Of a stretch of DNA of 64,000 bases, positions 1 through 64,000 are shown in pieces. Within the stretch, counting starts at the first letter, position 1. Each line of letters starts with the position of its first letter. Location: the IMG/VR virus record IMGVR_UViG_2061766007_000234; one strand, given 5' to 3'. The notes below the pieces were generated by a model. It ran no database searches. It saw only the letters and a list, made by a program, of their open reading frames with translations, and was not told where the DNA came from. The translations under genes and the position numbers were made by a program. This DNA comes from an uncultured virus (IMG/VR IMGVR_UViG_2061766007_000234). Its lineage: Duplodnaviria; Heunggongvirae; Uroviricota; Caudoviricetes.

Positions 1-1
1 T

Positions 2-151
2 AAGACAAGTGGTCAGACACCGACATTCTCTGACTGGTCTTATCTTAATGACCCTGCAATACCAGAGCTTCCGACAACGGACGGAACGTATGTCTTAAAA
101 TTCACGAAATCCGGCAGTACAAAGACGCTTGCTTGGGTTGCCGAATCTTAG
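2..151 (+). CDS. 3' end of a virion structural protein (partial)
   Basis: Open frame from base 2 to TAG at 149-151 ending ...PELPTTDGTYVLKFTKSGSTKTLAWVAES, a C-terminus typical of phage structural or fibre proteins. Confidence 0.6.
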   Translation, partial: KTSGQTPTFSDWSYLNDPAIPELPTTDGTYVLKFTKSGSTKTLAWVAES

Positions 152-232
152 GGGGTAACCAATGGACGCTGATATTGAGAAAAGACTGTCAGAAATGGCA
201 GTCCTAAATAGAAATAAACAGGAGGCAACACA

Positions 233-430
233 ATGTATTCAATTCTTATAAAGAACGGCGAGAAAAGCTTCATCTACTACCTTAACGCAGACGGCACAGT
301 CTTTTCGGGTGATTCCGAAGCTGCTAAGGCTAAGGTGCAGGAGCTTCTTGAGACATATCCGCTCGGAAAGATTGTTGTCGTGCATAACGTCAACATGACA
401 GCCGACTTCACTCTTGAGGACGTTGCTTAA
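233..430 (+). CDS. hypothetical protein
   Basis: AGGAGG upstream; coupled (TAATG) to next gene. Confidence 0.75.
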   Translation: MYSILIKNGEKSFIYYLNADGTVFSGDSEAAKAKVQELLETYPLGKIVVVHNVNMTADFTLEDVA

Positions 431-690
431 TGAATAACGAGGAGCTGGTAGAAAAGCGGCTGTCTGATATAGAGAGCAAAATTGACAAACTTACTGAACT
501 TATGACGCAGACACAGCTGCAAGAATACCGCTTGAGCGTATTGGAAAAGCAACAGAAGGATATGCACGTCATTTTGTCGAAGCTTGAAAGCAGGGCGGGC
601 GACACCGCCTTGAAGTGGCTCGGCATCATCGGCGGCGGCATTGTCACTATTCTGCTCGGCTTTATCGCTGTAAGGTTGGGGCTTAAATGA
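430..690 (+). CDS. holin-like protein (coiled coil plus C-terminal TM, XhlA-like)
   Basis: Coiled-coil N-terminus, single hydrophobic C-terminal helix, start of lysis cluster. Confidence 0.55.
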   Translation: MNNEELVEKRLSDIESKIDKLTELMTQTQLQEYRLSVLEKQQKDMHVILSKLESRAGDTALKWLGIIGGGIVTILLGFIAVRLGLK

Positions 691-1097
691 AATCACGCTA
701 TGAGGGCATACAGAACAAGCTTTGGGATATACGCGAGGGCTGTTTTTTCCTTTCGCTTCTTTCCATTGCAGAGGAATACAGGCTTGAGCACGGCATGATG
801 AAGGTAGACCTTATCGATGCCGTGAACATGGCTTTTGAGCAGAAGTATATCGCTTTCGATTACTTCGTCCGCTTCGATTGCGAGATTCTTTCAAAGCTTA
901 CAGGGCAGAACGTCACAAAAAGAAAGGCTAAGTCATGCGGCACGCTTAAAGAGAACGAATACTCGATAGCAAAGTATGTCAGCAAGGACGGCAAAACAAA
1001 CCACTTTAGGCGGCGTTACTTTGACGTGTACGCCAACAGCGCAACCGTAAGAGAAGGGAAGCTTGTCGAATATTACATCTACACAATCGGAGTGTGA
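687..1097 (+). CDS. DUF261-like putative cysteine peptidase, candidate endolysin
   Basis: GCFFLSL (Cys) and NHF...D (His/Asp) papain-like pattern; position between holin-like and spanin genes. Confidence 0.45.
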   Translation: MKSRYEGIQNKLWDIREGCFFLSLLSIAEEYRLEHGMMKVDLIDAVNMAFEQKYIAFDYFVRFDCEILSKLTGQNVTKRKAKSCGTLKENEYSIAKYVSKDGKTNHFRRRYFDVYANSATVREGKLVEYYIYTIGV

Positions 1098-1204
1098 GTG
1101 CGGCGGTAAAGCCGTAATTCATGCGCTCAACCGTTGGTGGTGCACAGATTGCTGGTACAGGTACTCGCTGACGGTTGACGATTCAAAGTTTTACAGAGGG
1201 GAAT

Positions 1205-1432
1205 ATGGGAGAAGAGAAAACGGAAGAAAGAATCTTCACGGCGAAGAACATAAGCAAGATTTTTAAGTTCATCGCTTCAATCGGCGTTATTATTTGCGCC
1301 TTTCTTAAATGGGCAGGCATACTGCCTAACGCCACAATCGGAGAAATTTGTGTCGCATGGTCGGTGGTCTACGGCTTGGGTGCAGGAACTATTGACGCTA
1401 ACCTTATGATTGACAAGTTCCGGGGCGAGTAA
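1205..1432 (+). CDS. holin-like membrane protein (2 TM)
   Basis: GAGGGG before ATG 1205; two hydrophobic segments. Confidence 0.55.
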   Translation: MGEEKTEERIFTAKNISKIFKFIASIGVIICAFLKWAGILPNATIGEICVAWSVVYGLGAGTIDANLMIDKFRGE

Positions 1433-1707
1433 TGACAAAAGTATTTTTAATCATAATTGCCATTCTTTTTGTTGCTGTTGTCGTGCTTTTCCTTATGTGG
1501 AAGCTTTCAAAAAGTGAAAGCAAGAGGGTTAAGGACGAATTAGCGGTTACAAAGAATCAGCTTGAATCGGCTGTCAATCAGATGAAGAAGTTCGGGGAAA
1601 CACTCGAAATCGTAAACCATAACAGGAAGGAATCAGATGAAAAGATTGATGCTCTGCATACTGGCGATTCTGTTGCCAATGCTCTTGACGAGCTGTCTAA
1701 GCACTAG
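1432..1707 (+). CDS. inner-membrane spanin (Rz-like)
   Basis: N-terminal TM followed by coiled coil; overlaps a lipoprotein gene in another frame. Confidence 0.65.
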   Translation: MTKVFLIIIAILFVAVVVLFLMWKLSKSESKRVKDELAVTKNQLESAVNQMKKFGETLEIVNHNRKESDEKIDALHTGDSVANALDELSKH

Positions 1708-1903
1708 TTACATCGAAAAGCCTTATGTGCCGCCGCTCAACTTTCCGACTTTTCCTGTTCTGGAAGAGTACGAAAGAACCCCGAACGGCAGGGTAAACGT
1801 GTCTGACGAATGGATTAAGGATATAGCGGAATATAAAATCCGCATTGAGGAAACGGAAAAAACGTACAACGATATAAAGGCGTTGTACGGGGAGGATAAA
1901 TGA
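1637..1903 (+). CDS. outer-membrane spanin lipoprotein (Rz1-like)
   Basis: Signal peptide with lipobox LLTSC, Pro-rich segment, 71-nt overlap with Rz-like gene. Confidence 0.65.
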   Translation: MKRLMLCILAILLPMLLTSCLSTSYIEKPYVPPLNFPTFPVLEEYERTPNGRVNVSDEWIKDIAEYKIRIEETEKTYNDIKALYGEDK

Positions 1904-2232
1904 ACAAGACATTTGCAATTATCGGTTCAATTCTGTTTATTGCCGCCGTTGCGGTCGGCTATTTTGCAGGATTTGAAAACGCCTTTGCTGTAGAAATCGC
2001 TCTCGGAGCTTTCGGCTTCGCCGCTCTCGTAACTGGTGCAGTCAAGACAGCAAAGGAAAAGGACATCGCCACTTGGAAAACCGTTGTAATCATCATCGGT
2101 GCAACGGCAGGCGGCATTTTGTGCTATGTCGGCGGTCTTGCTGACAGCATTTTTCAGCAGATTTCGGGCTTGGTAGTCGCGCTTCTTGCGGTTATCGGCG
2201 GTCTGCTCTTTTCAGCTAAAAAGGCTGACTAA
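1900..2232 (+). CDS. 4-TM membrane protein
   Basis: Four hydrophobic helices; GGAGG upstream; ATGA coupling. Confidence 0.7.
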   Translation: MNKTFAIIGSILFIAAVAVGYFAGFENAFAVEIALGAFGFAALVTGAVKTAKEKDIATWKTVVIIIGATAGGILCYVGGLADSIFQQISGLVVALLAVIGGLLFSAKKAD

Positions 2233-2240
2233 AACTGAAT

Positions 2241-2315
2241 ATCATACCGCTTTGCGGACATGATTGACCCCTTGGGGCTTGCGGCACTTTTCTCCTTTTT
2301 GCTGTCGTAAGCCCT
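2241..2315 (+). other. two intergenic hairpins, the second with a CU-rich anti-SD loop
   Basis: ATCAT-A-CCGC/GCGG-AC-ATGAT and 13-bp GGGGCTTGCGGCA/TGTCGTAAGCCCT enclosing TTTTCTCCTTTTT. Confidence 0.5.
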
Positions 2316-2330
2316 TCTTGTTGAAGAAAT

Positions 2331-2657
2331 ATGAATAAATACCGTAACGTAAAGACAACTATAGGCAACCATACATTCGATTCAAAGAAAGAAGCTTGCA
2401 GGTTCGTTGAATTGCAGGCACTTGAAAACGCAGGGCTTATACAAGACCTTGCCTTGCAGGTTAAGTTTGAGGTATGCCCGAAAAAAGGCAGGAACACAAG
2501 GGCAAGGCATTATGTCGCCGATTTTGTCTACACGGAAAACGGAAAGAAGATTATTGAGGACGTTAAAAGCCCTATAACCAGAACTAACGCAGTCTATTCG
2601 CTCAAGAAAGCCCTTGTTCTTGCGAATTATCCAGAATATGAGTTCAGAGAATCATGA
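2331..2657 (+). CDS. DUF1064 family PD-(D/E)XK nuclease
   Basis: NKY.N.K...FDSKKEA, YVADFVY and IIEDVKS motifs. Confidence 0.85.
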   Translation: MNKYRNVKTTIGNHTFDSKKEACRFVELQALENAGLIQDLALQVKFEVCPKKGRNTRARHYVADFVYTENGKKIIEDVKSPITRTNAVYSLKKALVLANYPEYEFRES

Positions 2658-3766
2658 GCATAGAATACACACGCAACGCAGACAGATATTTCTCACACAG
2701 ATTCAGAAATACTGAAGACTACTGGAAAGAGAGGGCGGAAAAAGCCGTAGCTCTTACGGAAAAGACTTCGGACGAAATGCTCCGCGACATGAAAGAGGTC
2801 TACCAGAAATCAATAAAGGAACTGAACAGGGAAATTGAAGCTTTCTACGGACGCTACGCCATTGAAAACGGCTTGACGCTAGAAGAAGTGCATAAAAGAC
2901 TGGACCCGAAGCAGCTGAAATCAGCTAAAGAAGAAATAAAGCGGTACTATGACTTTGCGGACCCTAAGAAGATAGGGCGCAACATGAGCAGGGAATACCG
3001 CGATGAATTAAGACGGCTTTCCGCAAGGGCTTATATGTCACGGCTTGAAGAAATCAAGATGAAGCTCAAGCATATAGTAGTCAAGCTCGGTGCTGAACAG
3101 GAACGGCGGCTAGAAAAGGCTCTGAAAAAGACATACGCCGATACCCATGCAAGGACGGCTTTTACTATAGATAAGGGCTTGGGCTTTTCGGGCGGTTATA
3201 CCGCGCCGTCAGAAGACGCTCTGACAAAAGCCGTGAAAGAAAAATGGCTCGAATCAAACTACTCGGAGCGTATTTGGAAAGACAAGGGGCTTCTGCTTAC
3301 AGCCATTGACAGCGAGCTTCTAAGCGGAATCGCGCAAGGGCACAACCCTAGAAAAATCGCCGAAGCAATGTCTGAACGTTTCGGGCTTAACTATAACAAC
3401 TGCGAGCGCCTTGCAAGAACGGAAATGCTTCACGCCATGAATTCAGCAACATACAGCTCATACAAAGAGCACGGCGTTGAGAAATACCAGTTTGTCTGCG
3501 GTCTTGACGAAAGGACTTGCCCAGAATGCGGCGCTCTTGACGGTCAGACATTCGAGATGAAATACGCCGTTGAGGGCGTGAACTATCCTGTGATTCATCC
3601 TCGCTGTCGCTGTTCGGTTACCCCTGTATTCGAGGACGAAATCTCGGAATTGTTCAATGATGACGAGAATACGCGCCTTGCCTATGACGAAGGGCGCAAT
3701 CATTACGATGTTCCTGCAAGCATGACATATAAACAGTGGCGCGAAACTGTGGAGAAAAAAGACTAA
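2654..3766 (+). CDS. minor capsid protein (MuF / SPP1 gp7 family)
   Basis: YSERIW, RLARTE, DERTCPECGALDG and PVIHPRCRC motifs; MTYKQW C-terminus. Confidence 0.92.
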   Translation: MSIEYTRNADRYFSHRFRNTEDYWKERAEKAVALTEKTSDEMLRDMKEVYQKSIKELNREIEAFYGRYAIENGLTLEEVHKRLDPKQLKSAKEEIKRYYDFADPKKIGRNMSREYRDELRRLSARAYMSRLEEIKMKLKHIVVKLGAEQERRLEKALKKTYADTHARTAFTIDKGLGFSGGYTAPSEDALTKAVKEKWLESNYSERIWKDKGLLLTAIDSELLSGIAQGHNPRKIAEAMSERFGLNYNNCERLARTEMLHAMNSATYSSYKEHGVEKYQFVCGLDERTCPECGALDGQTFEMKYAVEGVNYPVIHPRCRCSVTPVFEDEISELFNDDENTRLAYDEGRNHYDVPASMTYKQWRETVEKKD

Positions 3767-3999
3767 AAAGAGAAAGGCTTGCCTGTTTTCTTGTCGACAA
3801 TCTGCAACTGCAATTCAGCGTCCAGAACGTCAAGAGTGCGCTTAATCTCCGAAAGCTTCCAGTCGGTTTTTGTCATTTTGTTGTAAAGGTTCTGCCCTGT
3901 CTGGTTAGACAAATTGGCAAGCTTTTTCAGCTCCATGTTTCTTTTAACGCAAAGAAGCCGGATTTTCTCCGGCATATTGAATGTTTCTATAGTATCCAT
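3763..3999 (-). CDS. small XRE-type HTH regulator
   Basis: LANLSNQTGQNLYNKM HTH pattern; GAGG upstream on minus strand. Confidence 0.7.
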   Translation of the reverse strand: MDTIETFNMPEKIRLLCVKRNMELKKLANLSNQTGQNLYNKMTKTDWKLSEIKRTLDVLDAELQLQIVDKKTGKPFSF

Positions 4000-4162
4000 G
4001 ATTAAACCTCTTAATATTATATTACACTATTAAATGTATTAAGTCAATATAAAAAATTATTAAAACAATAAAACTAATATAATAAATAATAAAAAAGTTT
4101 ATTAANNNNNNNNNNTATAATGTATTATAATAATATAAGTGAGAGAGAAAAGGGGTTTAGAT

Positions 4163-4339
4163 ATGAAAATTGATAAGTTTTGCCTTTTGGGAATGAGCAA
4201 TGAAGAGAGGGTTAAGCTCTTTGAGTTTGTCCTTGATTTTGAGAAAAATCACAATGCAGGTGTTTGTGCCTGTACATTCCATGTTGGGAATTATTGCTTT
4301 AGGTGTGATTTAGATAAACAGCTGGTTACAAGGATGTAA
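4163..4339 (+). CDS. hypothetical protein, AT-rich accessory cassette
   Basis: AGGGG before ATG 4163, downstream of TATAAT boxes. Confidence 0.6.
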   Translation: MKIDKFCLLGMSNEERVKLFEFVLDFEKNHNAGVCACTFHVGNYCFRCDLDKQLVTRM

Positions 4340-4364
4340 AGCAAAACACACAAGGGGGCTTGAA

Positions 4365-4706
4365 ATGAAATATACACAGTTTCAAAAAGACAATACTAAG
4401 GCAATCTGGCAGGATTCAATAAGATATGCCAAAAGAATGGCTGACAAAGCTATTGAAGGCATAGAAGACAATGGCTCATGCAACTTTGATGAAACAATGG
4501 TAAAAGTAGAAAAAATCTTTTCTGCTGATGAAACCATTGCAATTTTCAAAGATTGTGGTGTGGAAGCAGCAAAACATGAAAAAGGCTGGCTTCTTGTTGG
4601 TGGTTCACATGGGCAGGCATGGAGAAATACAGCATGGCATAGAAAATTTGCTGAAATACTTGAAGATGAATGTTTTGAAACTTCAATCTATTATCAGTGT
4701 GACTGA
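4365..4706 (+). CDS. hypothetical protein
   Basis: AGGGGG upstream; 113-aa ORF in co-oriented cassette. Confidence 0.7.
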   Translation: MKYTQFQKDNTKAIWQDSIRYAKRMADKAIEGIEDNGSCNFDETMVKVEKIFSADETIAIFKDCGVEAAKHEKGWLLVGGSHGQAWRNTAWHRKFAEILEDECFETSIYYQCD

Positions 4707-4742
4707 TAAAAGCAAGGAATGGCAATACATGGAGGAATAAAA

Positions 4743-4961
4743 ATGCAGAAAATTGAAAACTTCAAAAATACTTTCAGAAAAGAATGGTCTCTTTACAAGC
4801 ATGGAGAAAAAGACACTGTGAAACTTAAAAGAGGATTCGCAGAAATAGGACTTGTAACAGGTGCTTTCTATGCCCTTAAATCAATCCCTAAAGGATATTG
4901 CAGACTTTTTCCTATTTCTGAAAATGGAATAGAGCAACTTATTGAATTTCTTGAAAACTAG
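4743..4961 (+). CDS. hypothetical protein
   Basis: GGAGG before ATG 4743. Confidence 0.65.
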   Translation: MQKIENFKNTFRKEWSLYKHGEKDTVKLKRGFAEIGLVTGAFYALKSIPKGYCRLFPISENGIEQLIEFLEN

Positions 4962-5234
4962 GTGATGGTTAAAATGGACTTTGAAAATAGTGTTTTCAGT
5001 GGATATACAAAAAAATACACTTTACAGGCTTGTTTTAACAACCTTAGACAGTTTTCTGAAAAAGAGATAAAAAGCGAGCGTTCAGAAGCAAAAAGAACAG
5101 TCGCAAGGTATGACAGATTGAAGAAAATGAAAAGATGTAATCTTGACGAGTATTTTTACAACCTTGATAAAATACAAATTTGCGATTTTCTTCTTGAAAA
5201 CAAAATTGAGAAACAGAGAAGAATATCTGGATAA
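4962..5234 (+). CDS. hypothetical protein
   Basis: Abuts previous stop; basic 90-aa ORF. Confidence 0.6.
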   Translation: MMVKMDFENSVFSGYTKKYTLQACFNNLRQFSEKEIKSERSEAKRTVARYDRLKKMKRCNLDEYFYNLDKIQICDFLLENKIEKQRRISG

Positions 5235-5252
5235 TTTGCTCGGGCAAATTAT
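5231..5252. repeat. palindrome TAATTTGC-N4-GCAAATTA, copy 1
   Basis: ATAATTTGCTCGGGCAAATTAT is the reverse complement of the copies at 40921 and 54884. Confidence 0.85.
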
Positions 5253-5275
5253 ATAATGCGTAATTGCAAATTATA

Positions 5276-5357
5276 TTGCATTTTTCGCTTGTGTGTTTTA
5301 TAATACACCCTAGAAGCTTTAAGCTCATGTATTTTTATACATGGGCTTTTTGTTTTT
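5276..5357 (+). promoter_or_regulatory. sigma70-type promoter plus leader attenuator with late-leader motif
   Basis: TTGCAT-17-TATAAT (5276-5304); AGAAGCTTTAAGCTC at 5312-5326 overlaps 12-bp terminator stem 5321-5348 followed by a T tract. Confidence 0.75.
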
Positions 5358-5376
5358 AAAGCTAAGAGGGGATAAA

Positions 5377-5544
5377 TTGGAAAACTGGTTTAGATGCCCA
5401 AAGTGCAACAAGCCGTTGCTCAAGATTACTGAAAACAGCGTGGTCAAGAATGAGATTTACTGCCGATGCTGCAAGACTTCTTTTGACGTTGAGATTGAGG
5501 GCTTGAAAGTGATTAAGGCAGAAAAGAAGGTAAAGACGGCTTAA
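5377..5544 (+). CDS. Mu Com-like zinc-ribbon regulator
   Basis: TTG start after GAGGGG; FRCPKCNKPLLKI...EIYCRCCKT follows the Com family pattern RCxxCxxLL...IxCxxC. Confidence 0.7.
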   Translation: MENWFRCPKCNKPLLKITENSVVKNEIYCRCCKTSFDVEIEGLKVIKAEKKVKTA

Positions 5545-5648
5545 CAGTGCCTTGAACTGTTTCCTATCGGTGGGCTTACATCGAAACTCTATCGGCGGAT
5601 TTCACCGAATGTCTTTTGGGGGTACAGACTAAAAAGAAACCACAACGC

Positions 5649-5720
5649 CGCAGGTTGGGGAAGTGGTATCCCGTGAGTTTCATTCGCTCGATGTCGGCGG
5701 TTCGATTCCGTCACCTGCTA
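5649..5720 (+). tRNA. tRNA-Met(CAT)-like gene, atypical, possibly pseudo
   Basis: Cloverleaf: acceptor CGCAGGT/ACCTGCT, D arm GGGA/TCCC, anticodon arm TGAGT/GCTCG with loop TTCATTC, T arm GGCGG-TTCGATT-CCGTC. Confidence 0.7.
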
Positions 5721-5757
5721 AAGCGCGCAAGCGCATTTCCTACAAGGAGCAGACACT

Positions 5758-6438
5758 ATGGAAGATACAAATCCACAGGCAACAGCAACGCCAGCTGATA
5801 ATGGCGGTTCTACACCTGCCAACACTCCGGCAGAAAACAAACAGACAAATGGAGCGGAAAATCAGCCTTACAAGACTTTTGCGACACAGGAAGAATTCGA
5901 CAGACATTCAGCCGGAATCCTTAACAATGCGCAGAAGAAAGCCGAAAAAGAGCTTCTTTCTTTGCTCGGTCTCAAGCCCGATGAAAAGGACAAGCTTCAG
6001 AAGTTCAAGGAAGCATACGACGCAACTTTGAGCGAATCGGAAAAGAAGGCAAAAGAGCTTGAAGCACTTACCACAGAAACGGCAGGGCTTAAAGCAAGAA
6101 ACGCTGAACTTGAAGCGACAATTTCAGCTCTTACAAAGGCAACAGGCAAGAAAGCCGAGGACGTTTCAAAAATCGTCAAAATGGCAAAAGGGCTTGTTGA
6201 TGAGAATACGACAATGGAACAGGCTTTGGAACAGGTTTTTGCAATGTCAACATCAAAAGAACCCGAAACCAAGCCGACACCGAAGGGAACACCGCCTGTA
6301 GAATCTTCAAGCAAAGCCCCGGAGGAAAACCCTTTTAAGACAGGGAATCTTACGGAGCAGGGCAAGATTTACAAAGCTGACCCTGAAAAAGCTCGTGTTT
6401 TGTATAAAGAAGCCACGGGCAAAAACGCACCGTGGTAA
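5758..6438 (+). CDS. capsid scaffolding protein
   Basis: Low-complexity N-terminus, TQEEFD, coiled coil, ENPFK..NLTEQ C-terminus; directly before capsid gene. Confidence 0.85.
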   Translation: MEDTNPQATATPADNGGSTPANTPAENKQTNGAENQPYKTFATQEEFDRHSAGILNNAQKKAEKELLSLLGLKPDEKDKLQKFKEAYDATLSESEKKAKELEALTTETAGLKARNAELEATISALTKATGKKAEDVSKIVKMAKGLVDENTTMEQALEQVFAMSTSKEPETKPTPKGTPPVESSSKAPEENPFKTGNLTEQGKIYKADPEKARVLYKEATGKNAPW

Positions 6439-6453
6439 AAAATACGGCATTAT

Positions 6454-6486
6454 GAACCTTTAAGGTCTGCCAATAGAACTTGAAGG
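6454..6486 (+). promoter_or_regulatory. late-leader motif in SD-sequestering hairpin (capsid)
   Basis: GAACCTTTAAGGTCTG; CCTTTAAG pairs with CTTGAAGG covering the SD. Confidence 0.7.
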
Positions 6487-6496
6487 AGAAAGCCGA

Positions 6497-7777
6497 ATGG
6501 CAGACAAGGTAACAAAACTTACAGATGTTATCGTTCCTGAACTCTTTTCACAGTACGTTCTGGAAAAAACAAAGGAAAAATCAGAGCTTATCGCTTCTGG
6601 TGCTATCGAAAGCAATCCGCTTCTTGACCAGTTGGTAAACGGCGGCGGCAACACAATGAAAATGCCTAAGTGGAACGACCTCACAGGTGAATCACAGGTA
6701 TTCAGTGAAAGTGCCGACATCGAAACTGACAAGATTACGGCTCACAAAGAAATCGCAACACTCTTGCTCCGCGCTAGAGGTTGGTCAGCACATGACTTGT
6801 CGGCAGCTCTTGCCGGTGATGACCCGATGCAGCGCATTGCTGAACGTGTTGCAGACTGGTGGGTACGCGATGAAAAGCGTATCGTTATGTCTATTCTCAA
6901 AGGCGTTTTCGCTTCGGCAGATATGGCAGACCACGTTCTCGACATTACAGGCGGCGTAACAACCGGTATTTCTGCAAAAGCTATCCTTGACGCTAAACAG
7001 CTCATGGGCGACGCTGCGGAAGATTTGACATTGATTTATATGCACTCTGCCGTATACACAGAATTGCAGAAACAGCAGCTTATCACATTCGTACAGCCTG
7101 CTGATGCAAAAGTTAAAATGCCTACTTACCTCGGTTATAACGTAATCTGTGACGATTCTGCTCCTGTTGAAATTGGGGCAGGCGGAACAAAGGGCGTTTA
7201 TACAGTTACATTGACCGGAACAGTTACAGCTGACGATGTTATCACAGTAGCAGGTGTTGCACACACAGTTACAGCTGCTGAAGATACACTCGCTAAGATT
7301 GCAGCAGGCATTGCAGCTGACCTTAACGCAACAGTTGCCGTAACAAATGTATTTACAGTTACAGTTGCAGACGCAGTTATTACTTTCACACAGAAAGTTG
7401 CCGGAACAGGCGCACAGCCAACAGCAAGCGTTTCTGCAAGCGCAACCGAAACAGCAACAGCTGCTACTACAACAGCAGGCGTTGCAGGCGTTGACAAGTT
7501 CACAACATACTTGCTCTCACGCGGTTGTATTCAGAGAGGTTCCGGCACACCAGTCGGCTTTGTTGCAACAGAAACATTCCGCAATGCAAAGAAATCTGTT
7601 GATGAACTTTACAATAGACAGGCAAAAGTTCTTCACCCGAAGGGCATGAACTGGACTTCTGCTTCACAGGAAGATGAGACACCTTCTAACGCAGAACTTG
7701 CAACAGGTTCAAACTGGACACGTGCAGCAGCCGAATCTAAACAGGTTGGCATGATAGCACTCGTACACACTCTCTAA
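6497..7777 (+). CDS. major capsid protein with Thr/Ala-rich inserted domain
   Basis: TKLTDVIVPELF, MPKWNDL.G, MHSAVY..L.KQ and LHPKG motifs of SPP1/P22-coat-like capsids. Confidence 0.9.
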   Translation: MADKVTKLTDVIVPELFSQYVLEKTKEKSELIASGAIESNPLLDQLVNGGGNTMKMPKWNDLTGESQVFSESADIETDKITAHKEIATLLLRARGWSAHDLSAALAGDDPMQRIAERVADWWVRDEKRIVMSILKGVFASADMADHVLDITGGVTTGISAKAILDAKQLMGDAAEDLTLIYMHSAVYTELQKQQLITFVQPADAKVKMPTYLGYNVICDDSAPVEIGAGGTKGVYTVTLTGTVTADDVITVAGVAHTVTAAEDTLAKIAAGIAADLNATVAVTNVFTVTVADAVITFTQKVAGTGAQPTASVSASATETATAATTTAGVAGVDKFTTYLLSRGCIQRGSGTPVGFVATETFRNAKKSVDELYNRQAKVLHPKGMNWTSASQEDETPSNAELATGSNWTRAAAESKQVGMIALVHTL

Positions 7778-7790
7778 GGGGAAATAGCGC

Positions 7791-8030
7791 ATGGTAACGG
7801 AGTACAACCGTAACCTCATCATGCAGCGCAGACTTGCAGCGGAAAAAGCGGCACTGGAACTTGAAAAAGCCGGTGCTGTGGTTTCCGCTAATGCAAAGCC
7901 TGTTGAGGTTAAACCGGCAGAAGAAAAGCCTGTTGAAAAGGCTGAATCAGTAGCGGTAAAAGCTGAAAAAGCAGAAACCGCTAAACCAAAGAAAACTGAC
8001 GCTGAAAAGCTCAAAAAAGGCAGAAAGTAA
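7791..8030 (+). CDS. small Lys/Ala/Glu-rich head-associated protein
   Basis: AGGGG upstream; position after capsid gene. Confidence 0.65.
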   Translation: MVTEYNRNLIMQRRLAAEKAALELEKAGAVVSANAKPVEVKPAEEKPVEKAESVAVKAEKAETAKPKKTDAEKLKKGRK

Positions 8031-8414
8031 ATGTCAGACGGAAGCGAAGAAAAGACAGAGTTTGATTACCTCGCAACAGTGAAGGTACTGCTGGGCATTA
8101 CTGACACATCGAAAGATTCTATTCTTGAGGTGTACGTAGGCTTAACAAAGCAGTCCATATTGAACTACTGTAACCGTTCCGACCTTCCCGAAGCACTGAA
8201 TTATACTTTGTGCCAGATTTGCGCTGACACATACCGCGATACAACGGCAAAGGCAAGCGGAGCTGTTGTGTCCGGGGCTGTCAGCTCTATTTCAGAGGAC
8301 GGACGGACGGTTTCGTTCTCAAACAGCTTGGATTTGATTAAGACTGCCGCAGAGGACAGAATTGCACATACAACCGAGCTGAACCGATACAAAAAACTAT
8401 ACAGGTTGGACTGA
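8031..8414 (+). CDS. head-tail connector (gp6/gp15-like adaptor)
   Basis: VKVLLGI.D...D.IL, ILNYCNR.DLPEAL, VSSISEDG.TVSF, LNRYKKL. Confidence 0.88.
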   Translation: MSDGSEEKTEFDYLATVKVLLGITDTSKDSILEVYVGLTKQSILNYCNRSDLPEALNYTLCQICADTYRDTTAKASGAVVSGAVSSISEDGRTVSFSNSLDLIKTAAEDRIAHTTELNRYKKLYRLD

Positions 8415-8416
8415 AT

Positions 8417-8587
8417 ATGAGCGGAAAGTCTGCAAGGCAGATACGCAAGGAAGCAAACGCCCTGCGCACAAGCTTGACACAGAACAGGATAGAAACGGCA
8501 AGGGATTTAATTTCAGAGCTTGAAAAAGCCCCTTTCAAATACCGCTTTCTTTTTGCAATGAAACTAATCTTTCACAGGAAAAAATAA
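8417..8587 (+). CDS. hypothetical basic protein (56 aa)
   Basis: Translated by hand, MSGKSARQIRKE...LIFHRKK; fills gap in late operon. Confidence 0.55.
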   Translation: MSGKSARQIRKEANALRTSLTQNRIETARDLISELEKAPFKYRFLFAMKLIFHRKK

Positions 8588-8602
8588 ATGGGGAATTAAT
8601 AA

Positions 8603-8689
8603 AAATATTGTTGTAAGGACAAAAGCCAGCTACTTCTGATATTCCGTATATATCTAACTTACAGCAATATTTCCTTTATACGGGAGGAA
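8603..8689 (+). promoter_or_regulatory. pseudoknot-like leader hiding the SD of the HNH gene
   Basis: 15-bp stem 8603-8617/8658-8672; loop TTCCGTATA (8642-8650) pairs with TATACGGGA (8677-8685). Confidence 0.55.
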
Positions 8690-8691
8690 TT

Positions 8692-9336
8692 ATGAAAATT
8701 ATAGATTTAACAGGTCGAAAGTTTGGTAGACTTACAGTTACAAGTTTGAATCCTAAAAGAAACAAATACAAAAAGCTTTTATGGAATTGTAAATGTGATT
8801 GTGGTAATACTATAGTTGCAATAGGAAGTTTACTAAAAAGAGGCAATATAAAAAGTTGTGGCTGTTTATATAAAGAAACCAGACCTTTTGTAGCGCAAAA
8901 ACACAAAGGTAGTAAAACGAGATTATATTGTTTGTGGAATGGAATTAAAGCACGTTGTTTCAACAAAAACCACAAAGAATATAAATTTTATGGTGGAAAA
9001 GGTATAAAGATTTGTGAAGAATGGCTTGATTTCGATACATTCCGTAAATGGGCGTATAATAATGGTTATGAAGAATGTTTAACAATAGAGCGAAAAGATA
9101 TAAACAAAGATTATTGTCCCGAAAATTGTACTTGGATTACAAAAAGTGAACAAACATGGAACAAGTCAACAACAGTGAGAGTTTTCTATAAAAACAGATA
9201 TTTGACTATAAAGGAATTATCTGAAGAAACTGGACTTGGTGTAAATCTTCTAAGGTCAAGGATTCGACATCAAAAGTGGTCTGTTGAAAAAGCTGCAAGC
9301 GAACCTTTACGATTGCAAAAGGGGAAAAACTGCTAA
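8692..9336 (+). CDS. free-standing HNH-type homing endonuclease
   Basis: DLTGRKFGRLTV, WNCKCDCG, SCGC, YGGKGIKICEEW, TIERKD.N.DYCPENC.W; more AT-rich than neighbours. Confidence 0.85.
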   Translation: MKIIDLTGRKFGRLTVTSLNPKRNKYKKLLWNCKCDCGNTIVAIGSLLKRGNIKSCGCLYKETRPFVAQKHKGSKTRLYCLWNGIKARCFNKNHKEYKFYGGKGIKICEEWLDFDTFRKWAYNNGYEECLTIERKDINKDYCPENCTWITKSEQTWNKSTTVRVFYKNRYLTIKELSEETGLGVNLLRSRIRHQKWSVEKAASEPLRLQKGKNC

Positions 9337-10286
9337 TGAGTTTTGATTTTGGTCAAATCGGAAATATAATTTCGAAAGTCTGCGATGGAGATTACATAGA
9401 CATAAAGCGCGATATTGACGGCAAATTGCAGGAAGTCTACTCAAACATTCCGTGCCATGTCGCTTACGCTTCAACCGACAACCCAGACCCGAAAACCGTA
9501 GACATAAAACCGATTATACAGAGCATAACTGTACACTGTCAGCTTTACGTTGACATAAGGAACAATGATTTTATCGTAGCAAAGAAAATCGGCTCTGACG
9601 GCTCTCTTATCGCCACTTACAGCGGACGTTGCGGAAATCCTGTCGTAAGTCAAGGCAGAAAGAAAGTGCTCATGCAGATGAACGGAACTGAAAACGAAGA
9701 GCCGACACCAGTACCGCCGAAAGACAGTGCCGAAATCAGAATCAGCTTTGTTTCTGACGGCTCGGCTATACAGGATTCACAGACACGTAAAGCAGAAATC
9801 GGGAAGCCTTTTGAACTGCAAGCCCCTGCAATAGAGGGCTATGAAGCTGTAGAATGTTATATTGACGGCGTTTTCGTAGAGGGAACAACGGCAAGGATTG
9901 AAAGCGTTGAAAAGGACGCTGAAATCCAGTTCGTGTATGCGGTTTCGGATAAAGCCGATTATTTCCGATACCTTGTCTACGGTCTTTACACTAAAGATGA
10001 CGGCTCATTCTCTTCGGGCTGGCACTTATATAAAAAAATCAATATTGAAAATTACACGCTTGAGGGCGGCACATATATAATCACCTGCAAGGACGAAGTT
10101 ATAGAACACGCTGACGGCGGCCAGATGCTCCAGATTGAAGAAGGGGCGCGGATTGTCATCGGCAAAAACTATGCAGTGGTGAGCGAAGTAATTTCAAGGG
10201 AAAACGGCTCGGTAACATTTGCAGCCGAAACATTCACGCCCGATGAAGCGCAGGCAAAAGCCTATGCCTGCAACTGGTACGATTAA
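9336..10286 (+). CDS. head closure-like protein with MucBP-like C-terminal extension
   Basis: N-terminal VYSNIPC beta-barrel-like region in neck gene position; APAIEGYE...IQFVY MucBP-like repeat after a Pro linker. Confidence 0.55.
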   Translation: MSFDFGQIGNIISKVCDGDYIDIKRDIDGKLQEVYSNIPCHVAYASTDNPDPKTVDIKPIIQSITVHCQLYVDIRNNDFIVAKKIGSDGSLIATYSGRCGNPVVSQGRKKVLMQMNGTENEEPTPVPPKDSAEIRISFVSDGSAIQDSQTRKAEIGKPFELQAPAIEGYEAVECYIDGVFVEGTTARIESVEKDAEIQFVYAVSDKADYFRYLVYGLYTKDDGSFSSGWHLYKKINIENYTLEGGTYIITCKDEVIEHADGGQMLQIEEGARIVIGKNYAVVSEVISRENGSVTFAAETFTPDEAQAKAYACNWYD

Positions 10287-10705
10287 TGGGCTTTCTGGTT
10301 GACTTCTCACAGCTCGAAAAGTTCGTAAAGGACATGAAGATAACCGAAAGGGATTTCAACGGCTTTCTTGAAGATTTCCTTTACAGAATGGCTTTAGAAG
10401 TTCTAAGGGAAACAAGACCGAAAACACCAGTAGACACAGGCGCGTTAAAAAACGCATGGGCTTTGGGCAGTATCACATCTTCCGGCAGGGATATATCAAT
10501 CGAGATACTGAACCCTATGGAATACGCAACTGACATAGAATACGGACACAGGCTCGTAGCAGGCACAGGCGAAAAAAAAGTGGAAGTAGGCTGGTACGAC
10601 GGCAAGTTCATGCTGAAAACTTCGATTGACAACGTGCAGTCGAAGATGCCGGCAGCTTATGACATTGCATTCAAGAATTTCTGCAAACAGCACGGAATAG
10701 CTTAA
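10286..10705 (+). CDS. HK97 gp10-like tail completion protein
   Basis: TPVDTGALKNAW, NPMEYATDIEYGHR, GWYDGKFML. Confidence 0.9.
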   Translation: MGFLVDFSQLEKFVKDMKITERDFNGFLEDFLYRMALEVLRETRPKTPVDTGALKNAWALGSITSSGRDISIEILNPMEYATDIEYGHRLVAGTGEKKVEVGWYDGKFMLKTSIDNVQSKMPAAYDIAFKNFCKQHGIA

Positions 10706-10741
10706 TCTTGCAATAATTCGCAAATGCTGATAAATTGAATT

Positions 10742-10901
10742 AGACAGGCATCCTAAATCTGTCAGGACTTCATAGGAGGTCTCACCAGACTTTGGTATTG
10801 ATTGATACCACCACAGTCTAACAGTTTTCTTTTAAACTTTTCTTCCAGTTCAGTTTAAAGAAAATTTGCCTTGAGCGTTGCCGCGCTTAAGGCATTTTTT
10901 T
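10742..10901 (+). ncRNA. candidate stand-alone sRNA (four hairpins plus terminator)
   Basis: TTGCAA-17-TAAATT at 10708-10736, consecutive stems, terminator TGCCTTGAGCG/CGCTTAAGGCA plus T8; no credible ORF. Confidence 0.55.
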
Positions 10902-10949
10902 ACCTTAAAAAGTATAGCATTTTCTGCAAATATGAATTATAATATCCCC

Positions 10950-10995
10950 AGAACCTTAGAAGGTCGGATTTCTTGCGAAGTCCGACCTTTTTTTT
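10950..10995 (+). terminator. leader terminator overlapped by late-leader motif
   Basis: TATAAT 10938-10943; AGAACCTTAGAAGGTC then 13-bp stem AAGGTCGGATTTC/GAAGTCCGACCTT and T tract, immediately before tail genes. Confidence 0.8.
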
Positions 10996-11010
10996 GTTTT
11001 CGGTAGCTGA

Positions 11011-11472
11011 ATGACGGAGTTGAAAAGCGAGGAAGTAAAGAACGCGATAGCGGCAAGGCTCTTGCAGATTGCACCTGCGGCGGTCTATAAGGAAGCGGTC
11101 ACAGTACCGCTTTATCCGCACTTTTTCATTCATCTTCTTTCGGTTTCTGATGAAGAAGACAGAAAGAACTTTCATTTCCTTACTTATTCATTCGATTTAA
11201 GATACCGCGTTGCAAGCGATTCGAGCACGGATTTAAGGCTTCAGCAGAACTTGGATTCAGTTGCGCTCAAGCTTCTTTCGGGACTTAACATAATCGACTG
11301 CAATGACGTGAAGATTCGTATCGAAGACAAAAATTATGAAAAAACTGACGGCGTGCTTCACTTTTTCTGCAAGGTCAGAATGGCTGTTTATGATGAAGAC
11401 GAAACGGCAGACCATGTAAAGATGCAAAAACTTTTTGAAAACGTGGAGGTGGAGAATGCACTACAAGCATAA
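11011..11472 (+). CDS. tail terminator protein (XkdJ/DUF6838-like)
   Basis: VY.E.V....P.FFI, FDLRY, DGVLHFF; precedes sheath. Confidence 0.8.
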   Translation: MTELKSEEVKNAIAARLLQIAPAAVYKEAVTVPLYPHFFIHLLSVSDEEDRKNFHFLTYSFDLRYRVASDSSTDLRLQQNLDSVALKLLSGLNIIDCNDVKIRIEDKNYEKTDGVLHFFCKVRMAVYDEDETADHVKMQKLFENVEVENALQA

Positions 11473-11722
11473 ACCGACAATCATTGAAGCCATAGAGGTA
11501 CAGAAAAGAAATCTCATGGATATCGAAGATTTTGTCGGTGAAAACGTGGTGGTTGTATATGAAAAAGACAGACAGGGTAATGTCACATACACAATTACAC
11601 AAGTCGACAAAATTACTTTCAAGGTGTTCCCGAATGACTATCTTATCAAAAATAAGGACGGCATTTCATTCACAGTAATGAGCAAGGGCGACTTTGAATA
11701 CAATTACGAGGAGGCTGACTAA
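11456..11722 (+). CDS. hypothetical protein (PGDYG-like)
   Basis: Y.HKP..IEA and PNDYLIK...F...YEE pattern; GGAG upstream. Confidence 0.6.
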   Translation: MHYKHKPTIIEAIEVQKRNLMDIEDFVGENVVVVYEKDRQGNVTYTITQVDKITFKVFPNDYLIKNKDGISFTVMSKGDFEYNYEEAD

Positions 11723-13332
11723 TGGCTGGCGGAATATGGACGGCACAGAACGAGGTTCGTGCAGGTGCTTATATCAATTTTACACCGACAAGAAAGAACC
11801 CGATGACTGTCGGAGACAGGGGAATCGTAGCTTTGCCTGTCGAATTGCCGTGGGGCAAGGAAGGTGCGCTTATCGAAGTACTTTCTGAAGATTTTGCAAA
11901 CGGAATCGCAAGAAAGGATATCGGTCTTACAGTAGACAGTGACGGTACAAAACGAATCCGGGGCGCTTTGTCTTATGCGTACAAAGGTCTTCTTTACCGC
12001 ATGAACAAAGGCGGCGCAAAGGCAAGCCTGTCACTCGGCAGCCTTTATTGTGAAGCTGTTTATTCTGGTGAACTTGGAAACCGTATCAAGATTGCGGTTA
12101 TCGACAATGAGAACGATACTTACACAGTTATCACATATCTTGACGGTTCTGTTGTCGATTCACAGACAGTTGTGTCATTGCCCGAACTTTCGGCAAATCC
12201 TTATGTCTTGTTTAAGGAATACCAGAAGTTCAAGGTGACAATCGGCGGCACAGTTGCTACAGGCGATACATTTACAGTAGAGGGTGTTACCTATACAGCG
12301 ATTGAAGACGACACACCGGCACTTGTTGCGTCTGGTCTGGCGGCAGCCCTCAATGCGGATTCGACATTTACTGCAAAATATACAGCGGTTGTTTCAAACG
12401 GCAATGACATTCTTATTACACAGGTTGTTGCAGGTGTCGGAGCAAAACCGGAAGTTTCTGTTGAATCAACAGGCGCAACTATTACAGTTGTTGACGCAGA
12501 TACAGAATTTACACCGAATGCAGGTGCATCTCTTACCGGAGGCACAAACGGCACTTATACAGAATCTGACGCTTACACAGAGTTTCTTTCGCTTCTTACA
12601 ACAGCAAAATATCAGGTTGCAGCCTGTTTCTCTGACAGTGCCACTATTAAGGGCAAAATGCAGACATTCATCATGTCACAGCGTGACGATGAAGGCATTT
12701 ATGTTCAGTGTGTTGTCGGTGATTATGATGGCGCTGACAGCGAGGGAACAATCAACTCTGTTTCCGGCTGTACAATCAACGGCGAAGATTATGACAAATA
12801 CGATTTCGTATCTATTGCAGCCGGTATGACAGCAGGCGCACGTCTTAATCAGTCAAACACTGCAAGACAGATTATCGGTGCTACAAAGATTATCGGCGAG
12901 CTTGACAGCACGGGTATTAAGAAGGCTTTGCAGAACGGCAAGTTCCTTCTTTCTGCCTCAAGTTCCGGTAAAATCAAGGTTGAGCAGGATATTAACTCGC
13001 TGCACACATTCACAGCTGAACGTGACAAGAATTTCAGCAAGAACCGCGTAATCCGCACTCTTGACGAAATCGGCACAACCGTTAAGGAAACTTGGGAAGA
13101 TACTTACATGGGCAAGGTTGACAACAACACTATGGGACGCGACCTGTTCAAATCTGACCTTGTTGAATACGGAAACGAGCTTGCGCGCACTTCTGCAATC
13201 GAGGAGTTTGACGCTAACGATGACATCTCGGTTAAGAGAGGTAATGATGTGGATTCTGTTGTCGTAGACTGGCGCATTCAGCCTATTGATAGCATGGAGA
13301 AATTGTATCTCACGGTTATCGTGGCTAACTGA
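11722..13332 (+). CDS. tail sheath protein (XkdK-like) with inserted domain
   Basis: MAGG.W..QN.VR.GAYINF, L.GGTNG, EQDINS, FSKNRVIR.LD, DSMEKLY. Confidence 0.93.
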   Translation: MAGGIWTAQNEVRAGAYINFTPTRKNPMTVGDRGIVALPVELPWGKEGALIEVLSEDFANGIARKDIGLTVDSDGTKRIRGALSYAYKGLLYRMNKGGAKASLSLGSLYCEAVYSGELGNRIKIAVIDNENDTYTVITYLDGSVVDSQTVVSLPELSANPYVLFKEYQKFKVTIGGTVATGDTFTVEGVTYTAIEDDTPALVASGLAAALNADSTFTAKYTAVVSNGNDILITQVVAGVGAKPEVSVESTGATITVVDADTEFTPNAGASLTGGTNGTYTESDAYTEFLSLLTTAKYQVAACFSDSATIKGKMQTFIMSQRDDEGIYVQCVVGDYDGADSEGTINSVSGCTINGEDYDKYDFVSIAAGMTAGARLNQSNTARQIIGATKIIGELDSTGIKKALQNGKFLLSASSSGKIKVEQDINSLHTFTAERDKNFSKNRVIRTLDEIGTTVKETWEDTYMGKVDNNTMGRDLFKSDLVEYGNELARTSAIEEFDANDDISVKRGNDVDSVVVDWRIQPIDSMEKLYLTVIVAN

Positions 13333-13344
13333 TAAAACGGCTGT

Positions 13345-13374
13345 AGAACCTTCAAGGTCTGCCTAAATTGAAGG
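13345..13374 (+). promoter_or_regulatory. late-leader motif in SD-sequestering hairpin (tail tube)
   Basis: AGAACCTTCAAGGTCTG; CCTTCAA pairs with TTGAAGG covering the SD. Confidence 0.7.
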
Positions 13375-13386
13375 AGAAAAAGCCGA

Positions 13387-13845
13387 ATGTACATGAAGGC
13401 AAGAGATGCGATAAGCGGCAAAGAAGGCTCGCTTTACGCAACTATAGACGGTAAAGTTTTAGAGGTTGCGGAGTGCAAAAGCATTAACGCAAAAATCACA
13501 AAGAATAAAGCTGAATTTAAGGCTTTGGGCTACCGCGGAACACAGCACAAGGCGACAGGCTGGAGCGGTACAGGTACTCTTGTTATCCATTACGCAAGTT
13601 CACGCTGGACTAAGATGATGATGGATTACATCAGAACCGGCAAAGACGTTTATTTCAAGCTTCAGATTACAAACGATGATCCGACTTCTCAAATCGGCAA
13701 GCAGCGCATTACGCTGATTGACGTAAATCTTGACGAAGCGGAAATTGCAAAACTGGACGTAGATTCAGACATTCTTGACGAATCTATGAACTTTACATTC
13801 AGTGACGCTATCCTGAACGAAGAATTCTCAGCACTTAAGGAGTAA
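13387..13845 (+). CDS. tail tube protein (XkdM-like)
   Basis: DAISGKEG, HKATGWSGTGTL, QITNDDPTS.IG.Q, FTFSD. Confidence 0.93.
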   Translation: MYMKARDAISGKEGSLYATIDGKVLEVAECKSINAKITKNKAEFKALGYRGTQHKATGWSGTGTLVIHYASSRWTKMMMDYIRTGKDVYFKLQITNDDPTSQIGKQRITLIDVNLDEAEIAKLDVDSDILDESMNFTFSDAILNEEFSALKE

Positions 13846-13852
13846 TTAATTT

Positions 13853-14245
13853 ATGAGTTCATTAGATGATTTTCTGGCATTGGACGATGTTAAGGACATT
13901 TCACAGTCTGTGCAGGAACGTATTAACGGCAAAGTTTTTGATTTTGAAATCCGTCCGCTTACAGCTGACGAACACAAAGAGTTTCAGAAACGCTCGTATA
14001 CAATCGGCACAAAAGGCAAGGTTTCTTTCGATGTAATGAAATACAAAATGCTTGAAGTCTTGAACTGTGTAATTACGCCTGATTTTTCCGATGCCGATTT
14101 TCTGGCAAAGGCAAAATGCACATCGGCAGAAGAGTTTTATACAAAAAAGATTCCTGCCGGTGTTATCGCCGACTTAAGCGAAAAGATAGAAGCACTTTCG
14201 GGCTTTGATTCTTACGAAATGGAAGTTGACGAAGCAAAAAACTGA
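13853..14245 (+). CDS. tail assembly chaperone (XkdN-like)
   Basis: V..PDF.D, LSGFD, ends EAKN; between tube and tape measure. Confidence 0.88.
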   Translation: MSSLDDFLALDDVKDISQSVQERINGKVFDFEIRPLTADEHKEFQKRSYTIGTKGKVSFDVMKYKMLEVLNCVITPDFSDADFLAKAKCTSAEEFYTKKIPAGVIADLSEKIEALSGFDSYEMEVDEAKN

Positions 14246-14412
14246 TTGAAGAGGACGGCGAGGCAATTTACTGCATGTACGCCGTTCTCAACTTTCACTG
14301 GACGCCGAAACAGTTTTTCGGCATGTCACGCCGAGAGCGTGCATTTGTAATCGCCTGTATAGATAAGAGGGTAAAGGCAGAAGAAGAAGAACTTCGGAAG
14401 TCAAAGAAATAG
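14236..14412 (+). CDS. -1 frameshift extension of tail assembly chaperone (gpGT-like)
   Basis: Slippery A AAA AAC at 14236-14242; -1 frame open as LIEEDGEAIYCMYAV...ERAFVIACID...KSKK to TAG 14410-14412. Confidence 0.8.
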   Translation, partial: KKLIEEDGEAIYCMYAVLNFHWTPKQFFGMSRRERAFVIACIDKRVKAEEEELRKSKK

Positions 14413-14413
14413 A

Positions 14414-16249
14414 ATGGCACAGATAACAACAGCATTCGGTTTTAAAGACAATATTTCATCTAGCCTTAATATGCTCAACAGAACGCTTCAGGAGCTTAAC
14501 AAATCTCTTAACGCCACAAAAGGTGGTGCAGGCGAAGCAAGTCAAGGGCTGGACAAGCTCGGCGGAAAAGCTGGCAGCGTTTCGACAAAGCTCCTCAATT
14601 TCAATATGGCAACTCAAGCTTTCCGAGCCGTAAAAGGTGCGGTCGATTCAGTAACCAGAAGCATGGGTGAAATGTCGGCTGCATACAACTTTCAGATGGA
14701 ACAAGAAACAAAACTTGAGACCGTAATGAAAAACCACATGAAAGCAAGTACCGCGCAGATACAGTCTGTAAAGGACTATGCAAGCGAATTGCAGAAATCT
14801 GGTATATACGGCGATGAGATGATTTTGCAGGGCGCACAGGAGCTTGCTACCTATGTTGAAGACCCCGAAGTGCTTAAACAATTAATGCCGACACTCAACT
14901 CAATGCTTGCGCAGGGCGTGGGCATGAACGCAACCTCAAGGGATATGCAGTCTTATGCGACAATGCTCGGAAAGGTAATGCAGGGGCAGGTCGGCGGCAT
15001 GTCTAAGCGCGGTTATAAATTCACCGAAGCCGAAGAAGAGATACTCAAGACAGGCACGGAATTGCAGAAATTGCAGGTATTGCAGAATAATGTTTTGGGC
15101 AATTTCGGCGACATGAATAAAGCTCTTGCACAGACACCGCAGGGGCAGATAATTCAGCTTAACAACAGAATAGGCGACCTAAAAGAAGATATAGGCAAGG
15201 CTTTAATTCCTTTTAACCAATTATTCTCAATAGCAACATCAAACTGGAAAATAACTTTTTATGAAACGATAATAAAGGGCTTGAATCTGCTTAGACAGAA
15301 CATCGACAAAGTTATGACGGTTATGACTTTGTTAGGCATTGCCGCTATTGCTTTAGCAGGGTATTTCGTATATCTAAAGGCAACTGCAATATCTACGGCA
15401 GTAGCTACAGCTGTTGCATGGATAAGTGCTCATCTAACAATAATTGCAGTTGTTGCTGTTATAGGCATAGCAATAGTTGGATTGATTTATGTACTTTCTA
15501 AATTAGTCGGAGCGGCGAATGTATTAGGTGCTGTTTTCGGTGGTGTTTTCGGATTTATAAAAACAATAATAGTTGATACCTTCAAAAGTGCTTATAACAT
15601 GGTTGTTCCTATTATCAACCAGTTTTTAACGGTGGCAGAGTTTTTTTATAACGTATGGAAACATCCGATTGATTCATTGAAAGCCTTGTTTTTCAATTTT
15701 GTCAGCAGCATTATTGACATGATTGGACCGATTAGTGGTGCTATAGACGGCTTGCTTGGAACACATTTAACAACCGCGGTCAACGGCATGAAGAAAGGCA
15801 TTGAAAACGCAAAAAAAAGTGCAGTCAGTGATGATTATAAATCTATAAAACGCCTCGGTTTCATGCAGACAGAAGGTATCGTACAAGGCACTGTGAAAGG
15901 TGCGCAATACGGCATGGATAAGGCAAATGAATTGAACGATTTTATTAAAAATTTTGATAAAAATAGTTTAATTCCAAACTCGCCTGCAATCGAGGGGCTT
16001 GACTTCCAGACGGATTCAAGCGGCGCACTCGTAACGGCTGACAAAAATGTATTGGAGCTTTCGGACGAATACAAGACGCTTCTTTCCGAGCAGGCTAGAA
16101 AGAAGTTCAACCTCTCATTCACGCAGATGACACCGAAAGTTGATTTCGGCGATGTAATTATGAACAATGCCGCGGACGGCGAATCATTGCTTGAGGCTCT
16201 TGCAGAAGGTCTTGAGCGCGTGGCAACTTCACAGCTTAGGAGTGCATAA
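14414..16249 (+). CDS. tape measure protein
   Basis: Long helical protein with central hydrophobic segments, after chaperone. Confidence 0.9.
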   Translation: MAQITTAFGFKDNISSSLNMLNRTLQELNKSLNATKGGAGEASQGLDKLGGKAGSVSTKLLNFNMATQAFRAVKGAVDSVTRSMGEMSAAYNFQMEQETKLETVMKNHMKASTAQIQSVKDYASELQKSGIYGDEMILQGAQELATYVEDPEVLKQLMPTLNSMLAQGVGMNATSRDMQSYATMLGKVMQGQVGGMSKRGYKFTEAEEEILKTGTELQKLQVLQNNVLGNFGDMNKALAQTPQGQIIQLNNRIGDLKEDIGKALIPFNQLFSIATSNWKITFYETIIKGLNLLRQNIDKVMTVMTLLGIAAIALAGYFVYLKATAISTAVATAVAWISAHLTIIAVVAVIGIAIVGLIYVLSKLVGAANVLGAVFGGVFGFIKTIIVDTFKSAYNMVVPIINQFLTVAEFFYNVWKHPIDSLKALFFNFVSSIIDMIGPISGAIDGLLGTHLTTAVNGMKKGIENAKKSAVSDDYKSIKRLGFMQTEGIVQGTVKGAQYGMDKANELNDFIKNFDKNSLIPNSPAIEGLDFQTDSSGALVTADKNVLELSDEYKTLLSEQARKKFNLSFTQMTPKVDFGDVIMNNAADGESLLEALAEGLERVATSQLRSA

Positions 16250-16989
16250 TGATTGAAATAGACGATTTTATCCCGATTTATATGTCGCTCCAATATGACG
16301 GCAACCTTATGAAGTTTCCGATTAATCCCGAGAAGCTCTCCATTTCATGCCCGTCAAATTCAGATAAGGCAACAGTGGAGAAGCTCGGCGAGGTAAGTAT
16401 ACAGAAAGTTCCGGGGCTAAAGACTTTCAATATAAGCTCATTTTTCTGGACGGCTGTCAGCACAGAATCTGCAAGCACTTATGTTTCATGGCTTTTGAAC
16501 TGGCAGAAAAGCGGCAAAAAAGCAAACTTCATAATGACTAAGCTCAACTTCACTATGGCAGTAACTTGCGAGAACTTTGAATACGAGATAAGAGCCGGTG
16601 AAGAAAATGACGTTTACTTTACACTTGAATTGCAGGAATACAGAAAATTCGGAGCAAGGCGTTTAGGTGATACGTCAACAATGCTCAATATTTTCGACCA
16701 GCTTACAGACAAGCTTTCAGGGCTTACAGTAGCACCGTCTGTACTGGTAGAAGTTCCGCGGCTCGACAGGCTTTCTATTTCGCAGAGAATTATAGAATCG
16801 CCTTATATAACAACAGAGCTTGATACTCTGACAGGTATAACAAAGAAGCTTACAGGCTCAACGGAAAAGTGGCAGGAACTTTACGAAAAGAACGTAAAGA
16901 AAATAGGTACGGAGCTTCTGCCGAATATGGCTCTTGAGATTCCCGAAAGCTGGATTTCAGCGACACATAATATATTCAGCTGGGGTTAG
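16249..16989 (+). CDS. tail tube initiator (XkdP-like, LysM-like C-terminus)
   Basis: FPINPE, LGEV, ISSFF, DVYFTLEL.EYR; DTL..I..K..G....W.ELYE.N. Confidence 0.8.
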   Translation: MIEIDDFIPIYMSLQYDGNLMKFPINPEKLSISCPSNSDKATVEKLGEVSIQKVPGLKTFNISSFFWTAVSTESASTYVSWLLNWQKSGKKANFIMTKLNFTMAVTCENFEYEIRAGEENDVYFTLELQEYRKFGARRLGDTSTMLNIFDQLTDKLSGLTVAPSVLVEVPRLDRLSISQRIIESPYITTELDTLTGITKKLTGSTEKWQELYEKNVKKIGTELLPNMALEIPESWISATHNIFSWG

Positions 16990-16991
16990 CA

Positions 16992-18038
16992 ATGGTACGC
17001 ATGTACGTAACGGAAAGTGTTTCGCAGGAAAGTTTCGATGTGACTGAACTTCTTGTCAAGGCTTCCTATACTACGACAATAACAGGGCAGGCAGGGCAGT
17101 TATCTTTTACGCTGAAAAGAGACCCGAATAACGTGCTTAAGGTGTCTTTAGGTTCTTTAGTGTGTTTCTGGTCGAATGATACAAAAGTTTTCAAGGGTTA
17201 TATGTTCAAAATAGAGACTTCTGAAAAAGAAGAATACGACATTTTGGCTTATGATACCATGAGATATTTGCAGAACCATGACTACTATTTTATAGAGGGC
17301 GGCAAGAAAACTTTCATGCAGTTCTTTTCTGATATATGCGGTGCTATAAATGTACCGTGGACGCTCGGAATGGGAGTTGCGCCGCCTATGGACATGCTGA
17401 CACAGCAGTTTTTTGCCGACAAGTCATATTTTGATATGATTGAGCATTATATAGACGAAATGAACACGAAGAACACGCGGACAAGATATTTCCTGCGCGA
17501 CAACTTCGGCAAGCTTGAGCTAAATGAAATAACGGCTGCTTTCAATTTCGGGCTAGACGGCATATTAGGCGGCAGTCCGCTTGTTATCGGTGATAAGTCG
17601 CTTTTGACAGGCTATCACTACGGTATGGATATAGACACGAACACTTATAACGAAGTGTTCCTTATGGCAGAAAGTGACGAACAGGGAAGCGATGGCTCTA
17701 AGGGTAAGCATATTGCCTATGCAGAGAACGAGCAGAGGGCTATAGACAGATACGGCTTGCTTAGAAAAATAGAAACCGTCCAGAAAGGTATGACAGAAGC
17801 GCAGATTCAGAATTATGCAAAGCTTCTGCTTGATGTCGGGAAGCAGCCGACAAAATCAATGAACCTTAAGGCGATAGGCTTTGACGGTATTTATGCAGGC
17901 GCAGGCTTTGTAATGTGGCTTGAAAAGCTTCATATAGCTTCAAACATGTATGTCATAACGGCGACACATGATTATGAAGGCGGCAATCATACAATGTCAC
18001 TGGACGTTGAGGCAACGGAGGTAACGGAGATTCTATGA
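16992..18038 (+). CDS. baseplate hub protein (XkdQ-like)
   Basis: AYD.MRYL.N, LRDNFGKL, I.RYGLL, H.M.LD. Confidence 0.85.
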   Translation: MVRMYVTESVSQESFDVTELLVKASYTTTITGQAGQLSFTLKRDPNNVLKVSLGSLVCFWSNDTKVFKGYMFKIETSEKEEYDILAYDTMRYLQNHDYYFIEGGKKTFMQFFSDICGAINVPWTLGMGVAPPMDMLTQQFFADKSYFDMIEHYIDEMNTKNTRTRYFLRDNFGKLELNEITAAFNFGLDGILGGSPLVIGDKSLLTGYHYGMDIDTNTYNEVFLMAESDEQGSDGSKGKHIAYAENEQRAIDRYGLLRKIETVQKGMTEAQIQNYAKLLLDVGKQPTKSMNLKAIGFDGIYAGAGFVMWLEKLHIASNMYVITATHDYEGGNHTMSLDVEATEVTEIL

Positions 18039-18613
18039 ACGACAACGCGATTATCGAAATTGCAAACGCTATCCGCCGCATGACTAAAGAGAGCAATCAG
18101 GACACGATGATATACGGCACTGTCGAGAGCATAGACCCTCTTAAAATCCGTATTTCCGAAAAGATTGTTCTGACAGAAAAGTTCCTTTTTTTGGGGCAGA
18201 TGTGCAGACCGTACAAGGTAAAGATTCCGCACAAGCACCAGATAAACGGCACTACGGAGTTTACAAGAGCCGTTTCAGGTGTTCAGACAGGAACTGTACA
18301 TGTAACGCAGTACGATGAAGATACAGGGGAAGAAACAGGCGAAGAAGATGAGACAGTAGACCTCGGCGGTGCATCAATAGAAGGTCAAGTTGTTATAGAA
18401 GAACCTTTCGGGCATAAGCATGTCTTAGACCGTGTTACAACAGAGGACGTCCACAAGAAAGACACCGACTATGAGAAATATGTTGTCATAGAGATAGAGC
18501 CGAAGCTCAAAGAAGGCGACAAAGTGCTTATGTTTGCTTTCAACAATTACCAGATGTTTTATGTTGCGGAGCGTATAGAAAAAGATGAGGAAGAAGAGGA
18601 AGGCGGACAATGA
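18035..18613 (+). CDS. baseplate spike protein (DUF2577/XkdR-like)
   Basis: GTVESIDPLKI, LKEGDKV; HxH motifs. Confidence 0.8.
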   Translation: MNDNAIIEIANAIRRMTKESNQDTMIYGTVESIDPLKIRISEKIVLTEKFLFLGQMCRPYKVKIPHKHQINGTTEFTRAVSGVQTGTVHVTQYDEDTGEETGEEDETVDLGGASIEGQVVIEEPFGHKHVLDRVTTEDVHKKDTDYEKYVVIEIEPKLKEGDKVLMFAFNNYQMFYVAERIEKDEEEEEGGQ

Positions 18614-19005
18614 CACCAAATGTTGTTTATCCTAATTTTGAAAACGTGGCGATGTACCGTCAGCCGTCTCTTACGTACAAACTTACGGACGATACGGTAA
18701 ACGGCAAATGTGACGGCATAGATGCTGTAAAACAGGCTATTTATCATATTCTTGCTACAGAACGCTATTCAAACCCGATTTATGATGACAATTACGGCGT
18801 TGAGCTTGAGCAGTATATCGGCGCAGATTACGGCTTTATCGTGGCAAGCATAGAACAGACTTTGAGCGATGCACTTACACAGGACGACAGGATAAAGTCG
18901 GTTTCGGTTGATGAAATAACAAAAGACGGCAACAGCTGCCATGTAGTATTTACAGTAAGAACAATATACGGAGAAACACAGGAGGCTCTGAATGTCATTC
19001 AGTGA
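18610..19005 (+). CDS. baseplate wedge / sheath initiator (DUF2634/XkdS-like)
   Basis: AVKQAI..IL.TERY...IY...YGVEL, DALTQDDRI, F.V.TIYG. Confidence 0.9.
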   Translation: MTPNVVYPNFENVAMYRQPSLTYKLTDDTVNGKCDGIDAVKQAIYHILATERYSNPIYDDNYGVELEQYIGADYGFIVASIEQTLSDALTQDDRIKSVSVDEITKDGNSCHVVFTVRTIYGETQEALNVIQ

Positions 19006-20152
19006 GAACAATTCTTTTGACGATATAATGCGGCGTTGCCTTAACAACCAGCTTCTAAATAATGTTGACAAACGTGTCGGCTCTATGATTTATGACGCAA
19101 TGGCACCGCTTGCGCTTGAACTTGCAGAAGCCTACGCAAAAATGGACATCATGCTTGCACAGACATTCTTTATGACTGCCACAGGAGAATTTCTTGACAG
19201 ACGCGTAGCCGATAACGGCATGGTAAGACAGCAGGCGACAATTGCAAAAAGAATCGGGCAGTTCTGGCAGTATAAGGTTGATGAACATGGTATGCGCGTA
19301 AAAGACGAGAACGGCAAGTATATTCTTGAAGAAATGGAAGTTCCTGTCGGCTCAAGGTTTACAACCGTAAATCAGGGCAATGAGATTTATTTTGTCTACA
19401 CAGGCAAAATTGACAACATGAACATTCTCGAATGTGAGCAGGAAGGAACAGTCGGCAATGAATACATGGGCACAATTCTGCCTGTCAGTACAATTGCTTA
19501 TCTTGTCAAAGCTGAAATTGTCTCAACTTATGTTACTGGACGCGACACAGAAACGGACGAAGAATTACGCAACAGGCAGAAGCTCCGCTATCAGTCAGTT
19601 TCTTTCGGCGGCAACATTGCCGATTATGTTGAAAAATGCAACGAAATTACTGGTGTAGGAGAAACTAAGGTATTCCCTGCATGGCTGACAAACGGAACTG
19701 TGCTGCTTTGCTGTGTTGATGAATCTTTCAATCCTCTTACACCTGAATTCATAGAGCAGCTTCAGGAAGAAATAGACCCGCCAGAAAGACATGGAAAAGG
19801 GGAAGGTATTGCTCCAATCGGGCACTATGTAACTGTAACAACGCCGGTACAACGCTATATACAAGTGCAAGTAACCTTAGTTTTAGACGGAGAAACGACA
19901 GTCGAAGATGTACGGGCAGCAATAGAAGCCAACATTGAAAGCTATTTTGCTTCTGAACGAAGAACCTATACACAGGGACGAACTTTAGTAATTCTAAGGG
20001 CAAGAATCATACAGGAAATATTTAGGGTAAGAGGAATCATCAACGCTATTGATGTTTTACTGGATGGACAGGCAGACGATGTTTTCCTTACAGACTTAGG
20101 AACTGTAGACGGTCAGTCGCTGCCATATCTTGCGGGGGTAGAACTTGAGTAA
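18992..20152 (+). CDS. baseplate J-like protein (XkdT-like)
   Basis: DKR.GS.IYDA, TATGE.LD, G.D.ETDEELR.R, FGGNIADY, G.G.APIGH.VTV. Confidence 0.93.
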   Translation: MSFSENNSFDDIMRRCLNNQLLNNVDKRVGSMIYDAMAPLALELAEAYAKMDIMLAQTFFMTATGEFLDRRVADNGMVRQQATIAKRIGQFWQYKVDEHGMRVKDENGKYILEEMEVPVGSRFTTVNQGNEIYFVYTGKIDNMNILECEQEGTVGNEYMGTILPVSTIAYLVKAEIVSTYVTGRDTETDEELRNRQKLRYQSVSFGGNIADYVEKCNEITGVGETKVFPAWLTNGTVLLCCVDESFNPLTPEFIEQLQEEIDPPERHGKGEGIAPIGHYVTVTTPVQRYIQVQVTLVLDGETTVEDVRAAIEANIESYFASERRTYTQGRTLVILRARIIQEIFRVRGIINAIDVLLDGQADDVFLTDLGTVDGQSLPYLAGVELE

Positions 20153-20975
20153 TAACGTTACAAGATATACGCCTAATGCAGTAAAAAACAACAGGGTTTT
20201 TCAAAATCAATATCTAGTACATCAGATAGAAATTGATAATTTACATGGCGCAATAAGAAGAACCGTAGCCAACAGCTATATCGATTCAATGGACGATGAC
20301 AGAATCGCTGAATGGGAAGAAGTTCTTTTACTTCCTGTTAATGTAGGTCAGCCGCCGTCATTAAGAATAAAGGCTATAAAAGACTATCTTAACTTTGTGC
20401 CGCCGATAACACGGTACAAGCTTATTGATATGCTTGATTTGAAATACGGTAAAGACCACTATTATCTTAAAATAAATAAAGAAACTTTTGAGGTAATTGT
20501 CGGTGTAGAAACAGCTCCAGATGATTTCGTAGAATACATGTATGGCTGGCTGCATTTGAATATGACTTATGGCGGTATGGCAGAAAAGACATATTCAGTG
20601 CTTATGAAGTTCCGCGGAGTAGTAGATTCTACTTCCAATGCACTTTTAAGCGACCAGTCATTTAAGAAGCTGCTAAGAAAGCTTGTTCCTGCAAATATGC
20701 TTCTGACATTTGCTATAATGTTTATGTATGCCTATCTAAGAGGCTTGTACACATATACGGAGCTTGAGCAGTACACCTATGCGTATCTAAGCCAGTACAG
20801 CGATTGGGAAGACGAATACGACGACAAGCATAAGAAGCAAGACCCTGTAAGGAATCATATACTTTATCTTGGCGGCGAAGGTTGGCATGTACAGCCGTAT
20901 GTAGAAAATCATACGCTTTACATAGACGAGCAAGATGCTGAAAAGATTATGAATAATTTGTACTTTCATATATAA
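20145..20975 (+). CDS. baseplate wedge protein (DUF2313/XkdU-like)
   Basis: WEEVL, R.LVPANM; follows baseplate J; TTG start. Confidence 0.75.
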   Translation: MSNNVTRYTPNAVKNNRVFQNQYLVHQIEIDNLHGAIRRTVANSYIDSMDDDRIAEWEEVLLLPVNVGQPPSLRIKAIKDYLNFVPPITRYKLIDMLDLKYGKDHYYLKINKETFEVIVGVETAPDDFVEYMYGWLHLNMTYGGMAEKTYSVLMKFRGVVDSTSNALLSDQSFKKLLRKLVPANMLLTFAIMFMYAYLRGLYTYTELEQYTYAYLSQYSDWEDEYDDKHKKQDPVRNHILYLGGEGWHVQPYVENHTLYIDEQDAEKIMNNLYFHI

Positions 20976-20985
20976 GGAGTAAGAA

Positions 20986-22509
20986 ATGAGTGATTATGTT
21001 GATAATGTCGATATAAGCGGAAACACATTCCGTATACAAGATACCGATACGAGAGGTATGATAGACCAGAGACCTATTGTACTATCTGACGATACCACAA
21101 TTGCACCGGATAGAAATCTGACAATCGTAATAGATACGGACGATATAACAGTAACTCTTAATGCAGCAGAATTTATAGGCTGTAATGTAACTATTCTTCC
21201 GACATTCTCAAGCGGCAGTGCAAATGTATTGTGCGGTTCTGATACTTATACGGTAGAATCCGGCAATAAGATTAATCTCATTTGGAACGGCGATGCTTGG
21301 CAGGAAGAAGCAGGCGGTTCGTCTGGTGCTCCTGTAGGTCTAACTTACGAGCAGTCTCGATGGCTTATTTTTGATTTTTCCGATTCAAGTCACAAGTCGA
21401 TTGTTATAAAAAAAGGAACTCACATTCCGCTTGATGTTACATCTGGCGGAGAAACATCAAGAATGTGGCTTCATGCAAATACTGATTTAAGCTTTGATTT
21501 GTCTAGCGCGATTACAGCCGCCGGAAACGTGGCCGCAACCAGAACAGGCGAGATAAACGGCCGCGACTTTTATGTCTATTTAGCCCCGGATACAAGCGGC
21601 GTAAAACTTGTTGTATCAACGCTTGATACAGCGCCGAGTGATATTAACGCAAGCTATACAGTCAACAATACGCGCAAAATCGGTCAGTTCCACACGCTTT
21701 GCACTGATGCCGGAGCAAACTTGACGGCGACTATTCCGGCAGACCCCGGTAGTCTTGCAGTAAATGATTACACGCTCGTCAAAAATGTGCCGGAAGACAG
21801 CGATTTTTTTGATTTTTACAACAGAAAAGTAACCGCCGTAGCGTCAAATGCTATATACGACACGGTGACGGTCGAGCACGTGCTGAAAGGCTTTACAGCA
21901 GGGCAGATATTGCCGGAAAGTGTCTGGTGTCTGTCTTTCAGACCAAATTCAAAAGCTGACGGCATGGTATATGACCCTGAAACAGACACCGCAGTCGACA
22001 TTTACTTGCAGAGCGGCAAAGGACGCAACACAAAGAGCGTCTACGGCGGCACTACGACACGAGCACGTCAGCATGCAAATCATCAGGCTGACATGCGTGC
22101 AGTGGGCAAGCTCTTAATTTCTGACAGCGAATTCACTTCGGCCGCATTAGGCAGCAATGAAAAAACGCCTATATATGGTGCGGTTGAATCGTCAATCGTA
22201 ACCACAGGCGGACATGTTGACACAGCAAGCCGCCGCATGGTGTCATTTATCGGCGCGGAAGATATGTGCGGCAGTGTTTGGCAATGGTTAAGGGACGTAA
22301 GTGCTAACAATGGACAGAATTTTACAACATACGACGGCGTGGGCAACTTCGGGCAGACTTACGGATCATCTCTTGCGTTGATTGCGGGCGGTGCTTGGTC
22401 TCGCGGTGCGTCGTGCGGGTCTCGCTGTCGTTTTGCGAGTGTCTCGCGGTCGGATGCGGATACGGGCATCGGCGGGCGCGGTGTGAGCCGCGTTGTGCGC
22501 GGGGTGTAA
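20986..22509 (+). CDS. tail fibre / receptor-binding protein with Mtd-like C-type-lectin C-terminus
   Basis: GRDFYVY, RKIG.FH.LC, ILP.SVW.L..RP....GMVY, VDIYL.S, G.EDMCG.VWQW, GG.W..G..CGSRCR. Confidence 0.85.
   Translation: MSDYVDNVDISGNTFRIQDTDTRGMIDQRPIVLSDDTTIAPDRNLTIVIDTDDITVTLNAAEFIGCNVTILPTFSSGSANVLCGSDTYTVESGNKINLIWNGDAWQEEAGGSSGAPVGLTYEQSRWLIFDFSDSSHKSIVIKKGTHIPLDVTSGGETSRMWLHANTDLSFDLSSAITAAGNVAATRTGEINGRDFYVYLAPDTSGVKLVVSTLDTAPSDINASYTVNNTRKIGQFHTLCTDAGANLTATIPADPGSLAVNDYTLVKNVPEDSDFFDFYNRKVTAVASNAIYDTVTVEHVLKGFTAGQILPESVWCLSFRPNSKADGMVYDPETDTAVDIYLQSGKGRNTKSVYGGTTTRARQHANHQADMRAVGKLLISDSEFTSAALGSNEKTPIYGAVESSIVTTGGHVDTASRRMVSFIGAEDMCGSVWQWLRDVSANNGQNFTTYDGVGNFGQTYGSSLALIAGGAWSRGASCGSRCRFASVSRSDADTGIGGRGVSRVVRGV
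22371..22509 (+). other. DGR-type variable region (VR)
   Basis: Only 7 adenines in 22371-22506; codons at the positions that are usually Asn in Mtd-type templates all end in T or C. Confidence 0.75.
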
Positions 22510-22587
22510 CAGGCTTTAATTAATAACTGCACTTGTTAAATTGCGTTGCTTGTTTTTAAGCAATAATTAGACTATACTTAAAATAAA

Positions 22588-22617
22588 AGAACCTTCAAGG
22601 TCTGTAACGGAGGTTCT
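22588..22617 (+). promoter_or_regulatory. late-leader motif in SD-sequestering hairpin
   Basis: TATACT 22573-22578; AGAACCTTC pairs with GGAGGTTCT directly before ATG 22618. Confidence 0.75.
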
Positions 22618-22971
22618 ATGCAAAATTCAACAAACTATCAAATGAATCTGCCCGAAGGGTTTGACCAGTTCGATATTGCCCATTTCAATCAGAATACAAG
22701 ATTTCTTGATTCAAAAATCAAGTCATTGGAAAATGAAACTGACAAAATTGTTTCAACGAAAAAAAAGCTGACAGGGACGTTATCGACAGGACAGACATAC
22801 GTATCTTTTCAGGACAGCGCAATCAACAACAATTCGTATATCGACGTGTATACAAGCGTTTACGGCGTAAATCCGCGAGATATTACGCTTACTGGAAATA
22901 CTGTTATTGTATATTTCGCAGCGCAAACTTCCTCAGTTGATGTTTCAATTGTAGTAGAAAATTATCAGTAA
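22618..22971 (+). CDS. short tail-fibre-like protein
   Basis: STNY.MNLPE..D..DI..FN.N...LD N-terminus typical of fibre proteins; beta-rich C-terminus. Confidence 0.65.
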   Translation: MQNSTNYQMNLPEGFDQFDIAHFNQNTRFLDSKIKSLENETDKIVSTKKKLTGTLSTGQTYVSFQDSAINNNSYIDVYTSVYGVNPRDITLTGNTVIVYFAAQTSSVDVSIVVENYQ

Positions 22972-22983
22972 AAGGAGAAATAT

Positions 22984-23583
22984 ATGGCTTTTTTCAGATG
23001 TGGCGGCGGCAACGGCATAGATTTATGTCAGGTGGTTGGTGCGATTGGCTGCGGTAATCTAGGTACTACTAATCAAACATTTACAATTAATAATGTTCGA
23101 CCGGGGAAAAGACTGCTGTTCTGGTTAGACAATGGAAGAATAACACCTACAAGTTTGACTGTGAATATTAACGATAATGTTGCCGAAACAATTTTTAATA
23201 ATCAAAAAAATGGAAAAGGGTATTTTGCGCTTGTTAAACCAAAAACAGGAACTCTTACTGGTAAGATAACTGCTAGTTGGACAACAGAGTGGGGCTCTGC
23301 CGTTATTGTTATTGAAGTACCAGAAGACTTGGAGGGAATTATAAAACCTTTAAGTGGAAATAACGTCTTGCAGGATTTATCAGAATTGGGAGTACCGCCT
23401 TTTCATCTTATTTCTTCTCAAATTTCCAGTTTCCAAGAACCCATTGATAGAATACAAAAATCAGGATATCTATTCGTTAATACACACCAGAACGCTGGTT
23501 TAATTTCTGAAGTGTATTGCAAAGATTCTTTTTTTACACCGACTTGGACAGACACAAGTATTGGTAACTGGATAATGTATTAA
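22984..23583 (+). CDS. hypothetical protein, probably tail-associated
   Basis: AAGGAG upstream; MAFFRCGGG start; AT-rich. Confidence 0.6.
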   Translation: MAFFRCGGGNGIDLCQVVGAIGCGNLGTTNQTFTINNVRPGKRLLFWLDNGRITPTSLTVNINDNVAETIFNNQKNGKGYFALVKPKTGTLTGKITASWTTEWGSAVIVIEVPEDLEGIIKPLSGNNVLQDLSELGVPPFHLISSQISSFQEPIDRIQKSGYLFVNTHQNAGLISEVYCKDSFFTPTWTDTSIGNWIMY

Positions 23584-23820
23584 ATGTCAGCTCAAACCAA
23601 AGCCGTGAACGGATTTTTCCGCAAGGCTAACCGTCAAGATATTGACAGGCTTCTTGGTTCAGTCCTTTTTTCCGACAGGCAGGAACAAATCTTTAATATG
23701 TTCTACCTTCGGAAAAAGGACGTGAACTACATCGCCGATTATCTCAATTATTCGCCCGACACGATAAACAAGGAACTCAAAAAAATAAGGGAAAAGCTCT
23801 GCTTTTTTTTGCCCTTGTGA
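23584..23820 (+). CDS. sigma-70 region 4 / LuxR-like HTH regulator
   Basis: SDRQEQIF.M.Y.......IADYLNYS.DTINKELKKIREKL. Confidence 0.75.
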   Translation: MSAQTKAVNGFFRKANRQDIDRLLGSVLFSDRQEQIFNMFYLRKKDVNYIADYLNYSPDTINKELKKIREKLCFFLPL

Positions 23821-23821
23821 T

Positions 23822-23861
23822 TACAGAATCTTTACAAAAACAATACAGAATCTTTACAAAA
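23822..23861 (+). repeat. 18-bp direct repeat, probable activator site
   Basis: TACAGAATCTTTACAAAA at 23822 and 23844 (22-bp period), upstream of TGCTATTAT extended -10 at 23878. Confidence 0.75.
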
Positions 23862-23892
23862 TAACTATCTCTCCAAATGCTATTATCGAAGC

Positions 23893-24069
23893 ATGGAAAC
23901 AAGACAGGCAGCTATAAGCTATATCAAGACGCTTTCGGAATCGGATAAACAGAAAGTAAAGGATATGCTCTCGCACGGCATTCTTTGCGGCGCAGACTAT
24001 GCACGGCAGAATGAGATAGACCCACTTTCTTTCAGCCAAGAATTAAAGCTTGTTTTCGGGGGTAAATGA
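23893..24069 (+). CDS. hypothetical protein (58 aa), possibly leaderless
   Basis: Translated by hand; ATG lies 6 nt after the -10 box; ATGA overlap with next gene. Confidence 0.5.
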   Translation: METRQAAISYIKTLSESDKQKVKDMLSHGILCGADYARQNEIDPLSFSQELKLVFGGK

Positions 24070-24602
24070 TGTATAACCCGATGATTGACTACAAGCGCAA
24101 CGAGCTTATGGCACAACAGGCAATGATACAACAGCAGCTCGCACAGCTTAATCAAATGACACCACAAATACAGATGAATCAGCCTGTTAATGTTCCGGCG
24201 AATACACAGTATTTTGTAAAAGAGGTAGCAGGTTTTGACGAAGCTAAACGGATAGTGCCGAACTTAGGACAGGTTTACGTTCTTATCAACAGCAAGGACG
24301 GCAAAATCTATCTCAAACAACTGAATCCAGACACAGGCAAATCAGACTATCTTTTCTATAACGTAGACAATGCGGAAGAAAACATAGAAAAAGACCCCAT
24401 AACGCTTATTGATGAGCGTCTTTCAAACATCGAAAAAGCAATAGGAGATATGAGGAATGAATCCGTTTCAGGCAATGCAGCAGTTCCAGAACCTTGCGAA
24501 AAATCCGATAAACGCAATCTTGCAGAATCAGCTGGAGCAGATGAAGGCGCAGAATCCGCAAATGTATCAGCAGGTTCTGCAAATGACAAGCGGAAAAAAT
24601 GA
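24066..24602 (+). CDS. Gln-rich hypothetical protein
   Basis: Gln/Met-rich N-terminus, V.GFDEAK...IYLKQ; first of a co-oriented cassette. Confidence 0.7.
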   Translation: MMYNPMIDYKRNELMAQQAMIQQQLAQLNQMTPQIQMNQPVNVPANTQYFVKEVAGFDEAKRIVPNLGQVYVLINSKDGKIYLKQLNPDTGKSDYLFYNVDNAEENIEKDPITLIDERLSNIEKAIGDMRNESVSGNAAVPEPCEKSDKRNLAESAGADEGAESANVSAGSANDKRKK

Positions 24603-24693
24603 AGCGCAACAGAAAGAAATTGCTGAAAACATCGCAAAAGAAAGAGGAATTGACCTTAAAAGTTTCGCTTCAAACTTCGGAATCAAAATCTGA
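24457..24693 (+). CDS. Gln/Met-rich hypothetical protein
   Basis: GAGG upstream; MNPFQ...NP...ENIAKERGIDL. Confidence 0.75.
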   Translation: MNPFQAMQQFQNLAKNPINAILQNQLEQMKAQNPQMYQQVLQMTSGKNEAQQKEIAENIAKERGIDLKSFASNFGIKI

Positions 24694-24752
24694 TATTTTT
24701 CATGCTTTTTTTTTGGCATAAAAAATAAATCTTAATATGAAAGGAGAAACGA

Positions 24753-25388
24753 ATGGCAATCGAAACGACAGGCACACCAGTAATCATGGGTGACAACGGC
24801 ATGGGCTGCGGAATGGGCTTCTGGGGATTTCTTATCCTTGCGATGTTCCTTTTCGGCGGAAGCGGTTTCGGCGGTTTCGGAAACAACGGCAACACAAATG
24901 CTATACAGGCAGATGTAAACCGTGGCTTTGACAACCAGAATTTGCAGGCGCAGACACGCGACATTCTGGGCGCGGTTACAAGCGGAACAGCACAGACAAT
25001 CGCAGCTTCGACAGCAAATGCTTCAAACGCAATCAACGCAATCAAGGACGGAAACGCCGCCCTTATCCGTGAATTCGGAAACGTTGAAACTGCATTGACT
25101 GCATTGAGCGGTAAACAGCAGGAATGTTGCTGTGAAATTAAGCAGCAAATCATGCAGAGCGAGTACAACAGTGCAATGCGTGACGCAAGCACAAATGCCA
25201 ACATTACCGCACAGATTCAGTCTGTAAAAGACATGCTGTCACAAAATAAGATTGAAGCCTTGCAGTCACAGGTGAACAATCTTCAGTTGCAGAACGCTCT
25301 TGCAGGTGTAGTACGTTATCCTAACGGAATGACCTACACGGCAGGCACAAGCCCTTTCTGTAACTGCAACGGTTACTTTGCGGCTTGA
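24753..25388 (+). CDS. Gly-rich TM plus coiled-coil protein with CCCE motif
   Basis: AAGGAG upstream; W...ILAMFLFGG.GFGGFG, QQECCCE, KIEALQ, Cys-rich tail. Confidence 0.8.
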   Translation: MAIETTGTPVIMGDNGMGCGMGFWGFLILAMFLFGGSGFGGFGNNGNTNAIQADVNRGFDNQNLQAQTRDILGAVTSGTAQTIAASTANASNAINAIKDGNAALIREFGNVETALTALSGKQQECCCEIKQQIMQSEYNSAMRDASTNANITAQIQSVKDMLSQNKIEALQSQVNNLQLQNALAGVVRYPNGMTYTAGTSPFCNCNGYFAA

Positions 25389-25512
25389 ACGTAATTTTTT
25401 ATTACGTTTTCCCTTTTATGGTGAATATTTCCGCTTGTAAAAGCGTTGACATATCAGGGGAAATTAGAAGCAGTCAGCGGAAAATTTCCCCTATTTTTTT
25501 ACGAGGTGCAGA

Positions 25513-25824
25513 ATGTGTTGCTGCAATTACCCTAAACGGTTCAGAGCTGAATCGGTAACGGTTGCCGGTGGTATCACGACCCTTACTATTCCGGCCACGG
25601 CAGAAATTAATCCGGGCGATTTGGTTGAAATCCTTGTTGCTGTTCCAATTCCAGACGGAACGAACGGAACACAGCTTTCGGTTACGAACGGAACATTGAC
25701 AGGCAGTGTTTTCGTAAGCAACGGAAACTATTTCAGACCGAGACCGCTCTTGAGCAGAACAGTTTTCCTTGTGCAGTTTTTCTCGGACCCGGAACATTTC
25801 CAGCTTATCAAAATCAAAAGGTAG
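25513..25824 (+). CDS. small beta-rich hypothetical protein
   Basis: GAGG upstream; MCCC start. Confidence 0.7.
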   Translation: MCCCNYPKRFRAESVTVAGGITTLTIPATAEINPGDLVEILVAVPIPDGTNGTQLSVTNGTLTGSVFVSNGNYFRPRPLLSRTVFLVQFFSDPEHFQLIKIKR

Positions 25825-25830
25825 GACGCT

Positions 25831-26406
25831 ATGGACTTGCTAAACAACAGCGAAACAAAAACGATGTCGGAAAACGTCAAGGCTCTGTATGAAGCCGTCC
25901 ATAAGGTGCTTCTCACACACAGCAAGCTCAACTGCAAGGCGATGTGCGCGGCACAGGCTCTAGGCTATAACGGTTTCAAGAGATGGCACAGATACCGCTC
26001 AAAGCAGTTCTTTGACCTTGCATTGAAGCTTTCAAACGAGCTGACAGACAGGTTCAGAATCAAGGCTGATTTCCGCGACTACGAGCTTAATTACAGCCCT
26101 GCTTCTCTTGAAGAACATCTCAAGACGTGGGAAAAGGCTGTTCTTGACGGCATACAGGAACTCGGCGAACTCGGCAAGTCTTACTACGAGCTAACCGGCA
26201 CTAAATGCGGTATCGTGGAAGCGGCTATAACAGACATGTCTTGCGACTACGGCAAAATCGGACGCTATATCAAGCGTTTCAACGAATCAGACTGGCTTGC
26301 TCTTGATATGCACATCGTTGACGACAGGCTGCATGACAAATACAAGCAGAAAGAAGAGGGCACTGGCTTATGGAGCAATATGCTAAGCAACGCGATGAAG
26401 TTCTAG
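25831..26406 (+). CDS. ferritin-like fold protein (putative)
   Basis: All-helical; GFKRWH.Y and WE....L patterns. Confidence 0.5.
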   Translation: MDLLNNSETKTMSENVKALYEAVHKVLLTHSKLNCKAMCAAQALGYNGFKRWHRYRSKQFFDLALKLSNELTDRFRIKADFRDYELNYSPASLEEHLKTWEKAVLDGIQELGELGKSYYELTGTKCGIVEAAITDMSCDYGKIGRYIKRFNESDWLALDMHIVDDRLHDKYKQKEEGTGLWSNMLSNAMKF

Positions 26407-26753
26407 CCGATTTCAGAGCGGCGGTTTCCGAAGTTGACTTTTCGGGTTACAGCCCTTACTCGGCGGAGTTTGACAAGGCTCTGCGAATCGGTCTTATGTG
26501 GCAGCTTCTCGGCATGGCAGAAGCCCCGGAAACATCAGACGAAATATCTGATGAGATTGACGGCGCGAAACGGTACATGCAGAAGTACATCGAAACAGGT
26601 GATATGTCTTTTAAGGAAATGTCAGAGGATGAAATGAAGCACGCCGGAATCCTTATAAAGAAAGCGTATTCACGTCTTCCGAACGGAGAAGAAAAGACAC
26701 GCCTTAAAGCCTACGAAAACGAGATTGAGGCACTGAAAAAAGCTATGCCCTAA
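26370..26753 (+). CDS. ferritin-like four-helix protein (putative)
   Basis: I.DEIDGA.RY and EMS.DE.KHA (ExxH) motifs. Confidence 0.55.
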   Translation: MEQYAKQRDEVLADFRAAVSEVDFSGYSPYSAEFDKALRIGLMWQLLGMAEAPETSDEISDEIDGAKRYMQKYIETGDMSFKEMSEDEMKHAGILIKKAYSRLPNGEEKTRLKAYENEIEALKKAMP

Positions 26754-27005
26754 TCTCGATGTCGGCTTTTTCGAGCGAATACGGCAGGAACTCACGGCAG
26801 ACTTCGAGGGCTTTCCTTACATCGAAGTCGNNNNNNNNNNNNNNNNNNNNNNNNNNNNNNNNNNNNNNNNNAGCCGTTCAGTCAGTTCATTGTATTTATT
26901 CTTGTACGATTCGTATTCTTCAAAAGCGGTCATCGGCATTGTGACCGCAATTTCTGATTTTTTCATACTAACCTCTTGTATAACATTGTATGGTATTTTG
27001 CGTTG

Positions 27006-27037
27006 AAAAAAAAGCCCCGGATTGTCGGGGCTTTTTT
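27006..27037. terminator. bidirectional intrinsic terminator
   Basis: A8-GCCCCGG-ATTG-TCGGGGC-T6 between convergent genes. Confidence 0.85.
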
Positions 27038-27038
27038 A

Positions 27039-27530
27039 TTATCCTTGAGTTATTCCAAGCGCACTGCAAATTATAATAAAAATAAGGAACACAATGCCGA
27101 ATACAATTAGAGCTTTCTTGCCGCCCTTCTTTTTCTTCTGGTTGTATTTTTCGTTTATTTCATTCGCTTCTTCAATAGTGCCGTTACCGCAACCGAAGCA
27201 GACCTTTGCTAAAGTCTGGTAAGCTTTTGTATCAAGCTGCAAAAGGCTTTTCTTGCCGTTCACAAACTCAACGGCAACTTGATATGTTCCCTTAGTTTTG
27301 CCCGAAGCCGCGCCTGCAATAGCGCCGACACCGCCGAGCAGAGCACCGCCGACAATTCCCCTTGCGATACCGCTTGCCGCGCTTTTCTGTGTATCTTCCG
27401 TTACGAGCTCGTAAGCTTTTACGGTTTTAGCGTTTATTACAGCAAACTCTTTTGTAACTCCGATAACGAGCTTGTCAAACTCATCAACAACTACACCGTT
27501 AAGATAATCCCCTGCAATTACTGTGTTCAT
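27039..27530 (-). CDS. membrane-anchored lysogeny-module protein (possible superinfection exclusion)
   Basis: Gly-zipper RGIVGGALLGGVGAIAGA and C-terminal TM; downstream of repressor. Confidence 0.6.
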   Translation of the reverse strand: MNTVIAGDYLNGVVVDEFDKLVIGVTKEFAVINAKTVKAYELVTEDTQKSAASGIARGIVGGALLGGVGAIAGAASGKTKGTYQVAVEFVNGKKSLLQLDTKAYQTLAKVCFGCGNGTIEEANEINEKYNQKKKKGGKKALIVFGIVFLIFIIICSALGITQG

Positions 27531-27568
27531 AAAGAATCTCCTTTAGCAAGAATATACAGCCGAAATTA

Positions 27569-27859
27569 TCAGCCGTCAACAATTTTTCTTATCATATCAA
27601 GTTTATTTTCAAGCTCTGTCACCTTACCGGCAAGCGGATTCGTTTCTTCCCCGGTTACAAGAAATTCTACAGTTGTATTCAAAGCTCTTGCAATTCGGGT
27701 AGCTTGTGCCGCATCTGGCAGACGGTTATAGAAAATCTGCTGTTTCAAGTTGCTGAAATTCAAGTCGGCAGACTTTGCAAGCCCCTCTTGAGTTGTAAGA
27801 CTTTGCTTTATGAGAACTTTCACGCGATTCCAAAAATCAATTCCGTTTTCATTCATCAT
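27569..27859 (-). CDS. XRE-family repressor 1
   Basis: TQEGLA...RLPDA.....IARALNTTVEFLVTGE. Confidence 0.85.
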   Translation of the reverse strand: MMNENGIDFWNRVKVLIKQSLTTQEGLAKSADLNFSNLKQQIFYNRLPDAAQATRIARALNTTVEFLVTGEETNPLAGKVTELENKLDMIRKIVDG

Positions 27860-27875
27860 TTAATTATCGGCAAAA

Positions 27876-27962
27876 AAAGTTTTGAAAAAAGATATTTTTT
27901 ACTTGACAAAGTTTTTGAAAGAAATAATAATTACAGCATAAAGTTTTTGAAAAAAAACTTTT
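27876..27962 (+). promoter_or_regulatory. divergent promoter with three operator-like repeats
   Basis: AAAGTTTT(T)GAAA at about 27876, 27908 and 27940; TTGACA at 27903. Confidence 0.65.
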
Positions 27963-27970
27963 AATTCTTA

Positions 27971-28060
27971 AAGGGTTTTTGTCTTGTAACGCTCCAATGG
28001 CAAAAGCCCTTGTGCTTTTGGGCTGTGTGAGATTGAGCGTACTCATGCAGCCTTTTTTTT
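27971..28060 (+). promoter_or_regulatory. kissing-loop leader attenuator 1
   Basis: 13-bp hairpin with loop ACGCTC, then 11-bp terminator with loop GAGCGT and T8. Confidence 0.65.
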
Positions 28061-28072
28061 AAGGGGTCAAAC

Positions 28073-28324
28073 ATGGAATCGGACGTAAACAAGCTTGAGA
28101 AAATGCTCTTGCAGCAGGTTGAGCTGTTAGGCAGTGATAACCTTGCAGACGCTGACAAGGCGAAGCTTATGATTGAACGCTCAAAAGCGATGTCGGAGCT
28201 TGCTGACAGCTACGTAAGCATAAACAGAATGAAGCTTGACGTAGTTAAGGAACTCAATCAAAACGGCACTCTTTACGAGAAATATCTCGGCGTTGAGATG
28301 CCGCCAGTCGGAAAGCTCAAATGA
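28073..28324 (+). CDS. hypothetical protein paired with HNH gene
   Basis: L..Q.E.L...IERSKA...LA pattern; ATGA coupling. Confidence 0.7.
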   Translation: MESDVNKLEKMLLQQVELLGSDNLADADKAKLMIERSKAMSELADSYVSINRMKLDVVKELNQNGTLYEKYLGVEMPPVGKLK

Positions 28325-29034
28325 AGCATTTCAGAAAAATCTGGGACAAGGAAAAGCACGACTGGATTTTTGCCCATAAAGACTTGAACCGTAATGAAAG
28401 CTACGAGCTTTTCTGCAAGGCGTTTCCAGATGCTGATGTTTCAAGAATTGCCTATTTCAACGAGCGGTCAAGAATCGGTGCAAGCCGCTGTGATTCGGCG
28501 AGAGGTCATAACAGAAAGCCAAAGCCTTTATACAGCGAGCAGATAAAGAAAGGCTACGTGCAGATTAAGATAGCACAGCCTAGTGTCTGGATAAGCAAAG
28601 CTAAATGGGTGTACATGGAAACGCACCCGTGGGAAGATTTCAGCGAACGGAGCAAATACATCTTTCTTGACGGCAACAGCAGGAACTTTGCCCCGGACAA
28701 CATCGAGAGAGTGCCGTTAAAGCTCATGGGCATATTCAACATTATGGGCGGAACGGCTGAAACGCCGGAGCTTACAAGATTAAGAATTGCGCAGGCTAAG
28801 CTTAAATTAAAGACACTGGACGCAGGGGAAGAACTCGGTCTTGTAGTTCGCTTAAACAAAAATAGCGGTCGGCGATTCCGTGAAGACGTAAACGCTTCCG
28901 CAAGGGAATACAGGAAAAGGCCCGAAGTAAGGGAAAAGCACAACGCAAGCAGGCGTGAATATTACAGGCGAATGAAAAAACCGAACAGCCAGAAAAATGG
29001 CGTGAATTGCAGAGAAAGCATAACGAATATTTGA
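28321..29034 (+). CDS. HNH endonuclease-like protein
   Basis: GYVQIKI...W..K...V....P, IFLDGN..NF..DN; C-terminus may be frameshifted. Confidence 0.7.
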   Translation: MKHFRKIWDKEKHDWIFAHKDLNRNESYELFCKAFPDADVSRIAYFNERSRIGASRCDSARGHNRKPKPLYSEQIKKGYVQIKIAQPSVWISKAKWVYMETHPWEDFSERSKYIFLDGNSRNFAPDNIERVPLKLMGIFNIMGGTAETPELTRLRIAQAKLKLKTLDAGEELGLVVRLNKNSGRRFREDVNASAREYRKRPEVREKHNASRREYYRRMKKPNSQKNGVNCRESITNI

Positions 29035-29068
29035 AAGCATACTACAAGCGGAAAAGGGAGGAAAGAAA

Positions 29069-29455
29069 ATGATAATAGGCTGTTATTGCAAACCTTACAT
29101 AATAGAGCTCGACGGAAAGCCCTTTGAAGTTAAGGGCGAAAAACTTGTCGGAAAGTTCATCAGAAAAGACAAGATTTATTTCCGGGGCGTTGTCTTTGAT
29201 GATGACGATGCTTCCTGCGGCGACACAGTAGTGCTGACAAAAAAAGAGTTTGAGGAGCGTGTTGAAAGATGTGTCGAGATACTCGGACAGCCCGAAAAGT
29301 TTGACCGCAACTATTATGAAACTTGGAAGAACGGCGGTCTTATGAACCAAAAAGAAGTAGACAGCTTTTCCGAAGGTCTTAACCGTGAGCCAGAAGAAAT
29401 TGCATTCCGCGCAGGCTTTCTTGTGGGACTTTATAAGCAGAGGACGGATGTATGA
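29069..29455 (+). CDS. hypothetical protein
   Basis: GGAGG upstream; ATGA coupling to next gene. Confidence 0.7.
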   Translation: MIIGCYCKPYIIELDGKPFEVKGEKLVGKFIRKDKIYFRGVVFDDDDASCGDTVVLTKKEFEERVERCVEILGQPEKFDRNYYETWKNGGLMNQKEVDSFSEGLNREPEEIAFRAGFLVGLYKQRTDV

Positions 29456-31155
29456 CAGTAAATCAGCTGATAGCTGAACAGCACAGAAATAATGAAGAAA
29501 CGGAGTTTTATCCAACAACTTTTGAAATTGTCGATTGCGTGGCTAAATGGATAGCGACACACGGCGAATTCACTAACGAAGTTCTTGACATAGGGTGCGG
29601 AAACGGCGGTTTCTTTGAGAAACTGGATAAAACGGACTATTTCAACAGCTCTGAATATAAAGACAAGAATTACAACAATAAAATCGGCAAATCGTACAAG
29701 AAATACGGCATCGAAAAATCGTATACACTTGCGGAACAGCTGCCCGATGATGTGATTCTGCTCGGCTCTGACTTTATGACGAACACGCTTATTGACAAGA
29801 AGGTCGGCTGCATTTTCTGCAACCCGCCGTATTCGCAGTACGAGGTATGGGCAGAAAAGATAATACTTGAGGGAAACGCTGACAAGATTGTTCTTGTAAT
29901 ACCGGAACGTTGGAAAAACAACGAACAGATTAAGGAAGCTCTTTTCCAGAGAAAATACAAAGCAGAAGTTATCGGAAACTTTGATTTTCTCAATGCGGAA
30001 CGCAAGGCTCGCGCTGTTGTCGATGTTGTCGCAATCAAGCCGGACGTAACAAGCTACAACGGTAGAAACTATGACAATAAGGCGACAGACCCTTTTGACC
30101 TATGGTTCGATTCAACATTCAAGCTCAACGCCGAAAAGCAGAAAGAGCATGAATACGAAGAAAACCAAAAGAAGCGAGATGAAATCATAGCGAGCGGCGA
30201 CACTGCCGAAAACCTCGTGCAGTTCTATAACGCCGACATGCAGAAGCTTTATGATAATTACCGTGCACTGGAAAAGCTGGATGCTGATATTTTCAAAGAA
30301 TTGAAAGTTGACGTGAAGATGCTCAAAAGCTCATTAAGGGAACGGCTTAAAGGCTTGAAGCTTCTCTATTGGGATTTGCTTTTCAAGAAATATGACAAGA
30401 TAACGGCACGGCTTACAACAAAAGGTCGTGACAAGGTTGTTAAGCGGCTTAACGACAATACGGCGATAGACTTCACTATTGAGAATATCTTTCAGCTGAC
30501 AATGTGGATTATCCGGCACAGCAACACGCTTTTTGACGAACAGCTCACAGACTTTTTCTTTACGCTTGCCAGAAGTGAAAACATACACAGGTACAAATCA
30601 AACCTGCGTTGGAATGATTCAGACTGGAAGTATTTGAAAGACAATCTGACAGAACACGGCTCATTCAGAAAAGACAGAGCAGTTAAGACACTCAAGAATA
30701 TCATGCTTGACTACCGCATTATAGTAACCGACTGGAGAAACTTTGACATGGACTGGTCACATTCACGGCTTACGGATTCATGCAGAAACTTTCTCTATGA
30801 CATGAGCGTGATAGCTGAAAATCTCGGCTTCAGTCTTGATTTCAAGATACCTGAAAAGTACGAAGAAATTGATTTTGATGACTGGAACAATTTCGACATA
30901 CACACAAAAGACGGCAAGCTTTTCTGCAATGTCAAACTCTATAAGAACGGCAACCGTCATATAAAGTTTTGTAAAGAATTCATGCAGAAGCTTAATGTCG
31001 AAATGGCGCGTATCTGTAAATGGATTCATTCTAAAGAAGAAGCGAAAGAAGAATTCGGACTTACAGAAAAGGAAATAAACGAAGCTTGGAACAACAATAT
31101 GAAAATCGCAATCGGGGAAGGCAAGAAACTTTTAGGACTTCCAGAGGTGGTATGA
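29452..31155 (+). CDS. DNA amino-methyltransferase with DUF4942-like C-terminus
   Basis: EFYPT, VLDIGCGNG (SAM binding), NPPY (catalytic), AERKARA, KLYKNGN.HIKF. Confidence 0.85.
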   Translation: MTVNQLIAEQHRNNEETEFYPTTFEIVDCVAKWIATHGEFTNEVLDIGCGNGGFFEKLDKTDYFNSSEYKDKNYNNKIGKSYKKYGIEKSYTLAEQLPDDVILLGSDFMTNTLIDKKVGCIFCNPPYSQYEVWAEKIILEGNADKIVLVIPERWKNNEQIKEALFQRKYKAEVIGNFDFLNAERKARAVVDVVAIKPDVTSYNGRNYDNKATDPFDLWFDSTFKLNAEKQKEHEYEENQKKRDEIIASGDTAENLVQFYNADMQKLYDNYRALEKLDADIFKELKVDVKMLKSSLRERLKGLKLLYWDLLFKKYDKITARLTTKGRDKVVKRLNDNTAIDFTIENIFQLTMWIIRHSNTLFDEQLTDFFFTLARSENIHRYKSNLRWNDSDWKYLKDNLTEHGSFRKDRAVKTLKNIMLDYRIIVTDWRNFDMDWSHSRLTDSCRNFLYDMSVIAENLGFSLDFKIPEKYEEIDFDDWNNFDIHTKDGKLFCNVKLYKNGNRHIKFCKEFMQKLNVEMARICKWIHSKEEAKEEFGLTEKEINEAWNNNMKIAIGEGKKLLGLPEVV

Positions 31156-31252
31156 TAAAGCATGATAAATATAACAATGTTATATATTATTAAATGTATA
31201 CAATATAAAGAAATAGCTTGAGTTTTTCCATAAGAAAAAGTAAGATAATTGT

Positions 31253-31339
31253 GTAGGACTTTTGAAATATACTGGACTTTTCAAAAGCCTTGCGCTTTTA
31301 GCCGTGGGAGTAGTCCAGTAACTCTTGCGGCTTTTTTTT
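31253..31339 (+). promoter_or_regulatory. kissing-loop leader attenuator 2
   Basis: Hairpin loop TACTGGACT (31270-31278) is the exact complement of terminator loop AGTCCAGTA (31312-31320); 12-bp stem and T tract. Confidence 0.75.
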
Positions 31340-31364
31340 ATCCTTCGGAAATAGTGAGGTGTAA

Positions 31365-31955
31365 ATGAACGAGCTTGCTTTGATATTCAAAAATGATGTT
31401 GCTTATGCAGATTCAAGAGATATTGCGGCATATTTTGGAAAACGTCACAGAGATGTTTTGCGTGATATTCGCAACATGCTGAAAGCACTTGGAGAAGGAG
31501 AGCGCAATTTTGCGCACTCGTACATAAACGCACAAGGAAAAGAACAGCCTTGCTATCAGCTTGATTTTGATACAACGATTACGCTTGTAACTGGATATGA
31601 TGTGAAATTGAGAAGTAAGATTGTCAAACAGTGGCACAGACTTTTGAAGGAACGCTCAAAGGTTCGTGACTATTCAAAAGGTATACGGCACGACTTTACA
31701 GACACCTTAAAAATGCACGGCTACGAAAAACAGTATGAATACATTCAGACTTCTATGCAGATGAAGAAACCTTTAGGAATAACCGCAAGAAAAAAAGACA
31801 TGACAAAGGCAGAAATTCAGAAAATAACCGCTGCTGAATATCTTGCAGAAGCTATGCTGTCAGATGAAAAAGGCTATCACGAAGTAAATCCTGTTTGCGT
31901 TGAAGCAAGTGCCGAAATTGACAGGATATTAAGCCGTAAAAGGATAACAGCATGA
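31365..31955 (+). CDS. Rha family regulatory protein
   Basis: DSRDIA..FGKRH.DVLRDIR, SYINAQGKEQPCY, LVTGY. Confidence 0.9.
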   Translation: MNELALIFKNDVAYADSRDIAAYFGKRHRDVLRDIRNMLKALGEGERNFAHSYINAQGKEQPCYQLDFDTTITLVTGYDVKLRSKIVKQWHRLLKERSKVRDYSKGIRHDFTDTLKMHGYEKQYEYIQTSMQMKKPLGITARKKDMTKAEIQKITAAEYLAEAMLSDEKGYHEVNPVCVEASAEIDRILSRKRITA

Positions 31956-32124
31956 AGAAGCTCAACATATCGCGCGAAGCAAAAATCGAAATGATTAAGC
32001 GGCTTATCCAGAAGGACGAAGCCTTATGCGCTAGGCTCTGCTGCCAATCGTGGCAGATAGGCGAAAACGTTTTTTTGAAGCTCTTGAAAGAATACGGAAG
32101 CGAAGAACAGAAAAGGCTAATACT

Positions 32125-32478
32125 TTAGCCAATATCGCGCTGTCTTTCCTTTTCCCTTTCGGTAGCATCTGCTTTTAAGGTGTTGACGGTATCAAAAATG
32201 ATTTTCTGGTAAACATCTGGAAGCGCATATATTTCGTAGGCAAGCTCGATGATGTGTTCGGGCACTGATTCCGGGGCTTCACCAGTTACGAGGTATTCAA
32301 CCGAAGTATTAAGATATTTGGCGATTTTGAGCGCAACATCGGCACTGGGAATGGTATTGCGAGAAGCCCATAAAGACAAAGAATTGGCTTGTATGCCGCA
32401 TTCATGGCAGAAATCGGACTTTCTTGCACCTTTTGGAAACAGCTGATTTATTCTGTCAACAAATTCTTGACCGCTCAT
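32125..32478 (-). CDS. XRE-family repressor 2
   Basis: W....TIPSADVALKIAKYLNTSVEYLVTGE. Confidence 0.85.
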   Translation of the reverse strand: MSGQEFVDRINQLFPKGARKSDFCHECGIQANSLSLWASRNTIPSADVALKIAKYLNTSVEYLVTGEAPESVPEHIIELAYEIYALPDVYQKIIFDTVNTLKADATEREKERQRDIG

Positions 32479-32499
32479 GTATTAATTATCGTCAAATTA

Positions 32500-32585
32500 T
32501 ATCAAATGATAAAAAAAAGTTAAAAAAAATATTGACAAAGTATCAAAAGATATTATAATAGAGCAAGAATGTATCAAATGATACA
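32500..32585 (+). promoter_or_regulatory. divergent promoter with three palindromic operators
   Basis: TATCAAATGATA-type sites at 32500, 32541 and 32572; TTGACA 32532 and TATAAT 32554. Confidence 0.8.
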
Positions 32586-32596
32586 AGGGGAATTAC

Positions 32597-32899
32597 ATGG
32601 AGAAAGAAGAAAACTTTGAAACAGTGGAAACACTGATTAAGGAATATAAAAAAGAGAGCCTTGCCATTAAAGAAGCGCAGGAACGGCAAGGGGCAATTCT
32701 CGATAAGATTATCTCTGCCAAAGACAAGGCATGGGATTTAATCTCAATTCAAAAAGCGGCATTCAAGTCGGGCTTGTCAGTGCCGACCATTTACAGATTT
32801 ATCAATATGGGCAAGCTTCACACCGTTCACAAAGGCGGCCGCGCGCTCATAAGTGAATCGGAACTTCTGGCAATGGACGATAAGGCGGTCAATAAATGA
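32597..32899 (+). CDS. excisionase-like HTH_17 DNA-binding protein
   Basis: SIQKAA...GLSVPTIYRFI..GKL....GGR.LI. Confidence 0.75.
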   Translation: MEKEENFETVETLIKEYKKESLAIKEAQERQGAILDKIISAKDKAWDLISIQKAAFKSGLSVPTIYRFINMGKLHTVHKGGRALISESELLAMDDKAVNK

Positions 32900-33285
32900 T
32901 GACTACCGTTGAATATCAGCTTCGTGTATCTGAGTTTGCTTTCTATGCAAAGCCTGTGATAGTCAACGAATCGAATCACAGCAAGCATTTTAAGCAGACA
33001 AAGGTTCAGCACAAGTGCGATTACGTCTATCCAGTTATGGGGCTGACCGAAGAAGCAGGCGAAGTTGCCGGAAAGTTCGCTAAGATTATCCGCGACAAAA
33101 ACGGCGATATAACGGCTAAGGACAAAGCCGAAATCGAAAAGGAACTCGGTGATGTAATGTGGATGGTTGCTGAAATATGCAACTGCATGGGTTTCAAGCT
33201 CCATGAAGTAATGGAGAAGAACATAAAGAAGCTTGAAGACCGCAGGGCGCGCAACGTCTTGAGCGGTTCTGGCGACAACAGGTAA
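32896..33285 (+). CDS. MazG-like nucleotide pyrophosphohydrolase
   Basis: GLTEEAGEV, KELGDVMW, N..KL..R..R..L.GSGDNR. Confidence 0.9.
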   Translation: MMTTVEYQLRVSEFAFYAKPVIVNESNHSKHFKQTKVQHKCDYVYPVMGLTEEAGEVAGKFAKIIRDKNGDITAKDKAEIEKELGDVMWMVAEICNCMGFKLHEVMEKNIKKLEDRRARNVLSGSGDNR

Positions 33286-33289
33286 TCTT

Positions 33290-33668
33290 TGCGCCGTTGG
33301 CGTTAAAAGATAAACGCTTGCCCGTATGGGTGAGCTTATTAAACTAGGAGATTCTTAGTTAATTTTAAACTCGGAAACCACATGAGTTTTTGAGCGTTCT
33401 CTAATGTTTTTTAGTCATTTTATCTGAGCTACAGCAGGGGAAGCCGACACGCTGCAACCGTGCGAAACGGCGACTGTAGCATTTAATTTGTTTTCAATTG
33501 AAGCCGCGCCGTTGGCGTTGACTTCGCCGCACGTCCGTTGGACTGCGAAGAGTAGTAGGTATTATAAATTGTCAGCTCTGCCGGAGAGCCGCAGACAGGC
33601 GCACCCCACGAATACAAACCCCATTCGCCAAGCGTCTGCAACTGCAAGGGGGAAACCCCACCGGCTTT
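33290..33668 (+). ncRNA. candidate structured non-coding region (hairpin and multibranch array)
   Basis: About 380 nt without a credible ORF; many stems, multibranch units GCTACAG/CTGTAGC and GCCGG/CCGGC; GCGCCGTTGGCGTT occurs twice. Confidence 0.45.
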
Positions 33669-33670
33669 TA

Positions 33671-33994
33671 TTATATTGAAATATTTTTTTTGAAAGCAGC
33701 GATAAGCTTTTCTTGCTTATCAAGCTGATTTTGAATAACAGATACAAGCGTTTCATACTTCTGTTTATAGATGTTTGATTCGCTGTTCGTTGAATATTCT
33801 GCATCTGCAAGATATTCAACAGACACATCAAGAATTTTTGCAATCTTAACAGCAGAAAAAACATCTGGTGTAAGATTCTTAGAAAACCAACCGCGGATAG
33901 TGTTGACAGAAATATCCGTTTTTTCGGCTAGTTCTTTTTGTGTCATACATCTGTAATCAAGCTCCAGTTTGAGCTTTTCAAGAAAAATGTTCAT
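33671..33994 (-). CDS. XRE-family repressor 3
   Basis: MTQKELAEKTDISVNTIRGW...P....AVKIAKILDVSVEYL. Confidence 0.88.
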   Translation of the reverse strand: MNIFLEKLKLELDYRCMTQKELAEKTDISVNTIRGWFSKNLTPDVFSAVKIAKILDVSVEYLADAEYSTNSESNIYKQKYETLVSVIQNQLDKQEKLIAAFKKNISI

Positions 33995-34005
33995 AAACAA
34001 AAAAA

Positions 34006-34094
34006 TATCAGAAATGATTGATATGGTGTTGACAATAAATCACAAATGATATATTATCATCATATAAAAATTATCAATCATAACTGATTGATAA
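34006..34094 (+). promoter_or_regulatory. divergent promoter with three ATCA-N4-TGAT operators
   Basis: Sites near 34007, 34039 and 34077 (last extended: TTATCAATCA-TAAC-TGATTGATAA); TTGACA-17-TATTAT. Confidence 0.75.
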
Positions 34095-34168
34095 AAACAA
34101 AAAGGGCGTCGCCCTATAAAAGACGGCTTAAATAATTTCACGCCTTATTTAAGCTGTTTTCAGCTTAT

Positions 34169-34312
34169 AAAAGCATTCTGATTGTCTTGGTGTGAACTGA
34201 AACCTTGAATGAACGCCTACATCATGGTTTCGGTAAGGCAGTCAGAGTGCTTTTTTATTAAGCAAGCCTTTATCTGTGTGACGGTCGCCAAACTTACAAC
34301 ACAAATAAAGGC
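34169..34312 (+). promoter_or_regulatory. structured leader of antirepressor gene
   Basis: Long stem GCATTCTGATTGTCTT/AAGGCAGTCAGAGTGC plus T6, then GCCTTTAT/ATAAAGGC hairpin next to the SD. Confidence 0.55.
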
Positions 34313-34323
34313 AAGGGAGTTTT

Positions 34324-35019
34324 ATGAAAAACTCAAAATTCTTATCGTCAGATTCTGCAAATTCTTTAACTACCAAAGAGCTTGCTGAACAGCTGAAAAC
34401 CAGTCCAAAGGTTATTCTTGAAAATGCAAAAAAATGTCTGCCTAACAAGAAAATTGAAAACGGCAAGCCTACTTACTGGACTAAAGCAGAAGTGACAATT
34501 CTTGTTGACTATACAAAAGCGAATAGTCATCGAAATGATACAACCTTTACTAATTTAGTAAAGGTTTCGGAAACTGACTTAACACCTGCCTTAAAAATCA
34601 AAAAAGCTTTTGACCTCATGCAAGAGGGCTATAAAGAAGAGCTTGCACGGCTTGAAGCTATCAACAACGAGCAGAAGCAGAAACTTCTTGAGCAACAGCC
34701 AAAAGTAGAAGTTTACGACAACTTTGTGGAGCGCAACAAACTGACAAACTTCCGCGACATGGCGGCAAAGCTCGGCATGAAGCAGACTGAATTTATGACA
34801 ATTCTCAAGGCAAAGTACATCTATAAGACAACCAACGGCGAATACCGCGCCTATGCAGACTATCAGAAATATTTTGCCATAAGAACATTCCCGAAGGGCG
34901 TTGATAAGACAGGCGAACAGCTCATGCTCACGCTCGAAGGTGCTTCTTTCTTCCTTGACCGCTACGGTAACGGCAAGGCGGTTGAAGCAATCGCTGACAA
35001 AATCATGGGCAGTGTATGA
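34324..35019 (+). CDS. phage antirepressor (KilAC/Ant C-terminal domain)
   Basis: QQPKVEVYD.F, FRD.A.KL, L....YIY, Q..LT.EG. Confidence 0.85.
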   Translation: MKNSKFLSSDSANSLTTKELAEQLKTSPKVILENAKKCLPNKKIENGKPTYWTKAEVTILVDYTKANSHRNDTTFTNLVKVSETDLTPALKIKKAFDLMQEGYKEELARLEAINNEQKQKLLEQQPKVEVYDNFVERNKLTNFRDMAAKLGMKQTEFMTILKAKYIYKTTNGEYRAYADYQKYFAIRTFPKGVDKTGEQLMLTLEGASFFLDRYGNGKAVEAIADKIMGSV

Positions 35020-35240
35020 GCGAGGTGAAACTAAACACCACGCAACGGCGCGTGTTCAACTACATCACAGAGTTTGGAAGCATAACAAGCTTGCAGGCTT
35101 TTGTTGATTTGGGCGAATCGCGCTTGTCGGCTCGTATCTGGGAATTGCGACATAAGGGCGTAAACATCTCAAGCGAGATGATAGAAACGGTCAACCGCTT
35201 CGGAGAAAAGCGGTTCGTAAAAAAATACTACATAGGGTAA
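35016..35240 (+). CDS. winged HTH DNA-binding protein
   Basis: Q..RV..Y....GSIT.L.A...LG..RLSARI.ELR..G. Confidence 0.8.
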   Translation: MSEVKLNTTQRRVFNYITEFGSITSLQAFVDLGESRLSARIWELRHKGVNISSEMIETVNRFGEKRFVKKYYIG

Positions 35241-35409
35241 AGAAAATGACATTTTATGAATATCTGGAAAATAAAAAGAATTACTGCCGTGAAATGGCAG
35301 TAAAAAGTGCAGGCTCTTTGATTTCAATTTTCTGGGCTAGAGCTGCAAGAGGCTTCGAGAAGAAGCTTGAACGGCTGACGGTTGAAGAAGCTGAAAGAGA
35401 GGTGATTTT

Positions 35410-35658
35410 ATGAGTGACTTAGAAAAAGAATATAAAAAGAAGAAGCAGAGAAAGCTTGCTGAATGGGAGCAGCTCAAAAAGAGCGAGAATGCCGACACTT
35501 ACGGCTTAACCCATGAGCCGATTATCACGGCTGCTTTTGAAAAAATGCTGAATGACTTGAGCATTCCGCCAGATGATTTGATTCACGAATACATCACATT
35601 CAGTATCGGTTTTCATGCAGCTACGCGCCTTATGTGCGCTGCAACGGGGGCTTATTGA
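35410..35658 (+). CDS. hypothetical protein
   Basis: GAGG upstream; coupled to next gene. Confidence 0.65.
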   Translation: MSDLEKEYKKKKQRKLAEWEQLKKSENADTYGLTHEPIITAAFEKMLNDLSIPPDDLIHEYITFSIGFHAATRLMCAATGAY

Positions 35659-36512
35659 TGAACGTGACTAATAAATTAAGACTGCCGCAGGCTTTTGTCG
35701 AAGCGGTTTCAGTTGAACGGCACAACAAGCCGGGCTGTTATTCGGCGACAACACTGAATAAAGGTACAAAGGAAATAATCCTACAGGAACGCCACTGGGA
35801 AGAATTCTCTGTTGACGCTTCTGACAATATCTGGGCGGTTTTTGGCACTGCCGTTCATGCAATCATGGAAGCTCATAAGGACGGAAACTTTCACGAAGAA
35901 AGGTTTGACATAGCCGTTTCAAACAGCCGTGTGACTGGGTGCGTTGACAGTTACGACATGGAGCATGGCGTTATTTTCGACTGGAAAACGGCGAGCGTGT
36001 ACAAAGTTATGAAAGGCGATTTTGCCGACTGGTACAAGCAAGGCATGACATACGCATGGCTGCTGACTGAAAGCGGTTTTTCGGTTAGGCACTGCTGTTT
36101 TGTTGCTTTGCTCAAAGACCATTCAAAGTCTAAGGCAAAGACAGAATCGGGCTATCCGGACTCGCCTGTGTTCGTCTATGAGTTTGACGTAACGCCAGAG
36201 GAGCTTGAGCAGACAGGCGAGCGTATCAAAGCAAAAGTTGCTGAAATTGAAGCAGCTGAAAAGCTTTCAGATGATGAAATTGCGCCTTGCTTGCCGGAAG
36301 AACGCTGGGCAGACCCCGACAAGTATGCGGTTATGAAAGAGGGCAGAAAAACAGCCGTGAGAGTATTCGACAACGAAGAAAACGCAAAGCTTTTACTGAA
36401 AGAGCTTGACGAGAAGCACTTTATTGAACACAGACCGGCTGTATCACGCAAATGCGCTGATTACTGCCTATGCAAAGATTTTTGTAATTTTTATCAACAG
36501 GAGATTAAATAA
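35658..36512 (+). CDS. Cas4-like PD-(D/E)XK exonuclease
   Basis: SATTL, GTAVH, TG.VD, DWKT, Q...YAWL, C-terminal C..YC....FC. Confidence 0.85.
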   Translation: MNVTNKLRLPQAFVEAVSVERHNKPGCYSATTLNKGTKEIILQERHWEEFSVDASDNIWAVFGTAVHAIMEAHKDGNFHEERFDIAVSNSRVTGCVDSYDMEHGVIFDWKTASVYKVMKGDFADWYKQGMTYAWLLTESGFSVRHCCFVALLKDHSKSKAKTESGYPDSPVFVYEFDVTPEELEQTGERIKAKVAEIEAAEKLSDDEIAPCLPEERWADPDKYAVMKEGRKTAVRVFDNEENAKLLLKELDEKHFIEHRPAVSRKCADYCLCKDFCNFYQQEIK

Positions 36513-36935
36513 ATGCAGGATTTGAACTTTGTATCAATTATTGGGCGTCTTACTAAAGACCCCGAATTGAAGTACACGCAGAGCGGCACAGCAATACTCG
36601 GCTTGTCTATCGCCGTAAACAGAATCCAAAAACAGGGGAATGAATGGAAAGACGTTGCTTCTTTCTTTGAAGTTTCGCTTTTCGGTAAACAGGCAGAAAC
36701 CCTTAACCAATATCTGCACAGGGGTAAGCAGATAGGCGTTGCAGGTCATCTTGAACAGCAGAGATGGCAGTCACAGGACGGCTCGAACAGAAGCAAAGTT
36801 GTGATTATGGCTGAAAATATTCAGCTTCTCGGCGGCAACGAACAGGGCGGTTCGCAAAAACAACAGCCACAGCAAAATTATCAGCAGCAGAATTATCAGC
36901 AGGGAAACGACTTCCCCGAAGAAATCCCTTTTTAG
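36513..36935 (+). CDS. ssb: single-stranded DNA-binding protein
   Basis: N.V.IIGRLTKDPELKYT, acidic tail EEIPF. Confidence 0.95.
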   Translation: MQDLNFVSIIGRLTKDPELKYTQSGTAILGLSIAVNRIQKQGNEWKDVASFFEVSLFGKQAETLNQYLHRGKQIGVAGHLEQQRWQSQDGSNRSKVVIMAENIQLLGGNEQGGSQKQQPQQNYQQQNYQQGNDFPEEIPF

Positions 36936-36938
36936 GAG

Positions 36939-37628
36939 ATGAACATGAACGTATTTGAAAAATTGAATCTTGCTAGAATCCAGTTCCAGCAGGCTAATAA
37001 GAAAATGTCGGGAAAGAATTCTTACGCAGGATATTCTTACTATGAATTGGCGGACATTCTGCCCGAAGTCAACAAGATTTGCAACAACATCAAAGCTGTC
37101 TGTATCGTTCGCTACGAAAAAGATATGGCTTTTCTTGATTTCGTGGACTGTGAAAAGCCGGACGATAAAATCACGTTCACAAGCCCGATGAGCGAAGCTA
37201 ACCTCAAAGGCTGTCATGCAGTGCAGAATCTCGGCGCGGTAGAAACTTATGTCAAGAGATACCTTTATCAAGCCTGTTTTGAGATTGTTGAAAACGATGC
37301 GCTTGACGGCACGATGAACCCGAACCAGAAGCAGAATCAGCCAACACCGCAGAATCAGCAAAGTCAGCCTAACAACACTGGAAAAGAGCTGTTCGACTTG
37401 GGAAAAGAAGTTTCAAATCTTCTCCATTCACAGAATGACAGCGGCTATCCAGTTTTCGGAGACGCCGAATCAGAAGAATGGAAAGCGGCTTCAAACGAAA
37501 AGTACAAAGCTAAGGACGTGGACGGCTTGAAAGAGATTGTCAGTCAGTTAAAGAACATCATTGACAAACGGCTCGGACAGGCACAGGCACAGATGATAGC
37601 TGGTACATTCGGCGGACAAGTGCAATGA
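36939..37628 (+). CDS. ERF-family single-strand annealing protein
   Basis: K.G.N....Y.YYEL.DILP, Q.LGA..TY.KRYLY...F.I.E.D..D. Confidence 0.85.
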   Translation: MNMNVFEKLNLARIQFQQANKKMSGKNSYAGYSYYELADILPEVNKICNNIKAVCIVRYEKDMAFLDFVDCEKPDDKITFTSPMSEANLKGCHAVQNLGAVETYVKRYLYQACFEIVENDALDGTMNPNQKQNQPTPQNQQSQPNNTGKELFDLGKEVSNLLHSQNDSGYPVFGDAESEEWKAASNEKYKAKDVDGLKEIVSQLKNIIDKRLGQAQAQMIAGTFGGQVQ

Positions 37629-38323
37629 GCTGCTTTGAATTCAAGCCGAAGTTTGTCGTCACAAAACCGATGACGGTAGCCGAAATGTCGGAATTATGCG
37701 GAAAATCAAAGCACACCTTGCACTTCCGTCTTGAAAAGTGTAAGGACAAAAAGATGCTTGACGACAACAAATGGACAACCGAAACGTGCATGAAAGTGCT
37801 TAACGACAAGAGCGATATATCGAACTGGCACATCGAGGGCTATCTGTATCTCGAAGAAGTTTCCGACAGGCTTGGAGTACAGGCTAGTACGGTTCACGCT
37901 TGGCTTAAAAAATATCACTTCGGCTTTATTAGGCAGAAAATTGCAGACTTCGGAACTGTATGGATTAAGGAATCTGACGTGGCTGAAATTGAAAGGACAG
38001 TCGCTTCACAGGTCAATTTAATCCGTACACAGTACATGACATCAAGACAGGTGGCGGAGCTTTGCGACGTTGACAGGGAATATATCAACGTCTACGCCGC
38101 ACGGCTCGGCATACCAAAAGAGAAGATTCTCGGCAAGTGGTGCTTCAAAAAAGAAACAGTACCGCCGCTTGTCGCAGAAATTAACAGGGCGCACGCTGAA
38201 AGGCAAAAGGATAACGGCGTGAGCTTGGCATTGCGCAGACGGCATCCGCTTGTCAAAGATATGCGGTGTTTTGATGAAAACTGGTTTCCGCGTGCAATGC
38301 CCGATTTTATGGTGGACTGGTGA
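37625..38323 (+). CDS. multi-HTH DNA-binding protein
   Basis: Three MerR/HTH_17-like repeats; HPLV.D.R.F...WFP C-terminus. Confidence 0.65.
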   Translation: MSCFEFKPKFVVTKPMTVAEMSELCGKSKHTLHFRLEKCKDKKMLDDNKWTTETCMKVLNDKSDISNWHIEGYLYLEEVSDRLGVQASTVHAWLKKYHFGFIRQKIADFGTVWIKESDVAEIERTVASQVNLIRTQYMTSRQVAELCDVDREYINVYAARLGIPKEKILGKWCFKKETVPPLVAEINRAHAERQKDNGVSLALRRRHPLVKDMRCFDENWFPRAMPDFMVDW

Positions 38324-39138
38324 TGGCTGAAAGAATTGCTTTATACAATGACAGTTTTCAGAATTGGAAAACTCACTACATCGAGAAAGCACAGCTGATT
38401 CTGACTGACATTCCATATCAGCTCGGCAGCAACATGTACGGCTCTAACCCTATGTGGTATGTAGACGGCGACAACAAGAACGGAGAGAGCAAGCTTGCAG
38501 GGAAACAGGCATTCGACACCGATTCAAAGGCAGGTTTCAGAATTGCCGAATTCTTTCATTTCTGCTCGAATCTTTTGAAGAAAGAGCCGAAGGGCGACGG
38601 CAAGCCCGGCTGTATGATTCTTTTTTGTGCATACGAGCAGCAGGAAGAGCTGATTCATTATGCCGAAGAATACGGATTTGCACATCATCAGGTGCTTATC
38701 TTTTACAAGAATTATTCTGCTCAAGTTCTTAAAGCAAACATGAGGGCGGTCGGCAACTTCGAGATAGCGATTCTTTTTTACAGAGATAAGCTCCCGAAGT
38801 TCAATAACGGCGGCAAAATGGTTTTCCAGTGCAGGGAATGGCTTGAGGATAAGGAAACGCCGAAAGTACACCCGACACAGAAGCCTGTTCCGCTGTTGGA
38901 AAATCTTATCAGCCTTTATACAGACGTTGATGATGTTGTTATCGACTGTTGCGCCGGAAGCGGTACTACACTCTTAGCCGCCGCAAACTTAGGCAGAAAA
39001 GCATACGGGTTCGAGCTGAAAAGGGAATACGTCAAGGCTTTTTACGAAAAGATTCTACCTTGCAGACAAGAAGATTTGTTTGTCATGGCTGAAAGGACGG
39101 AAAAGAAAGCCCGTCAACTGGAGCTGTACGGTGCGTAA
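38320..39138 (+). CDS. DNA methyltransferase, N4/N6 beta class
   Basis: DIPY catalytic motif, HPTQKPV.LL, VID.C.GSGTT. Confidence 0.92.
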   Translation: MMAERIALYNDSFQNWKTHYIEKAQLILTDIPYQLGSNMYGSNPMWYVDGDNKNGESKLAGKQAFDTDSKAGFRIAEFFHFCSNLLKKEPKGDGKPGCMILFCAYEQQEELIHYAEEYGFAHHQVLIFYKNYSAQVLKANMRAVGNFEIAILFYRDKLPKFNNGGKMVFQCREWLEDKETPKVHPTQKPVPLLENLISLYTDVDDVVIDCCAGSGTTLLAAANLGRKAYGFELKREYVKAFYEKILPCRQEDLFVMAERTEKKARQLELYGA

Positions 39139-39541
39139 GAACAAGATAAGCCTTCCCAAAGTACAGGAAGCTTTTAACTCGGCAATCAAACGCCGTGACC
39201 GCCGTTGCATGGTACGAGACTACGAGCCTTGTTGCGGACAGCTTGAGTGCAGTCACTTCTTTAGTGTCGGCTCAAGCCCTGCTTTGCGGTTTTATCCGCC
39301 GAATGCCTATACGCAGTGTCAGAAGCATCATTGGAAACACCACAACAAATGGCACAGAGGTGATATATATTCTTACGACTGGTATATGGTTGAAAACCAC
39401 AAGACGGATTTAGAAAAACTTGAGAAAAATGCGTTCAAATACATCAAGTACACGGACGAGCTGAAAGCGGAAATTATCAGACTTTGCAACGCTGATAAAT
39501 TGGACGAGCTGAAAGAACTGATTGAGGGGGAGTTGAAATGA
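39131..39541 (+). CDS. NinG-like recombination nuclease
   Basis: FN..I..RD..C, CSHF.S.G....LRF...N...QC. Confidence 0.75.
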   Translation: MRKNKISLPKVQEAFNSAIKRRDRRCMVRDYEPCCGQLECSHFFSVGSSPALRFYPPNAYTQCQKHHWKHHNKWHRGDIYSYDWYMVENHKTDLEKLEKNAFKYIKYTDELKAEIIRLCNADKLDELKELIEGELK

Positions 39542-39664
39542 TGATTAAGGCTTTTTACAGCGGTTGGAAAGAAGCTGACATGAATACGGCGTATCGGCTT
39601 TTCTGTCATATTATGCGAGTGCATGACAAGAAAGTGTTTGACAATCACTTTCGGGGAATAACCT

Positions 39665-39859
39665 ATGAAGAACTGGCGGCTTTCGGAAAACGCAACGCTT
39701 GAAGAAAGAAAAGCCTTGCAAGTTTTGTGCCGTGAACAGCTGAAACAAAAGCTTTTGGCAGACATAGCACAAGACGTGACGGTTTGTAAGCTCGAAGGTT
39801 GGAATTACAAAGAATATCTTTATGAGCTTATCGGGCTGATTAAGGAATTTTTGAAATGA
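39665..39859 (+). CDS. hypothetical protein
   Basis: GGGG upstream; ATGA coupling. Confidence 0.65.
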   Translation: MKNWRLSENATLEERKALQVLCREQLKQKLLADIAQDVTVCKLEGWNYKEYLYELIGLIKEFLK

Positions 39860-40230
39860 AGCTAGGAACTTTACAAGATTTTTGGAATGACTGCAAAAAA
39901 GGCGTATACAACTTTACCGACAACGGAAAATGTACCTGTTGCGGTAACTGTTGTACGGCTTTGCTTCAAATGACAAAAAATGAATTGAAAGCAATTCAGA
40001 GGTATGTAAAGCGAAAACATATCCATATTGAAAAGCATGACGGTTGCGATTTTGATTTAACTTGTCCTTTCCGTAACAACGAAAAGAAAATCTGTAACGT
40101 GTACGAAGTAAGACCTATGATTTGCCGTGATTTCAAATGCGACAAACCGCAGAAGAAAATCGATGAAAACAAAGAGCGGTTCTCGTATGACGGCAGATAC
40201 AGTGTATTTAATTTGAGAGAGATTTTTTAG
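39856..40230 (+). CDS. YkgJ-family cysteine-cluster protein
   Basis: CxxCGxCC, CPF, C.VYE.RP.ICR.F.C. Confidence 0.88.
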   Translation: MKLGTLQDFWNDCKKGVYNFTDNGKCTCCGNCCTALLQMTKNELKAIQRYVKRKHIHIEKHDGCDFDLTCPFRNNEKKICNVYEVRPMICRDFKCDKPQKKIDENKERFSYDGRYSVFNLREIF

Positions 40231-40249
40231 AAAAGGAGCTGAAATAACA

Positions 40250-40417
40250 ATGAAAAACAACAAAAACAATGTTACCACAGGATTTTGCGACGTACTCGCA
40301 ATAGTATTTATAGTCCTAAAACTTGTAAAAGTTATCGATTGGTCTTGGCTTTGGGTTTTGGCACCGATATGGATTCCGCTTGTATTAATAATTTTAATTC
40401 GAATTTTTTTTAAATAG
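40250..40417 (+). CDS. small membrane protein (55 aa)
   Basis: Translated by hand: L.IVFIVLKL..VIDWSWLWVLAPIWIP; AAGGAG upstream. Confidence 0.7.
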   Translation: MKNNKNNVTTGFCDVLAIVFIVLKLVKVIDWSWLWVLAPIWIPLVLIILIRIFFK

Positions 40418-40424
40418 ACAAGTT

Positions 40425-40868
40425 ATGGAAAAGACAAAAGCTGTAATGAAAATTGAAAGCTTCTCCAATAAAGACGGCACTCTGCTTCTTTCGGTTTCCG
40501 ACTTCGGCGTAAGAACTTTACTGCAAAGTTTAGTTGACCTTTGTAAGCAAAAACACGGCGGTTACGTTAAGCTTGAATTGTCAGCTCCATATCCGCCACG
40601 CACGACAGGGGTAGGGTCGCAGAATAATAAAATTTGGGCGATGATAACGCAAATCTGCAACCATACAGGCTACACGCTTCCCGACATGGAAGACTATGCA
40701 AAGCTTCGTGCGGTAGTCCGGGGCTATCCTTACCGAGAGAACCGAATAACAGGCGAGATAAAGCCTTACAGCATGACGGAGATAGACACGGTACAGGCAG
40801 GGCTACTGATAGACGAGCTTTACCAGATAGCCGCCGAATCTGGGACGGAGATTTATGAAAGTTCGTAA
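40425..40868 (+). CDS. NinB/DUF1367-like protein
   Basis: RT....QN...WA....I and S.......LI..L...AAE pattern. Confidence 0.55.
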   Translation: MEKTKAVMKIESFSNKDGTLLLSVSDFGVRTLLQSLVDLCKQKHGGYVKLELSAPYPPRTTGVGSQNNKIWAMITQICNHTGYTLPDMEDYAKLRAVVRGYPYRENRITGEIKPYSMTEIDTVQAGLLIDELYQIAAESGTEIYESS

Positions 40869-41062
40869 TGACAATAGTAACAAAAAAAGTTATAATTAAT
40901 TTGCAAAAGCAAATTATTTTTAATTTGCCCGAGCAAATTATTCAGAGCAATGAAGAAGCCATCCACATTCTTGATTGCTTTGGCAGTCACTCGAAAGAGT
41001 TTTATGCCGCCTTGTTAGTGGATGAACAGGGCGGCTTTTTTTTTAAGCAAATGGGAGCGTAA
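40868..41062 (+). CDS. hypothetical protein containing tandem palindromes
   Basis: TAATG coupling; palindromes read as NLQKQIIFNLPEQII. Confidence 0.45.
   Translation: MTIVTKKVIINLQKQIIFNLPEQIIQSNEEAIHILDCFGSHSKEFYAALLVDEQGGFFFKQMGA
40897..40941. repeat. palindrome TAATTTGC-N4-GCAAATTA, tandem copies 2 and 3
   Basis: TAATTTGCAAAAGCAAATTA at 40897 and TAATTTGCCCGAGCAAATTA at 40921. Confidence 0.85.
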
Positions 41063-41260
41063 ATGAAAGTATACGGTTATGAAGTTTTTGAAAATGAAAT
41101 AGGCAGTATCTCAATCATGCAGAATCCGGGGCATTATGATGAAGATATAGCAGGCAATGCGAGCGTGTGGGTAATGTTTACACCAGAACAGATAGACCGT
41201 CTATGTGAAGATTTGCAGAAAGTAAAGAACGAAATGCTCGAGGGTAGAAATAATGGCTAG
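41063..41260 (+). CDS. hypothetical protein
   Basis: GGAG upstream; abuts neighbours. Confidence 0.65.
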   Translation: MKVYGYEVFENEIGSISIMQNPGHYDEDIAGNASVWVMFTPEQIDRLCEDLQKVKNEMLEGRNNG

Positions 41261-42119
41261 AAAAAGTGATTTCAGTTCTTTCGTTTTTCCAGAAACAACA
41301 AAAAAACAGATAGACGCAATGCCGACAGCAGAAATGAAGCTTAAATATTATACAATCGTATCTGATTACGGTATGTATAATATTGAGCCAGACAATCTTT
41401 CTGAAATGGAAAACCTTATATGGATTCCAATGCGTGATTTGATAGACCATTGCAGAAAATCTCATGGCGGTGCGCCAGAAAATAATCAAAATGCCTGCAA
41501 AAACAAACAAAACAACCTAAACAATCAAAACAACGTTGTTTTTAATGAAACAATTAAAACAACCTTTATTAATGATAATGATAATCTTAATGATAATCAT
41601 AATCATAATCTTAATGTAAATGATAATGATAACGGAGAAGGAGAAGAAAAAGAGAAAGAACAAGAAAAACAAAATATTTCTCTCTCTCCAGAACCTTGTT
41701 TAGATATTAATATACCTAAAGACTACGCTAAACAGGTGTTTGATATACTTAAAGACAACAACTTACCGTGCTGTCTTGGTAATTACATAAGCTTTATGCA
41801 GTCGGACTTTAAGTTTGCACTGGAAACACTGCATAGCAGGGCTGATTTAAGGGGGTTGCACAGTGACATGGTGCTAGGTGCGTTGAATAACTATGCCCTA
41901 GTAATTAATAACCCGAATACTTGGCAGGGGTGGAAGAACAAAAAGAGCTTTGACAGATTCGTTTCGTGGGAGCGGTTCAAAGACTTTCTGCCGGACAGGT
42001 TTTGCTTAGATAACTTTTTGGACAGGTCTACTCCACAGCCGAAGCAGGCGCAGAATCAGACAGTCGGAATAAACCGTGCTCTTGAAATACTTAGGGAGGT
42101 GCAGAATGACCAAAGATGA
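41253..42119 (+). CDS. replication initiator (DUF6291-like N-terminus)
   Basis: SFVF, I..YG, GGAP.NNQNA.K, (N-x) repeat linker, position in replication module. Confidence 0.75.
   Translation: MARKSDFSSFVFPETTKKQIDAMPTAEMKLKYYTIVSDYGMYNIEPDNLSEMENLIWIPMRDLIDHCRKSHGGAPENNQNACKNKQNNLNNQNNVVFNETIKTTFINDNDNLNDNHNHNLNVNDNDNGEGEEKEKEQEKQNISLSPEPCLDINIPKDYAKQVFDILKDNNLPCCLGNYISFMQSDFKFALETLHSRADLRGLHSDMVLGALNNYALVINNPNTWQGWKNKKSFDRFVSWERFKDFLPDRFCLDNFLDRSTPQPKQAQNQTVGINRALEILREVQNDQR
41499..41633 (+). repeat. AT-rich iteron-like repeats within initiator gene (candidate origin)
   Basis: Several AAACAA copies, palindrome AAAACAACGTTGTTTT, then an AATGAT/AATCAT/AATCTT hexamer array. Confidence 0.55.
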
Positions 42120-42555
42120 ATTCATCACCGAGCTGACAGGTTATTATGGCGGCTTTGTTAACGACTGTGTGACTAAGTTGTTCGTACAGACGCTGAACAA
42201 GATTGACGAATCAGACCTTGACAGGCTGTTCGAGTGGTTTCTTGTGAACATTCCGGCTAACTGGAAAGTGGACGTTACGACGCTGACTAAGGGCGTGAAT
42301 TCGTGCTGCATTTTCTTCAAAGAGCCTAAGAAACGCTGTCCAATATGCAATGCGCTGAACGGCGAAAAAGCAAGGTTCTGCTCGAACTGCGGATATGACT
42401 ATTCAGTTCCGGCTGAAAGATACCGTGCGTTATTGGCAAAGCCCGAAGATGTCAAGAAAGTTTTCGGCGAAATAGTGACTGGTCTGGAGGAGAAAAGAGC
42501 AGAGATAGAGAAGATACAAAAAGCAGAGATAAGGGAGTTGCAAAATGAAAAATAA
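42106..42555 (+). CDS. zinc-ribbon protein following initiator (possible helicase loader/inhibitor)
   Basis: GGAGG upstream; CPIC...FCSNCG. Confidence 0.6.
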   Translation: MTKDEFITELTGYYGGFVNDCVTKLFVQTLNKIDESDLDRLFEWFLVNIPANWKVDVTTLTKGVNSCCIFFKEPKKRCPICNALNGEKARFCSNCGYDYSVPAERYRALLAKPEDVKKVFGEIVTGLEEKRAEIEKIQKAEIRELQNEK

Positions 42556-43135
42556 GCTTTGTTTATTAATATCAGTTTCAGCTGTGTTGTTAATCGCTCT
42601 GCTTGTAACTGCTTATACTCTCGGCACTTCGCATGAAAAGAAAATAGCCGTGAATTTTGAAACTGCGGAAACACAGAATGAAGAACCGCATAAATACCAG
42701 TTTCTCCAAAAGGACGTGTCTGACTATATCTGCTCATTAAGTGATGAACTTGAGATAGATTCTGACTTAGTGGTAGCAATCCTTATGGCTGAGAATCCAG
42801 AGTTTGACCCAGAAGCGGTACACCGAAACACAAACGGCACAATTGATTGCGGACTATTTCAGCTGAATGACCGCTATATCTGGACTTCCTTCAAAGACGC
42901 TTATTGGTTCGACAACATCGAGCTGAATCCGTTCAACTGGAAGCACAGCTCATTTCTGGCGATACATCACATCGCCTATCTGACTAAAAAGGCAAAAGTC
43001 ACTGACGAAGTTATCATGGCGTACAACTGCGGAGTCGGAGCTGTCATGTCTGGGGCTGTGCCGGAAACAACTAAGGCGTATCTGAAAAAGGTCAAGACAA
43101 ACTTATTCTTACTAAAAAGGGCAGAAAATGAATAA
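42545..43135 (+). CDS. lytic transglycosylase (SLT domain) with N-terminal TM
   Basis: AI..AEN (catalytic Glu), N.NGT.D.GLFQLN, AYN.G. Confidence 0.85.
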   Translation: MKNKLCLLISVSAVLLIALLVTAYTLGTSHEKKIAVNFETAETQNEEPHKYQFLQKDVSDYICSLSDELEIDSDLVVAILMAENPEFDPEAVHRNTNGTIDCGLFQLNDRYIWTSFKDAYWFDNIELNPFNWKHSSFLAIHHIAYLTKKAKVTDEVIMAYNCGVGAVMSGAVPETTKAYLKKVKTNLFLLKRAENE

Positions 43136-43412
43136 AGAATATACACCAGAAGAAAAAGAGCTGATTATTAATACACCGATAAGCAAAGATGTATTCGATA
43201 TGACTGACTACATGAGTGTTTCGATTTTTTATCCGCCTCTTCGCACTCCTATTACAGAAGCAGATAAGCTTTGGGAAAATCTGATTGAAGGTCTTGAGCT
43301 TTTACGTTTACGTTTATGGAGTTCAAAAAGGGAATCCCCTGTTGATGGTGAATGTTTATTTACTGAACTTGTTCGCTTATTACCTAACTCATACAAGGTG
43401 GTGAAACTATGA
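43128..43412 (+). CDS. hypothetical protein
   Basis: Overlapping operon ORF; L.RLLPNSY. Confidence 0.6.
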   Translation: MNKEYTPEEKELIINTPISKDVFDMTDYMSVSIFYPPLRTPITEADKLWENLIEGLELLRLRLWSSKRESPVDGECLFTELVRLLPNSYKVVKL

Positions 43413-43675
43413 CGTATAAAGAAATACTCGCGCTTGTCTGCATAGGGCTTATCTTCGTATGGATAATAATTGACTGGTTCAGAAAGGGGCTGTAAATGAC
43501 ATGTGATATTTGCGGTAGTAAAAAGAACGTCCGAGCTTTCTACGGCTATTGGCACAAGCAGTGGTACAAGGAATGTCGCAATTGTTTCGACAAGGTGATG
43601 GAGAAAACCAAATTTCCAGAAGCATTAAGAGAAAAAGAATGGGAACGCGGAAAAGAAAAACAGGAAAGGGTGTAA

Positions 43676-44032
43676 ATGAACAGCAACGAAGAATACTTAG
43701 ATTGGTTATCGAAAACTCTTGCATTAAGACCGCCTAAGAATTATTACATTGATTCACCGGGAGGGGTTGAAGTAGTAAAACTTATTCTAGACTTTGAAAG
43801 GGATAATTTCTCATGGAGAAGGTCAGACGAAGATACTTTCTGGATAGACGTTCAGCTTTTCGTTAAATATAAGCTTACGAATGAAGAAATAATATTCGTA
43901 ATAAAAATGCAGGGCGGTATCGAAAACAACAAGAAATTCTCGCAAGAAAAAAATGCTTATGCAGAAATGATGCGCGGAATAAAAAAACTAAGAGAGATAA
44001 ACAATGACGGAAGACTTGACAGCCGAAATTAA
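43676..44032 (+). CDS. hypothetical protein
   Basis: Operon ORF with upstream purine-rich SD. Confidence 0.6.
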   Translation: MNSNEEYLDWLSKTLALRPPKNYYIDSPGGVEVVKLILDFERDNFSWRRSDEDTFWIDVQLFVKYKLTNEEIIFVIKMQGGIENNKKFSQEKNAYAEMMRGIKKLREINNDGRLDSRN

Positions 44033-44297
44033 ATCAGCTGAAACCGCCATAACTAAGTATGCAAAGTTTTATCACAGCCATGAAAACGAATGTCCGGCTG
44101 ACTTCAAGCTGCTCATGCTGATAAACGGTTGGACAAGTCCATTCATTGCGCTGAATGAACTTCTTAAACGGATTGACACAAACGAGCAGCTTATAAAACG
44201 CAGGGAAAAGGAAAGCGGAATCAAGACAGGCTATAAGAGCATGTACAAAAAGACAAGGGCTTTTTTGCAGGAACAGGTAAACAAGCATGAGCTATAA
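44004..44297 (+). CDS. hypothetical protein
   Basis: Overlapping operon ORF. Confidence 0.55.
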   Translation: MTEDLTAEIKSAETAITKYAKFYHSHENECPADFKLLMLINGWTSPFIALNELLKRIDTNEQLIKRREKESGIKTGYKSMYKKTRAFLQEQVNKHEL

Positions 44298-44309
44298 AGG
44301 TGGGAAAGA

Positions 44310-44930
44310 ATGAAGTACATTGATTTATTCAACGAAATCCAGTTGTCGAGGGATTACAATCTCGACCCAAAGACAGGCGTGAACTGGAGATACCGCATAG
44401 ACAACAAGGAAAAAAGAATCTATGTCGAGTTGCAGGAAACTAAAACTGGTTGGGATTGGGTGTTTAATTTTCTCGTGATTCCGATAACGATTAAAAACAG
44501 AAAGAACAAGAAAATGACAGTGCCGCTAGGTTTTTACTTGCAGGCAAAAGCAGTATTCAGCTATGTCTACGAAGACTGGCTTAACGGTAAGTTTCCAAAT
44601 GGATATCAATGGGTGTTCACAGGTTGGTCGCAGGGCGGAGCGGACACTGCTATTTTGGGCTTTCTTATGGACGGCATCGTATTCGGAAACCTTATCATGT
44701 ACGGAACGCCGAGTTTCTGCTTTAACCAGAAAAGCCTTGACGTTCTTTACAGCTGTTTCGGTACGGTCGAGAATTTTCTCTACGAAGACGACTGGATAAG
44801 GCCACTCGTGCCGTTCTGCAAAAGACCGCCTTCAACCAACGTTCAGCCGAAAAATCCGGACGAGCCGAAAACGTTAGACCAACGCCATAGGGTATACGGA
44901 CACTGTTTGTACCCTTACCCAGAATTTTGA
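44310..44930 (+). CDS. lipase class 3-like alpha/beta hydrolase
   Basis: DW.FNF, V..GF, nucleophile elbow TGWSQGG, YG.P, D.I..LVP, C-terminal His. Confidence 0.8.
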   Translation: MKYIDLFNEIQLSRDYNLDPKTGVNWRYRIDNKEKRIYVELQETKTGWDWVFNFLVIPITIKNRKNKKMTVPLGFYLQAKAVFSYVYEDWLNGKFPNGYQWVFTGWSQGGADTAILGFLMDGIVFGNLIMYGTPSFCFNQKSLDVLYSCFGTVENFLYEDDWIRPLVPFCKRPPSTNVQPKNPDEPKTLDQRHRVYGHCLYPYPEF

Positions 44931-44946
44931 TAAAGGAGATAAAAAA

Positions 44947-45309
44947 ATGGATAAAGACGAAATGAAAAACAGAATAAGCCTTGCACTTAAAGACCCGATT
45001 TTACAGCAAGGTTTTGAGATTATCTGTAAAGACCTTGCTATTTCAGAACACGATAGAGAACACAATGACTATGAACTTACAGAAGTTTACAAAAATGTAG
45101 AACAACTTGAAAAAGAAGTTGCAGGACTGAAAGACGATAACATGGTTATGGCAGACAATTATTCCAAAATGGAACAGAAGTTTTACGTCAATCTCAACAA
45201 AGCAAAAGAAATTATTAAAAAGATGTCGTATGAATATCAGCGACTATGTTTGATTAAGAAAGAAACTCTTACAGAAGCGGAGCAGTACTTAAAGGATTTG
45301 GAAAAGTAA
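44947..45309 (+). CDS. coiled-coil hypothetical protein
   Basis: AAGGAG upstream; heptad pattern. Confidence 0.7.
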   Translation: MDKDEMKNRISLALKDPILQQGFEIICKDLAISEHDREHNDYELTEVYKNVEQLEKEVAGLKDDNMVMADNYSKMEQKFYVNLNKAKEIIKKMSYEYQRLCLIKKETLTEAEQYLKDLEK

Positions 45310-45368
45310 AATAAGAAAATCGGTTATTTTACTTTTAAGGCGGAAATTAAAATAAAGGAATAAGACAA

Positions 45369-45551
45369 ATGACAGATAAAGAACTTAAAGAGCTTTCTGA
45401 AAAGGTTTGGAATCAATACTGGGCAATGACAAAGCTATCTGGACTTGGAAGCAAATTTCCAGATGCTATAATACCGTTCTTAAAAACATCTTTCACAAGT
45501 GGTTTTGTTGAAGGATATAGAACTAAAGAAGAATCATTAAAAAGCAAATGA
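45369..45551 (+). CDS. hypothetical protein
   Basis: AAGGA upstream. Confidence 0.55.
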   Translation: MTDKELKELSEKVWNQYWAMTKLSGLGSKFPDAIIPFLKTSFTSGFVEGYRTKEESLKSK

Positions 45552-45706
45552 CAAGCAAAAAAAAAGCTGTTAGCAGGGAAAACTAACAGCTTTATAAAAA
45601 GAAAGATTCTGAATGTCTCGAATCTTTTGCTACGATTTAATTTAATTTTATCTGATTTCAGTTTTTTTTGCAAATAAAAAACTTTCATTTTTTTTTGAAA
45701 AAATTA

Positions 45707-45766
45707 TTGACACAATCAAAAAAATTATGTTATATTTTAATCATGGGAGAGAGAAAGGGGTTTAAG
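45707..45766 (+). promoter_or_regulatory. strong promoter and leader shared with the cassette at 4141
   Basis: TTGACA 45707, TGnTATATT, leader GAGAGAGAAAGGGGTTTAAG. Confidence 0.7.
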
Positions 45767-45988
45767 ATGAAAGATTTTAATGAAATGGAAATTTATGAAG
45801 ATGATACTTTTGAAAAAGAAGTATCACAAGAAAACTATGATTATTTTTTTAATGAATTAAAAGAAATAAGAGAAAAAACAACAGGCTGCTTACTTTGTTG
45901 GATTTGCCCAGATGAAGATGATGGACATGTTGAGTATAAGGCTTTCAGCACATGGACAGACATGGAAATTTGGAAAAATCAGAAATAA
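45767..45988 (+). CDS. acidic hypothetical protein
   Basis: AGGGG before ATG 45767. Confidence 0.65.
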   Translation: MKDFNEMEIYEDDTFEKEVSQENYDYFFNELKEIREKTTGCLLCWICPDEDDGHVEYKAFSTWTDMEIWKNQK

Positions 45989-45998
45989 GGGGTAGAAC

Positions 45999-46331
45999 AT
46001 GACAGTAAAAGAAACAATTGAAGCTTACAAAGGAAAATATGACTTTGTAGAAATTTTCTATGGCGATGGATTCCATACAGACCGTTGCGATTCTTATAAC
46101 CCGCAAACAGGCTACGGCGATTGCGAAGCCGGACAAGAGGAAAGATTAAACCGTTATTGCATGGATTATAAAGCCGAATCATACGAGCTTATGGATTGCG
46201 AAGAATATGACAACACAATTCTTGCAAACACCGGAACAACAACAGCCGATTTTGGCTGGAAAAATGAAAAAATTCTTTGTATCTTAATCTCTCGCAAATC
46301 AATAGCGATGGGTGAAGAATTAGGGCTGTAA
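45999..46331 (+). CDS. hypothetical protein
   Basis: AGGGG upstream. Confidence 0.7.
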   Translation: MTVKETIEAYKGKYDFVEIFYGDGFHTDRCDSYNPQTGYGDCEAGQEERLNRYCMDYKAESYELMDCEEYDNTILANTGTTTADFGWKNEKILCILISRKSIAMGEELGL

Positions 46332-46568
46332 AAGGAGTTCAAACCATGACATACGAACATTCAGCAAGAGAATTTTTTGAAACCGGAAGAATAACAGACA
46401 ATTATTCCATAAAAGAATATTTTAAGTTTTTGGACTTTGCACGTTTTTTTTATCCGTGTATATATGATGATTTAATAGATTATGATTATTTTGGCTCATA
46501 CCATTATTAAAAAAAGACCGTCCAAAAATACGGTAGAAATTAATTGATTTTACTGCAAGGGGGTTTGA

Positions 46569-46937
46569 ATGGAGAATAAAAAAATTAGATATTTTGACGG
46601 CTTAGACAAACGACACCTAAGAAATGTTATTCGTACTTTAATGAGATACAGAAATGTAGAAATTATTGAAGATTACGCAAATTCAATAGGTGTTACTTAT
46701 ATAAATAAATGGAAGGGAAAGCTTCTTGATTATAAAATAGAATCCTACCCCGATTATGCTCAATGCAAACTAATGCTGCATATAAAAGAAGGACGCATAA
46801 AAAGGGAAATAGAATTTTATATTCCTTATGATTCAGAAATTTATTTTGGTGATGTAACAAAAGGTGAAAAATATATTATAGATTATATCAATAGTGGTCC
46901 ACATTGTTATTATTCATTTAAGAAGGTTATAACATGA
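46569..46937 (+). CDS. hypothetical protein
   Basis: AGGGGG upstream; AT-rich. Confidence 0.65.
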   Translation: MENKKIRYFDGLDKRHLRNVIRTLMRYRNVEIIEDYANSIGVTYINKWKGKLLDYKIESYPDYAQCKLMLHIKEGRIKREIEFYIPYDSEIYFGDVTKGEKYIIDYINSGPHCYYSFKKVIT

Positions 46938-47119
46938 AAGATAAAGAAACACGGGGCGGCAAGCGTGAAGGCGCAGGGCGCAAGCCGAAAGAGGGCGCAA
47001 AAGCTATAACAATTTCTTTCTGCTTGTTGCCGGAACAAAAAGAAAAGCTCGACAAAGCTGTTAAAGATTCCGGCTTGCGCCGTTCAGAGTATCTTGTAAA
47101 GAAACTCGAACTTGAATAG
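46934..47119 (+). CDS. ribbon-helix-helix DNA-binding protein
   Basis: RGGKREGAGRK hook followed by beta strand and two helices (RSEYL). Confidence 0.75.
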   Translation: MKDKETRGGKREGAGRKPKEGAKAITISFCLLPEQKEKLDKAVKDSGLRRSEYLVKKLELE

Positions 47120-47127
47120 GGGGTTTT

Positions 47128-47772
47128 ATGATTACATGGCTTAAAAACAGAATCGAGTTATTAAAGCAGGATAAAAAGCTTGCTCTTATATTGGTGCTGC
47201 ATTTGGTGCTTATCGGTCTGCACATCTACGAATGGCAGGTCGGCGGTATTGAGTATCACTGGTACATTCGTGCCGGAGGCTGTGCTGTCATATCTCTTGG
47301 AATTTTCCTTTTCGGACGAAAGGGATTGTCATACGGACTGGTAATATTTTCTTGCGTACTTGTTTATATCAACCAGTTTTACAATTACGCAACAATCTTT
47401 TTTATGCTTATCGCAATCGGTGCGAATCCGAAGCTCAAAAAGGTTGCGCCGTGGATATATCTGGTCAATATATTCATAGCATACACGCAAAAACGATACG
47501 GCATAACGCCGTTTTTCATTCATATCGTATACTGCATAATGTTCTATACGAAAATCGGCTATGTGTTCGCAATACACAAGCCAGAAACCCTCAACCTTAC
47601 AGAAGACGAAAAGAAAATCTTAGATGAGCTTGCAAAAGGTAAATTGCAGAAAGAAATAGATTTCTTTTCCGAGCAGACAATCTCGGCAAAGCTCAAGCAC
47701 GCAAGGGAAAGAAACATGCTCGAAACTACAGCTGATTTGATAATTAAGTACAAGGAACAATTAGCCAGATAG
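47128..47772 (+). CDS. multi-TM protein with C-terminal LuxR-like HTH
   Basis: About six hydrophobic segments then LTEDEKKIL..LA.G..QKEI...SEQTI...L..AR. Confidence 0.75.
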   Translation: MITWLKNRIELLKQDKKLALILVLHLVLIGLHIYEWQVGGIEYHWYIRAGGCAVISLGIFLFGRKGLSYGLVIFSCVLVYINQFYNYATIFFMLIAIGANPKLKKVAPWIYLVNIFIAYTQKRYGITPFFIHIVYCIMFYTKIGYVFAIHKPETLNLTEDEKKILDELAKGKLQKEIDFFSEQTISAKLKHARERNMLETTADLIIKYKEQLAR

Positions 47773-47853
47773 TTCAAGCAACGGTTCAACCGAATTCAAG
47801 TTGCTATCTAAGCATTGCTGACCAATAATAAAGCCGTAAACAGGGGGTCAGCT

Positions 47854-47955
47854 ATGTTAAGAGATAACGATTTTTTCTATGCAGTTTTGGGCAGAGGTAT
47901 CGGTCTTGCAATCGGTCTTGTTGTAAGCATTATTATCATCATGGTGGGCTGCTGA
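47854..47955 (+). CDS. 33-aa hydrophobic peptide
   Basis: AGGGGG upstream; MLRDNDFFYAVLGRGIGLAIGLVVSIIIIMVGC. Confidence 0.5.
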   Translation: MLRDNDFFYAVLGRGIGLAIGLVVSIIIIMVGC

Positions 47956-47956
47956 A

Positions 47957-48174
47957 ATGATTTACAGCAAGAATCTGACTAACCGCGACTTAATGCAGAA
48001 CGCCATGCCGCTCGTGAGCCTTTCGAGGAAGCAGTGGGGCTTGCTTTTGAAGCACGCCGAAAACATCGAATGTACGGAAGGAAGCAGCGAGCTTTTTAAG
48101 GCAATCGAAACTCTGATTGACAACCAGTCACGGCTAGAAGTTATCGGCGGTTATGTCGCATTTTATAAGGACAC
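47957..48174 (+). CDS. hypothetical protein (runs into N gap)
   Basis: ORF directly after the peptide gene; the part after the gap is the shadow of the minus-strand gene. Confidence 0.45.
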
Positions 48175-48211
48175 NNNNNNNNNNNNNNNNNNNNNNNNAG
48201 GCTGTAAGGCT

Positions 48212-48979
48212 TTAGCGTCCTTTTCTGTACTTGTCGCGGAGCTTCGGCATCAGAGAAGCTTCTTTCTTGTCGTAGACCGCGACTATTGCAGGCTCGTAGC
48301 CGTCGGCGAGAATCTTGAAAATCGACTTTATACAGTCTTTCAGCTTCTTGCCGTCCGCTTCGGGTATCTTGTCGGATATTTTTACGGCTTCCGTTTTGCC
48401 GATGTAGAACCTGTCGCCGTTAATACGAAGGTCTGTTCTTTTTCTGTCATTTTCAATTTTAGGTTTCTGTTTGAAAGATGAATACCAGAACTTGAATTCT
48501 GAGTACGTGTCATTGCAGAGATGGTCGAGCGTCTGTGTTGTGCTGCCGCATAGTTTCTCGGCAAGTTCCGCTCTTGCAAGCTTTTTGTTGTTACCCTCAA
48601 GCTTAAAGCCCCTTTTTTCAAGAGCCTTGTAGTTTTTAATAAAAAATCTAGCTGCTCCGAGCTGTTCAGTTATTTCCCTGTTGTCTATTCCGAGCCGTTC
48701 CCTTGCCTGCCGTGAGTATTCATACCAGTCAAGCCCAGACTGCGAGTAAAGCGATTCGTTATATATAAGCGTGTAAATAAGTATACCGGAAAGAACCCAT
48801 GTTTTAGACGAAAATTTGTTCAGTTCCCTTATGCCGTTTTCTATTTCTTCAAGGCTGTCAGAATAGAACCAGTCCGCAATGTTCATCTGCGCCGATTCGC
48901 CTGCAAGGGCAAGCGCCGTCTGCCTTGCTTCGTTCACTTGGTCTACGGTTGCGTCTATAACCCTTGTCACTCTGCCCAT
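48212..48979 (-). CDS. hypothetical protein coupled to integrase
   Basis: AGGAG inside integrase 3' end; 13-nt overlap; helical. Confidence 0.75.
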   Translation of the reverse strand: MGRVTRVIDATVDQVNEARQTALALAGESAQMNIADWFYSDSLEEIENGIRELNKFSSKTWVLSGILIYTLIYNESLYSQSGLDWYEYSRQARERLGIDNREITEQLGAARFFIKNYKALEKRGFKLEGNNKKLARAELAEKLCGSTTQTLDHLCNDTYSEFKFWYSSFKQKPKIENDRKRTDLRINGDRFYIGKTEAVKISDKIPEADGKKLKDCIKSIFKILADGYEPAIVAVYDKKEASLMPKLRDKYRKGR

Positions 48980-50091
48980 ATTTCAGCTCCTGTTATCTGC
49001 CCAATTAATTTTTTCTGTGCCGCATACACTTCGGGAAACATTTCTGGATTCCAGTAAGTGTAAAGTTCCGTCATATTATTTTTATCGGCATGACCTGCAA
49101 CAGCCTTTATTTTCGGCTGCGGTACGTTCTCGCCCTGTAAGTACGAGATAAAGAAATTGCGCATTGAATGTATTGTTATTCCGCGAGTTTTTCTGTCGAT
49201 TTCGAGCTTGTCGCATATTCTTGAAAATGAGTTGTATACTGCATGAGAAAGCATGGGCTTGTCAGCCGTCACACCCTCAAAAGCCCATTCAGTGCCTGAT
49301 TCTGGAAGAACAAAGCCTTTCAGCGGCACTTTCCTGTTTTCGCCTGTCTTAGTGCTTCCAAGCCCGAACCTGTCAGAATACGTTTTCGTAACGTCTATAT
49401 AGTCATCGTGAAAGTCAGTTTTTTTCAACGCCGAAATCTCCCCGATTCTCATGCCTGTTATTGCCGTAAGTAAAAACATAGCTCTCTGCGATTCCCTTGC
49501 CCATAAGCCGCTGTTATAAATCCTGCTGATTTCTTCAACCGTAAGAAGCTCCCTCTGCTTTTTCTCGACTGCGCGGAACTTTATGCCGGAAAGCGGATTC
49601 CGCTGTATAATTTCTTTGTCTAAGGCAGATTCAAGTATTATGTTAAGAACGCCGTGCGCTCCGTTCACGGTCTTTGCAGACCAGAAGCGGCTTGCCCAAA
49701 GAATCCATTCCTTAATCACGTCACGGCTTATGTCGGCTATCATCTTTTCACGGAAAAATGGCAGAAGCTGATTATTGAGAATCTTGACGTATGACGCTAT
49801 AGTGCTGTCTTTTGGCGGTTTCCCTGTAAGTGACTGATACTCGTAGTACTGACCGTTTTTAGCAAAAAAGTTTTCAGTGAACACGCCGAACTCAATGCTT
49901 TTCTGCTGTATGTCGAAAGCCCCAGAATTGTACATCTGCTGTATCTTGCGCTTAGCCTTAGAAAGAACAGTTTCGCCTGTTGAAAGCGCGTTGGAACGCC
50001 GCCCGTCAGGGTATCTGAACTGATAGTAATAGACAACCCGACCGCTTTGCAGTTTGCGCGGAAATATGATATAAGGCTCGGTCACTCTCAT
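48967..50091 (-). CDS. int: tyrosine integrase
   Basis: Arm-binding N-terminus, TGMRIGE, TKT, HSMR, GH and Y catalytic residues. Confidence 0.95.
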   Translation of the reverse strand: MRVTEPYIIFPRKLQSGRVVYYYQFRYPDGRRSNALSTGETVLSKAKRKIQQMYNSGAFDIQQKSIEFGVFTENFFAKNGQYYEYQSLTGKPPKDSTIASYVKILNNQLLPFFREKMIADISRDVIKEWILWASRFWSAKTVNGAHGVLNIILESALDKEIIQRNPLSGIKFRAVEKKQRELLTVEEISRIYNSGLWARESQRAMFLLTAITGMRIGEISALKKTDFHDDYIDVTKTYSDRFGLGSTKTGENRKVPLKGFVLPESGTEWAFEGVTADKPMLSHAVYNSFSRICDKLEIDRKTRGITIHSMRNFFISYLQGENVPQPKIKAVAGHADKNNMTELYTYWNPEMFPEVYAAQKKLIGQITGAEIWAE

Positions 50092-50105
50092 GCGGAATCC
50101 TGTTT

Positions 50106-50124
50106 TGCTGTCAATCTGCTGTCA
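50106..50124 (+). repeat. integrase arm-type sites (left pair)
   Basis: TGCTGTCA at 50106 and 50117. Confidence 0.6.
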
Positions 50125-50174
50125 CGCTCTTAAAAAAAATCGGCTAATTCGTTATAAAATAAAGAAATAGCCGT

Positions 50175-50200
50175 TGGAGGAGGGGAGAATTGAACTCCTG
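50175..50200 (-). other. attP core: 3' end of a tRNA or tmRNA
   Basis: Minus strand reads CAGGAGTTCAATTCTCCCCTCCTCCA (T arm plus acceptor 3' strand), 84 nt upstream of integrase. Confidence 0.75.
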
Positions 50201-50352
50201 AAAAATAACAGCTGATAACAAACTATAAAAATATTTTCTTAAAACATATTATTATATAATAAAATAATTGTCAAATATTTTATCATGTATATATAGCGGN
50301 NNNNNNNNNNNNNNNNNNNNNNNNNNNNNNNNNNNNNNNNNNNNNNNNNNNN

Positions 50353-50370
50353 CTGTCAAATATGCTGTCA
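50353..50370 (+). repeat. integrase arm-type sites (right pair)
   Basis: CTGTCA at 50353 (clipped by N gap) and TGCTGTCA at 50363. Confidence 0.55.
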
Positions 50371-50475
50371 GATAATCGGCTTCCCTGTTTCCCTGCTTAC
50401 GAACCTTATATCCAAGTCAGCGTCAAGAGCTTCGGCAACCTTTTCAAGCTCCGAAATAATTTTCCCGTGCAAATT
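50368..50475 (-). pseudogene. remnant of small XRE HTH gene related to 3763..3999
   Basis: NLHGKIISELEKVAEALDADLDIRFVSRETGKPII resembles NLYNK...LSEIKRTLDVLDAELQLQIVDKKTGKPF; no upstream start in frame. Confidence 0.6.
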
Positions 50476-50599
50476 AAAAAGGTAATCAATCAGCTGATTA
50501 AACCCGATTCAGCTTAATTAAAGACATTGTATTCCGCTAACCTGTGCAAAATTCGCATTTGCGAACTATTGTTTTTTTTTTTTTTTGTATAGGTTTAAC

Positions 50600-51187
50600 A
50601 TGGAAGCATTAAAGATTAACTGCGAGTGCAAGGATTTTCTTGAACTCGCCGAACTTACCGAGTTTCAGGGCGGTCTGAAACAGCGGAGTCAATCAGATGT
50701 TGATAAAATCGTAAAGTCCATTAAGAAATACGGTTTTTCTTTTCCGTTCTTTGTCTGGAAACACGATGGCATAAACCACTGCCTTGACGGTCATGGGCGG
50801 CTTCTTGCACTTCATAAGCTAGACGAGCTCGGTTTCATTATCCCGTCATTGCCTGTAGTCTATGTGGACTGCAAAGACGAACAGTCTGCAAAAGACCTTC
50901 TTTTAAGGCTCAATTCCCATTACGGTACAATGACGAAAGAAAGCGTTCTTGAATTTATCGGTGACTTTGAAATAGATGTTTCTGATTTGGAACTGCCATT
51001 CGGAGTTATTGATTTTTCTGATACAGAGATAGACCTTGATTTTAAAGATGAAGCAAACAAGATAGATGACATAAAAGACTTTTTCGATTTTACCATTACA
51101 TTTCCAATTATATATAAAGAGCGGCTTGAAAAATATGGTCGAAGAAAAATAGAGCAAGATATTATAAATAAATTGGAGGAAATGTAA
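50600..51187 (+). CDS. ParB/Srx-like N-terminal domain protein
   Basis: SIKKYGFSFPFFVW, LDGHGRLLA, LPVVYV. Confidence 0.85.
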   Translation: MEALKINCECKDFLELAELTEFQGGLKQRSQSDVDKIVKSIKKYGFSFPFFVWKHDGINHCLDGHGRLLALHKLDELGFIIPSLPVVYVDCKDEQSAKDLLLRLNSHYGTMTKESVLEFIGDFEIDVSDLELPFGVIDFSDTEIDLDFKDEANKIDDIKDFFDFTITFPIIYKERLEKYGRRKIEQDIINKLEEM

Positions 51188-52182
51188 TGCCAAGATGTGG
51201 AAGTCAGTGTATTTTATGTGATGTACCAATTAGGTTTGATACATACGTAGGTTGTTCTCATGCCTGTAAATATTGTTTTGTTAATAGAAAAAATGATATT
51301 ACAAAAATAAAGATAGGTGAAAGCCCACAACAATTGTTAGATTTTATAAAAGGCAAAAGAAATCAAGAAACAAAATGGTGTGATTGGAAAATACCTTTGC
51401 ATATTGGTGGTATGTCAGACCCATTTCAACCTTGTGAAAAAATTCATAAAAATACATTAAAATGTTTGAAGGTACTAGCTGAGACAAAATACCCATTTAT
51501 AATAAGCACAAAAAATGTATTGCAGACAACACCAGAGTATCTTGAAGTTCTTAAAGATTGTAATTTTGTATTTCAAGAAAGTATGGTTTGCTCGAAGTTT
51601 GATGATTATGAAAAAGGTGCACCAACATTTGAAGAAAGGCTAAAGGCAATTAAAATTATGGGTTCTGTTGCTAAAAGAACTATAGCAAGGTGTCAGCCGT
51701 GGGTCCCGCAAGTGCAGGGAGATATAATTAAGAATTTGCCAAGATATAAAGAAGCCGGTTTATATGGTGTAATATTTGAGAGTATGAAATACGGACAAAA
51801 AAAGGCAAATACAGTAAAATTCTACGGTGATTATGTTTACCCTAAAGATTATCTTATTCCATATTGGCAACAACTGAAAGAAGTGTGTCATAAAAATGGT
51901 TTAGTGTTTTTATCTGGAGAAAACAGACTTCGTACAATGGGAGATAGCTTAACTTGTTGCGGTTGTGAGGGGTTAGAAGGGTTCGAAGTTAGCACATTTA
52001 ATTTAAACTCTATAAAAGGTAATAGGGAAATAAAAATAACACCGGCAATGAAACAAATCGGTAATGGGAAGGTATTAAAAGCTATAGACCAGACTCAGAA
52101 AATGAGTTTGACTATAAATATACACAGCTATGAAGATTTGGCAAAAAATTATATGTACAAACATTTAGATATTGTTCAATAG
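51187..52182 (+). CDS. radical SAM protein (spore photoproduct lyase-like)
   Basis: CSHACKYC (CxxxCxxC), GGMSDPFQP.E, ISTK, E.GAP...ERL. Confidence 0.9.
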   Translation: MPRCGSQCILCDVPIRFDTYVGCSHACKYCFVNRKNDITKIKIGESPQQLLDFIKGKRNQETKWCDWKIPLHIGGMSDPFQPCEKIHKNTLKCLKVLAETKYPFIISTKNVLQTTPEYLEVLKDCNFVFQESMVCSKFDDYEKGAPTFEERLKAIKIMGSVAKRTIARCQPWVPQVQGDIIKNLPRYKEAGLYGVIFESMKYGQKKANTVKFYGDYVYPKDYLIPYWQQLKEVCHKNGLVFLSGENRLRTMGDSLTCCGCEGLEGFEVSTFNLNSIKGNREIKITPAMKQIGNGKVLKAIDQTQKMSLTINIHSYEDLAKNYMYKHLDIVQ

Positions 52183-52198
52183 CTTTGTAATTAAAATG

Positions 52199-52230
52199 AA
52201 ACCGTACTAATCATTTAGTACGGTTTTTTT
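52199..52230 (+). terminator. intrinsic terminator
   Basis: AACCGTACTAA-TCAT-TTAGTACGGTT plus T tract. Confidence 0.8.
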
Positions 52231-52338
52231 ATTTGCGGTAAAAAAAATAAAAACGTTTATATTTTTTTTGAAAAATGTTTGACAAATGGTGTTAGGCGGT
52301 TGAGATATTTACAAGCATTGATTACAGGAGGAATCAAA

Positions 52339-52485
52339 ATGACAAAGCGGAAAAAGAAAAAACGTAAAAAAAAGCTCTGCTCGGGTTTTAAGCCCTTGCA
52401 GAGCGTTTGGTTTCAGCTTTTGTTGAACGTAGCTGGTGGCTTGATTGGGTCTATGCTTTACAGCTGGTTCAAGAAGCTGAAATAA
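52339..52485 (+). CDS. small basic single-TM peptide
   Basis: TTGACA promoter and AGGAGG upstream; followed by terminator-like CTTGCGG/CCGCAAG. Confidence 0.65.
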   Translation: MTKRKKKKRKKKLCSGFKPLQSVWFQLLLNVAGGLIGSMLYSWFKKLK

Positions 52486-52551
52486 CCTAAAAAAACTTGC
52501 GGCTGACCTAACCGACCGCAAGCTTTTTTATAATACCACAGGAGGCATAAT

Positions 52552-52641
52552 ATGTCAAAAGCTATTCAAAGATTGCTCATCGGCTTTATAATCAGCATTG
52601 CAGCCGGGTTTATATTCTCTTGTGTTTTGTGGGGAATGTGA
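52552..52641 (+). CDS. 29-aa hydrophobic peptide
   Basis: AGGAGG upstream; MSKAIQRLLIGFIISIAAGFIFSCVLWGM. Confidence 0.6.
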   Translation: MSKAIQRLLIGFIISIAAGFIFSCVLWGM

Positions 52642-52643
52642 AC

Positions 52644-52820
52644 ATGGCACGGCACGGCGGTAAAAGGGAAGGTGCAGGCAGACCGAAAACAGACAACGGC
52701 AAGAGCGTCCAGATTGCTTTCAGAGTGACAGAGGAACAGAAACAAATGATACTAGAAAAAGCTGAAAGAGAAGGACTGACATTGAGCCAGTATCTTCTGA
52801 AAGTCGTGCTGTCTGAATAG
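52644..52820 (+). CDS. ribbon-helix-helix (MobC-like) DNA-binding protein
   Basis: HGGKREGAGRPK, IAFRVTEE.K..I..KA...GLTLSQYL. Confidence 0.8.
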   Translation: MARHGGKREGAGRPKTDNGKSVQIAFRVTEEQKQMILEKAEREGLTLSQYLLKVVLSE

Positions 52821-53046
52821 TTATATACGCACCATGATTTGATGATTGTGGTGCGTTTTTTTCTTGTCTGTAAACATAAAAAAACAATTAAAAATACATT
52901 AAAAGACACTGTTTTTAATGCAAAAACTAGCAATAATTGCAAAAATGCGAATTATAGTGTATGATGATAATAGAAAATCTACTATATAAACTATTTTGTT
53001 TACATCTTTGATATTGTTTTTCAATATTGATACCAAAGGGGATTGA

Positions 53047-53394
53047 ATGCCGTTTAAGCCGGGAGTATCTGGAAACCCAAACGGAAGACCTAAAAAGGGT
53101 GATTCTTACACAGAGTACATAGATAAGGCAGTAAAGAAGCTTAAAAGCGTACAGAAAGGAAAGGACGGTTCTGTCATTAATAAATATAAGGGCAAAGCAG
53201 TTCTTGCTATGGCACTGGTAGACCTTGCAACAAATAAGGAATATCCGCCACAGATACGCTTGCAGGCGATAAAAGAAATAATCGAAAGAAATGACGGCAA
53301 AGCTCCGCAGTATGTTGATATGCTGGCACAGGTCAACGGCGAGAATAACAATAGTGTGAATATAACAGTTCACGAAATAGCGGAGCTTAAATAG
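53047..53394 (+). CDS. terS: terminase small subunit (DUF5681-like), module A
   Basis: FKPG.SGNP.GRPK, AIKEI.ER.DGK..Q; directly before TerL. Confidence 0.8.
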   Translation: MPFKPGVSGNPNGRPKKGDSYTEYIDKAVKKLKSVQKGKDGSVINKYKGKAVLAMALVDLATNKEYPPQIRLQAIKEIIERNDGKAPQYVDMLAQVNGENNNSVNITVHEIAELK

Positions 53395-54707
53395 TGAATT
53401 ATGAATTACCGCCTTTTGATGTATTCATGCGTGATTATATAGGGGAAGAAAAAGACCCCGAGCAGAAATACAGACAAGTAATGCTGTCAAAAAAAAGGTA
53501 TATAACGAACAAAGGCGGACGAGGTAGTAAAAAATCTTGCGATACGGCTCTGAAAATCATTTATTTTATGATGTATTATTACTTTATGTATAAAGTAAAG
53601 CCGCATGTCCTTGTTATAAGACGCTATTACAACACACACAGAAACTCGACAAGAGCACAGCTTATATGGGCAATAGAAAAGCTCGGAGCACGTGAATTAT
53701 GGAATATTCCGAAGGGTGAGAATACTTTGACTTTCAAGTATTCCGGTCAGCAGATTCTTTTCCGTGGAATGGACGACCCTCAAAGTATTACATCTATTAC
53801 AGTATCAGACGGCAATTTGTGCTGGGTTTGGATAGAAGAAGCCTTTCAGATAGTAAATGAAGAAGATTTTAATAAAATAGATATGTCAATCCGCGGCAAG
53901 TTACCGCCGGAATTGTTCCACCAGTTCATTCTTACCTTCAATCCGTGGAGCGACAGGCATTGGCTGAAAGCGCGGTTCTTTGACGCCCCGGACGAAAACA
54001 CGCTTGCCATAACAACAAACTACATGATGAACGAGTTTCTTTCTGAATCTGACATACGGCTGTATGAGATTATGAAAGAACGCTACCCCAGACGCTACCG
54101 TATAGAGGGCTTGGGCGAATGGGGAATTGCAGAGGGCTTGATTTTCGAGAACTGGCATGAAGAAGACTTCGACATAGACGAGCTTATAGAGAAGAACAGG
54201 AACAAGCGGACGGCAAGGGGGCAGACGGCTTTCTTCCAGTGCTGCGGCCTCGACTTCGGATACACAGACCCTTCAGCTTATGTTGCCCTTTACGCCGACA
54301 TTAAGGACTATAAGCTTTACGTCTATTACGAGATGTACGAAATACAGATGGAGAACCGCAAGATTGCAAGTAAACTTATTCAAGACGGTTTCGGCGACTG
54401 CATTATTCTTGCCGATTCAGAAGACCCTAGAACAATAAGGGAGCTTTCTTTATTGGGCTTGCACGGCATAAGGGGAGCTAAAAAGGGAAGCGGCAGTGTG
54501 CTCGGCGGAATTCAGAAATTGCAGGATTACGAGATAATAGTACACCCTCGCTGTCAGCACTTCATAGAATCAATATGCAATTACGCATGGAAGAAGGACA
54601 GGGTAACGGATAAAATTCTTCCCGAACCCGAACACGAGTTCTCGCACCTCATGGACGCTATGCGCTATGCTACGGAAAATCTGCAACGCTTCGGAATACA
54701 GGTGTAG
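53394..54707 (+). CDS. terL: terminase large subunit, PBSX family, module A
   Basis: KGGRGSKKS Walker A, WIEEA Walker B, LTFNP, GLDFGY.DP, ADS.DP, H.MDA.RYA. Confidence 0.95.
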   Translation: MNYELPPFDVFMRDYIGEEKDPEQKYRQVMLSKKRYITNKGGRGSKKSCDTALKIIYFMMYYYFMYKVKPHVLVIRRYYNTHRNSTRAQLIWAIEKLGARELWNIPKGENTLTFKYSGQQILFRGMDDPQSITSITVSDGNLCWVWIEEAFQIVNEEDFNKIDMSIRGKLPPELFHQFILTFNPWSDRHWLKARFFDAPDENTLAITTNYMMNEFLSESDIRLYEIMKERYPRRYRIEGLGEWGIAEGLIFENWHEEDFDIDELIEKNRNKRTARGQTAFFQCCGLDFGYTDPSAYVALYADIKDYKLYVYYEMYEIQMENRKIASKLIQDGFGDCIILADSEDPRTIRELSLLGLHGIRGAKKGSGSVLGGIQKLQDYEIIVHPRCQHFIESICNYAWKKDRVTDKILPEPEHEFSHLMDAMRYATENLQRFGIQV

Positions 54708-54710
54708 AAA

Positions 54711-54887
54711 ATGAAAGAAATACTTTGCACAACATGCGCCGCATGGGTGGACTGCGGCAAGAAAGACGGCAAGCCATACGGATTCTGTCTGTGTCAAGAC
54801 TTGTTCACTTATACAGCAGAGACGAAATGCGCCGACTATGTGAACGGCACGGCAATAACGGAAGAAGAGTTTGAAAACGCAAAATAA
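54711..54887 (+). CDS. small Cys-rich protein (58 aa)
   Basis: Translated by hand, MKEILCTTCAAWVDC...; between TerL and portal. Confidence 0.55.
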   Translation: MKEILCTTCAAWVDCGKKDGKPYGFCLCQDLFTYTAETKCADYVNGTAITEEEFENAK

Positions 54888-54905
54888 TTTGCCCGAGCAA
54901 ATTAT
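54884..54905. repeat. palindrome TAATTTGC-N4-GCAAATTA, copy 4
   Basis: ATAATTTGCCCGAGCAAATTAT, upstream of portal promoter. Confidence 0.85.
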
Positions 54906-54924
54906 AGACTTTTGAAAAACACTG

Positions 54925-54963
54925 TGCTATACTTTCATTAGAACCTTTAGGGTCTGTTTAGGT
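54925..54963 (+). promoter_or_regulatory. extended -10 promoter plus late-leader motif (portal)
   Basis: TGCTATACT 54925-54933; AGAACCTTTAGGGTCTG 54940-54956; ACCT can pair with AGGT SD (weak). Confidence 0.65.
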
Positions 54964-54968
54964 AGCGA

Positions 54969-56486
54969 ATGGAAAACATACAGAAACAGACCGAATCGAC
55001 AATTTTTTCCCCGAACTTATCACCTGCTGTTGTCGCACAGATTATCGTCAACAACGGCAAGAACTCGCCGCAAATCAGCGACATAAAGACAGCAGAAAGA
55101 TACTTTGACGGACACTCAGACATCGAGAAAAAACAGCGCGTCTACTACGACAAAGACCGCAATCCGCATGACAATCCGGCGGCAAACAACGCAAAGATTA
55201 AGTCAAACTTCCTGCGTCAGCTTGTTCAGCAGAAACAGGATTACGGATTTGCCAAGACTTTCGTTTTGAAGCTTTCAACAGAGAAGCAGGACGAAGTGGA
55301 CTTGTCGACGGACGAATACGGCTTGGCATGGAAGCAGTTCTGCGACAAGACACTTTTCAAGTTAGCTTACACCCTTGCAGGGCAGGCTGTAAACGGCGGT
55401 ATTTCGTGGACTTATCTCTGGATAGACGAAAACGGCGATTTGCAGATGAAGGACATTCCGGCTGAACTTGTTTATCCAGTATGGCATGACAGGCAGCACA
55501 CGGAGCTTGACAGGCTTGTATACAACTATCTGCAAGTCAGATACAACTCTGAATCAGCCGACACAGTTGAGTATGCTGAATACTGGACTAAAGAAGAAAG
55601 ATACCTTTTCAATGTGTCTAACGCATACGGCGTGGAAGCTGCTCTACTTGACGGAGAGGGAAACCCGATATACACGCACATGACAGGCGGTGAATCTTGG
55701 GGCAAAATCCCTTTCATTGCTTTCAAGGCAACTGATGACGAAAAGCCGCTTCTGAACTTCATCAAGGCGCATATCGATTCATACGACAAGCTTGATTCAA
55801 ACTCAATCGACAGCCTTGTAGACGATTTAGACCCGCTCTTGGTGTTCAAGGGAATCAGCCCCAATGTCAAAGACCTTATCGAAGCAAGGGAGCTTGCGAA
55901 AGTTACGAGAACCGTTTCGCTTGACGCTGACGGCGATGCTCATTTCATACAGGCACAGACGGCTATAACTGCGTATCTTGAGAAGTTGCAGGCAATCAGA
56001 AAGGACATTTTCAAGTTCGGCTACGGCGTTGACACACAGGACGCACGCTTCGGCGGCAACCCGAATCAGCTTGAAATCAAGTCGCTTTATCAAGACCTCG
56101 ACACATACACGGACGGGCTTGAGCGGCAGTTCCAGAACTTCATCGACAATTTCAAGTATTTCTTCGATATGTGGTACGAGCTTACAGGAAAAGGCTCGTT
56201 CGACATTGCGCAGTCTTATAAGGTGCTTGTGAAGCTTGACCGCTCTATGATGATTAACCAGTCGGCACAGATTGACGATACAGTCAAGTTAGCGAACACA
56301 GGCGTATCGCAGAAAACGATTATGGAGTTCAATCCGGTCGTGCAGGACGTTGACTTAGAGCTTGCGAGAATCGAGGAAGAAAAAAAAGAACGCGAAGCGG
56401 AGAATCCGCTTTTCAACTTCCCGAAAGATGAACAAGAAAACGAAGAAGAAGAAAATAAACCAGAAAATGAAGAGGTAGAAGAATGA
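54969..56486 (+). CDS. portal protein, SPP1 gp6 family, module A
   Basis: Y..G..DI, NF...LV.QK..Y, WGKIPFI.F, ID.YD, LY.DLD, D...EL.RI.EE. Confidence 0.92.
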   Translation: MENIQKQTESTIFSPNLSPAVVAQIIVNNGKNSPQISDIKTAERYFDGHSDIEKKQRVYYDKDRNPHDNPAANNAKIKSNFLRQLVQQKQDYGFAKTFVLKLSTEKQDEVDLSTDEYGLAWKQFCDKTLFKLAYTLAGQAVNGGISWTYLWIDENGDLQMKDIPAELVYPVWHDRQHTELDRLVYNYLQVRYNSESADTVEYAEYWTKEERYLFNVSNAYGVEAALLDGEGNPIYTHMTGGESWGKIPFIAFKATDDEKPLLNFIKAHIDSYDKLDSNSIDSLVDDLDPLLVFKGISPNVKDLIEARELAKVTRTVSLDADGDAHFIQAQTAITAYLEKLQAIRKDIFKFGYGVDTQDARFGGNPNQLEIKSLYQDLDTYTDGLERQFQNFIDNFKYFFDMWYELTGKGSFDIAQSYKVLVKLDRSMMINQSAQIDDTVKLANTGVSQKTIMEFNPVVQDVDLELARIEEEKKEREAENPLFNFPKDEQENEEEENKPENEEVEE

Positions 56487-56707
56487 CAGGACAGGACGGC
56501 AGAGTATACCCGAACGGTGAAGCCCCGGACTTGGGAAGCATTGTAGCAGTTAAGAACGAAAACGGCGTAAGGCAATATAGTCTGCTTTCTGCTGACATTA
56601 GCAAGCTTAATTCAGTAGTAACATACTGCGGCACAGGCTCGACAGCATACGTAGTTGATACTGGTGCGGTCTATATGTTCCATGACGGCGTATGGTACGA
56701 ACAGTAA
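56483..56707 (+). CDS. small structural protein, paralog of 63256..63516
   Basis: PDLGS...R.Y...S.DI.KL...GS.A...DTG.V.......W. Confidence 0.75.
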   Translation: MTGQDGRVYPNGEAPDLGSIVAVKNENGVRQYSLLSADISKLNSVVTYCGTGSTAYVVDTGAVYMFHDGVWYEQ

Positions 56708-56717
56708 GAGGTGTTGA

Positions 56718-57226
56718 ATGGCATTATCTGTTGAAACATACGCAGTAGCGAAAAAATATGTAGACGATTCTCTCGCAGGAGCAGGAGCGGTCAAAGGTGT
56801 TCCGTGTCAGATTGACAGTATCACCGACATAACAGGCGGTCACAGAATCACGTTCAAGTGGGTAGACAACGAAGAAACCGAGCATACCTCTACTATGGAC
56901 GTTATGGACGGCGAACAGGGCGAAACAGGCGCAACAGGAAAAGGCATTAAGTCGGTCGCTGTAAACGCAAGCAATCACCTTATCGTAACTTACACAGACA
57001 ACCAAGAAGTAGACGCAGGGGAAATTGAAATCCCTAGCGATGATGCAAAAGCAAATAAAGTACAGTCAGCAACAAATGGCAATATTGCAAGCCTTACCTC
57101 AAGCGGCGACTTGGCAGACAGTGGAAAGAAAACGGCTGATTTCTTTGAAAATGCCTATGCTGATAAAATCTATAACTCTGTCTATGCAAGGCTCGGACGT
57201 TCTTTCAACAATCCGGAAGGATATTT
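56718..57226 (+). CDS. structural protein with collagen-like linker (truncated by N gap)
   Basis: AKKY.D..L.G.GA, DGEQGETGATGKGI, KA.KV..AT.G..ASL...G.L.DSGK. Confidence 0.75.
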
Positions 57227-57330
57227 NNNNNNNNNNTATATTAATTATATGCCTTGATAATCGCGGCTTTCCGTTGTATCATTTTCATATATATCTGCCG
57301 GAAATATCTCTATGACCATGGAGACGCTTT

Positions 57331-58779
57331 ATGAGCGACCGGCAGATACGCATATCCTGCAGCACGCGGGATTCCCTTCCTTTTTCGCAAATCGAGGAGT
57401 TCCAGGGCAACCTGAAAAGACGCTCCAAGAAAGAAATCTCAAAGATAATCACATCAATCCTTAAATACGGCTTCTCGTTCCCTTTTTTCGTCTGGAAAGA
57501 CGGAGAGCGCAACCGCTGCCTTGACGGGCACGGCAGACTGCTCGCACTTGGCGAAATGACCAAGAGAAACTATTTCCTTGATGAAGCCGGAAAGCTCTCC
57601 GACGATGACGGCGAGCCTTGCCCGATTCCGGATTTGCCCGTCGTGTACATCGAAGCGGCTGACGAAGCCGAAGCGAAGCAGAAAGTCCTTAGGCTGAACA
57701 GCTGCTACGGTGTTCTTGACGCGGAGGGATTCGCGGAATTTGCAGAAGGGCTTGATATTGACTGGGACGAGCTTATGCTTCCATCCGGCGAGCTTTTCGA
57801 GATTCCGGGGCTTCTCAGCGATAATGACGGCACGGAGCACAAGTCGCTTGCGGAACGGTTCATCGTTCCGCCTTTGTCTGTTTTCCGCGCGTCAGCGGGT
57901 TACTGGCAGGAACGCAAGAAAGCCTGGCTTGCGCTCGGCATACAGAGCGAGAAAGGCCGTGACGATGCGATGCTTGCGCACATGGCTGCCCTTGCCGAAA
58001 AGGCTGGCGGCGGTAAGCTCGCGTCCGAGAGCATCTTTGACCCTGTGCTTTGCGAAATAATGTACCGCTGGTTCTGTCCGCAGGGCGGAACGATACTCGA
58101 CCCGTTTGCGGGCGGTTCCGTGCGCGGCCTTGTAGCGGGCAGGCTCGGCTACAGGTATACCGGCATAGACCTGCGTGAAGAACAGATAGCGGCGAACCGC
58201 GAGCAGATTGCTATAGCGGGCGAAAACCCGCCGGAATGGATTTGCGGTGATTCGCGCCGTATGGATTCCTTTATTCCTTCTGACTTTCATTGCAATTTTG
58301 TTTTCTCATGCCCGCCTTATGCGGATCTTGAAGTCTACAGCGAATTACCGGAAGACCTTTCCAATATGGACTATGCGGGATTCCGAGAGGCATATTTCGA
58401 CATCATCAGCAAGGCATGCGCACGTCTTGAAGACGACAGCTTCGCCGCTTTCGTTGTCGGCGAGGCGCGGCAGAAATCAGACGGCGGCGCATACTACGGC
58501 ATAATTCCGGACACTGTCCGCGCCTTTGAAACTGCGGGCTTGCGCTACTATGACGAAATGGTGCTTGTCACGCAGATTGCGGCCAAAGCGCTTACTGTAG
58601 CAGAAGGTTTTGTAAAGTCAAGAAAAATCGGGAAGATTCATCAGAATATTCTTGTGTTCGTTAAAGGCGACCCTGCAAAGGCTGCTGCTAAATGCAAGAT
58701 TGACGGCGGAGAACTTGCCGCCGCCATAAATGAGGCGGAGCAGTCTGAAGAATCGGATAAGGCTGAGGCTAGCGCATGA
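57331..58779 (+). CDS. ParB-like domain fused to DNA methyltransferase, module B
   Basis: N-terminus paralogous to 50600 gene; SIFDPVLCE..YRWF, LDPFAGGS, CPPY. Confidence 0.88.
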   Translation: MSDRQIRISCSTRDSLPFSQIEEFQGNLKRRSKKEISKIITSILKYGFSFPFFVWKDGERNRCLDGHGRLLALGEMTKRNYFLDEAGKLSDDDGEPCPIPDLPVVYIEAADEAEAKQKVLRLNSCYGVLDAEGFAEFAEGLDIDWDELMLPSGELFEIPGLLSDNDGTEHKSLAERFIVPPLSVFRASAGYWQERKKAWLALGIQSEKGRDDAMLAHMAALAEKAGGGKLASESIFDPVLCEIMYRWFCPQGGTILDPFAGGSVRGLVAGRLGYRYTGIDLREEQIAANREQIAIAGENPPEWICGDSRRMDSFIPSDFHCNFVFSCPPYADLEVYSELPEDLSNMDYAGFREAYFDIISKACARLEDDSFAAFVVGEARQKSDGGAYYGIIPDTVRAFETAGLRYYDEMVLVTQIAAKALTVAEGFVKSRKIGKIHQNILVFVKGDPAKAAAKCKIDGGELAAAINEAEQSEESDKAEASA

Positions 58780-58966
58780 AAGAAGAGAAGCTCATAGGTC
58801 TGTATCTGGCTCCGCATTTCTTCGCGATTTCCCTGCTTCTTGCGTTCATTGCATCGAGATGCGGCTTTGCAAGTTCCTTAGCCCTTTCGTATGTTATCGC
58901 GCCAAGGTGCAGCCACATTCTTATTGTCATCATTTCCTCTGTATGTTTCATCATTTCTTCGCTCAT
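58769..58966 (-). CDS. hypothetical protein
   Basis: AAGGAG before ATG 58966 on minus strand. Confidence 0.65.
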   Translation of the reverse strand: MSEEMMKHTEEMMTIRMWLHLGAITYERAKELAKPHLDAMNARSREIAKKCGARYRPMSFSSFMR

Positions 58967-59217
58967 GTTCGCATTCTCCTTTGTTCTGGACTTTAAGGGC
59001 ATGACGTTCAATTTTCAAGGAAAAATGCGTTTTTTTATCAGTTTTTTGCAGTTTTTCTGCAAAAAACGTACTCAAATCTTCATTTTTTGTATTCAACCAA
59101 TTTTTGACTTTTTTTTCGGTTTCATTCAAAGATGTCATTCTCTGTATAAGTGGGAATTGAAACGGCTAAAGAATCGGTTTTATTTTTGGCTAGAAAACGG
59201 CAAAGGATGGGCGTGTA

Positions 59218-59667
59218 ATGGGTAATAATCCGAACATCGTGGCGCAAGGGGCGGCAACTCGCTTCTCGGCAACTAATCAGCCAGCACGGCGCGGGCGCAT
59301 TCCGTCGAAACTTAAAAAGTTCGTAAAGGATAACAGAGTCTCAAAGTCCGACGTGGACGCTATTTTCTCTAACATCATTTTTGGCAGTACGCTGGAAGAA
59401 TTGCAGGATATGGTCAAGCCGGGCAACAAAGAAAAACTGCCGGTCATAGTTGCCCTGCTTATTTCCGCATTCATTGCGGACATCAAGAACGGCACACTTC
59501 ACGAGGTAAATACCGTGCTTGACCGCATCTACGGCAAGGCTACACAGCAGCTCGACATCGGCGAGGTGAAGAACGACATTCCGGAAGACCCGGACGAGCG
59601 GCGGGCTTTGGCGGAACAGATAAAGAAAGAAATCGGGGCGTGGCGTGGCGCGGACGAAAGAGAATGA
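59218..59667 (+). CDS. terS: terminase small subunit, module B
   Basis: RFS..NQP...GR, LDRIYGK..Q; overlaps TerL start. Confidence 0.75.
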   Translation: MGNNPNIVAQGAATRFSATNQPARRGRIPSKLKKFVKDNRVSKSDVDAIFSNIIFGSTLEELQDMVKPGNKEKLPVIVALLISAFIADIKNGTLHEVNTVLDRIYGKATQQLDIGEVKNDIPEDPDERRALAEQIKKEIGAWRGADERE

Positions 59668-61099
59668 CGGTGACGAGCTTGAGAAACTTCTCTATCTAAG
59701 GCGGCTTGAGGCAGTAGACCATCATCTTAATTTCATGATGTACACATGGACGAACTGCGCGGAGCCTTTTGTCGTGGGGTTTCATACTCAGCGAATCTGC
59801 GCGGCAATAGATTATGCAGTCGAGCACTACAGGAAGGGAATTTCGACTTTTTGGGTTATAACAGTTCCTTTCCGCCACGGCAAGAGCGAGATAATCAGCC
59901 GCAAGCTGCCCGCACATTTTCTGGGGCTGTTCCCGGACAGCAAGGTGATACTTTGCGGCCACACAGAAGCGTTGACGGAAGGGTTCTCAAAGACTAGCCG
60001 CAGCATCATCAAGACGAAGCAGTACAGGCAGCTTTTTCCGAATATCCGTGTAGACCCCGAAAGCGCGTCCGGGGCGCACTGGAAAATAAAAGACCACGAG
60101 GGCGAATGCTTCGCTTCGGGCTTGCTCGGAAGCCTTTCCGGACAGGGGTATAACCTCGGTTTGCTTGACGACTACTGCCGTAACCGTGCAGATGCGGAAA
60201 GCGACACCTTGCGAGAAAAGATGTGGAACGCGTTTACTAATGACTTTATGACGCGCCGTGCGCCTGTTTCTATAACGATAGTGCTCGCCACTCCTTGGCA
60301 TGTTGACGACATCATCGGGCGGCTCAAGAAGCGCATAAAAGAAGATCCGGAATTTCCGCACTTCAAGTGCCTTTCATTTCCGGCCATGAGCGACAAATAT
60401 CCACAGGGCGTTCTGTTCCCGGAGCGGTTCGGCAAGAAGTGGTACACGCAGCAGAAAGCCGTGCTCGGTGATTACGGCTTCCAGTCGCTCATGCAGCTTG
60501 AGCCGGTTAAGCGCGGCGGAAACATGCTCAATACGGAATGTATTCAGCGGCACATGTCCGCTGCGGAATTTCCGAAAGGCTTGCGCTGGATGCGTATATG
60601 GGACTTGGCGCATACGGCAAAGGAACGTGCAAAGGCAGACCCGGACTGGACAAGCGGAACGCTGCTTGCGTTCAGCATTCAGGAAGGTATGCCGCATTTG
60701 TGGATTCGGAACGTCAACCGCATGAGGGCGAACGCGCCGGAGCGTGACGCGAAAATAAGGACTGTAACTACTCTTGACGGTCCGTATGTGAAAATCGGTA
60801 TCGGAAACAGTTCCGATGCAAAGGACACGATAGCGACCCTGCGCAAGATTCTGCAAGGAAAGCGCATGGTGCTTGCCGTGAACGAGAACAAAGACAAGGT
60901 TGTCAGGGCGACGCCGCTTGAGCCTATCTTTAAGGCCGGAAACGTGCATGTCGTGCAGGGCGAGCCCTGGCTTGATGAATGGATAGCGGAAGTCAATGCG
61001 TTTCCGTTCGGAGCGCATGACGACCAGGTGGACAACCTATCGGCTGGCTATGCGATATGGCAGTCGCAGGGCGATACGGATGAACTTTATAAGTGGTAG
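59645..61099 (+). CDS. terL: terminase large subunit, module B
   Basis: PFRHGKSE Walker A, LLDD Walker B, TPWH.DD..G, WDLA, DK..RA, FP.G.HDDQVD. Confidence 0.93.
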   Translation: MARTKENDGDELEKLLYLRRLEAVDHHLNFMMYTWTNCAEPFVVGFHTQRICAAIDYAVEHYRKGISTFWVITVPFRHGKSEIISRKLPAHFLGLFPDSKVILCGHTEALTEGFSKTSRSIIKTKQYRQLFPNIRVDPESASGAHWKIKDHEGECFASGLLGSLSGQGYNLGLLDDYCRNRADAESDTLREKMWNAFTNDFMTRRAPVSITIVLATPWHVDDIIGRLKKRIKEDPEFPHFKCLSFPAMSDKYPQGVLFPERFGKKWYTQQKAVLGDYGFQSLMQLEPVKRGGNMLNTECIQRHMSAAEFPKGLRWMRIWDLAHTAKERAKADPDWTSGTLLAFSIQEGMPHLWIRNVNRMRANAPERDAKIRTVTTLDGPYVKIGIGNSSDAKDTIATLRKILQGKRMVLAVNENKDKVVRATPLEPIFKAGNVHVVQGEPWLDEWIAEVNAFPFGAHDDQVDNLSAGYAIWQSQGDTDELYKW

Positions 61100-61117
61100 C
61101 GAAAAGGGAGGATATAC

Positions 61118-62542
61118 ATGGGCAAGAAAGGAAACAGGCGGAACACTGTTGTTCGACGGACTGACGGCTGGCAGAATCTTATATCAGGCCTGGGGTCTGC
61201 AAAGACCGCAAAAAACAGTTTCACGCATCATGCGTTTTCGGGCGTGATGCAGGATTCTGAGCTTGAATCGCTTTTTTATGAAGACGGCCTTTCGGCGCGG
61301 ATAGTAAGCCTGCTGCCCAGCGATATGTTCCGCGAGGGCTGGGATTATTCGTTTCCGAAACTGGACGACCTTCAGGCGGCGGAACTTGCTGAAATATATG
61401 CCGGTGTCATGGAAGAGCTTGACGCGCATCAGAAAATCAAGGATGCGATGGTATGGCAGCGTCTTTACGGCGGCGCGGCAATCCTTATAAGCGTCATGGA
61501 CGGCTCTACGCCGGATAAGCCGCTCGACCCAAAGAAAATCCACACTATAGAACGTCTGCGCGTTATAGAGCGCACTGAAATAGACTTCAGCAACATCAAA
61601 TGGCAGACAGACCCGACAAAGCCGCGCTACGGTCTGCCGGAGATGTATCCTGTGAGATTCTATGTTCCGGGAAGCCGTCAGACAGAACAGACCATGAACG
61701 TGCACTGGACGCGCATTATAGAGCTGCACGGCGACACTCTGCCGCGACGTACAAAGACCGGTGTGAGCGCAGAAAACCGCTACTGGGGAATTTCGGCTCT
61801 GCAGCGTGCGAATGACCGGCTCAAATCGCTCGGTTCTTCACTCGGCAGCGTGGACCAGCTTTTGAGCGAGCTTGGCGTCGGCAAATTCAAGATTAAGGAT
61901 TTGGCGCAGCTGCTTGCTTCGCCCGAGGGCGAGGCGGCAATAAAGCGGCGCGTTGAGCTTATGGATTTTGTCCGCAGCACGTTCCGAAGCCAGTATTTTG
62001 ACACGGAAGAAGATTTCGTGCGCGACAACATCAGCTTTAACGGTGTGCCGGAAATCTTGCGCATCCTGTTCATGCTTGTTTCGGCTGACACCGGCTACCC
62101 GATGACGTACCTTTTCGGCCAGTCTCCGGCGGGCATGGACTCAACCGGCGAGAGCGACATGAACATTTATTACGACATGGTGCGCTCATTGCAGGTCACA
62201 AAATTGCAGCCGGTCATTCTTCGCCTTGTGCACATCATTTCAATCTGGAAAGGCATCGAGGAACCGTACATTGAATTCCGGCCGCTCGAAACGATGAACG
62301 ACAAGGAACGTGCGGAACTTGAGAAAGCGAAAGCTGACAAGGAAAAGGTGGAGGCTGACACATACAAGGCATATATCGATGCGGGCGTGCTTGAACCTTA
62401 CGAGGTGCGCTACTTGAAATACGGCACTACGCTTGAATCGATTCCAGTGCCGGAGGAAATGAAGATGCCGCCTGTTGAAGAAGCGCAGAATGAACCGCCG
62501 GACGACGGCGACAGTTCGGACGATGATTCGGAGGACGGCTAG
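61118..62542 (+). CDS. portal protein, DUF1073 family, module B
   Basis: DGW.N...GLG, RLYGG, VH.TRII, WG.S.L, P.T.LFGQSP.G..STGESD...YYD. Confidence 0.88.
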   Translation: MGKKGNRRNTVVRRTDGWQNLISGLGSAKTAKNSFTHHAFSGVMQDSELESLFYEDGLSARIVSLLPSDMFREGWDYSFPKLDDLQAAELAEIYAGVMEELDAHQKIKDAMVWQRLYGGAAILISVMDGSTPDKPLDPKKIHTIERLRVIERTEIDFSNIKWQTDPTKPRYGLPEMYPVRFYVPGSRQTEQTMNVHWTRIIELHGDTLPRRTKTGVSAENRYWGISALQRANDRLKSLGSSLGSVDQLLSELGVGKFKIKDLAQLLASPEGEAAIKRRVELMDFVRSTFRSQYFDTEEDFVRDNISFNGVPEILRILFMLVSADTGYPMTYLFGQSPAGMDSTGESDMNIYYDMVRSLQVTKLQPVILRLVHIISIWKGIEEPYIEFRPLETMNDKERAELEKAKADKEKVEADTYKAYIDAGVLEPYEVRYLKYGTTLESIPVPEEMKMPPVEEAQNEPPDDGDSSDDDSEDG

Positions 62543-62619
62543 GCAGACATAAAGACGGATATGACCCGAGCCAGCCGAGGGAAAAGAACGGCCGGTTCGG
62601 GTGCAAGCCGGGCACAGGA

Positions 62620-63141
62620 TTGGAAATGGCAGGTGAGCAAGGAAAGGCAATCCAGAAACTTTTTCCAAATGAAACATGGACTTCTGAAAAAGCAGGGGAT
62701 AATTCGTATGTTTATGTTGCATCGGCAAGAAAAGAAGATGGCGCGAAAGATAAGGAAGTCTATGAATCTGACAATATGATGGCGCATACATTAGCTAAAG
62801 AAAGTGGTGCTGATATTTTCATGTTGCCAGAACGGGGAGATGGAAAACATCCAGACTGTTACTTTATTGACTCTACAATTGAAATGAAACATGTTCGTGG
62901 TGGTCGTAATAAAGTAGGATCTAATGCAATCGATGCATTAGATCAATCTCAGAATGTCTTCCTTTTCATAGATAAAGATATTTCAATAGATTCTTGTCTT
63001 GCAAAAATAGCAGGCTCTGTAAAAACAAATAGAGATAGCGAAAAGAAAGATAAGAAATTTGTAGAGCCACCGAAAGATGCACGGCTTTATATTTTTACAC
63101 AAGGGAAACTTTATAAAAATGTATGGGGTGATGTGCTTTAA
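62620..63141 (+). CDS. CdiA-C-like PD-(D/E)XK nuclease domain protein (true start uncertain; frame open from 62527)
   Basis: LPE....KHPD......EMK...G........A..QS..V; same frame upstream encodes YDPSQPREKNGRF. Confidence 0.6.
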   Translation: MEMAGEQGKAIQKLFPNETWTSEKAGDNSYVYVASARKEDGAKDKEVYESDNMMAHTLAKESGADIFMLPERGDGKHPDCYFIDSTIEMKHVRGGRNKVGSNAIDALDQSQNVFLFIDKDISIDSCLAKIAGSVKTNRDSEKKDKKFVEPPKDARLYIFTQGKLYKNVWGDVL

Positions 63142-63255
63142 AAAAAATCCAGGGGTACTTTCGTACCCCTTTCGGTTACCCGGCAAGAGCGTAGCTCTCA
63201 CCTGGCAAGAACAATATTAGCATATTCTGACGAAATGTCAAGGGAGGAAAATAAC

Positions 63256-63516
63256 ATGGGTAAGTGGGATCCAACAAAAGGAACAGAATTTTATGACGGC
63301 GAGTATTACAACTCAAAGGACGACTTTCCGGATTTGGGAAGCTGGGAAGCAACATGCGAGCCGAACGCACGCAAGCGGAGCTATCAGGGCATGAGCACCG
63401 ACATAGCGAAGCTGCCGAAATATGACGACCTGCTTTCAGGTTCGAGCGCGATATGTCTTGATACGGGCGACGTATTGCTTTACCAGGCCGGTACAAAGAC
63501 CTGGCATCAGATTTAA
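63256..63516 (+). CDS. small structural protein, paralog of 56483..56707
   Basis: GGAGG before ATG 63256; PDLGSW...GSSAICLDTG. Confidence 0.75.
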   Translation: MGKWDPTKGTEFYDGEYYNSKDDFPDLGSWEATCEPNARKRSYQGMSTDIAKLPKYDDLLSGSSAICLDTGDVLLYQAGTKTWHQI

Positions 63517-63527
63517 GGGGGCTTGGA

Positions 63528-64000
63528 ATGGATATTGAAACTTTAGCACTCGCAAAAAAATACACAGACGAATCTTTGCTCGGCGGAGGCGCGGTCGCCG
63601 GAAAGAATTGTATTATCGAAGATATAACCGACATTACTGGCGGTCAGCGAATTACTTTTAAGTATACGCTTGACGACGGCACTGTTAAGACCCGTACTAT
63701 GGACGTAATGAACGGTGTTGACGGCGAAAAGGGCGAAACTGGTGCAACTGGAAAAGGCATCAAGTCGGTCGCTGTAAACGCAAGCAATCACCTTATCGTT
63801 ACATATACGGACGACACAACAGCAGACGCAGGAGAAATTGACGTAACCGACGGCACAAAGGCGGATAAGGTTCAGCAAGCTACGGCAGGACACCTTGCAA
63901 GCCTCGATTCAAGCGGCAACCTTAATGACAGTGGCAAGACAGCTGCTGACTTCTTTGAAAACGCTTATGCAGATAAAATCTATAATTCTGTCTATGCAAG
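63528..64000 (+). CDS. structural protein, paralog of 56718 gene (partial, runs off window)
   Basis: MDIETLALAKKYTD...GETGATGKGIKSVAVNASNHLIVTYTD...FFENAYADKIYNSVYA; long near-identical DNA stretches with 56718-57190. Confidence 0.85.
   Translation, partial: MDIETLALAKKYTDESLLGGGAVAGKNCIIEDITDITGGQRITFKYTLDDGTVKTRTMDVMNGVDGEKGETGATGKGIKSVAVNASNHLIVTYTDDTTADAGEIDVTDGTKADKVQQATAGHLASLDSSGNLNDSGKTAADFFENAYADKIYNSVYA

Follow-up and report, generated by a model that had tools for sequence, protein, structure and literature searches.

The closest described system is Com of phage Mu, which acts at translation on one adjacent gene (PMC3299994, PMC6240691). Com binds a hairpin whose variable stem is closed by an invariant C-G pair and whose loop carries CC(N)2-3GAG; beside it lies an inhibitory stem holding the start codon (PMC6483171). 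The stretch of DNA analysed here, 64,000 nucleotides from a rumen bacterial virus (hereafter, the window), encodes a similar small four-cysteine zinc ribbon, with 43% identity to Mu Com over 30 aligned columns, whose CxxC pairs are separated by 18 residues instead of the 16 of Mu Com. As in Mu, the putative target has a late function and is a short hairpin that combines a variable stem with an invariant closing pair, C-G, overlapping a predicted stem that buries the start codon or Shine-Dalgarno region (18 leaders). Unlike in Mu, the stem is shorter by about 1 bp, the loop reads U-N2-3-AA in place of C-N2-3-GA, six sites are found in the window, two of them at terminators, and the predicted targets are core head and tail genes. 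In contrast to the com-mom operon, no mom-like gene adjoins the zinc-ribbon gene, and tRNA, scaffold and capsid genes lie downstream.

The RAT site bound by BglG/SacY overlaps the foot of a terminator, and TRAP is a single protein that acts on both termination and translation, as a repressor. The window resembles the former in the position of the site and would resemble the latter in its dual action, but the fold is different, a phage is concerned rather than host metabolic operons, and the action would be activating, whereas TRAP represses. In the lambdoid Q and N systems, a promoter-proximal terminator likewise blocks the late genes until enough of a phage protein has been made. A DNA element serves to load Q onto RNA polymerase, and Q then acts processively, whereas each gated terminator here has its own overlapping RNA site, of a kind reused at ribosome-binding sites; unlike Q at one late promoter, the hairpin sites also occur away from promoters and covary as RNA. 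The ANTAR protein EutV binds small antiterminator-forming hairpins, one protein serving a multi-site regulon (PMC3369931), as the putative hairpin-binding protein of the window would do. ANTAR requires two hairpins and a phosphorylation-activated dimer and controls bacterial nitrogen metabolism, whereas the phage has one bulged hairpin and an unrelated zinc ribbon of 55 aa. Neither an ANTAR domain nor a Q-family protein was found among the 77 window proteins scanned.

A small RNA hairpin upstream of late genes

The original prediction placed six copies of one leader motif before late genes, and all were found at the expected positions on the + strand (5313, 6454, 10951, 13346, 22589 and 54941), all of them intergenic (Table 1). 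Its search pattern gave seven matches on the + strand and none on the minus strand of the whole window, where 60 order-4 Markov simulations gave 0.12 and 0.03 per strand; the counts are thus far above chance and strand-specific. The motif is not equally common in coding or antisense positions: there is no antisense match, and the single coding one (16845) was discarded as a chance match, being inside a Dit-like gene, unconserved in 7 orthologues and with a covariance-model E of 1.6. A covariance model whose training set included five of the six copies returned the intergenic copies as the sole window matches at E < 0.05, including the held-out copy at 10951 (E 0.036). When Rfam 15 families were searched in the window, tRNA alone scored and the hairpin had no match. 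Runs of N connect the several pieces that make up the window, so that contiguity of the portal copy with the others cannot be assumed. The -10 boxes announced 7-10 nt ahead of four copies are present, as TATAAT or TATACT ending 8, 7, 10 and 7 nt upstream of copies 1, 3, 5 and 6. Three of these boxes lie within 4900-24000, a range in which a consensus promoter scan did not list any of them, so that the evidence for these three promoters is the -10 box itself.

Table 1. Positions in the window of the hairpin copies, the promoter and terminator elements and the genes that accompany them.
Feature	Position	Strand	Remarks
-10 box TATAAT	5299..5304	+	Ends 8 nt before hairpin 1; -35 weak
Hairpin copy 1, zinc-ribbon gene leader	5313..5326	+	Compensatory G-C variant
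Intrinsic terminator	5321..5358	+	Stem 5321-5348; 5' arm is 3' half of hairpin 1
Four-cysteine zinc-ribbon protein, 55 aa	5377..5544	+	Com-like; proposed activator; TTG start
tRNA-Met(CAT)	5649..5720	+	Between zinc-ribbon and scaffold genes; bystander
Head scaffold gene	5758..6438	+
Hairpin copy 2 with outer GGC/GCC stem, capsid leader	6446..6471	+	Hairpin 6454-6467; outer stem of ON fold
OFF-fold partners in capsid leader	6476..6505	+	Shine-Dalgarno region and start codon
Major capsid protein gene	6497..7777	+	Proposed translational target
Plain terminator	10867..10894	+	Closes head operon, upstream of tail promoter
-10 box TATAAT	10938..10943	+	Ends 7 nt before hairpin 3
Hairpin copy 3, tail operon leader	10951..10965	+	6-nt loop
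Intrinsic terminator overlapping hairpin 3	10958..10997	+	Stem 10958-10991
Tail terminator gene	11011..11472	+	First in putatively gated tail operon; sheath next at 11722
Hairpin copy 4 with outer GGC/GCC stem, tail tube leader	13339..13363	+	Hairpin 13346-13359
Tail tube gene	13387..13845	+	Proposed translational target
-10 box TATACT	22573..22578	+	Ends 10 nt before hairpin 5
Hairpin copy 5	22589..22602	+	5' half pairs with next gene's Shine-Dalgarno
Gene of 117 aa after baseplate genes	22618..22971	+	'Fibre-like' from position alone
-10 box TATACT	54928..54933	+	Ends 7 nt before hairpin 6
Hairpin copy 6, portal leader	54941..54954	+	U-G variant
SPP1-type portal gene	54969..56486	+	Proposed translational target
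OFF-fold partner in portal gene	54984..54992	+	Codons 6-8; stem encloses Shine-Dalgarno and AUG

Judged from the alignments, the motif corresponds to a small hairpin in the RNA, G-[bulge]-NN-C-(loop Y-N2-3-R-A)-G-NN-C, and the putative ligand is best seen as this hairpin rather than as a linear word. Among 28 aligned hairpin sites, whose selection was partly circular, 99.3% of the cells are paired, the G-C base pair and the loop-closing C-G pair are invariant, and 10 cells are changed on both sides of the stem, in addition to G-U types. The usual loop form is CU-N2-3-AAG, and the exact CC-N2-GAG appears at one of the 28 sites (CC-TA-GAG, in L194). Compensatory and G-U changes preserve the hairpin in relatives: AG/CT and AC/GT stems coexist in one phage, GA/TC and G-U versions occur in relatives, and there the 3' arm of the terminator changes together with the hairpin. 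The compensatory change proposed for the copy at 5313 corresponds to a G-C variant, and covariation across relatives supports recognition at the RNA level. By itself the hairpin is predicted to be weak, at about -2 kcal/mol. The terminator folds are predicted to exceed the folds with the hairpin held by about 13 kcal/mol in stability, so that the switch would have to be kinetic. At every intergenic copy of the window, the hairpin and a stronger predicted OFF fold are mutually exclusive.

Predicted OFF folds at terminators and ribosome sites

Two types of OFF fold are predicted, one forming terminators in the zinc-ribbon gene's own leader and before scaffold, tail and baseplate genes, and the other burying the ribosome sites of capsid, tube, portal, fibre-like and terminase genes. 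The terminators anticipated at the 5313 and 10951 copies were located in both leaders. The scaffold gene has its own hairpin-terminator upstream in most relatives; in the window it is covered by copy 1. A position-based test revealed the hairpin at the foot of 21 of 26 terminator-like stems adjoining the zinc-ribbon gene, and at least one hairpin-terminator stands beside this gene in 19 of the 20 distinct loci that carry it. Genome-wide, 9 of 185 terminator-like sites bear the hairpin, and none of 37 in two phages that lack the gene. The zinc-ribbon leader of G012 counts against our reading, since the terminator is present and the 5' arm of the hairpin is absent. Contigs from bovine gut RNA libraries cover the scaffold-capsid region and, among the pieces listed, none lies over the zinc-ribbon leader; these contigs come without ends or strand, may hold DNA and are uninformative on termination.

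For the portal leader only weak pairing had been described, a view that our folds contradict: the 3' half of the motif and the bases downstream pair over 9 bp with codons 6-8 (-15.4 kcal/mol), and this pairing recurs in 6 of the 6 portal leaders folded. Pairing of the first half with the Shine-Dalgarno region holds for the 22589 copy; the capsid leader has an equally good alternative OFF fold, in which the 3' half of the motif pairs with the start codon. In the outer stem reported for the capsid and tube leaders, the GGC has two partners, a GCC right after the motif (ON) and a GCC before the AUG (OFF). The capsid OFF stem revealed no compensatory change in the 4 sequences compared, and the 117-aa gene had no match in Pfam or PHROG.

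Opening the ribosome site was predicted to cost 9.0-12.8 kcal/mol in the four motif genes, whereas 46 other genes of the window had a median of 6.1 (p = 0.003). The cost was 2.7-8.7 kcal/mol in 15 orthologous leaders without the motif, which come mostly from lower-GC phages that fold less. Shuffling the motif reduced this cost, with 0, 0, 8 and 4 of 100 shuffles matching the observed value in the four genes. Folding with the hairpin held lowered it in 18 of 18 leaders, partly by construction, since a forced hairpin of any kind removes pairing options. Over these 18 leaders and 5 gene types, the predicted burial of the ribosome site depends on the bases of the motif.

The zinc-ribbon gene among relatives

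Homologues of the zinc ribbon have four invariant cysteines (CxxC...CxxC), and profile alignment with Mu Com (hhalign) gave probabilities of 77% and 95%. The 55-aa protein is predicted to be all-beta (pLDDT 87), matches PHROG 6417, 'translational regulator', at E 0.0098, and its Atlas neighbours (0.92-0.93) are named Com. Membership of the Com family by HMM was not borne out: neither the protein nor 24 homologues matched Zn_ribbon_Com (PF10122) at E <= 0.1, nor did any protein of G002, the cut-off being 22.9 bits and the score of Mu Com itself 36.8. The best Pfam match was Cys_rich_KTR (PF14205), a family without function in the Pfam library, at 21.7 bits and thus under the cut-off of 25.5, which several distant homologues exceed (e.g. 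P0020, 28.0 bits). Fold searches returned generic zinc ribbons only (best Z 4.1 in PDB, best E 0.004 in BFVD), NCBIfam no specific family, and tblastn against GenBank phages three weak matches only.

The relatives are probably Treponema phages, and among them the hairpin and the four-cysteine zinc-ribbon gene are present or absent together. Two phages nested separately in the clade, according to a quick scaffold-gene tree, hold the whole late cluster and have neither gene nor hairpin; the motif is thus not retained in these gene-less relatives, a co-loss that amounts to two independent events, the records concerned being 83% and 44% complete. No ORF other than the zinc ribbon tracks the motif throughout the four query sets, and in G388 the gene and its leader switch lie together outside the head operon. 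The regulon foreseen by the original prediction, acting on both terminators and ribosome sites, is supported as a multi-site arrangement, but in one subclade only, to which the positive-feedback leader and the translational sites are restricted. In the sister subclade only one hairpin-terminator is present, separating the zinc-ribbon gene from the scaffold gene, and the AUG of the zinc-ribbon gene is apparently leaderless, lying 7 nt downstream of the -10 box.

The bare 17-mer had 113 matches in viral contigs, and 75 of the 80 examined are coding; among these 80, only L254 (the G002 phage) has several intergenic copies, indicating that the bare word is not widespread. The motif plus terminator pattern gave 80 listed loci in GTDB genomes, mostly coding or without phage context; four were convincing, all from Treponema, intergenic matches in other hosts being left aside. 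A set of 401 host-family genomes yielded a convincing hairpin-terminator in G043 only, which carries the zinc-ribbon gene; the other 3 matches look like chance (7 control matches occurred), and we conclude that no such host regulon exists in the genomes searched. A second candidate hairpin near the HTH gene (G003, G007, G009) lies inside a short ORF in G009 and was not counted.

Proposed mechanism, alternatives and significance

These data make it likely that the hairpin is bound by a Com-like activator, which causes antitermination and relieves translational repression. Late genes behind host-type promoters would be OFF by default until the zinc-ribbon protein binds the nascent hairpin. The bound protein would block the bottom 5-6 bp of the terminator, allowing RNA polymerase to read through, and would free the ribosome sites on capsid, tube, portal and fibre-like mRNAs. 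Being itself behind a hairpin-terminator, the zinc-ribbon gene may form a positive-feedback threshold or timer, and in the sister subclade the leaderless gene may open one terminator before the scaffold-capsid operon, creating a delay.

We consider it unlikely that a real hairpin switch is operated by a host RNA-binding protein or by another phage protein, for instance a structural one acting like the MS2 coat or the HTH protein encoded at 23584, with the zinc ribbon only as a regulated passenger. G042 (78% complete) would fit such an operator, having a hairpin-terminator before a probable head gene and no recognised Com-like gene, but the two motif-free phages possess the HTH gene as well as those of capsid, scaffold and tail, no other ORF consistently tracks the motif, and the G043 locus, the only convincing one in the host-family genomes searched, argues against a host protein. 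It is very unlikely, in our view, that the motif acts as DNA close to late promoters, either bound by the zinc ribbon as a transcription factor or serving as a Q-like loading site, with incidental RNA folds. In favour of this explanation, a -10 box ends 7-10 nt upstream of four of the six window copies and of many in relatives, the motif nearly forms an inverted repeat, and some four-cysteine proteins of phages, P2 Ogr for example, bind DNA. On the other hand, pairing is kept while the sequence varies (AG/CT, AC/GT, GA/TC, G-U), an unpaired bulge breaks the symmetry, terminator arms change together with the hairpin, and in the loci scanned capsid, tube and scaffold copies have no -10 box within 25 nt.

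A protein that is an antiterminator only, with ribosome-site copies that serve processing or stability or are neutral, has in our opinion just as small a probability as the DNA site. It would agree with the terminator copy standing alone in the low-GC subclade, the differences in the pairing half of the motif among orthologous fibre-like leaders and the absence of capsid and tube copies in G012, but it disagrees with the motif-dependent burial predicted in 18 leaders of 5 gene types and with the translational action of Mu Com (PMC6483171). That no protein is required, the switch depending on temperature, on the kinetics of folding or on a ribosome that halts at the stop codon of the zinc-ribbon gene, seems barely credible. 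In the low-GC subclade the hairpin begins at most about 30 nt from that stop codon, and overlaps it in L179; other copies, however, are located at transcript 5' ends without an upstream ORF or after a tRNA, the invariant bases and conserved loop point to a ligand, and the hairpin is too weak to compete unaided.

A review considered the general role of Com-like proteins unexplored (PMC6240691). We found in the literature no description of a Com-like dual-mode hairpin regulon of this kind, the 224 candidate RNAs of PMC5737381 being outside the comparison, and no report of antitermination by a Com-type zinc ribbon. There is perhaps an even chance that Com-like zinc ribbons form a general class of master regulators for the late genes of phages, working wholly at the RNA level and replacing Q-, sigma- or Ogr-type control, with one 55-aa protein and one movable 14-nt hairpin as antiterminator, translational activator and self-amplifying timer. 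Hairpin-terminators beside Com-like genes in unrelated phages (L042 and L050, before portal, and L055) would extend this reading beyond the Treponema-phage clade; a search for relatives of the L050 protein recovered itself alone. Comparison of the phages indicates that the regulon, with a single gated terminator at first, expanded to six or seven sites, and that it was lost twice. If the proposal is true, a 55-aa protein and a 14-nt hairpin gating transcription or translation would be a very compact part for synthetic biology, and Com, so far a one-gene curiosity, would gain a testable job, the RNA-level timing of virion assembly.

The phage and its leader hairpin

The window phage is tailed, with a contractile tail, and its assembly consists of pieces joined at runs of N at 4106, 26831, 48175, 50300 and 57227. 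Motif-bearing relatives were found inside three genomes with record titles of Treponema sp., and the RNA libraries that carry the window stretch are bovine gut metagenomes; a rumen Treponema is therefore the likely host. The tail protein at 20986-22509, with its Mtd domain and weak FGE-sulfatase-like domain, has a fold typical of variable receptor-binding proteins; no reverse transcriptase was present among the window proteins scanned. The segment 57237-64000, past the last N run, contained no significant hairpin copies and is probably another element binned together with the phage.

Features placed in the window
Feature	Position	Remark
tRNA-Met(CAT)	5649-5720	between zinc-ribbon and scaffold genes; tRNA-like sequences at the equivalent position in relatives L001, L014, L177, L180 and L194
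Scaffold gene	5758	Pfam/PHROG
Capsid gene	6497	Pfam/PHROG
HNH endonuclease gene	8692-9336	inserted amid head-completion genes (PHROG 374)
Tail terminator gene	11011	Pfam/PHROG
Tube gene	13387	Pfam/PHROG
Sheath and baseplate genes		Pfam/PHROG
Tail protein	20986-22509	Mtd second domain, weak FGE-sulfatase-like domain
ParB-like gene, then radical SAM gene	50585-52182	directly upstream of the terminase genes; the two may form a DNA-modification pair
Terminase gene	53394	Pfam/PHROG
SPP1-type portal gene	54969	Pfam/PHROG
Second large terminase gene	59645	past the last N run
Phage_portal_3 gene	61118	past the last N run; different portal type

The original prediction of six intergenic copies of GAA(C/G)CTT-N1-2-A(A/G)G(G/C)TC, each preceding a late gene, was borne out, as were the -10 boxes ending 7-10 nt upstream of four copies and the terminators overlapping those at 5313 and 10951. 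The pattern matched the plus strand of the window seven times, where simulated sequence led us to expect 0.12 matches, and the minus strand not at all (0.03 expected). The seventh match (16845) was rejected, as it lies inside a Dit-like gene and is not conserved across 7 orthologues. A covariance model built on 28 sites reached E < 0.05 only at the six window copies, five of which belonged to its training set, and the sole Rfam match in the window was a tRNA.

Relatives were collected by searches with the zinc-ribbon, capsid and scaffold proteins, and whole records were read where possible. Their sites form a gap-free alignment that reads G-[A/U/G bulge]-NN-C-(Y-N2-3-R-A)-G-NN-C. Across the 28 sites the basal G-C and loop-closing C-G pairs are invariant and the two inner pairs vary (AU/GC and CG/AU/GC/UG/GU), with pairing kept in 99.3% of cells and both-side changes in 10 cells. 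Since this set had been chosen partly on pairing, we added one selected by position: 26 terminator-like stems adjoining the zinc-ribbon gene, drawn from the 20 distinct loci left once 3 duplicates among 23 had been merged. The hairpin stands at the foot of 21 of these stems, and 19 of the 20 loci have at least one such stem; genome-wide it occurs at 9 of 185 terminator-like sites, a count consistent with the known sites. Of the five misses, four are stems that lie ahead of the promoter or around a tRNA; the leader in G012 is the only true exception. The 3' arm of the terminator changes in step with the hairpin, so that three strands covary. The RNA switch is real and well conserved.

In the exceptional genome (G012, locus L070) two terminators, one in the leader of the zinc-ribbon gene and one ahead of the baseplate sheath-initiator gene, retain the 3' motif arm, but a 5' arm could not be recognised. 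The zinc ribbon of G012 has diverged (58% identity), and the switch possibly has altered specificity or is decaying.

Two predicted modes of the switch

Judged from sequence and folding, the hairpin (ON fold) and the terminator or the stem burying the ribosome site (OFF fold) are mutually exclusive. Terminator sites differ between phages in what they gate: the zinc-ribbon or scaffold gene, a baseplate gene, or the tail operon. At these sites the lowest 5-6 bp of the terminator use the 3' arm of the hairpin, and with the hairpin held the remaining stem is shorter and stands off from the U tract. By itself the hairpin contributes about -2 kcal/mol, and the terminator folds have an advantage of about 13 kcal/mol; the protein would thus need to capture the hairpin while the nascent RNA emerges. 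In the read-through transcript of 5313-5376, the 5' half of the first hairpin can pair just past the U tract, and one folding window showed additional pairing between flanking bases and the Shine-Dalgarno sequence, a possible second lock on the putative activator's own gene that is not clearly conserved.

The translational sites lie in the leaders of the capsid, tube, portal, fibre-like and large terminase genes, where the motif is predicted to pair with the Shine-Dalgarno or start region in the free leader. Opening the ribosome site costs 8.0-17.9 kcal/mol in the free leader and 4.4-8.0 with the hairpin held; the cost fell in 18 of 18 leaders, a drop that is in part built into the calculation. 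For the four motif genes of the window the cost is 9.0-12.8, compared with a median of 6.1 among 46 other window genes (p = 0.003). Motif-free orthologous leaders, most of them from lower-GC phages, cost 2.7-8.7 (n = 15, from 16 rows minus one mis-hit), and most of the block is gone after motif shuffling. The portal pairing, described at first as weak, is in fact a 9-bp stem with codons 6-8, present in all six portal leaders folded. The outer stem proposed for the capsid and tube leaders stood in part: in five of six leaders GGC can pair with GCC upstream of the AUG in the OFF fold, but in all six it also lengthens the ON-fold hairpin. A contig of a relative from an RNA library has the ON-fold arrangement upstream of the tube gene.

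The multi-site, dual-mode form is confined to one subclade, with 7 intergenic sites in G001/G002, 6 in the window and several in G043-G045; in the low-GC subclade a single site separates the scaffold gene from a zinc-ribbon gene that is apparently leaderless. The terms genome-wide regulon and positive feedback are therefore limited to the window phage and its close kin.

The zinc-ribbon protein and its co-occurrence with the hairpin

Four cysteines of the 55-aa protein are invariant, and its structure is predicted with confidence to be all-beta. Its likeness to Com held in profile alignment to Mu Com (sequence from the annotated Mu record), with 77% probability and 43% identity over 30 columns, and with 95% probability when distant homologues were used, but not against Pfam Zn_ribbon_Com, where no match was found at E <= 0.1. 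The best Pfam match, under the cut-off, was Cys_rich_KTR, and its Atlas neighbours carry the names Com or KTR. Passages of PMC6483171 describe the Mu Com target as a hairpin whose 3-4-bp stem is variable, whose C-G closing pair is invariant and whose loop motif is CC(N)2-3GAG. The sites aligned here usually read CU-N2-3-AAG, and one of them reads CC-TA-GAG. Compared by eye, the native Com 19-mer can take the same fold with basal G-C pair and bulged A.

At loci L003, L004, L006, L007, L009, L010, L020 and L194 the zinc-ribbon ATG lies about 7 nt past a -10-like box, and the mRNA is apparently leaderless; the portal genes of G003 and G015 look similar. Cys_rich_KTR-type homologues (L196 in G074, proteins P0031 and P0032) end in Glu-Pro repeats, and the end of the L196 gene leads into a terminator, which may be a direct-repeat variant of the switch.

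Gene and hairpin were present or absent together across the clade relatives examined. Two genomes with no zinc-ribbon gene, G013 and G015 (records 83% and 44% complete, respectively), nest separately within the gene-bearing clade in a scaffold tree made by a quick method. Both retain the late cluster from terminase through the HTH gene, with no terminator upstream of the scaffold gene and no covariance-model match below E 0.15. Neither gene nor hairpin occurs at the scaffold loci L210-L222, which are more distant and count as outgroups rather than independent losses. In these relatives the motif is thus absent without the Com-like gene, as predicted. G388 has the gene and leader switch together, away from any head operon. 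The host family was searched in 401 genomes, of which only G043, a gene carrier, had a convincing hairpin-terminator; three further matches resemble chance (7 control matches), and the search pattern misses the hairpin variants in G307 and G388.

Beyond the clade, the strict pattern matched six viral records: one relative, three unrelated phages, one likely chance match and G042. The three unrelated phages (L042, L050 and L055) have a small cysteine-rich gene directly upstream of the switch, that of L050 with a weak PF10122 match. By comparison, none of 97 terminator-like sites in unrelated loci has such a gene next to it. At L055 9834-10053 (G041), the hairpin-terminator comes after a 46-aa CxxC...CxC gene, and the genes around them are tandem leucine-rich-repeat-like ones, not virion genes.

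Readings of the switch and known systems

We infer that the zinc-ribbon protein binds the hairpin, activates the genes behind it and sets their timing, and we consider it probable that it acts as a dual-mode activator in this way. Control by another phage factor or a host factor is unlikely: the ORF comparison found the zinc ribbon alone to track the motif from all four query genomes. Against the zinc ribbon as partner counts G042, an unrelated phage with a hairpin-terminator (L056 10001-10048) upstream of a probable head gene, in which no Com-like gene was recognised; the record has further small zinc ribbons at other places. We regard a DNA site as improbable, because two different paired versions in one phage, the G-U pairs and the asymmetric bulge argue for recognition of RNA. 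There is similarly little probability that the protein antiterminates only, and a switch that needs no protein is the least probable of all.

The proposed zinc-ribbon switch would act in the manner of Com at ribosome sites and in that of ANTAR (PMC3369931) or RAT systems at terminators; by membership tests it belongs to none of the three. Passages of PMC3299994, PMC6240691 and PMC4684702 place com-like genes beside single target genes, and their general role is said there to remain to be explored (PMC6240691). Passages of PMC2965389 and PMC5737381 contain nothing on the motif, and no description of such a regulon was found in the literature, mostly non-subscription, that we searched. A hairpin switch run by a Com-like zinc ribbon is most likely, and it is directly testable.

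Follow-up and report, generated by a model that had tools for sequence, protein, structure and literature searches.

The window analysed here, 64,000 nucleotides in its full length, comes from an uncultured virus of the Caudoviricetes (IMG/VR record IMGVR_UViG_2061766007_000234) and represents a rumen prophage; the host lineage of the prophages considered here is probably Treponema. Two short leader sequences, E1 (27971-28060) and E2 (31251-31339), lie on its plus strand, and the genes that an earlier note on this DNA had placed behind them are indeed found there: an HNH/methylase operon behind E1, encoding an 83-aa protein, an HNH endonuclease (28321-29034), a 128-aa protein and a 567-aa DUF4942 methyltransferase-like protein (29452-31155), and a gene for a Rha-family regulator behind E2. 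That note had named two leaders, both of which stand, but it had missed two more with the same logic, E4 (34120-34256) and E3 (40943-41044). The next gene after E4 is that for Ant (KilAC; 34324-35019), and the genes at 41063-42119 come next after E3. The features are as follows.

27903..27931, + strand: promoter-like site of E1, TTGACA-17-AATAAT (a consensus match only, 11 of 12 positions)
27940..27962, + strand: small 5′ hairpin P0 of E1, AAAGTTTT / AAAACTTT (read from the sequence)
27971..28011, + strand: hairpin 1 of E1, loop segment L1 = ACGCTC(C)AAT at 27989-27998 (RNAfold)
28012..28019, + strand: linker of E1 (read from the sequence)
28020..28060, + strand: intrinsic terminator of E1, stem 28020-28053, T8 28053-28060 (hairpin −17.3 kcal/mol)
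28073..31155, + strand: operon behind E1, start codon 12 nt past the T tract
31251..31295, + strand: hairpin 1 of E2, loop segment L1 = TACTGGACT at 31270-31278 (RNAfold)
31300..31339, + strand: intrinsic terminator of E2, stem 31300-31332, T8 31332-31339 (hairpin −16.3 kcal/mol)
31365..31955, + strand: Rha-family regulator gene behind E2 (Phage_pRha, 6.3e-19)
34120..34160, + strand: first hairpin of E4, loop TTTCACGCC, L1 = TTCACGCC at 34137-34144
34169..34256, + strand: long terminator hairpin of E4 with T6
40868..40896, + strand: promoter-like site of E3, ATGACA-17-TATAAT (11 of 12 consensus positions)
40943..40982, + strand: hairpin 1 of E3, loop GCCATCCACA, L1 = CATCCAC at 40960-40966
41006..41044, + strand: intrinsic terminator of E3, stem 41006-41035, loop AGTGGATG, T9

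Sequence reading and RNAfold agree that E1 and E2 are each built, in this order, from hairpin 1, a linker, an intrinsic terminator with a large loop and a T8 tract, as had been described before. The loop strings quoted at the time are present (ACGCTCCAAT at 27989-27998 and ATTGAGCGT at 28032-28040 in E1, TACTGGACT at 31270-31278 and AGTCCAGTA at 31312-31320 in E2), and the complementarity ascribed to them was borne out. In E1, L1 would form an imperfect duplex of 6+3 bp, with one bulged C, with the segment L2 (ATTGAGCGT) contained in the 10-nt terminator loop; in E2, the loops match over a perfect 9 bp (loop–loop duplex −12.6 kcal/mol), and the 9-nt terminator loop consists entirely of L2. The corresponding pairing in E3 spans 7 bp (L2 = GTGGATG, 41018-41024). 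In E4, whose leader folds with a z score of −10.1 over 34060-34330, L1 pairs over 8 bp, including one G-U, with a 5′-side internal loop (GGTGTGAA, 34189-34196), and this pairing is probably, not certainly, genuine (estimated chance ~0.01).

On the plus strand, E1 folds at −36.7 kcal/mol (z −4.56) and E2 at −33.3 kcal/mol (z −4.45), folds matched by none of 200 shuffles, and the minus strand reaches z scores of −2.45 and −2.05, respectively (all RNAfold). Given this weak folding of the minus strand and the G-U pairs in the stems (three in the E2 terminator stem), we read the structure as that of a plus-strand RNA. The terminators of E1, E2 and E3 have the form of intrinsic ones, with 11-12 bp stems (hairpins of −16.3 to −18.7 kcal/mol) followed by T8, T8 and T9. 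A shared core, AAAAGCC(C)TTGYGCTTTT, occurs twice in the window against 0.00 expected, and the GCTTTT of the E1 linker could alternatively pair with the AAAAGC of the hairpin 1 3′ arm, as is likewise possible in E2 and in G404b, an orthologous leader from another phage record, which also carries an equivalent of P0. Two other readings were rejected: a 21-codon ORF inside E1 (27997-28061) as a leader peptide, given that it has neither a Shine-Dalgarno sequence nor a counterpart in E2, and one large palindrome, given that mutual complementarity is confined to the loops and absent from the arms.

The leaders had also been said to follow directly after promoters. Judged by consensus matching alone, this stands for E1, whose 11-of-12 site lies in a region conserved upstream of G404b, but E2 offers just a 9-of-12 site (31162-31190) or a weaker TTGAGT-17-TAAGAT (31218-31246) read by eye. 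The distance from the terminator end to the next start codon, read at E1, E2 and E3, is 12-25 nt and too short for another promoter. Behind the leaders lie genes for Rha, ANT/KilAC, AntA and Erf, methylase operons, and the first early-operon gene beside a divergent repressor. The leaders likely decide whether antirepressor and accessory genes are transcribed.

The same fold with unrelated loop sequences, which the earlier note had pointed out, extends to paralogues and to homologues from other phage records, where the complementarity is kept. In a related 54.8 kb phage record, the loops of the homologous leaders are wholly different in sequence and still complementary over 10 and 11 bp. Among the four homologues E1, E2, G404a and G404b, stem identity is 68-82% and that of both loops ~35%; their stems are 97.6% paired, with both sides changed in 5 of 22 pairs, a paired fraction that 0 of 500 shuffles reach and a count of double changes that 1 of 500 reaches. 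Since MAFFT aligns the loops of the various copies out of register, loop–loop conservation was scored by a matrix of cognate against non-cognate combinations. Across ten leaders from five records, the cognate upstream part and terminator loop pair over 6-11 bp (mean 8.7), compared with a mean of 4.1 and a maximum of 7 in the 90 non-cognate combinations.

When 90 hairpin-plus-terminator pairs from the whole 118 kb record were scored for loop–loop complementarity, 84 scored 3 or less; E2 (9), E3 (7) and E1 (6 contiguous, with 3 more past the bulged C) came out on top, and the one other score of 6 belongs to a pair of 25-27 nt loops and is likely due to chance. The 932 kb examined contain 105 unique terminators of simple form whose loops measure 6-14 nt. 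Eight of them have an upstream complement of at least 7 nt, against two when the loop is reversed and one when a direct repeat is sought, and in seven of these eight L1 occupies the loop of a hairpin 31-50 nt upstream. Several geometric features recur among the ten leaders: L1 is 3′-justified in its loop in seven (leaving 0-1 nt spare 3′ of it and 2-3 nt 5′ of it), and the terminator loop is entirely L2 in six. Linker length ranges from ~5 to ~31 nt, loop–loop duplexes from −7.9 to −14.8 kcal/mol and terminators from −12.8 to −22.6 kcal/mol. The loop pairings of class A leaders are almost all Watson-Crick, and the stems contain many G-U pairs.

The leaders represent an uncatalogued RNA design. 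In line with the earlier note, which could assign them to no named family, no Rfam 15 family matches them, and the literature searched yielded no description of such kissing-loop terminator leaders. With cmscan run at E up to 10, none of the three leaders E1, E2 and E3 returned a guanidine/mepA family, and no Rfam model, riboswitches included, came near its threshold for them. The C4 antisense RNA, P4 CI and IsrK models likewise gave these three no match at that cutoff, and neither the window nor 16 related loci hold a match that reaches the gathering score. Searching IMG/VR for the exact core AAAAGCC..TTGYGCTTTT matched 120 stretches, and among the matches listed, which are chance matches mostly in coding sequence, none has the architecture. 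The conserved promoter string matched 13 stretches, one of them with a leader (the G404 record) and the others ordinary consensus promoters. In GenBank phages, blastn of 27600-31700 gave no match, in IMG/VR the Rha protein alone found no relative, and 88 hairpin-terminator pairs in 78 IMG/VR loci of distant Rha relatives include no loop match above 4. Within the G001 genome family, the Rha profile matched one of 401 genomes, the query's own source, and covariance model R1 gave seven weak matches with non-matching loops in six of 151 genomes; because all seven are ordinary hairpin-plus-terminator pairs, the E-type leader was not found in those 151 genomes.

We propose, tentatively and with a confidence somewhat short of even, that in these promoter-proximal leader RNAs the hairpin-1 loop and the whole terminator loop form a predicted antiterminator of arbitrary sequence. 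Once the 5′ arm and loop of the terminator have been transcribed, L2 would pair with the pre-formed L1 loop, closure of the terminator stem would be hindered, and RNA polymerase would enter the gene. With a 3′-justified L1 and a terminator loop that is wholly L2, the full loop–loop helix and the closed terminator stem should be mutually exclusive by the usual stereochemistry of H-type pseudoknots; this steric argument fails for some copies, because in E4 and the long-terminator relatives L2 lies in an internal or inner loop, and the spread in linker length also speaks against the model. Antitermination would, moreover, have to be kinetic, because in thermodynamic terms the terminator hairpins outweigh the loop–loop duplexes.

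The logic of this step would be that of the guanidine-IV riboswitch (mepA motif) without its conserved ligand pocket. In PMC11611296, the guanidine-IV kissing loop is described as hindering completion of the terminator, and elongation of the stem as shortening the linker and clashing with the kissing loop, so that kissing loop and full terminator stem exclude each other, partly via the short linker, and the outcome is read-through; by analogy, pairing during transcription may hinder terminator closure here. The likeness is one of architecture only, a first hairpin and a terminator hairpin with pairing loops. Guanidine-IV loops are conserved and bind guanidine, whereas the present loops are hypervariable, form 7-11 Watson-Crick pairs and indicate no ligand. 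Guanidine-IV genes are exporters, whereas those found here (HNH, DUF4942, Rha, ANT and AntA among them) have no association with guanidine export or detoxification and comprise phage antirepressors, nucleases, methylases and early operons.

In a second step, the terminated transcripts would be RNAs of about 85-100 nt that display L2 in the terminator loop, and such a short RNA, acting in trans, would likely occupy L1 of other nascent leaders of its own kind and thereby enforce termination. This would amount to a lock-and-key mechanism of shut-off or immunity that acts on antirepressor genes (Rha, Ant), early genes and accessory genes (HNH/methylase). Leader-derived immunity RNAs are exemplified by P1 c4 and N15 CA. 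Together with P4 CI (seqB with seqA/seqC), P7 c4 and Gifsy-1 IsrK, these are structured RNAs from the leader of the operon they control, complementary to another site in the same transcript, and they govern premature termination or the expression of replication or antirepressor genes. PMC4825925 covers P4 CI RNA, a precedent for this step, and describes terminated IsrK RNA as acting in trans on the read-through transcript of its own leader. The L1/L2 pairs of E1-E4, with Rha behind E2 and Ant behind E4, follow this pattern; by analogy with P4 CI, P1 c4 and IsrK, the terminated RNA may feed back in trans, and the leaders appear to resemble the C4/P4 CI/IsrK RNAs in working without being members. 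Unlike C4 and IsrK, the present RNA ends at its own intrinsic terminator and shows no sign of RNase P processing; unlike P1 c4 (a2/b2) and P4 (seqC), its sole target seen lies upstream in a hairpin loop, and sequence reading at E1 and E2 revealed no second downstream target near ribosome-binding sites. L1 and L2 might, however, mask each other in the free RNA.

Taken further, the leaders could form an RNA-only, self-addressed switch in which the terminator loop of a terminated leader kisses nascent hairpin-1 loops of its own kind and forces termination, the hypervariable loop pair serves as the specificity code of immunity, and the promoter-plus-leader cassette moves between phages. We consider this possible but on balance doubtful; were it true, a single phage could control its antirepressor, early and selfish-gene cassettes through several orthogonal switches. 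In the countertranscript-driven attenuation of plasmids (pT181, pIP501/pAMbeta1, pCF10 Anti-Q), loop–loop contact with the nascent leader decides whether the leader terminator forms, and the loops of such countertranscripts are specificity determinants that vary between incompatibility groups. Countertranscripts come from the opposite strand, whereas here a same-strand L2 has the sequence an antisense RNA would have. A consensus scan, which may miss weak promoters, found no minus-strand promoter-like site downstream of the hairpins and directed back through E1 or E2; the minus-strand sites it did find, within 27924-27953 and 31202-31230, lie upstream of the hairpins and point away.

An unlikely competitor holds that loop pairing locks or strengthens the terminator, keeping the gene constitutively off until the terminator is overridden by an antiterminated polymerase or by an antiterminator protein of the phage. 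The lambda PR′-6S RNA-tR′ unit with Q is the model: its strong promoter yields a short, terminated leader RNA, and the genes behind need read-through of the terminator. Such a lock would suit the seemingly strong terminators (GC-rich 11-12 bp stems plus T8-T9), the near-consensus promoters, the need of a lysogen to keep antirepressor genes silent, and the fact that reading and folding E1 and E2 showed no classical antiterminator helix overlapping the terminator arms. The local hairpin, however, folds without help, and pairing consumes the whole terminator loop, straining the closed stem instead of supporting it; in guanidine-IV, the sole characterised case of this architecture known to us, the kissing loop opposes the terminator. 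General protein family scans identified no Q- or N-like antiterminator, and no Q-like family was seen among 78 proteins. The lambda unit, furthermore, heads a late operon, is opened by a protein and has no loop–loop complementarity, whereas each phage here has several units with orthogonal loops before early and accessory genes, none of them late genes.

That the leaders are stand-alone small-RNA genes, whose ~88-nt RNA acts in trans only on other targets and whose position before genes is incidental, seems improbable. A promoter plus a terminator would yield a discrete small RNA, and the exact L1 9-mer of E2 recurs in the window at 34474 (inside the Ant gene) and at 55581. Both copies, however, lie in coding sequence for the same Y-W-T-K peptide, the match at 34474 extends by just one flanking base, and 2 × 118 kb should hold about one such 9-mer by chance. 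The genes behind the leaders would be left without a promoter of their own in the 12-25 nt gap, and the mutual loop match within one RNA would go unexplained in ten leaders.

A sensor in which a small ligand, an ion, temperature or a protein stabilizes or breaks the kissing loop, as in a guanidine-IV-type riboswitch, is slightly less probable still. The two-hairpin-plus-terminator architecture, shared with guanidine-IV, and the conserved linker with its alternative pairing in E1, E2 and G404b would fit. But hypervariable loops, with 35% identity, would have to form the pocket, a duplex of 7-11 Watson-Crick pairs requires no ligand, cmscan placed no riboswitch model near threshold, and the genes behind encode regulators and nucleases of phages instead of transporters or metabolic functions. 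It is very improbable, finally, that the leaders have no RNA function and that the matching loops are due to chance or are inverted repeats maintained in the DNA by templated repair or recombination at mobile-cassette borders. The promoter-plus-leader unit does behave as a mosaic module (over 31200-31341, contigs of three other runs show full identity), and templated copying between inverted segments could also produce Watson-Crick loop pairs beside G-U-rich stems, as class A has them. But the controls exclude chance, the stem G-U pairs exist only in plus-strand RNA, and complementarity is restricted to hairpin loops and terminators just before genes, a restriction not predicted by a DNA-only process.

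If, as in the antiterminator we favour, the pairing gates termination, phage antirepressor, early and accessory genes would be under protein-free and ligand-free control, with specificity residing in an arbitrary 7-11 nt loop pair. It would account for the silence of induction genes in the uncultured temperate phages that infect gut spirochaetes, and it would bring the RNA catalogues a new family and synthetic biology a set of transcription switches that are programmable and orthogonal by nature.

Contigs from RNA libraries align to parts of the region; they record presence only, not starts, ends, strand or levels. Contigs aligned to the region include no loop variants of E2, and those of three other runs match 31200-31341 exactly, with divergence beginning at the end of the T tract.

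Leaders that join a first hairpin to a predicted intrinsic terminator, their loops being mutually complementary, stand at three places in the window, and probably at a fourth. Below, L1 denotes the segment in the hairpin-1 loop, and L2 its complement in the terminator loop.

E1, 27971-28060, + strand: hairpin 1 with a stem of 11-14 bp, linker TTGTGCTTTT, terminator hairpin with an 11-12 bp stem and a 10-nt loop, then T8
E2, 31251-31339, + strand: hairpin 1 with one bulged A, linker TGCGCTTTT, terminator hairpin with a 12-bp stem and a 9-nt loop, then T8
E3, 40943-41044: promoter-like ATGACA-17-TATAAT upstream (40868-41044 including the promoter), hairpin 1 with loop GCCATCCACA, a longer linker containing a small GAAA hairpin, terminator with loop AGTGGATG, then T9
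E4, leader region 34060-34330: first hairpin at 34120-34160 with loop TTCACGCC, then a long terminator hairpin with T6 at its end and a single internal loop, GGTGTGAA, at 34189-34196

The sequences and coordinates that the earlier note gave for E1 and E2 proved correct when re-read from the window, and for its architecture of hairpin 1, linker, terminator hairpin and T tract RNAfold returns exactly the two-hairpin folds: -36.7 kcal/mol (z -4.56) for E1 and -33.3 kcal/mol (z -4.45) for E2 on the + strand, each equalled by 0 of 200 shuffles, with poor folding of the minus strand. Several G-U pairs occur within these stems, and the structure is therefore one of + strand RNA. The loop complementarity claimed for both leaders is perfect over 9 bp in E2 and holds in E1 with one bulged C (6+3 bp, ACGCTC/GAGCGT and AAT/ATT on either side of it); read from the sequence, it ends at the loop edges in both. 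A 21-codon ORF that begins in the loop of E1 hairpin 1 and extends as far as the T tract (27997-28061) was rejected as a leader peptide: it has no Shine-Dalgarno sequence and no counterpart in E2.

When 90 hairpin-plus-terminator pairs from the whole 118 kb record were scored for loop complementarity, 84 scored 3 or less, the top scores being those of E2 (9), E3 (7) and E1 (6 contiguous). The region of E4 folds with z -10.1, and its hairpin loop could form 8 bp, one of them G-U, with the internal loop of the terminator; E4 is thus a probable rather than certain fourth leader of the same logic (estimated chance about 0.01). Its highly structured surroundings (34029-34324) hold a further hairpin (34266-34312) before the ribosome-binding site. 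A 64-aa ORF covering E3 (40868-41062) matches no family and is probably not a real gene.

Gene and family calls bear out the placement of E1 before the HNH/methylase operon (small protein, HNH endonuclease, unknown protein and DUF4942 methyltransferase-like protein) and of E2 before the Rha regulator, which adjoins a divergent CI-like repressor. E4 stands before an antirepressor, Ant (KilAC), and E3 before unknown genes within the early region. Because the next start codon follows the end of every terminator at a distance of 12-25 nt, these are leaders and not isolated small-RNA genes. The earlier note had both E1 and E2 begin right after promoters; by consensus match alone, the predicted promoter fits at 11 of 12 positions for E1 (as for E3 and E4) and at just 9 of 12 for E2. 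Around the E1 promoter (27872-27962) stand three copies of the motif AAAGTTTT(T)GAAA, one farther upstream, one spanning the -35/spacer and one within the 5′ hairpin. Its conservation in the orthologous cassette of G404b, a leader in a related virus record (locus L322, about 17100-17190), makes it a candidate operator at which a DNA-binding repressor would act.

We drew relatives from metagenome loci around Rha relatives and from two related virus records taken whole, G404 (54.8 kb) and G405 (104 kb), and leaders of the E1/E2 design are present in all of these sources.

G404a: 11 bp loop pairing, before an ANT/KilAC gene
G404b: 10 bp, before an AntA gene
G404c: 9-10 bp, ahead of the early operon's first HTH gene, next to a divergent repressor
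G405a: 9 bp, before a methylase operon
G405b: 9 bp, before a small gene and Erf
Locus L214: 9 bp, before a Rha gene
Locus L297: 7 bp, before a Rha gene

G404a and G404b are evident homologues of E1 and E2. In the alignment of these four, 97.6% of the stem cells are paired (reached by 0 of 500 shuffles) and five of 22 pairs have changed on both sides (reached by 1 of 500); formal pair counting was limited to the stems because loop registers differ between copies. Identity is 68-82% in the stem arms and about 35% in both loops, each of which still matches its own partner, so that complementarity is kept with unrelated letters, as the earlier note had proposed. Across ten leaders, pairing of the terminator loop with the upstream part of the same leader spans 6-11 bp (mean 8.7), against a mean of 4.1 and a maximum of 7, in long A+T-rich apical regions, for the 90 wrong combinations. 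A survey of 932 kb found 105 unique simple terminators with 6-14 nt loops; eight have an upstream complement of at least 7 nt, versus 2 and 1 in two controls, and in seven of the eight it lies inside a hairpin loop 31-50 nt upstream. Promoter, 5′ hairpin and stems are common to G404b and E1, and their loops differ; between E1 (27989-28040) and G404b (L322 17189-17276) the 6-mers ACGCTC/GAGCGT appear to have traded places from one loop to the other, as in a swap. Class A loop pairs consist almost wholly of Watson-Crick pairs, and the stems are rich in G-U pairs. One possible source of both the swap and this bias may be templated copying at the DNA level.

As to mechanism, L1 abuts the 3′ arm of hairpin 1 in seven of the ten leaders and leaves 2-3 nucleotides of the loop free 5′ of it, a layout that as a structural model would be that of an H-type pseudoknot with the new helix stacked on hairpin 1. 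The terminator loop consists entirely of L2 in six of the ten. By the general stereochemistry of pseudoknots, a 9-11 bp helix formed from a whole hairpin loop is incompatible with a closed stem, an argument that does not extend to E4-type terminators or to leaders whose linkers are long. As L2 is transcribed before the 3′ arm of the terminator, L1-L2 pairing could form first and delay terminator closure. The terminators, at a computed -12.8 to -22.6 kcal/mol versus -7.9 to -14.8 kcal/mol for the loop-loop duplexes, are the more stable partner, so any effect of pairing must be kinetic. That loop pairing instead locks the terminator, to be opened by an antiterminator, seems unlikely to us.

Fully diverged loops beside conserved stems, with loops that differ in every copy inside a single record, resemble the pattern of specificity determinants in trans-acting antisense RNAs. 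From this resemblance we infer a further step, in which a terminated leader would present L2 in its terminator loop, bind L1 of nascent leaders and enforce termination. The P4 CI RNA and the terminated IsrK RNA, as described in PMC4825925, are precedents. A purely trans-acting small RNA is quite improbable: the E2 L1 9-mer TACTGGACT does have extra exact copies at 34474 and 55581, but these lie inside the Ant and portal genes, both coding for Y-W-T-K, and probably reflect chance. For delayed closure, the nearest parallel is the guanidine-IV riboswitch, whose kissing loop, according to PMC11611296, hinders terminator completion; the logic of pairing versus terminator appears the same, whereas the phage leaders have neither conserved loops nor a ligand, and a sensor of ligand, ion or protein is very unlikely. 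Inverted repeats acting in DNA, with no RNA role, are hardly credible given the G-U pairs in the stems.

The Infernal search of Rfam 15 matched no described family: at the gathering score, the tRNA (5649-5720 in the window) was the sole type of hit in the window and 16 related loci, and at E up to 10 nothing in E1, E2 or E3 came near any family threshold. A covariance model of the four homologues scores its own members at 77.8-92.8 bits, and in 151 genomes of G001's family it gave seven weak matches in six genomes, none with matching loops. A full-text literature search, judged mainly from listings and abstracts, returned work on guanidine-IV, cobalamin and antisense RNAs and no description of such phage leaders.

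Still other leaders that precede Rha-type genes, including some from Treponema MAGs, carry a long branched terminator. Its inner loop is matched by a stretch immediately upstream, and the letters change from one relative to the next.

First set: CACAAAGT, TAAAGACG, CAAAGAACA, CACTATGA, AAGTATGA
Second set: TAGAACC, TGATACC, TAGTACC
Third set: TTGACCGA, TTGGTCG

Leaders of these three architectures, none in Rfam, occur at loci L204, L205, L233, L235, L239 and L251 (some 130 nt ahead of the Rha start), at L206, L229, L234 and L240, and at L270 and L303.

Several prophage-like modules lie in the 118 kb record: it carries a myovirus-type structural module (2654-27000), two integrases and at least two sets of terminase and portal genes (53394-56486 and 59645-62542). 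Its appearance is that of prophages or satellites in tandem and not of a single phage. The host is probably a rumen Treponema, since among genomes the Rha protein has its best matches in MAGs of Treponema or Treponemataceae (47-59% identity) and the runs containing the DNA are bovine gut metagenomes. In contigs from three other runs of three studies (X5, X7 and X9), the E2 promoter and leader (31200-31341) agree base for base with the window, and the sequence departs from it precisely where the T tract ends, continuing into a different gene start; the promoter-plus-leader unit therefore behaves as a mosaic cassette. An X5 contig also joins 29443 to 31129, without the DUF4942 methyltransferase-like gene. 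At 5450-9328 of locus L125 (record about 111-115 kb) the module (small protein, HNH, DUF4942, SLT) is present a second time, at 55% identity, directly after an SSB gene and without any leader; the window leader is therefore an add-on to a module found elsewhere inside an operon.
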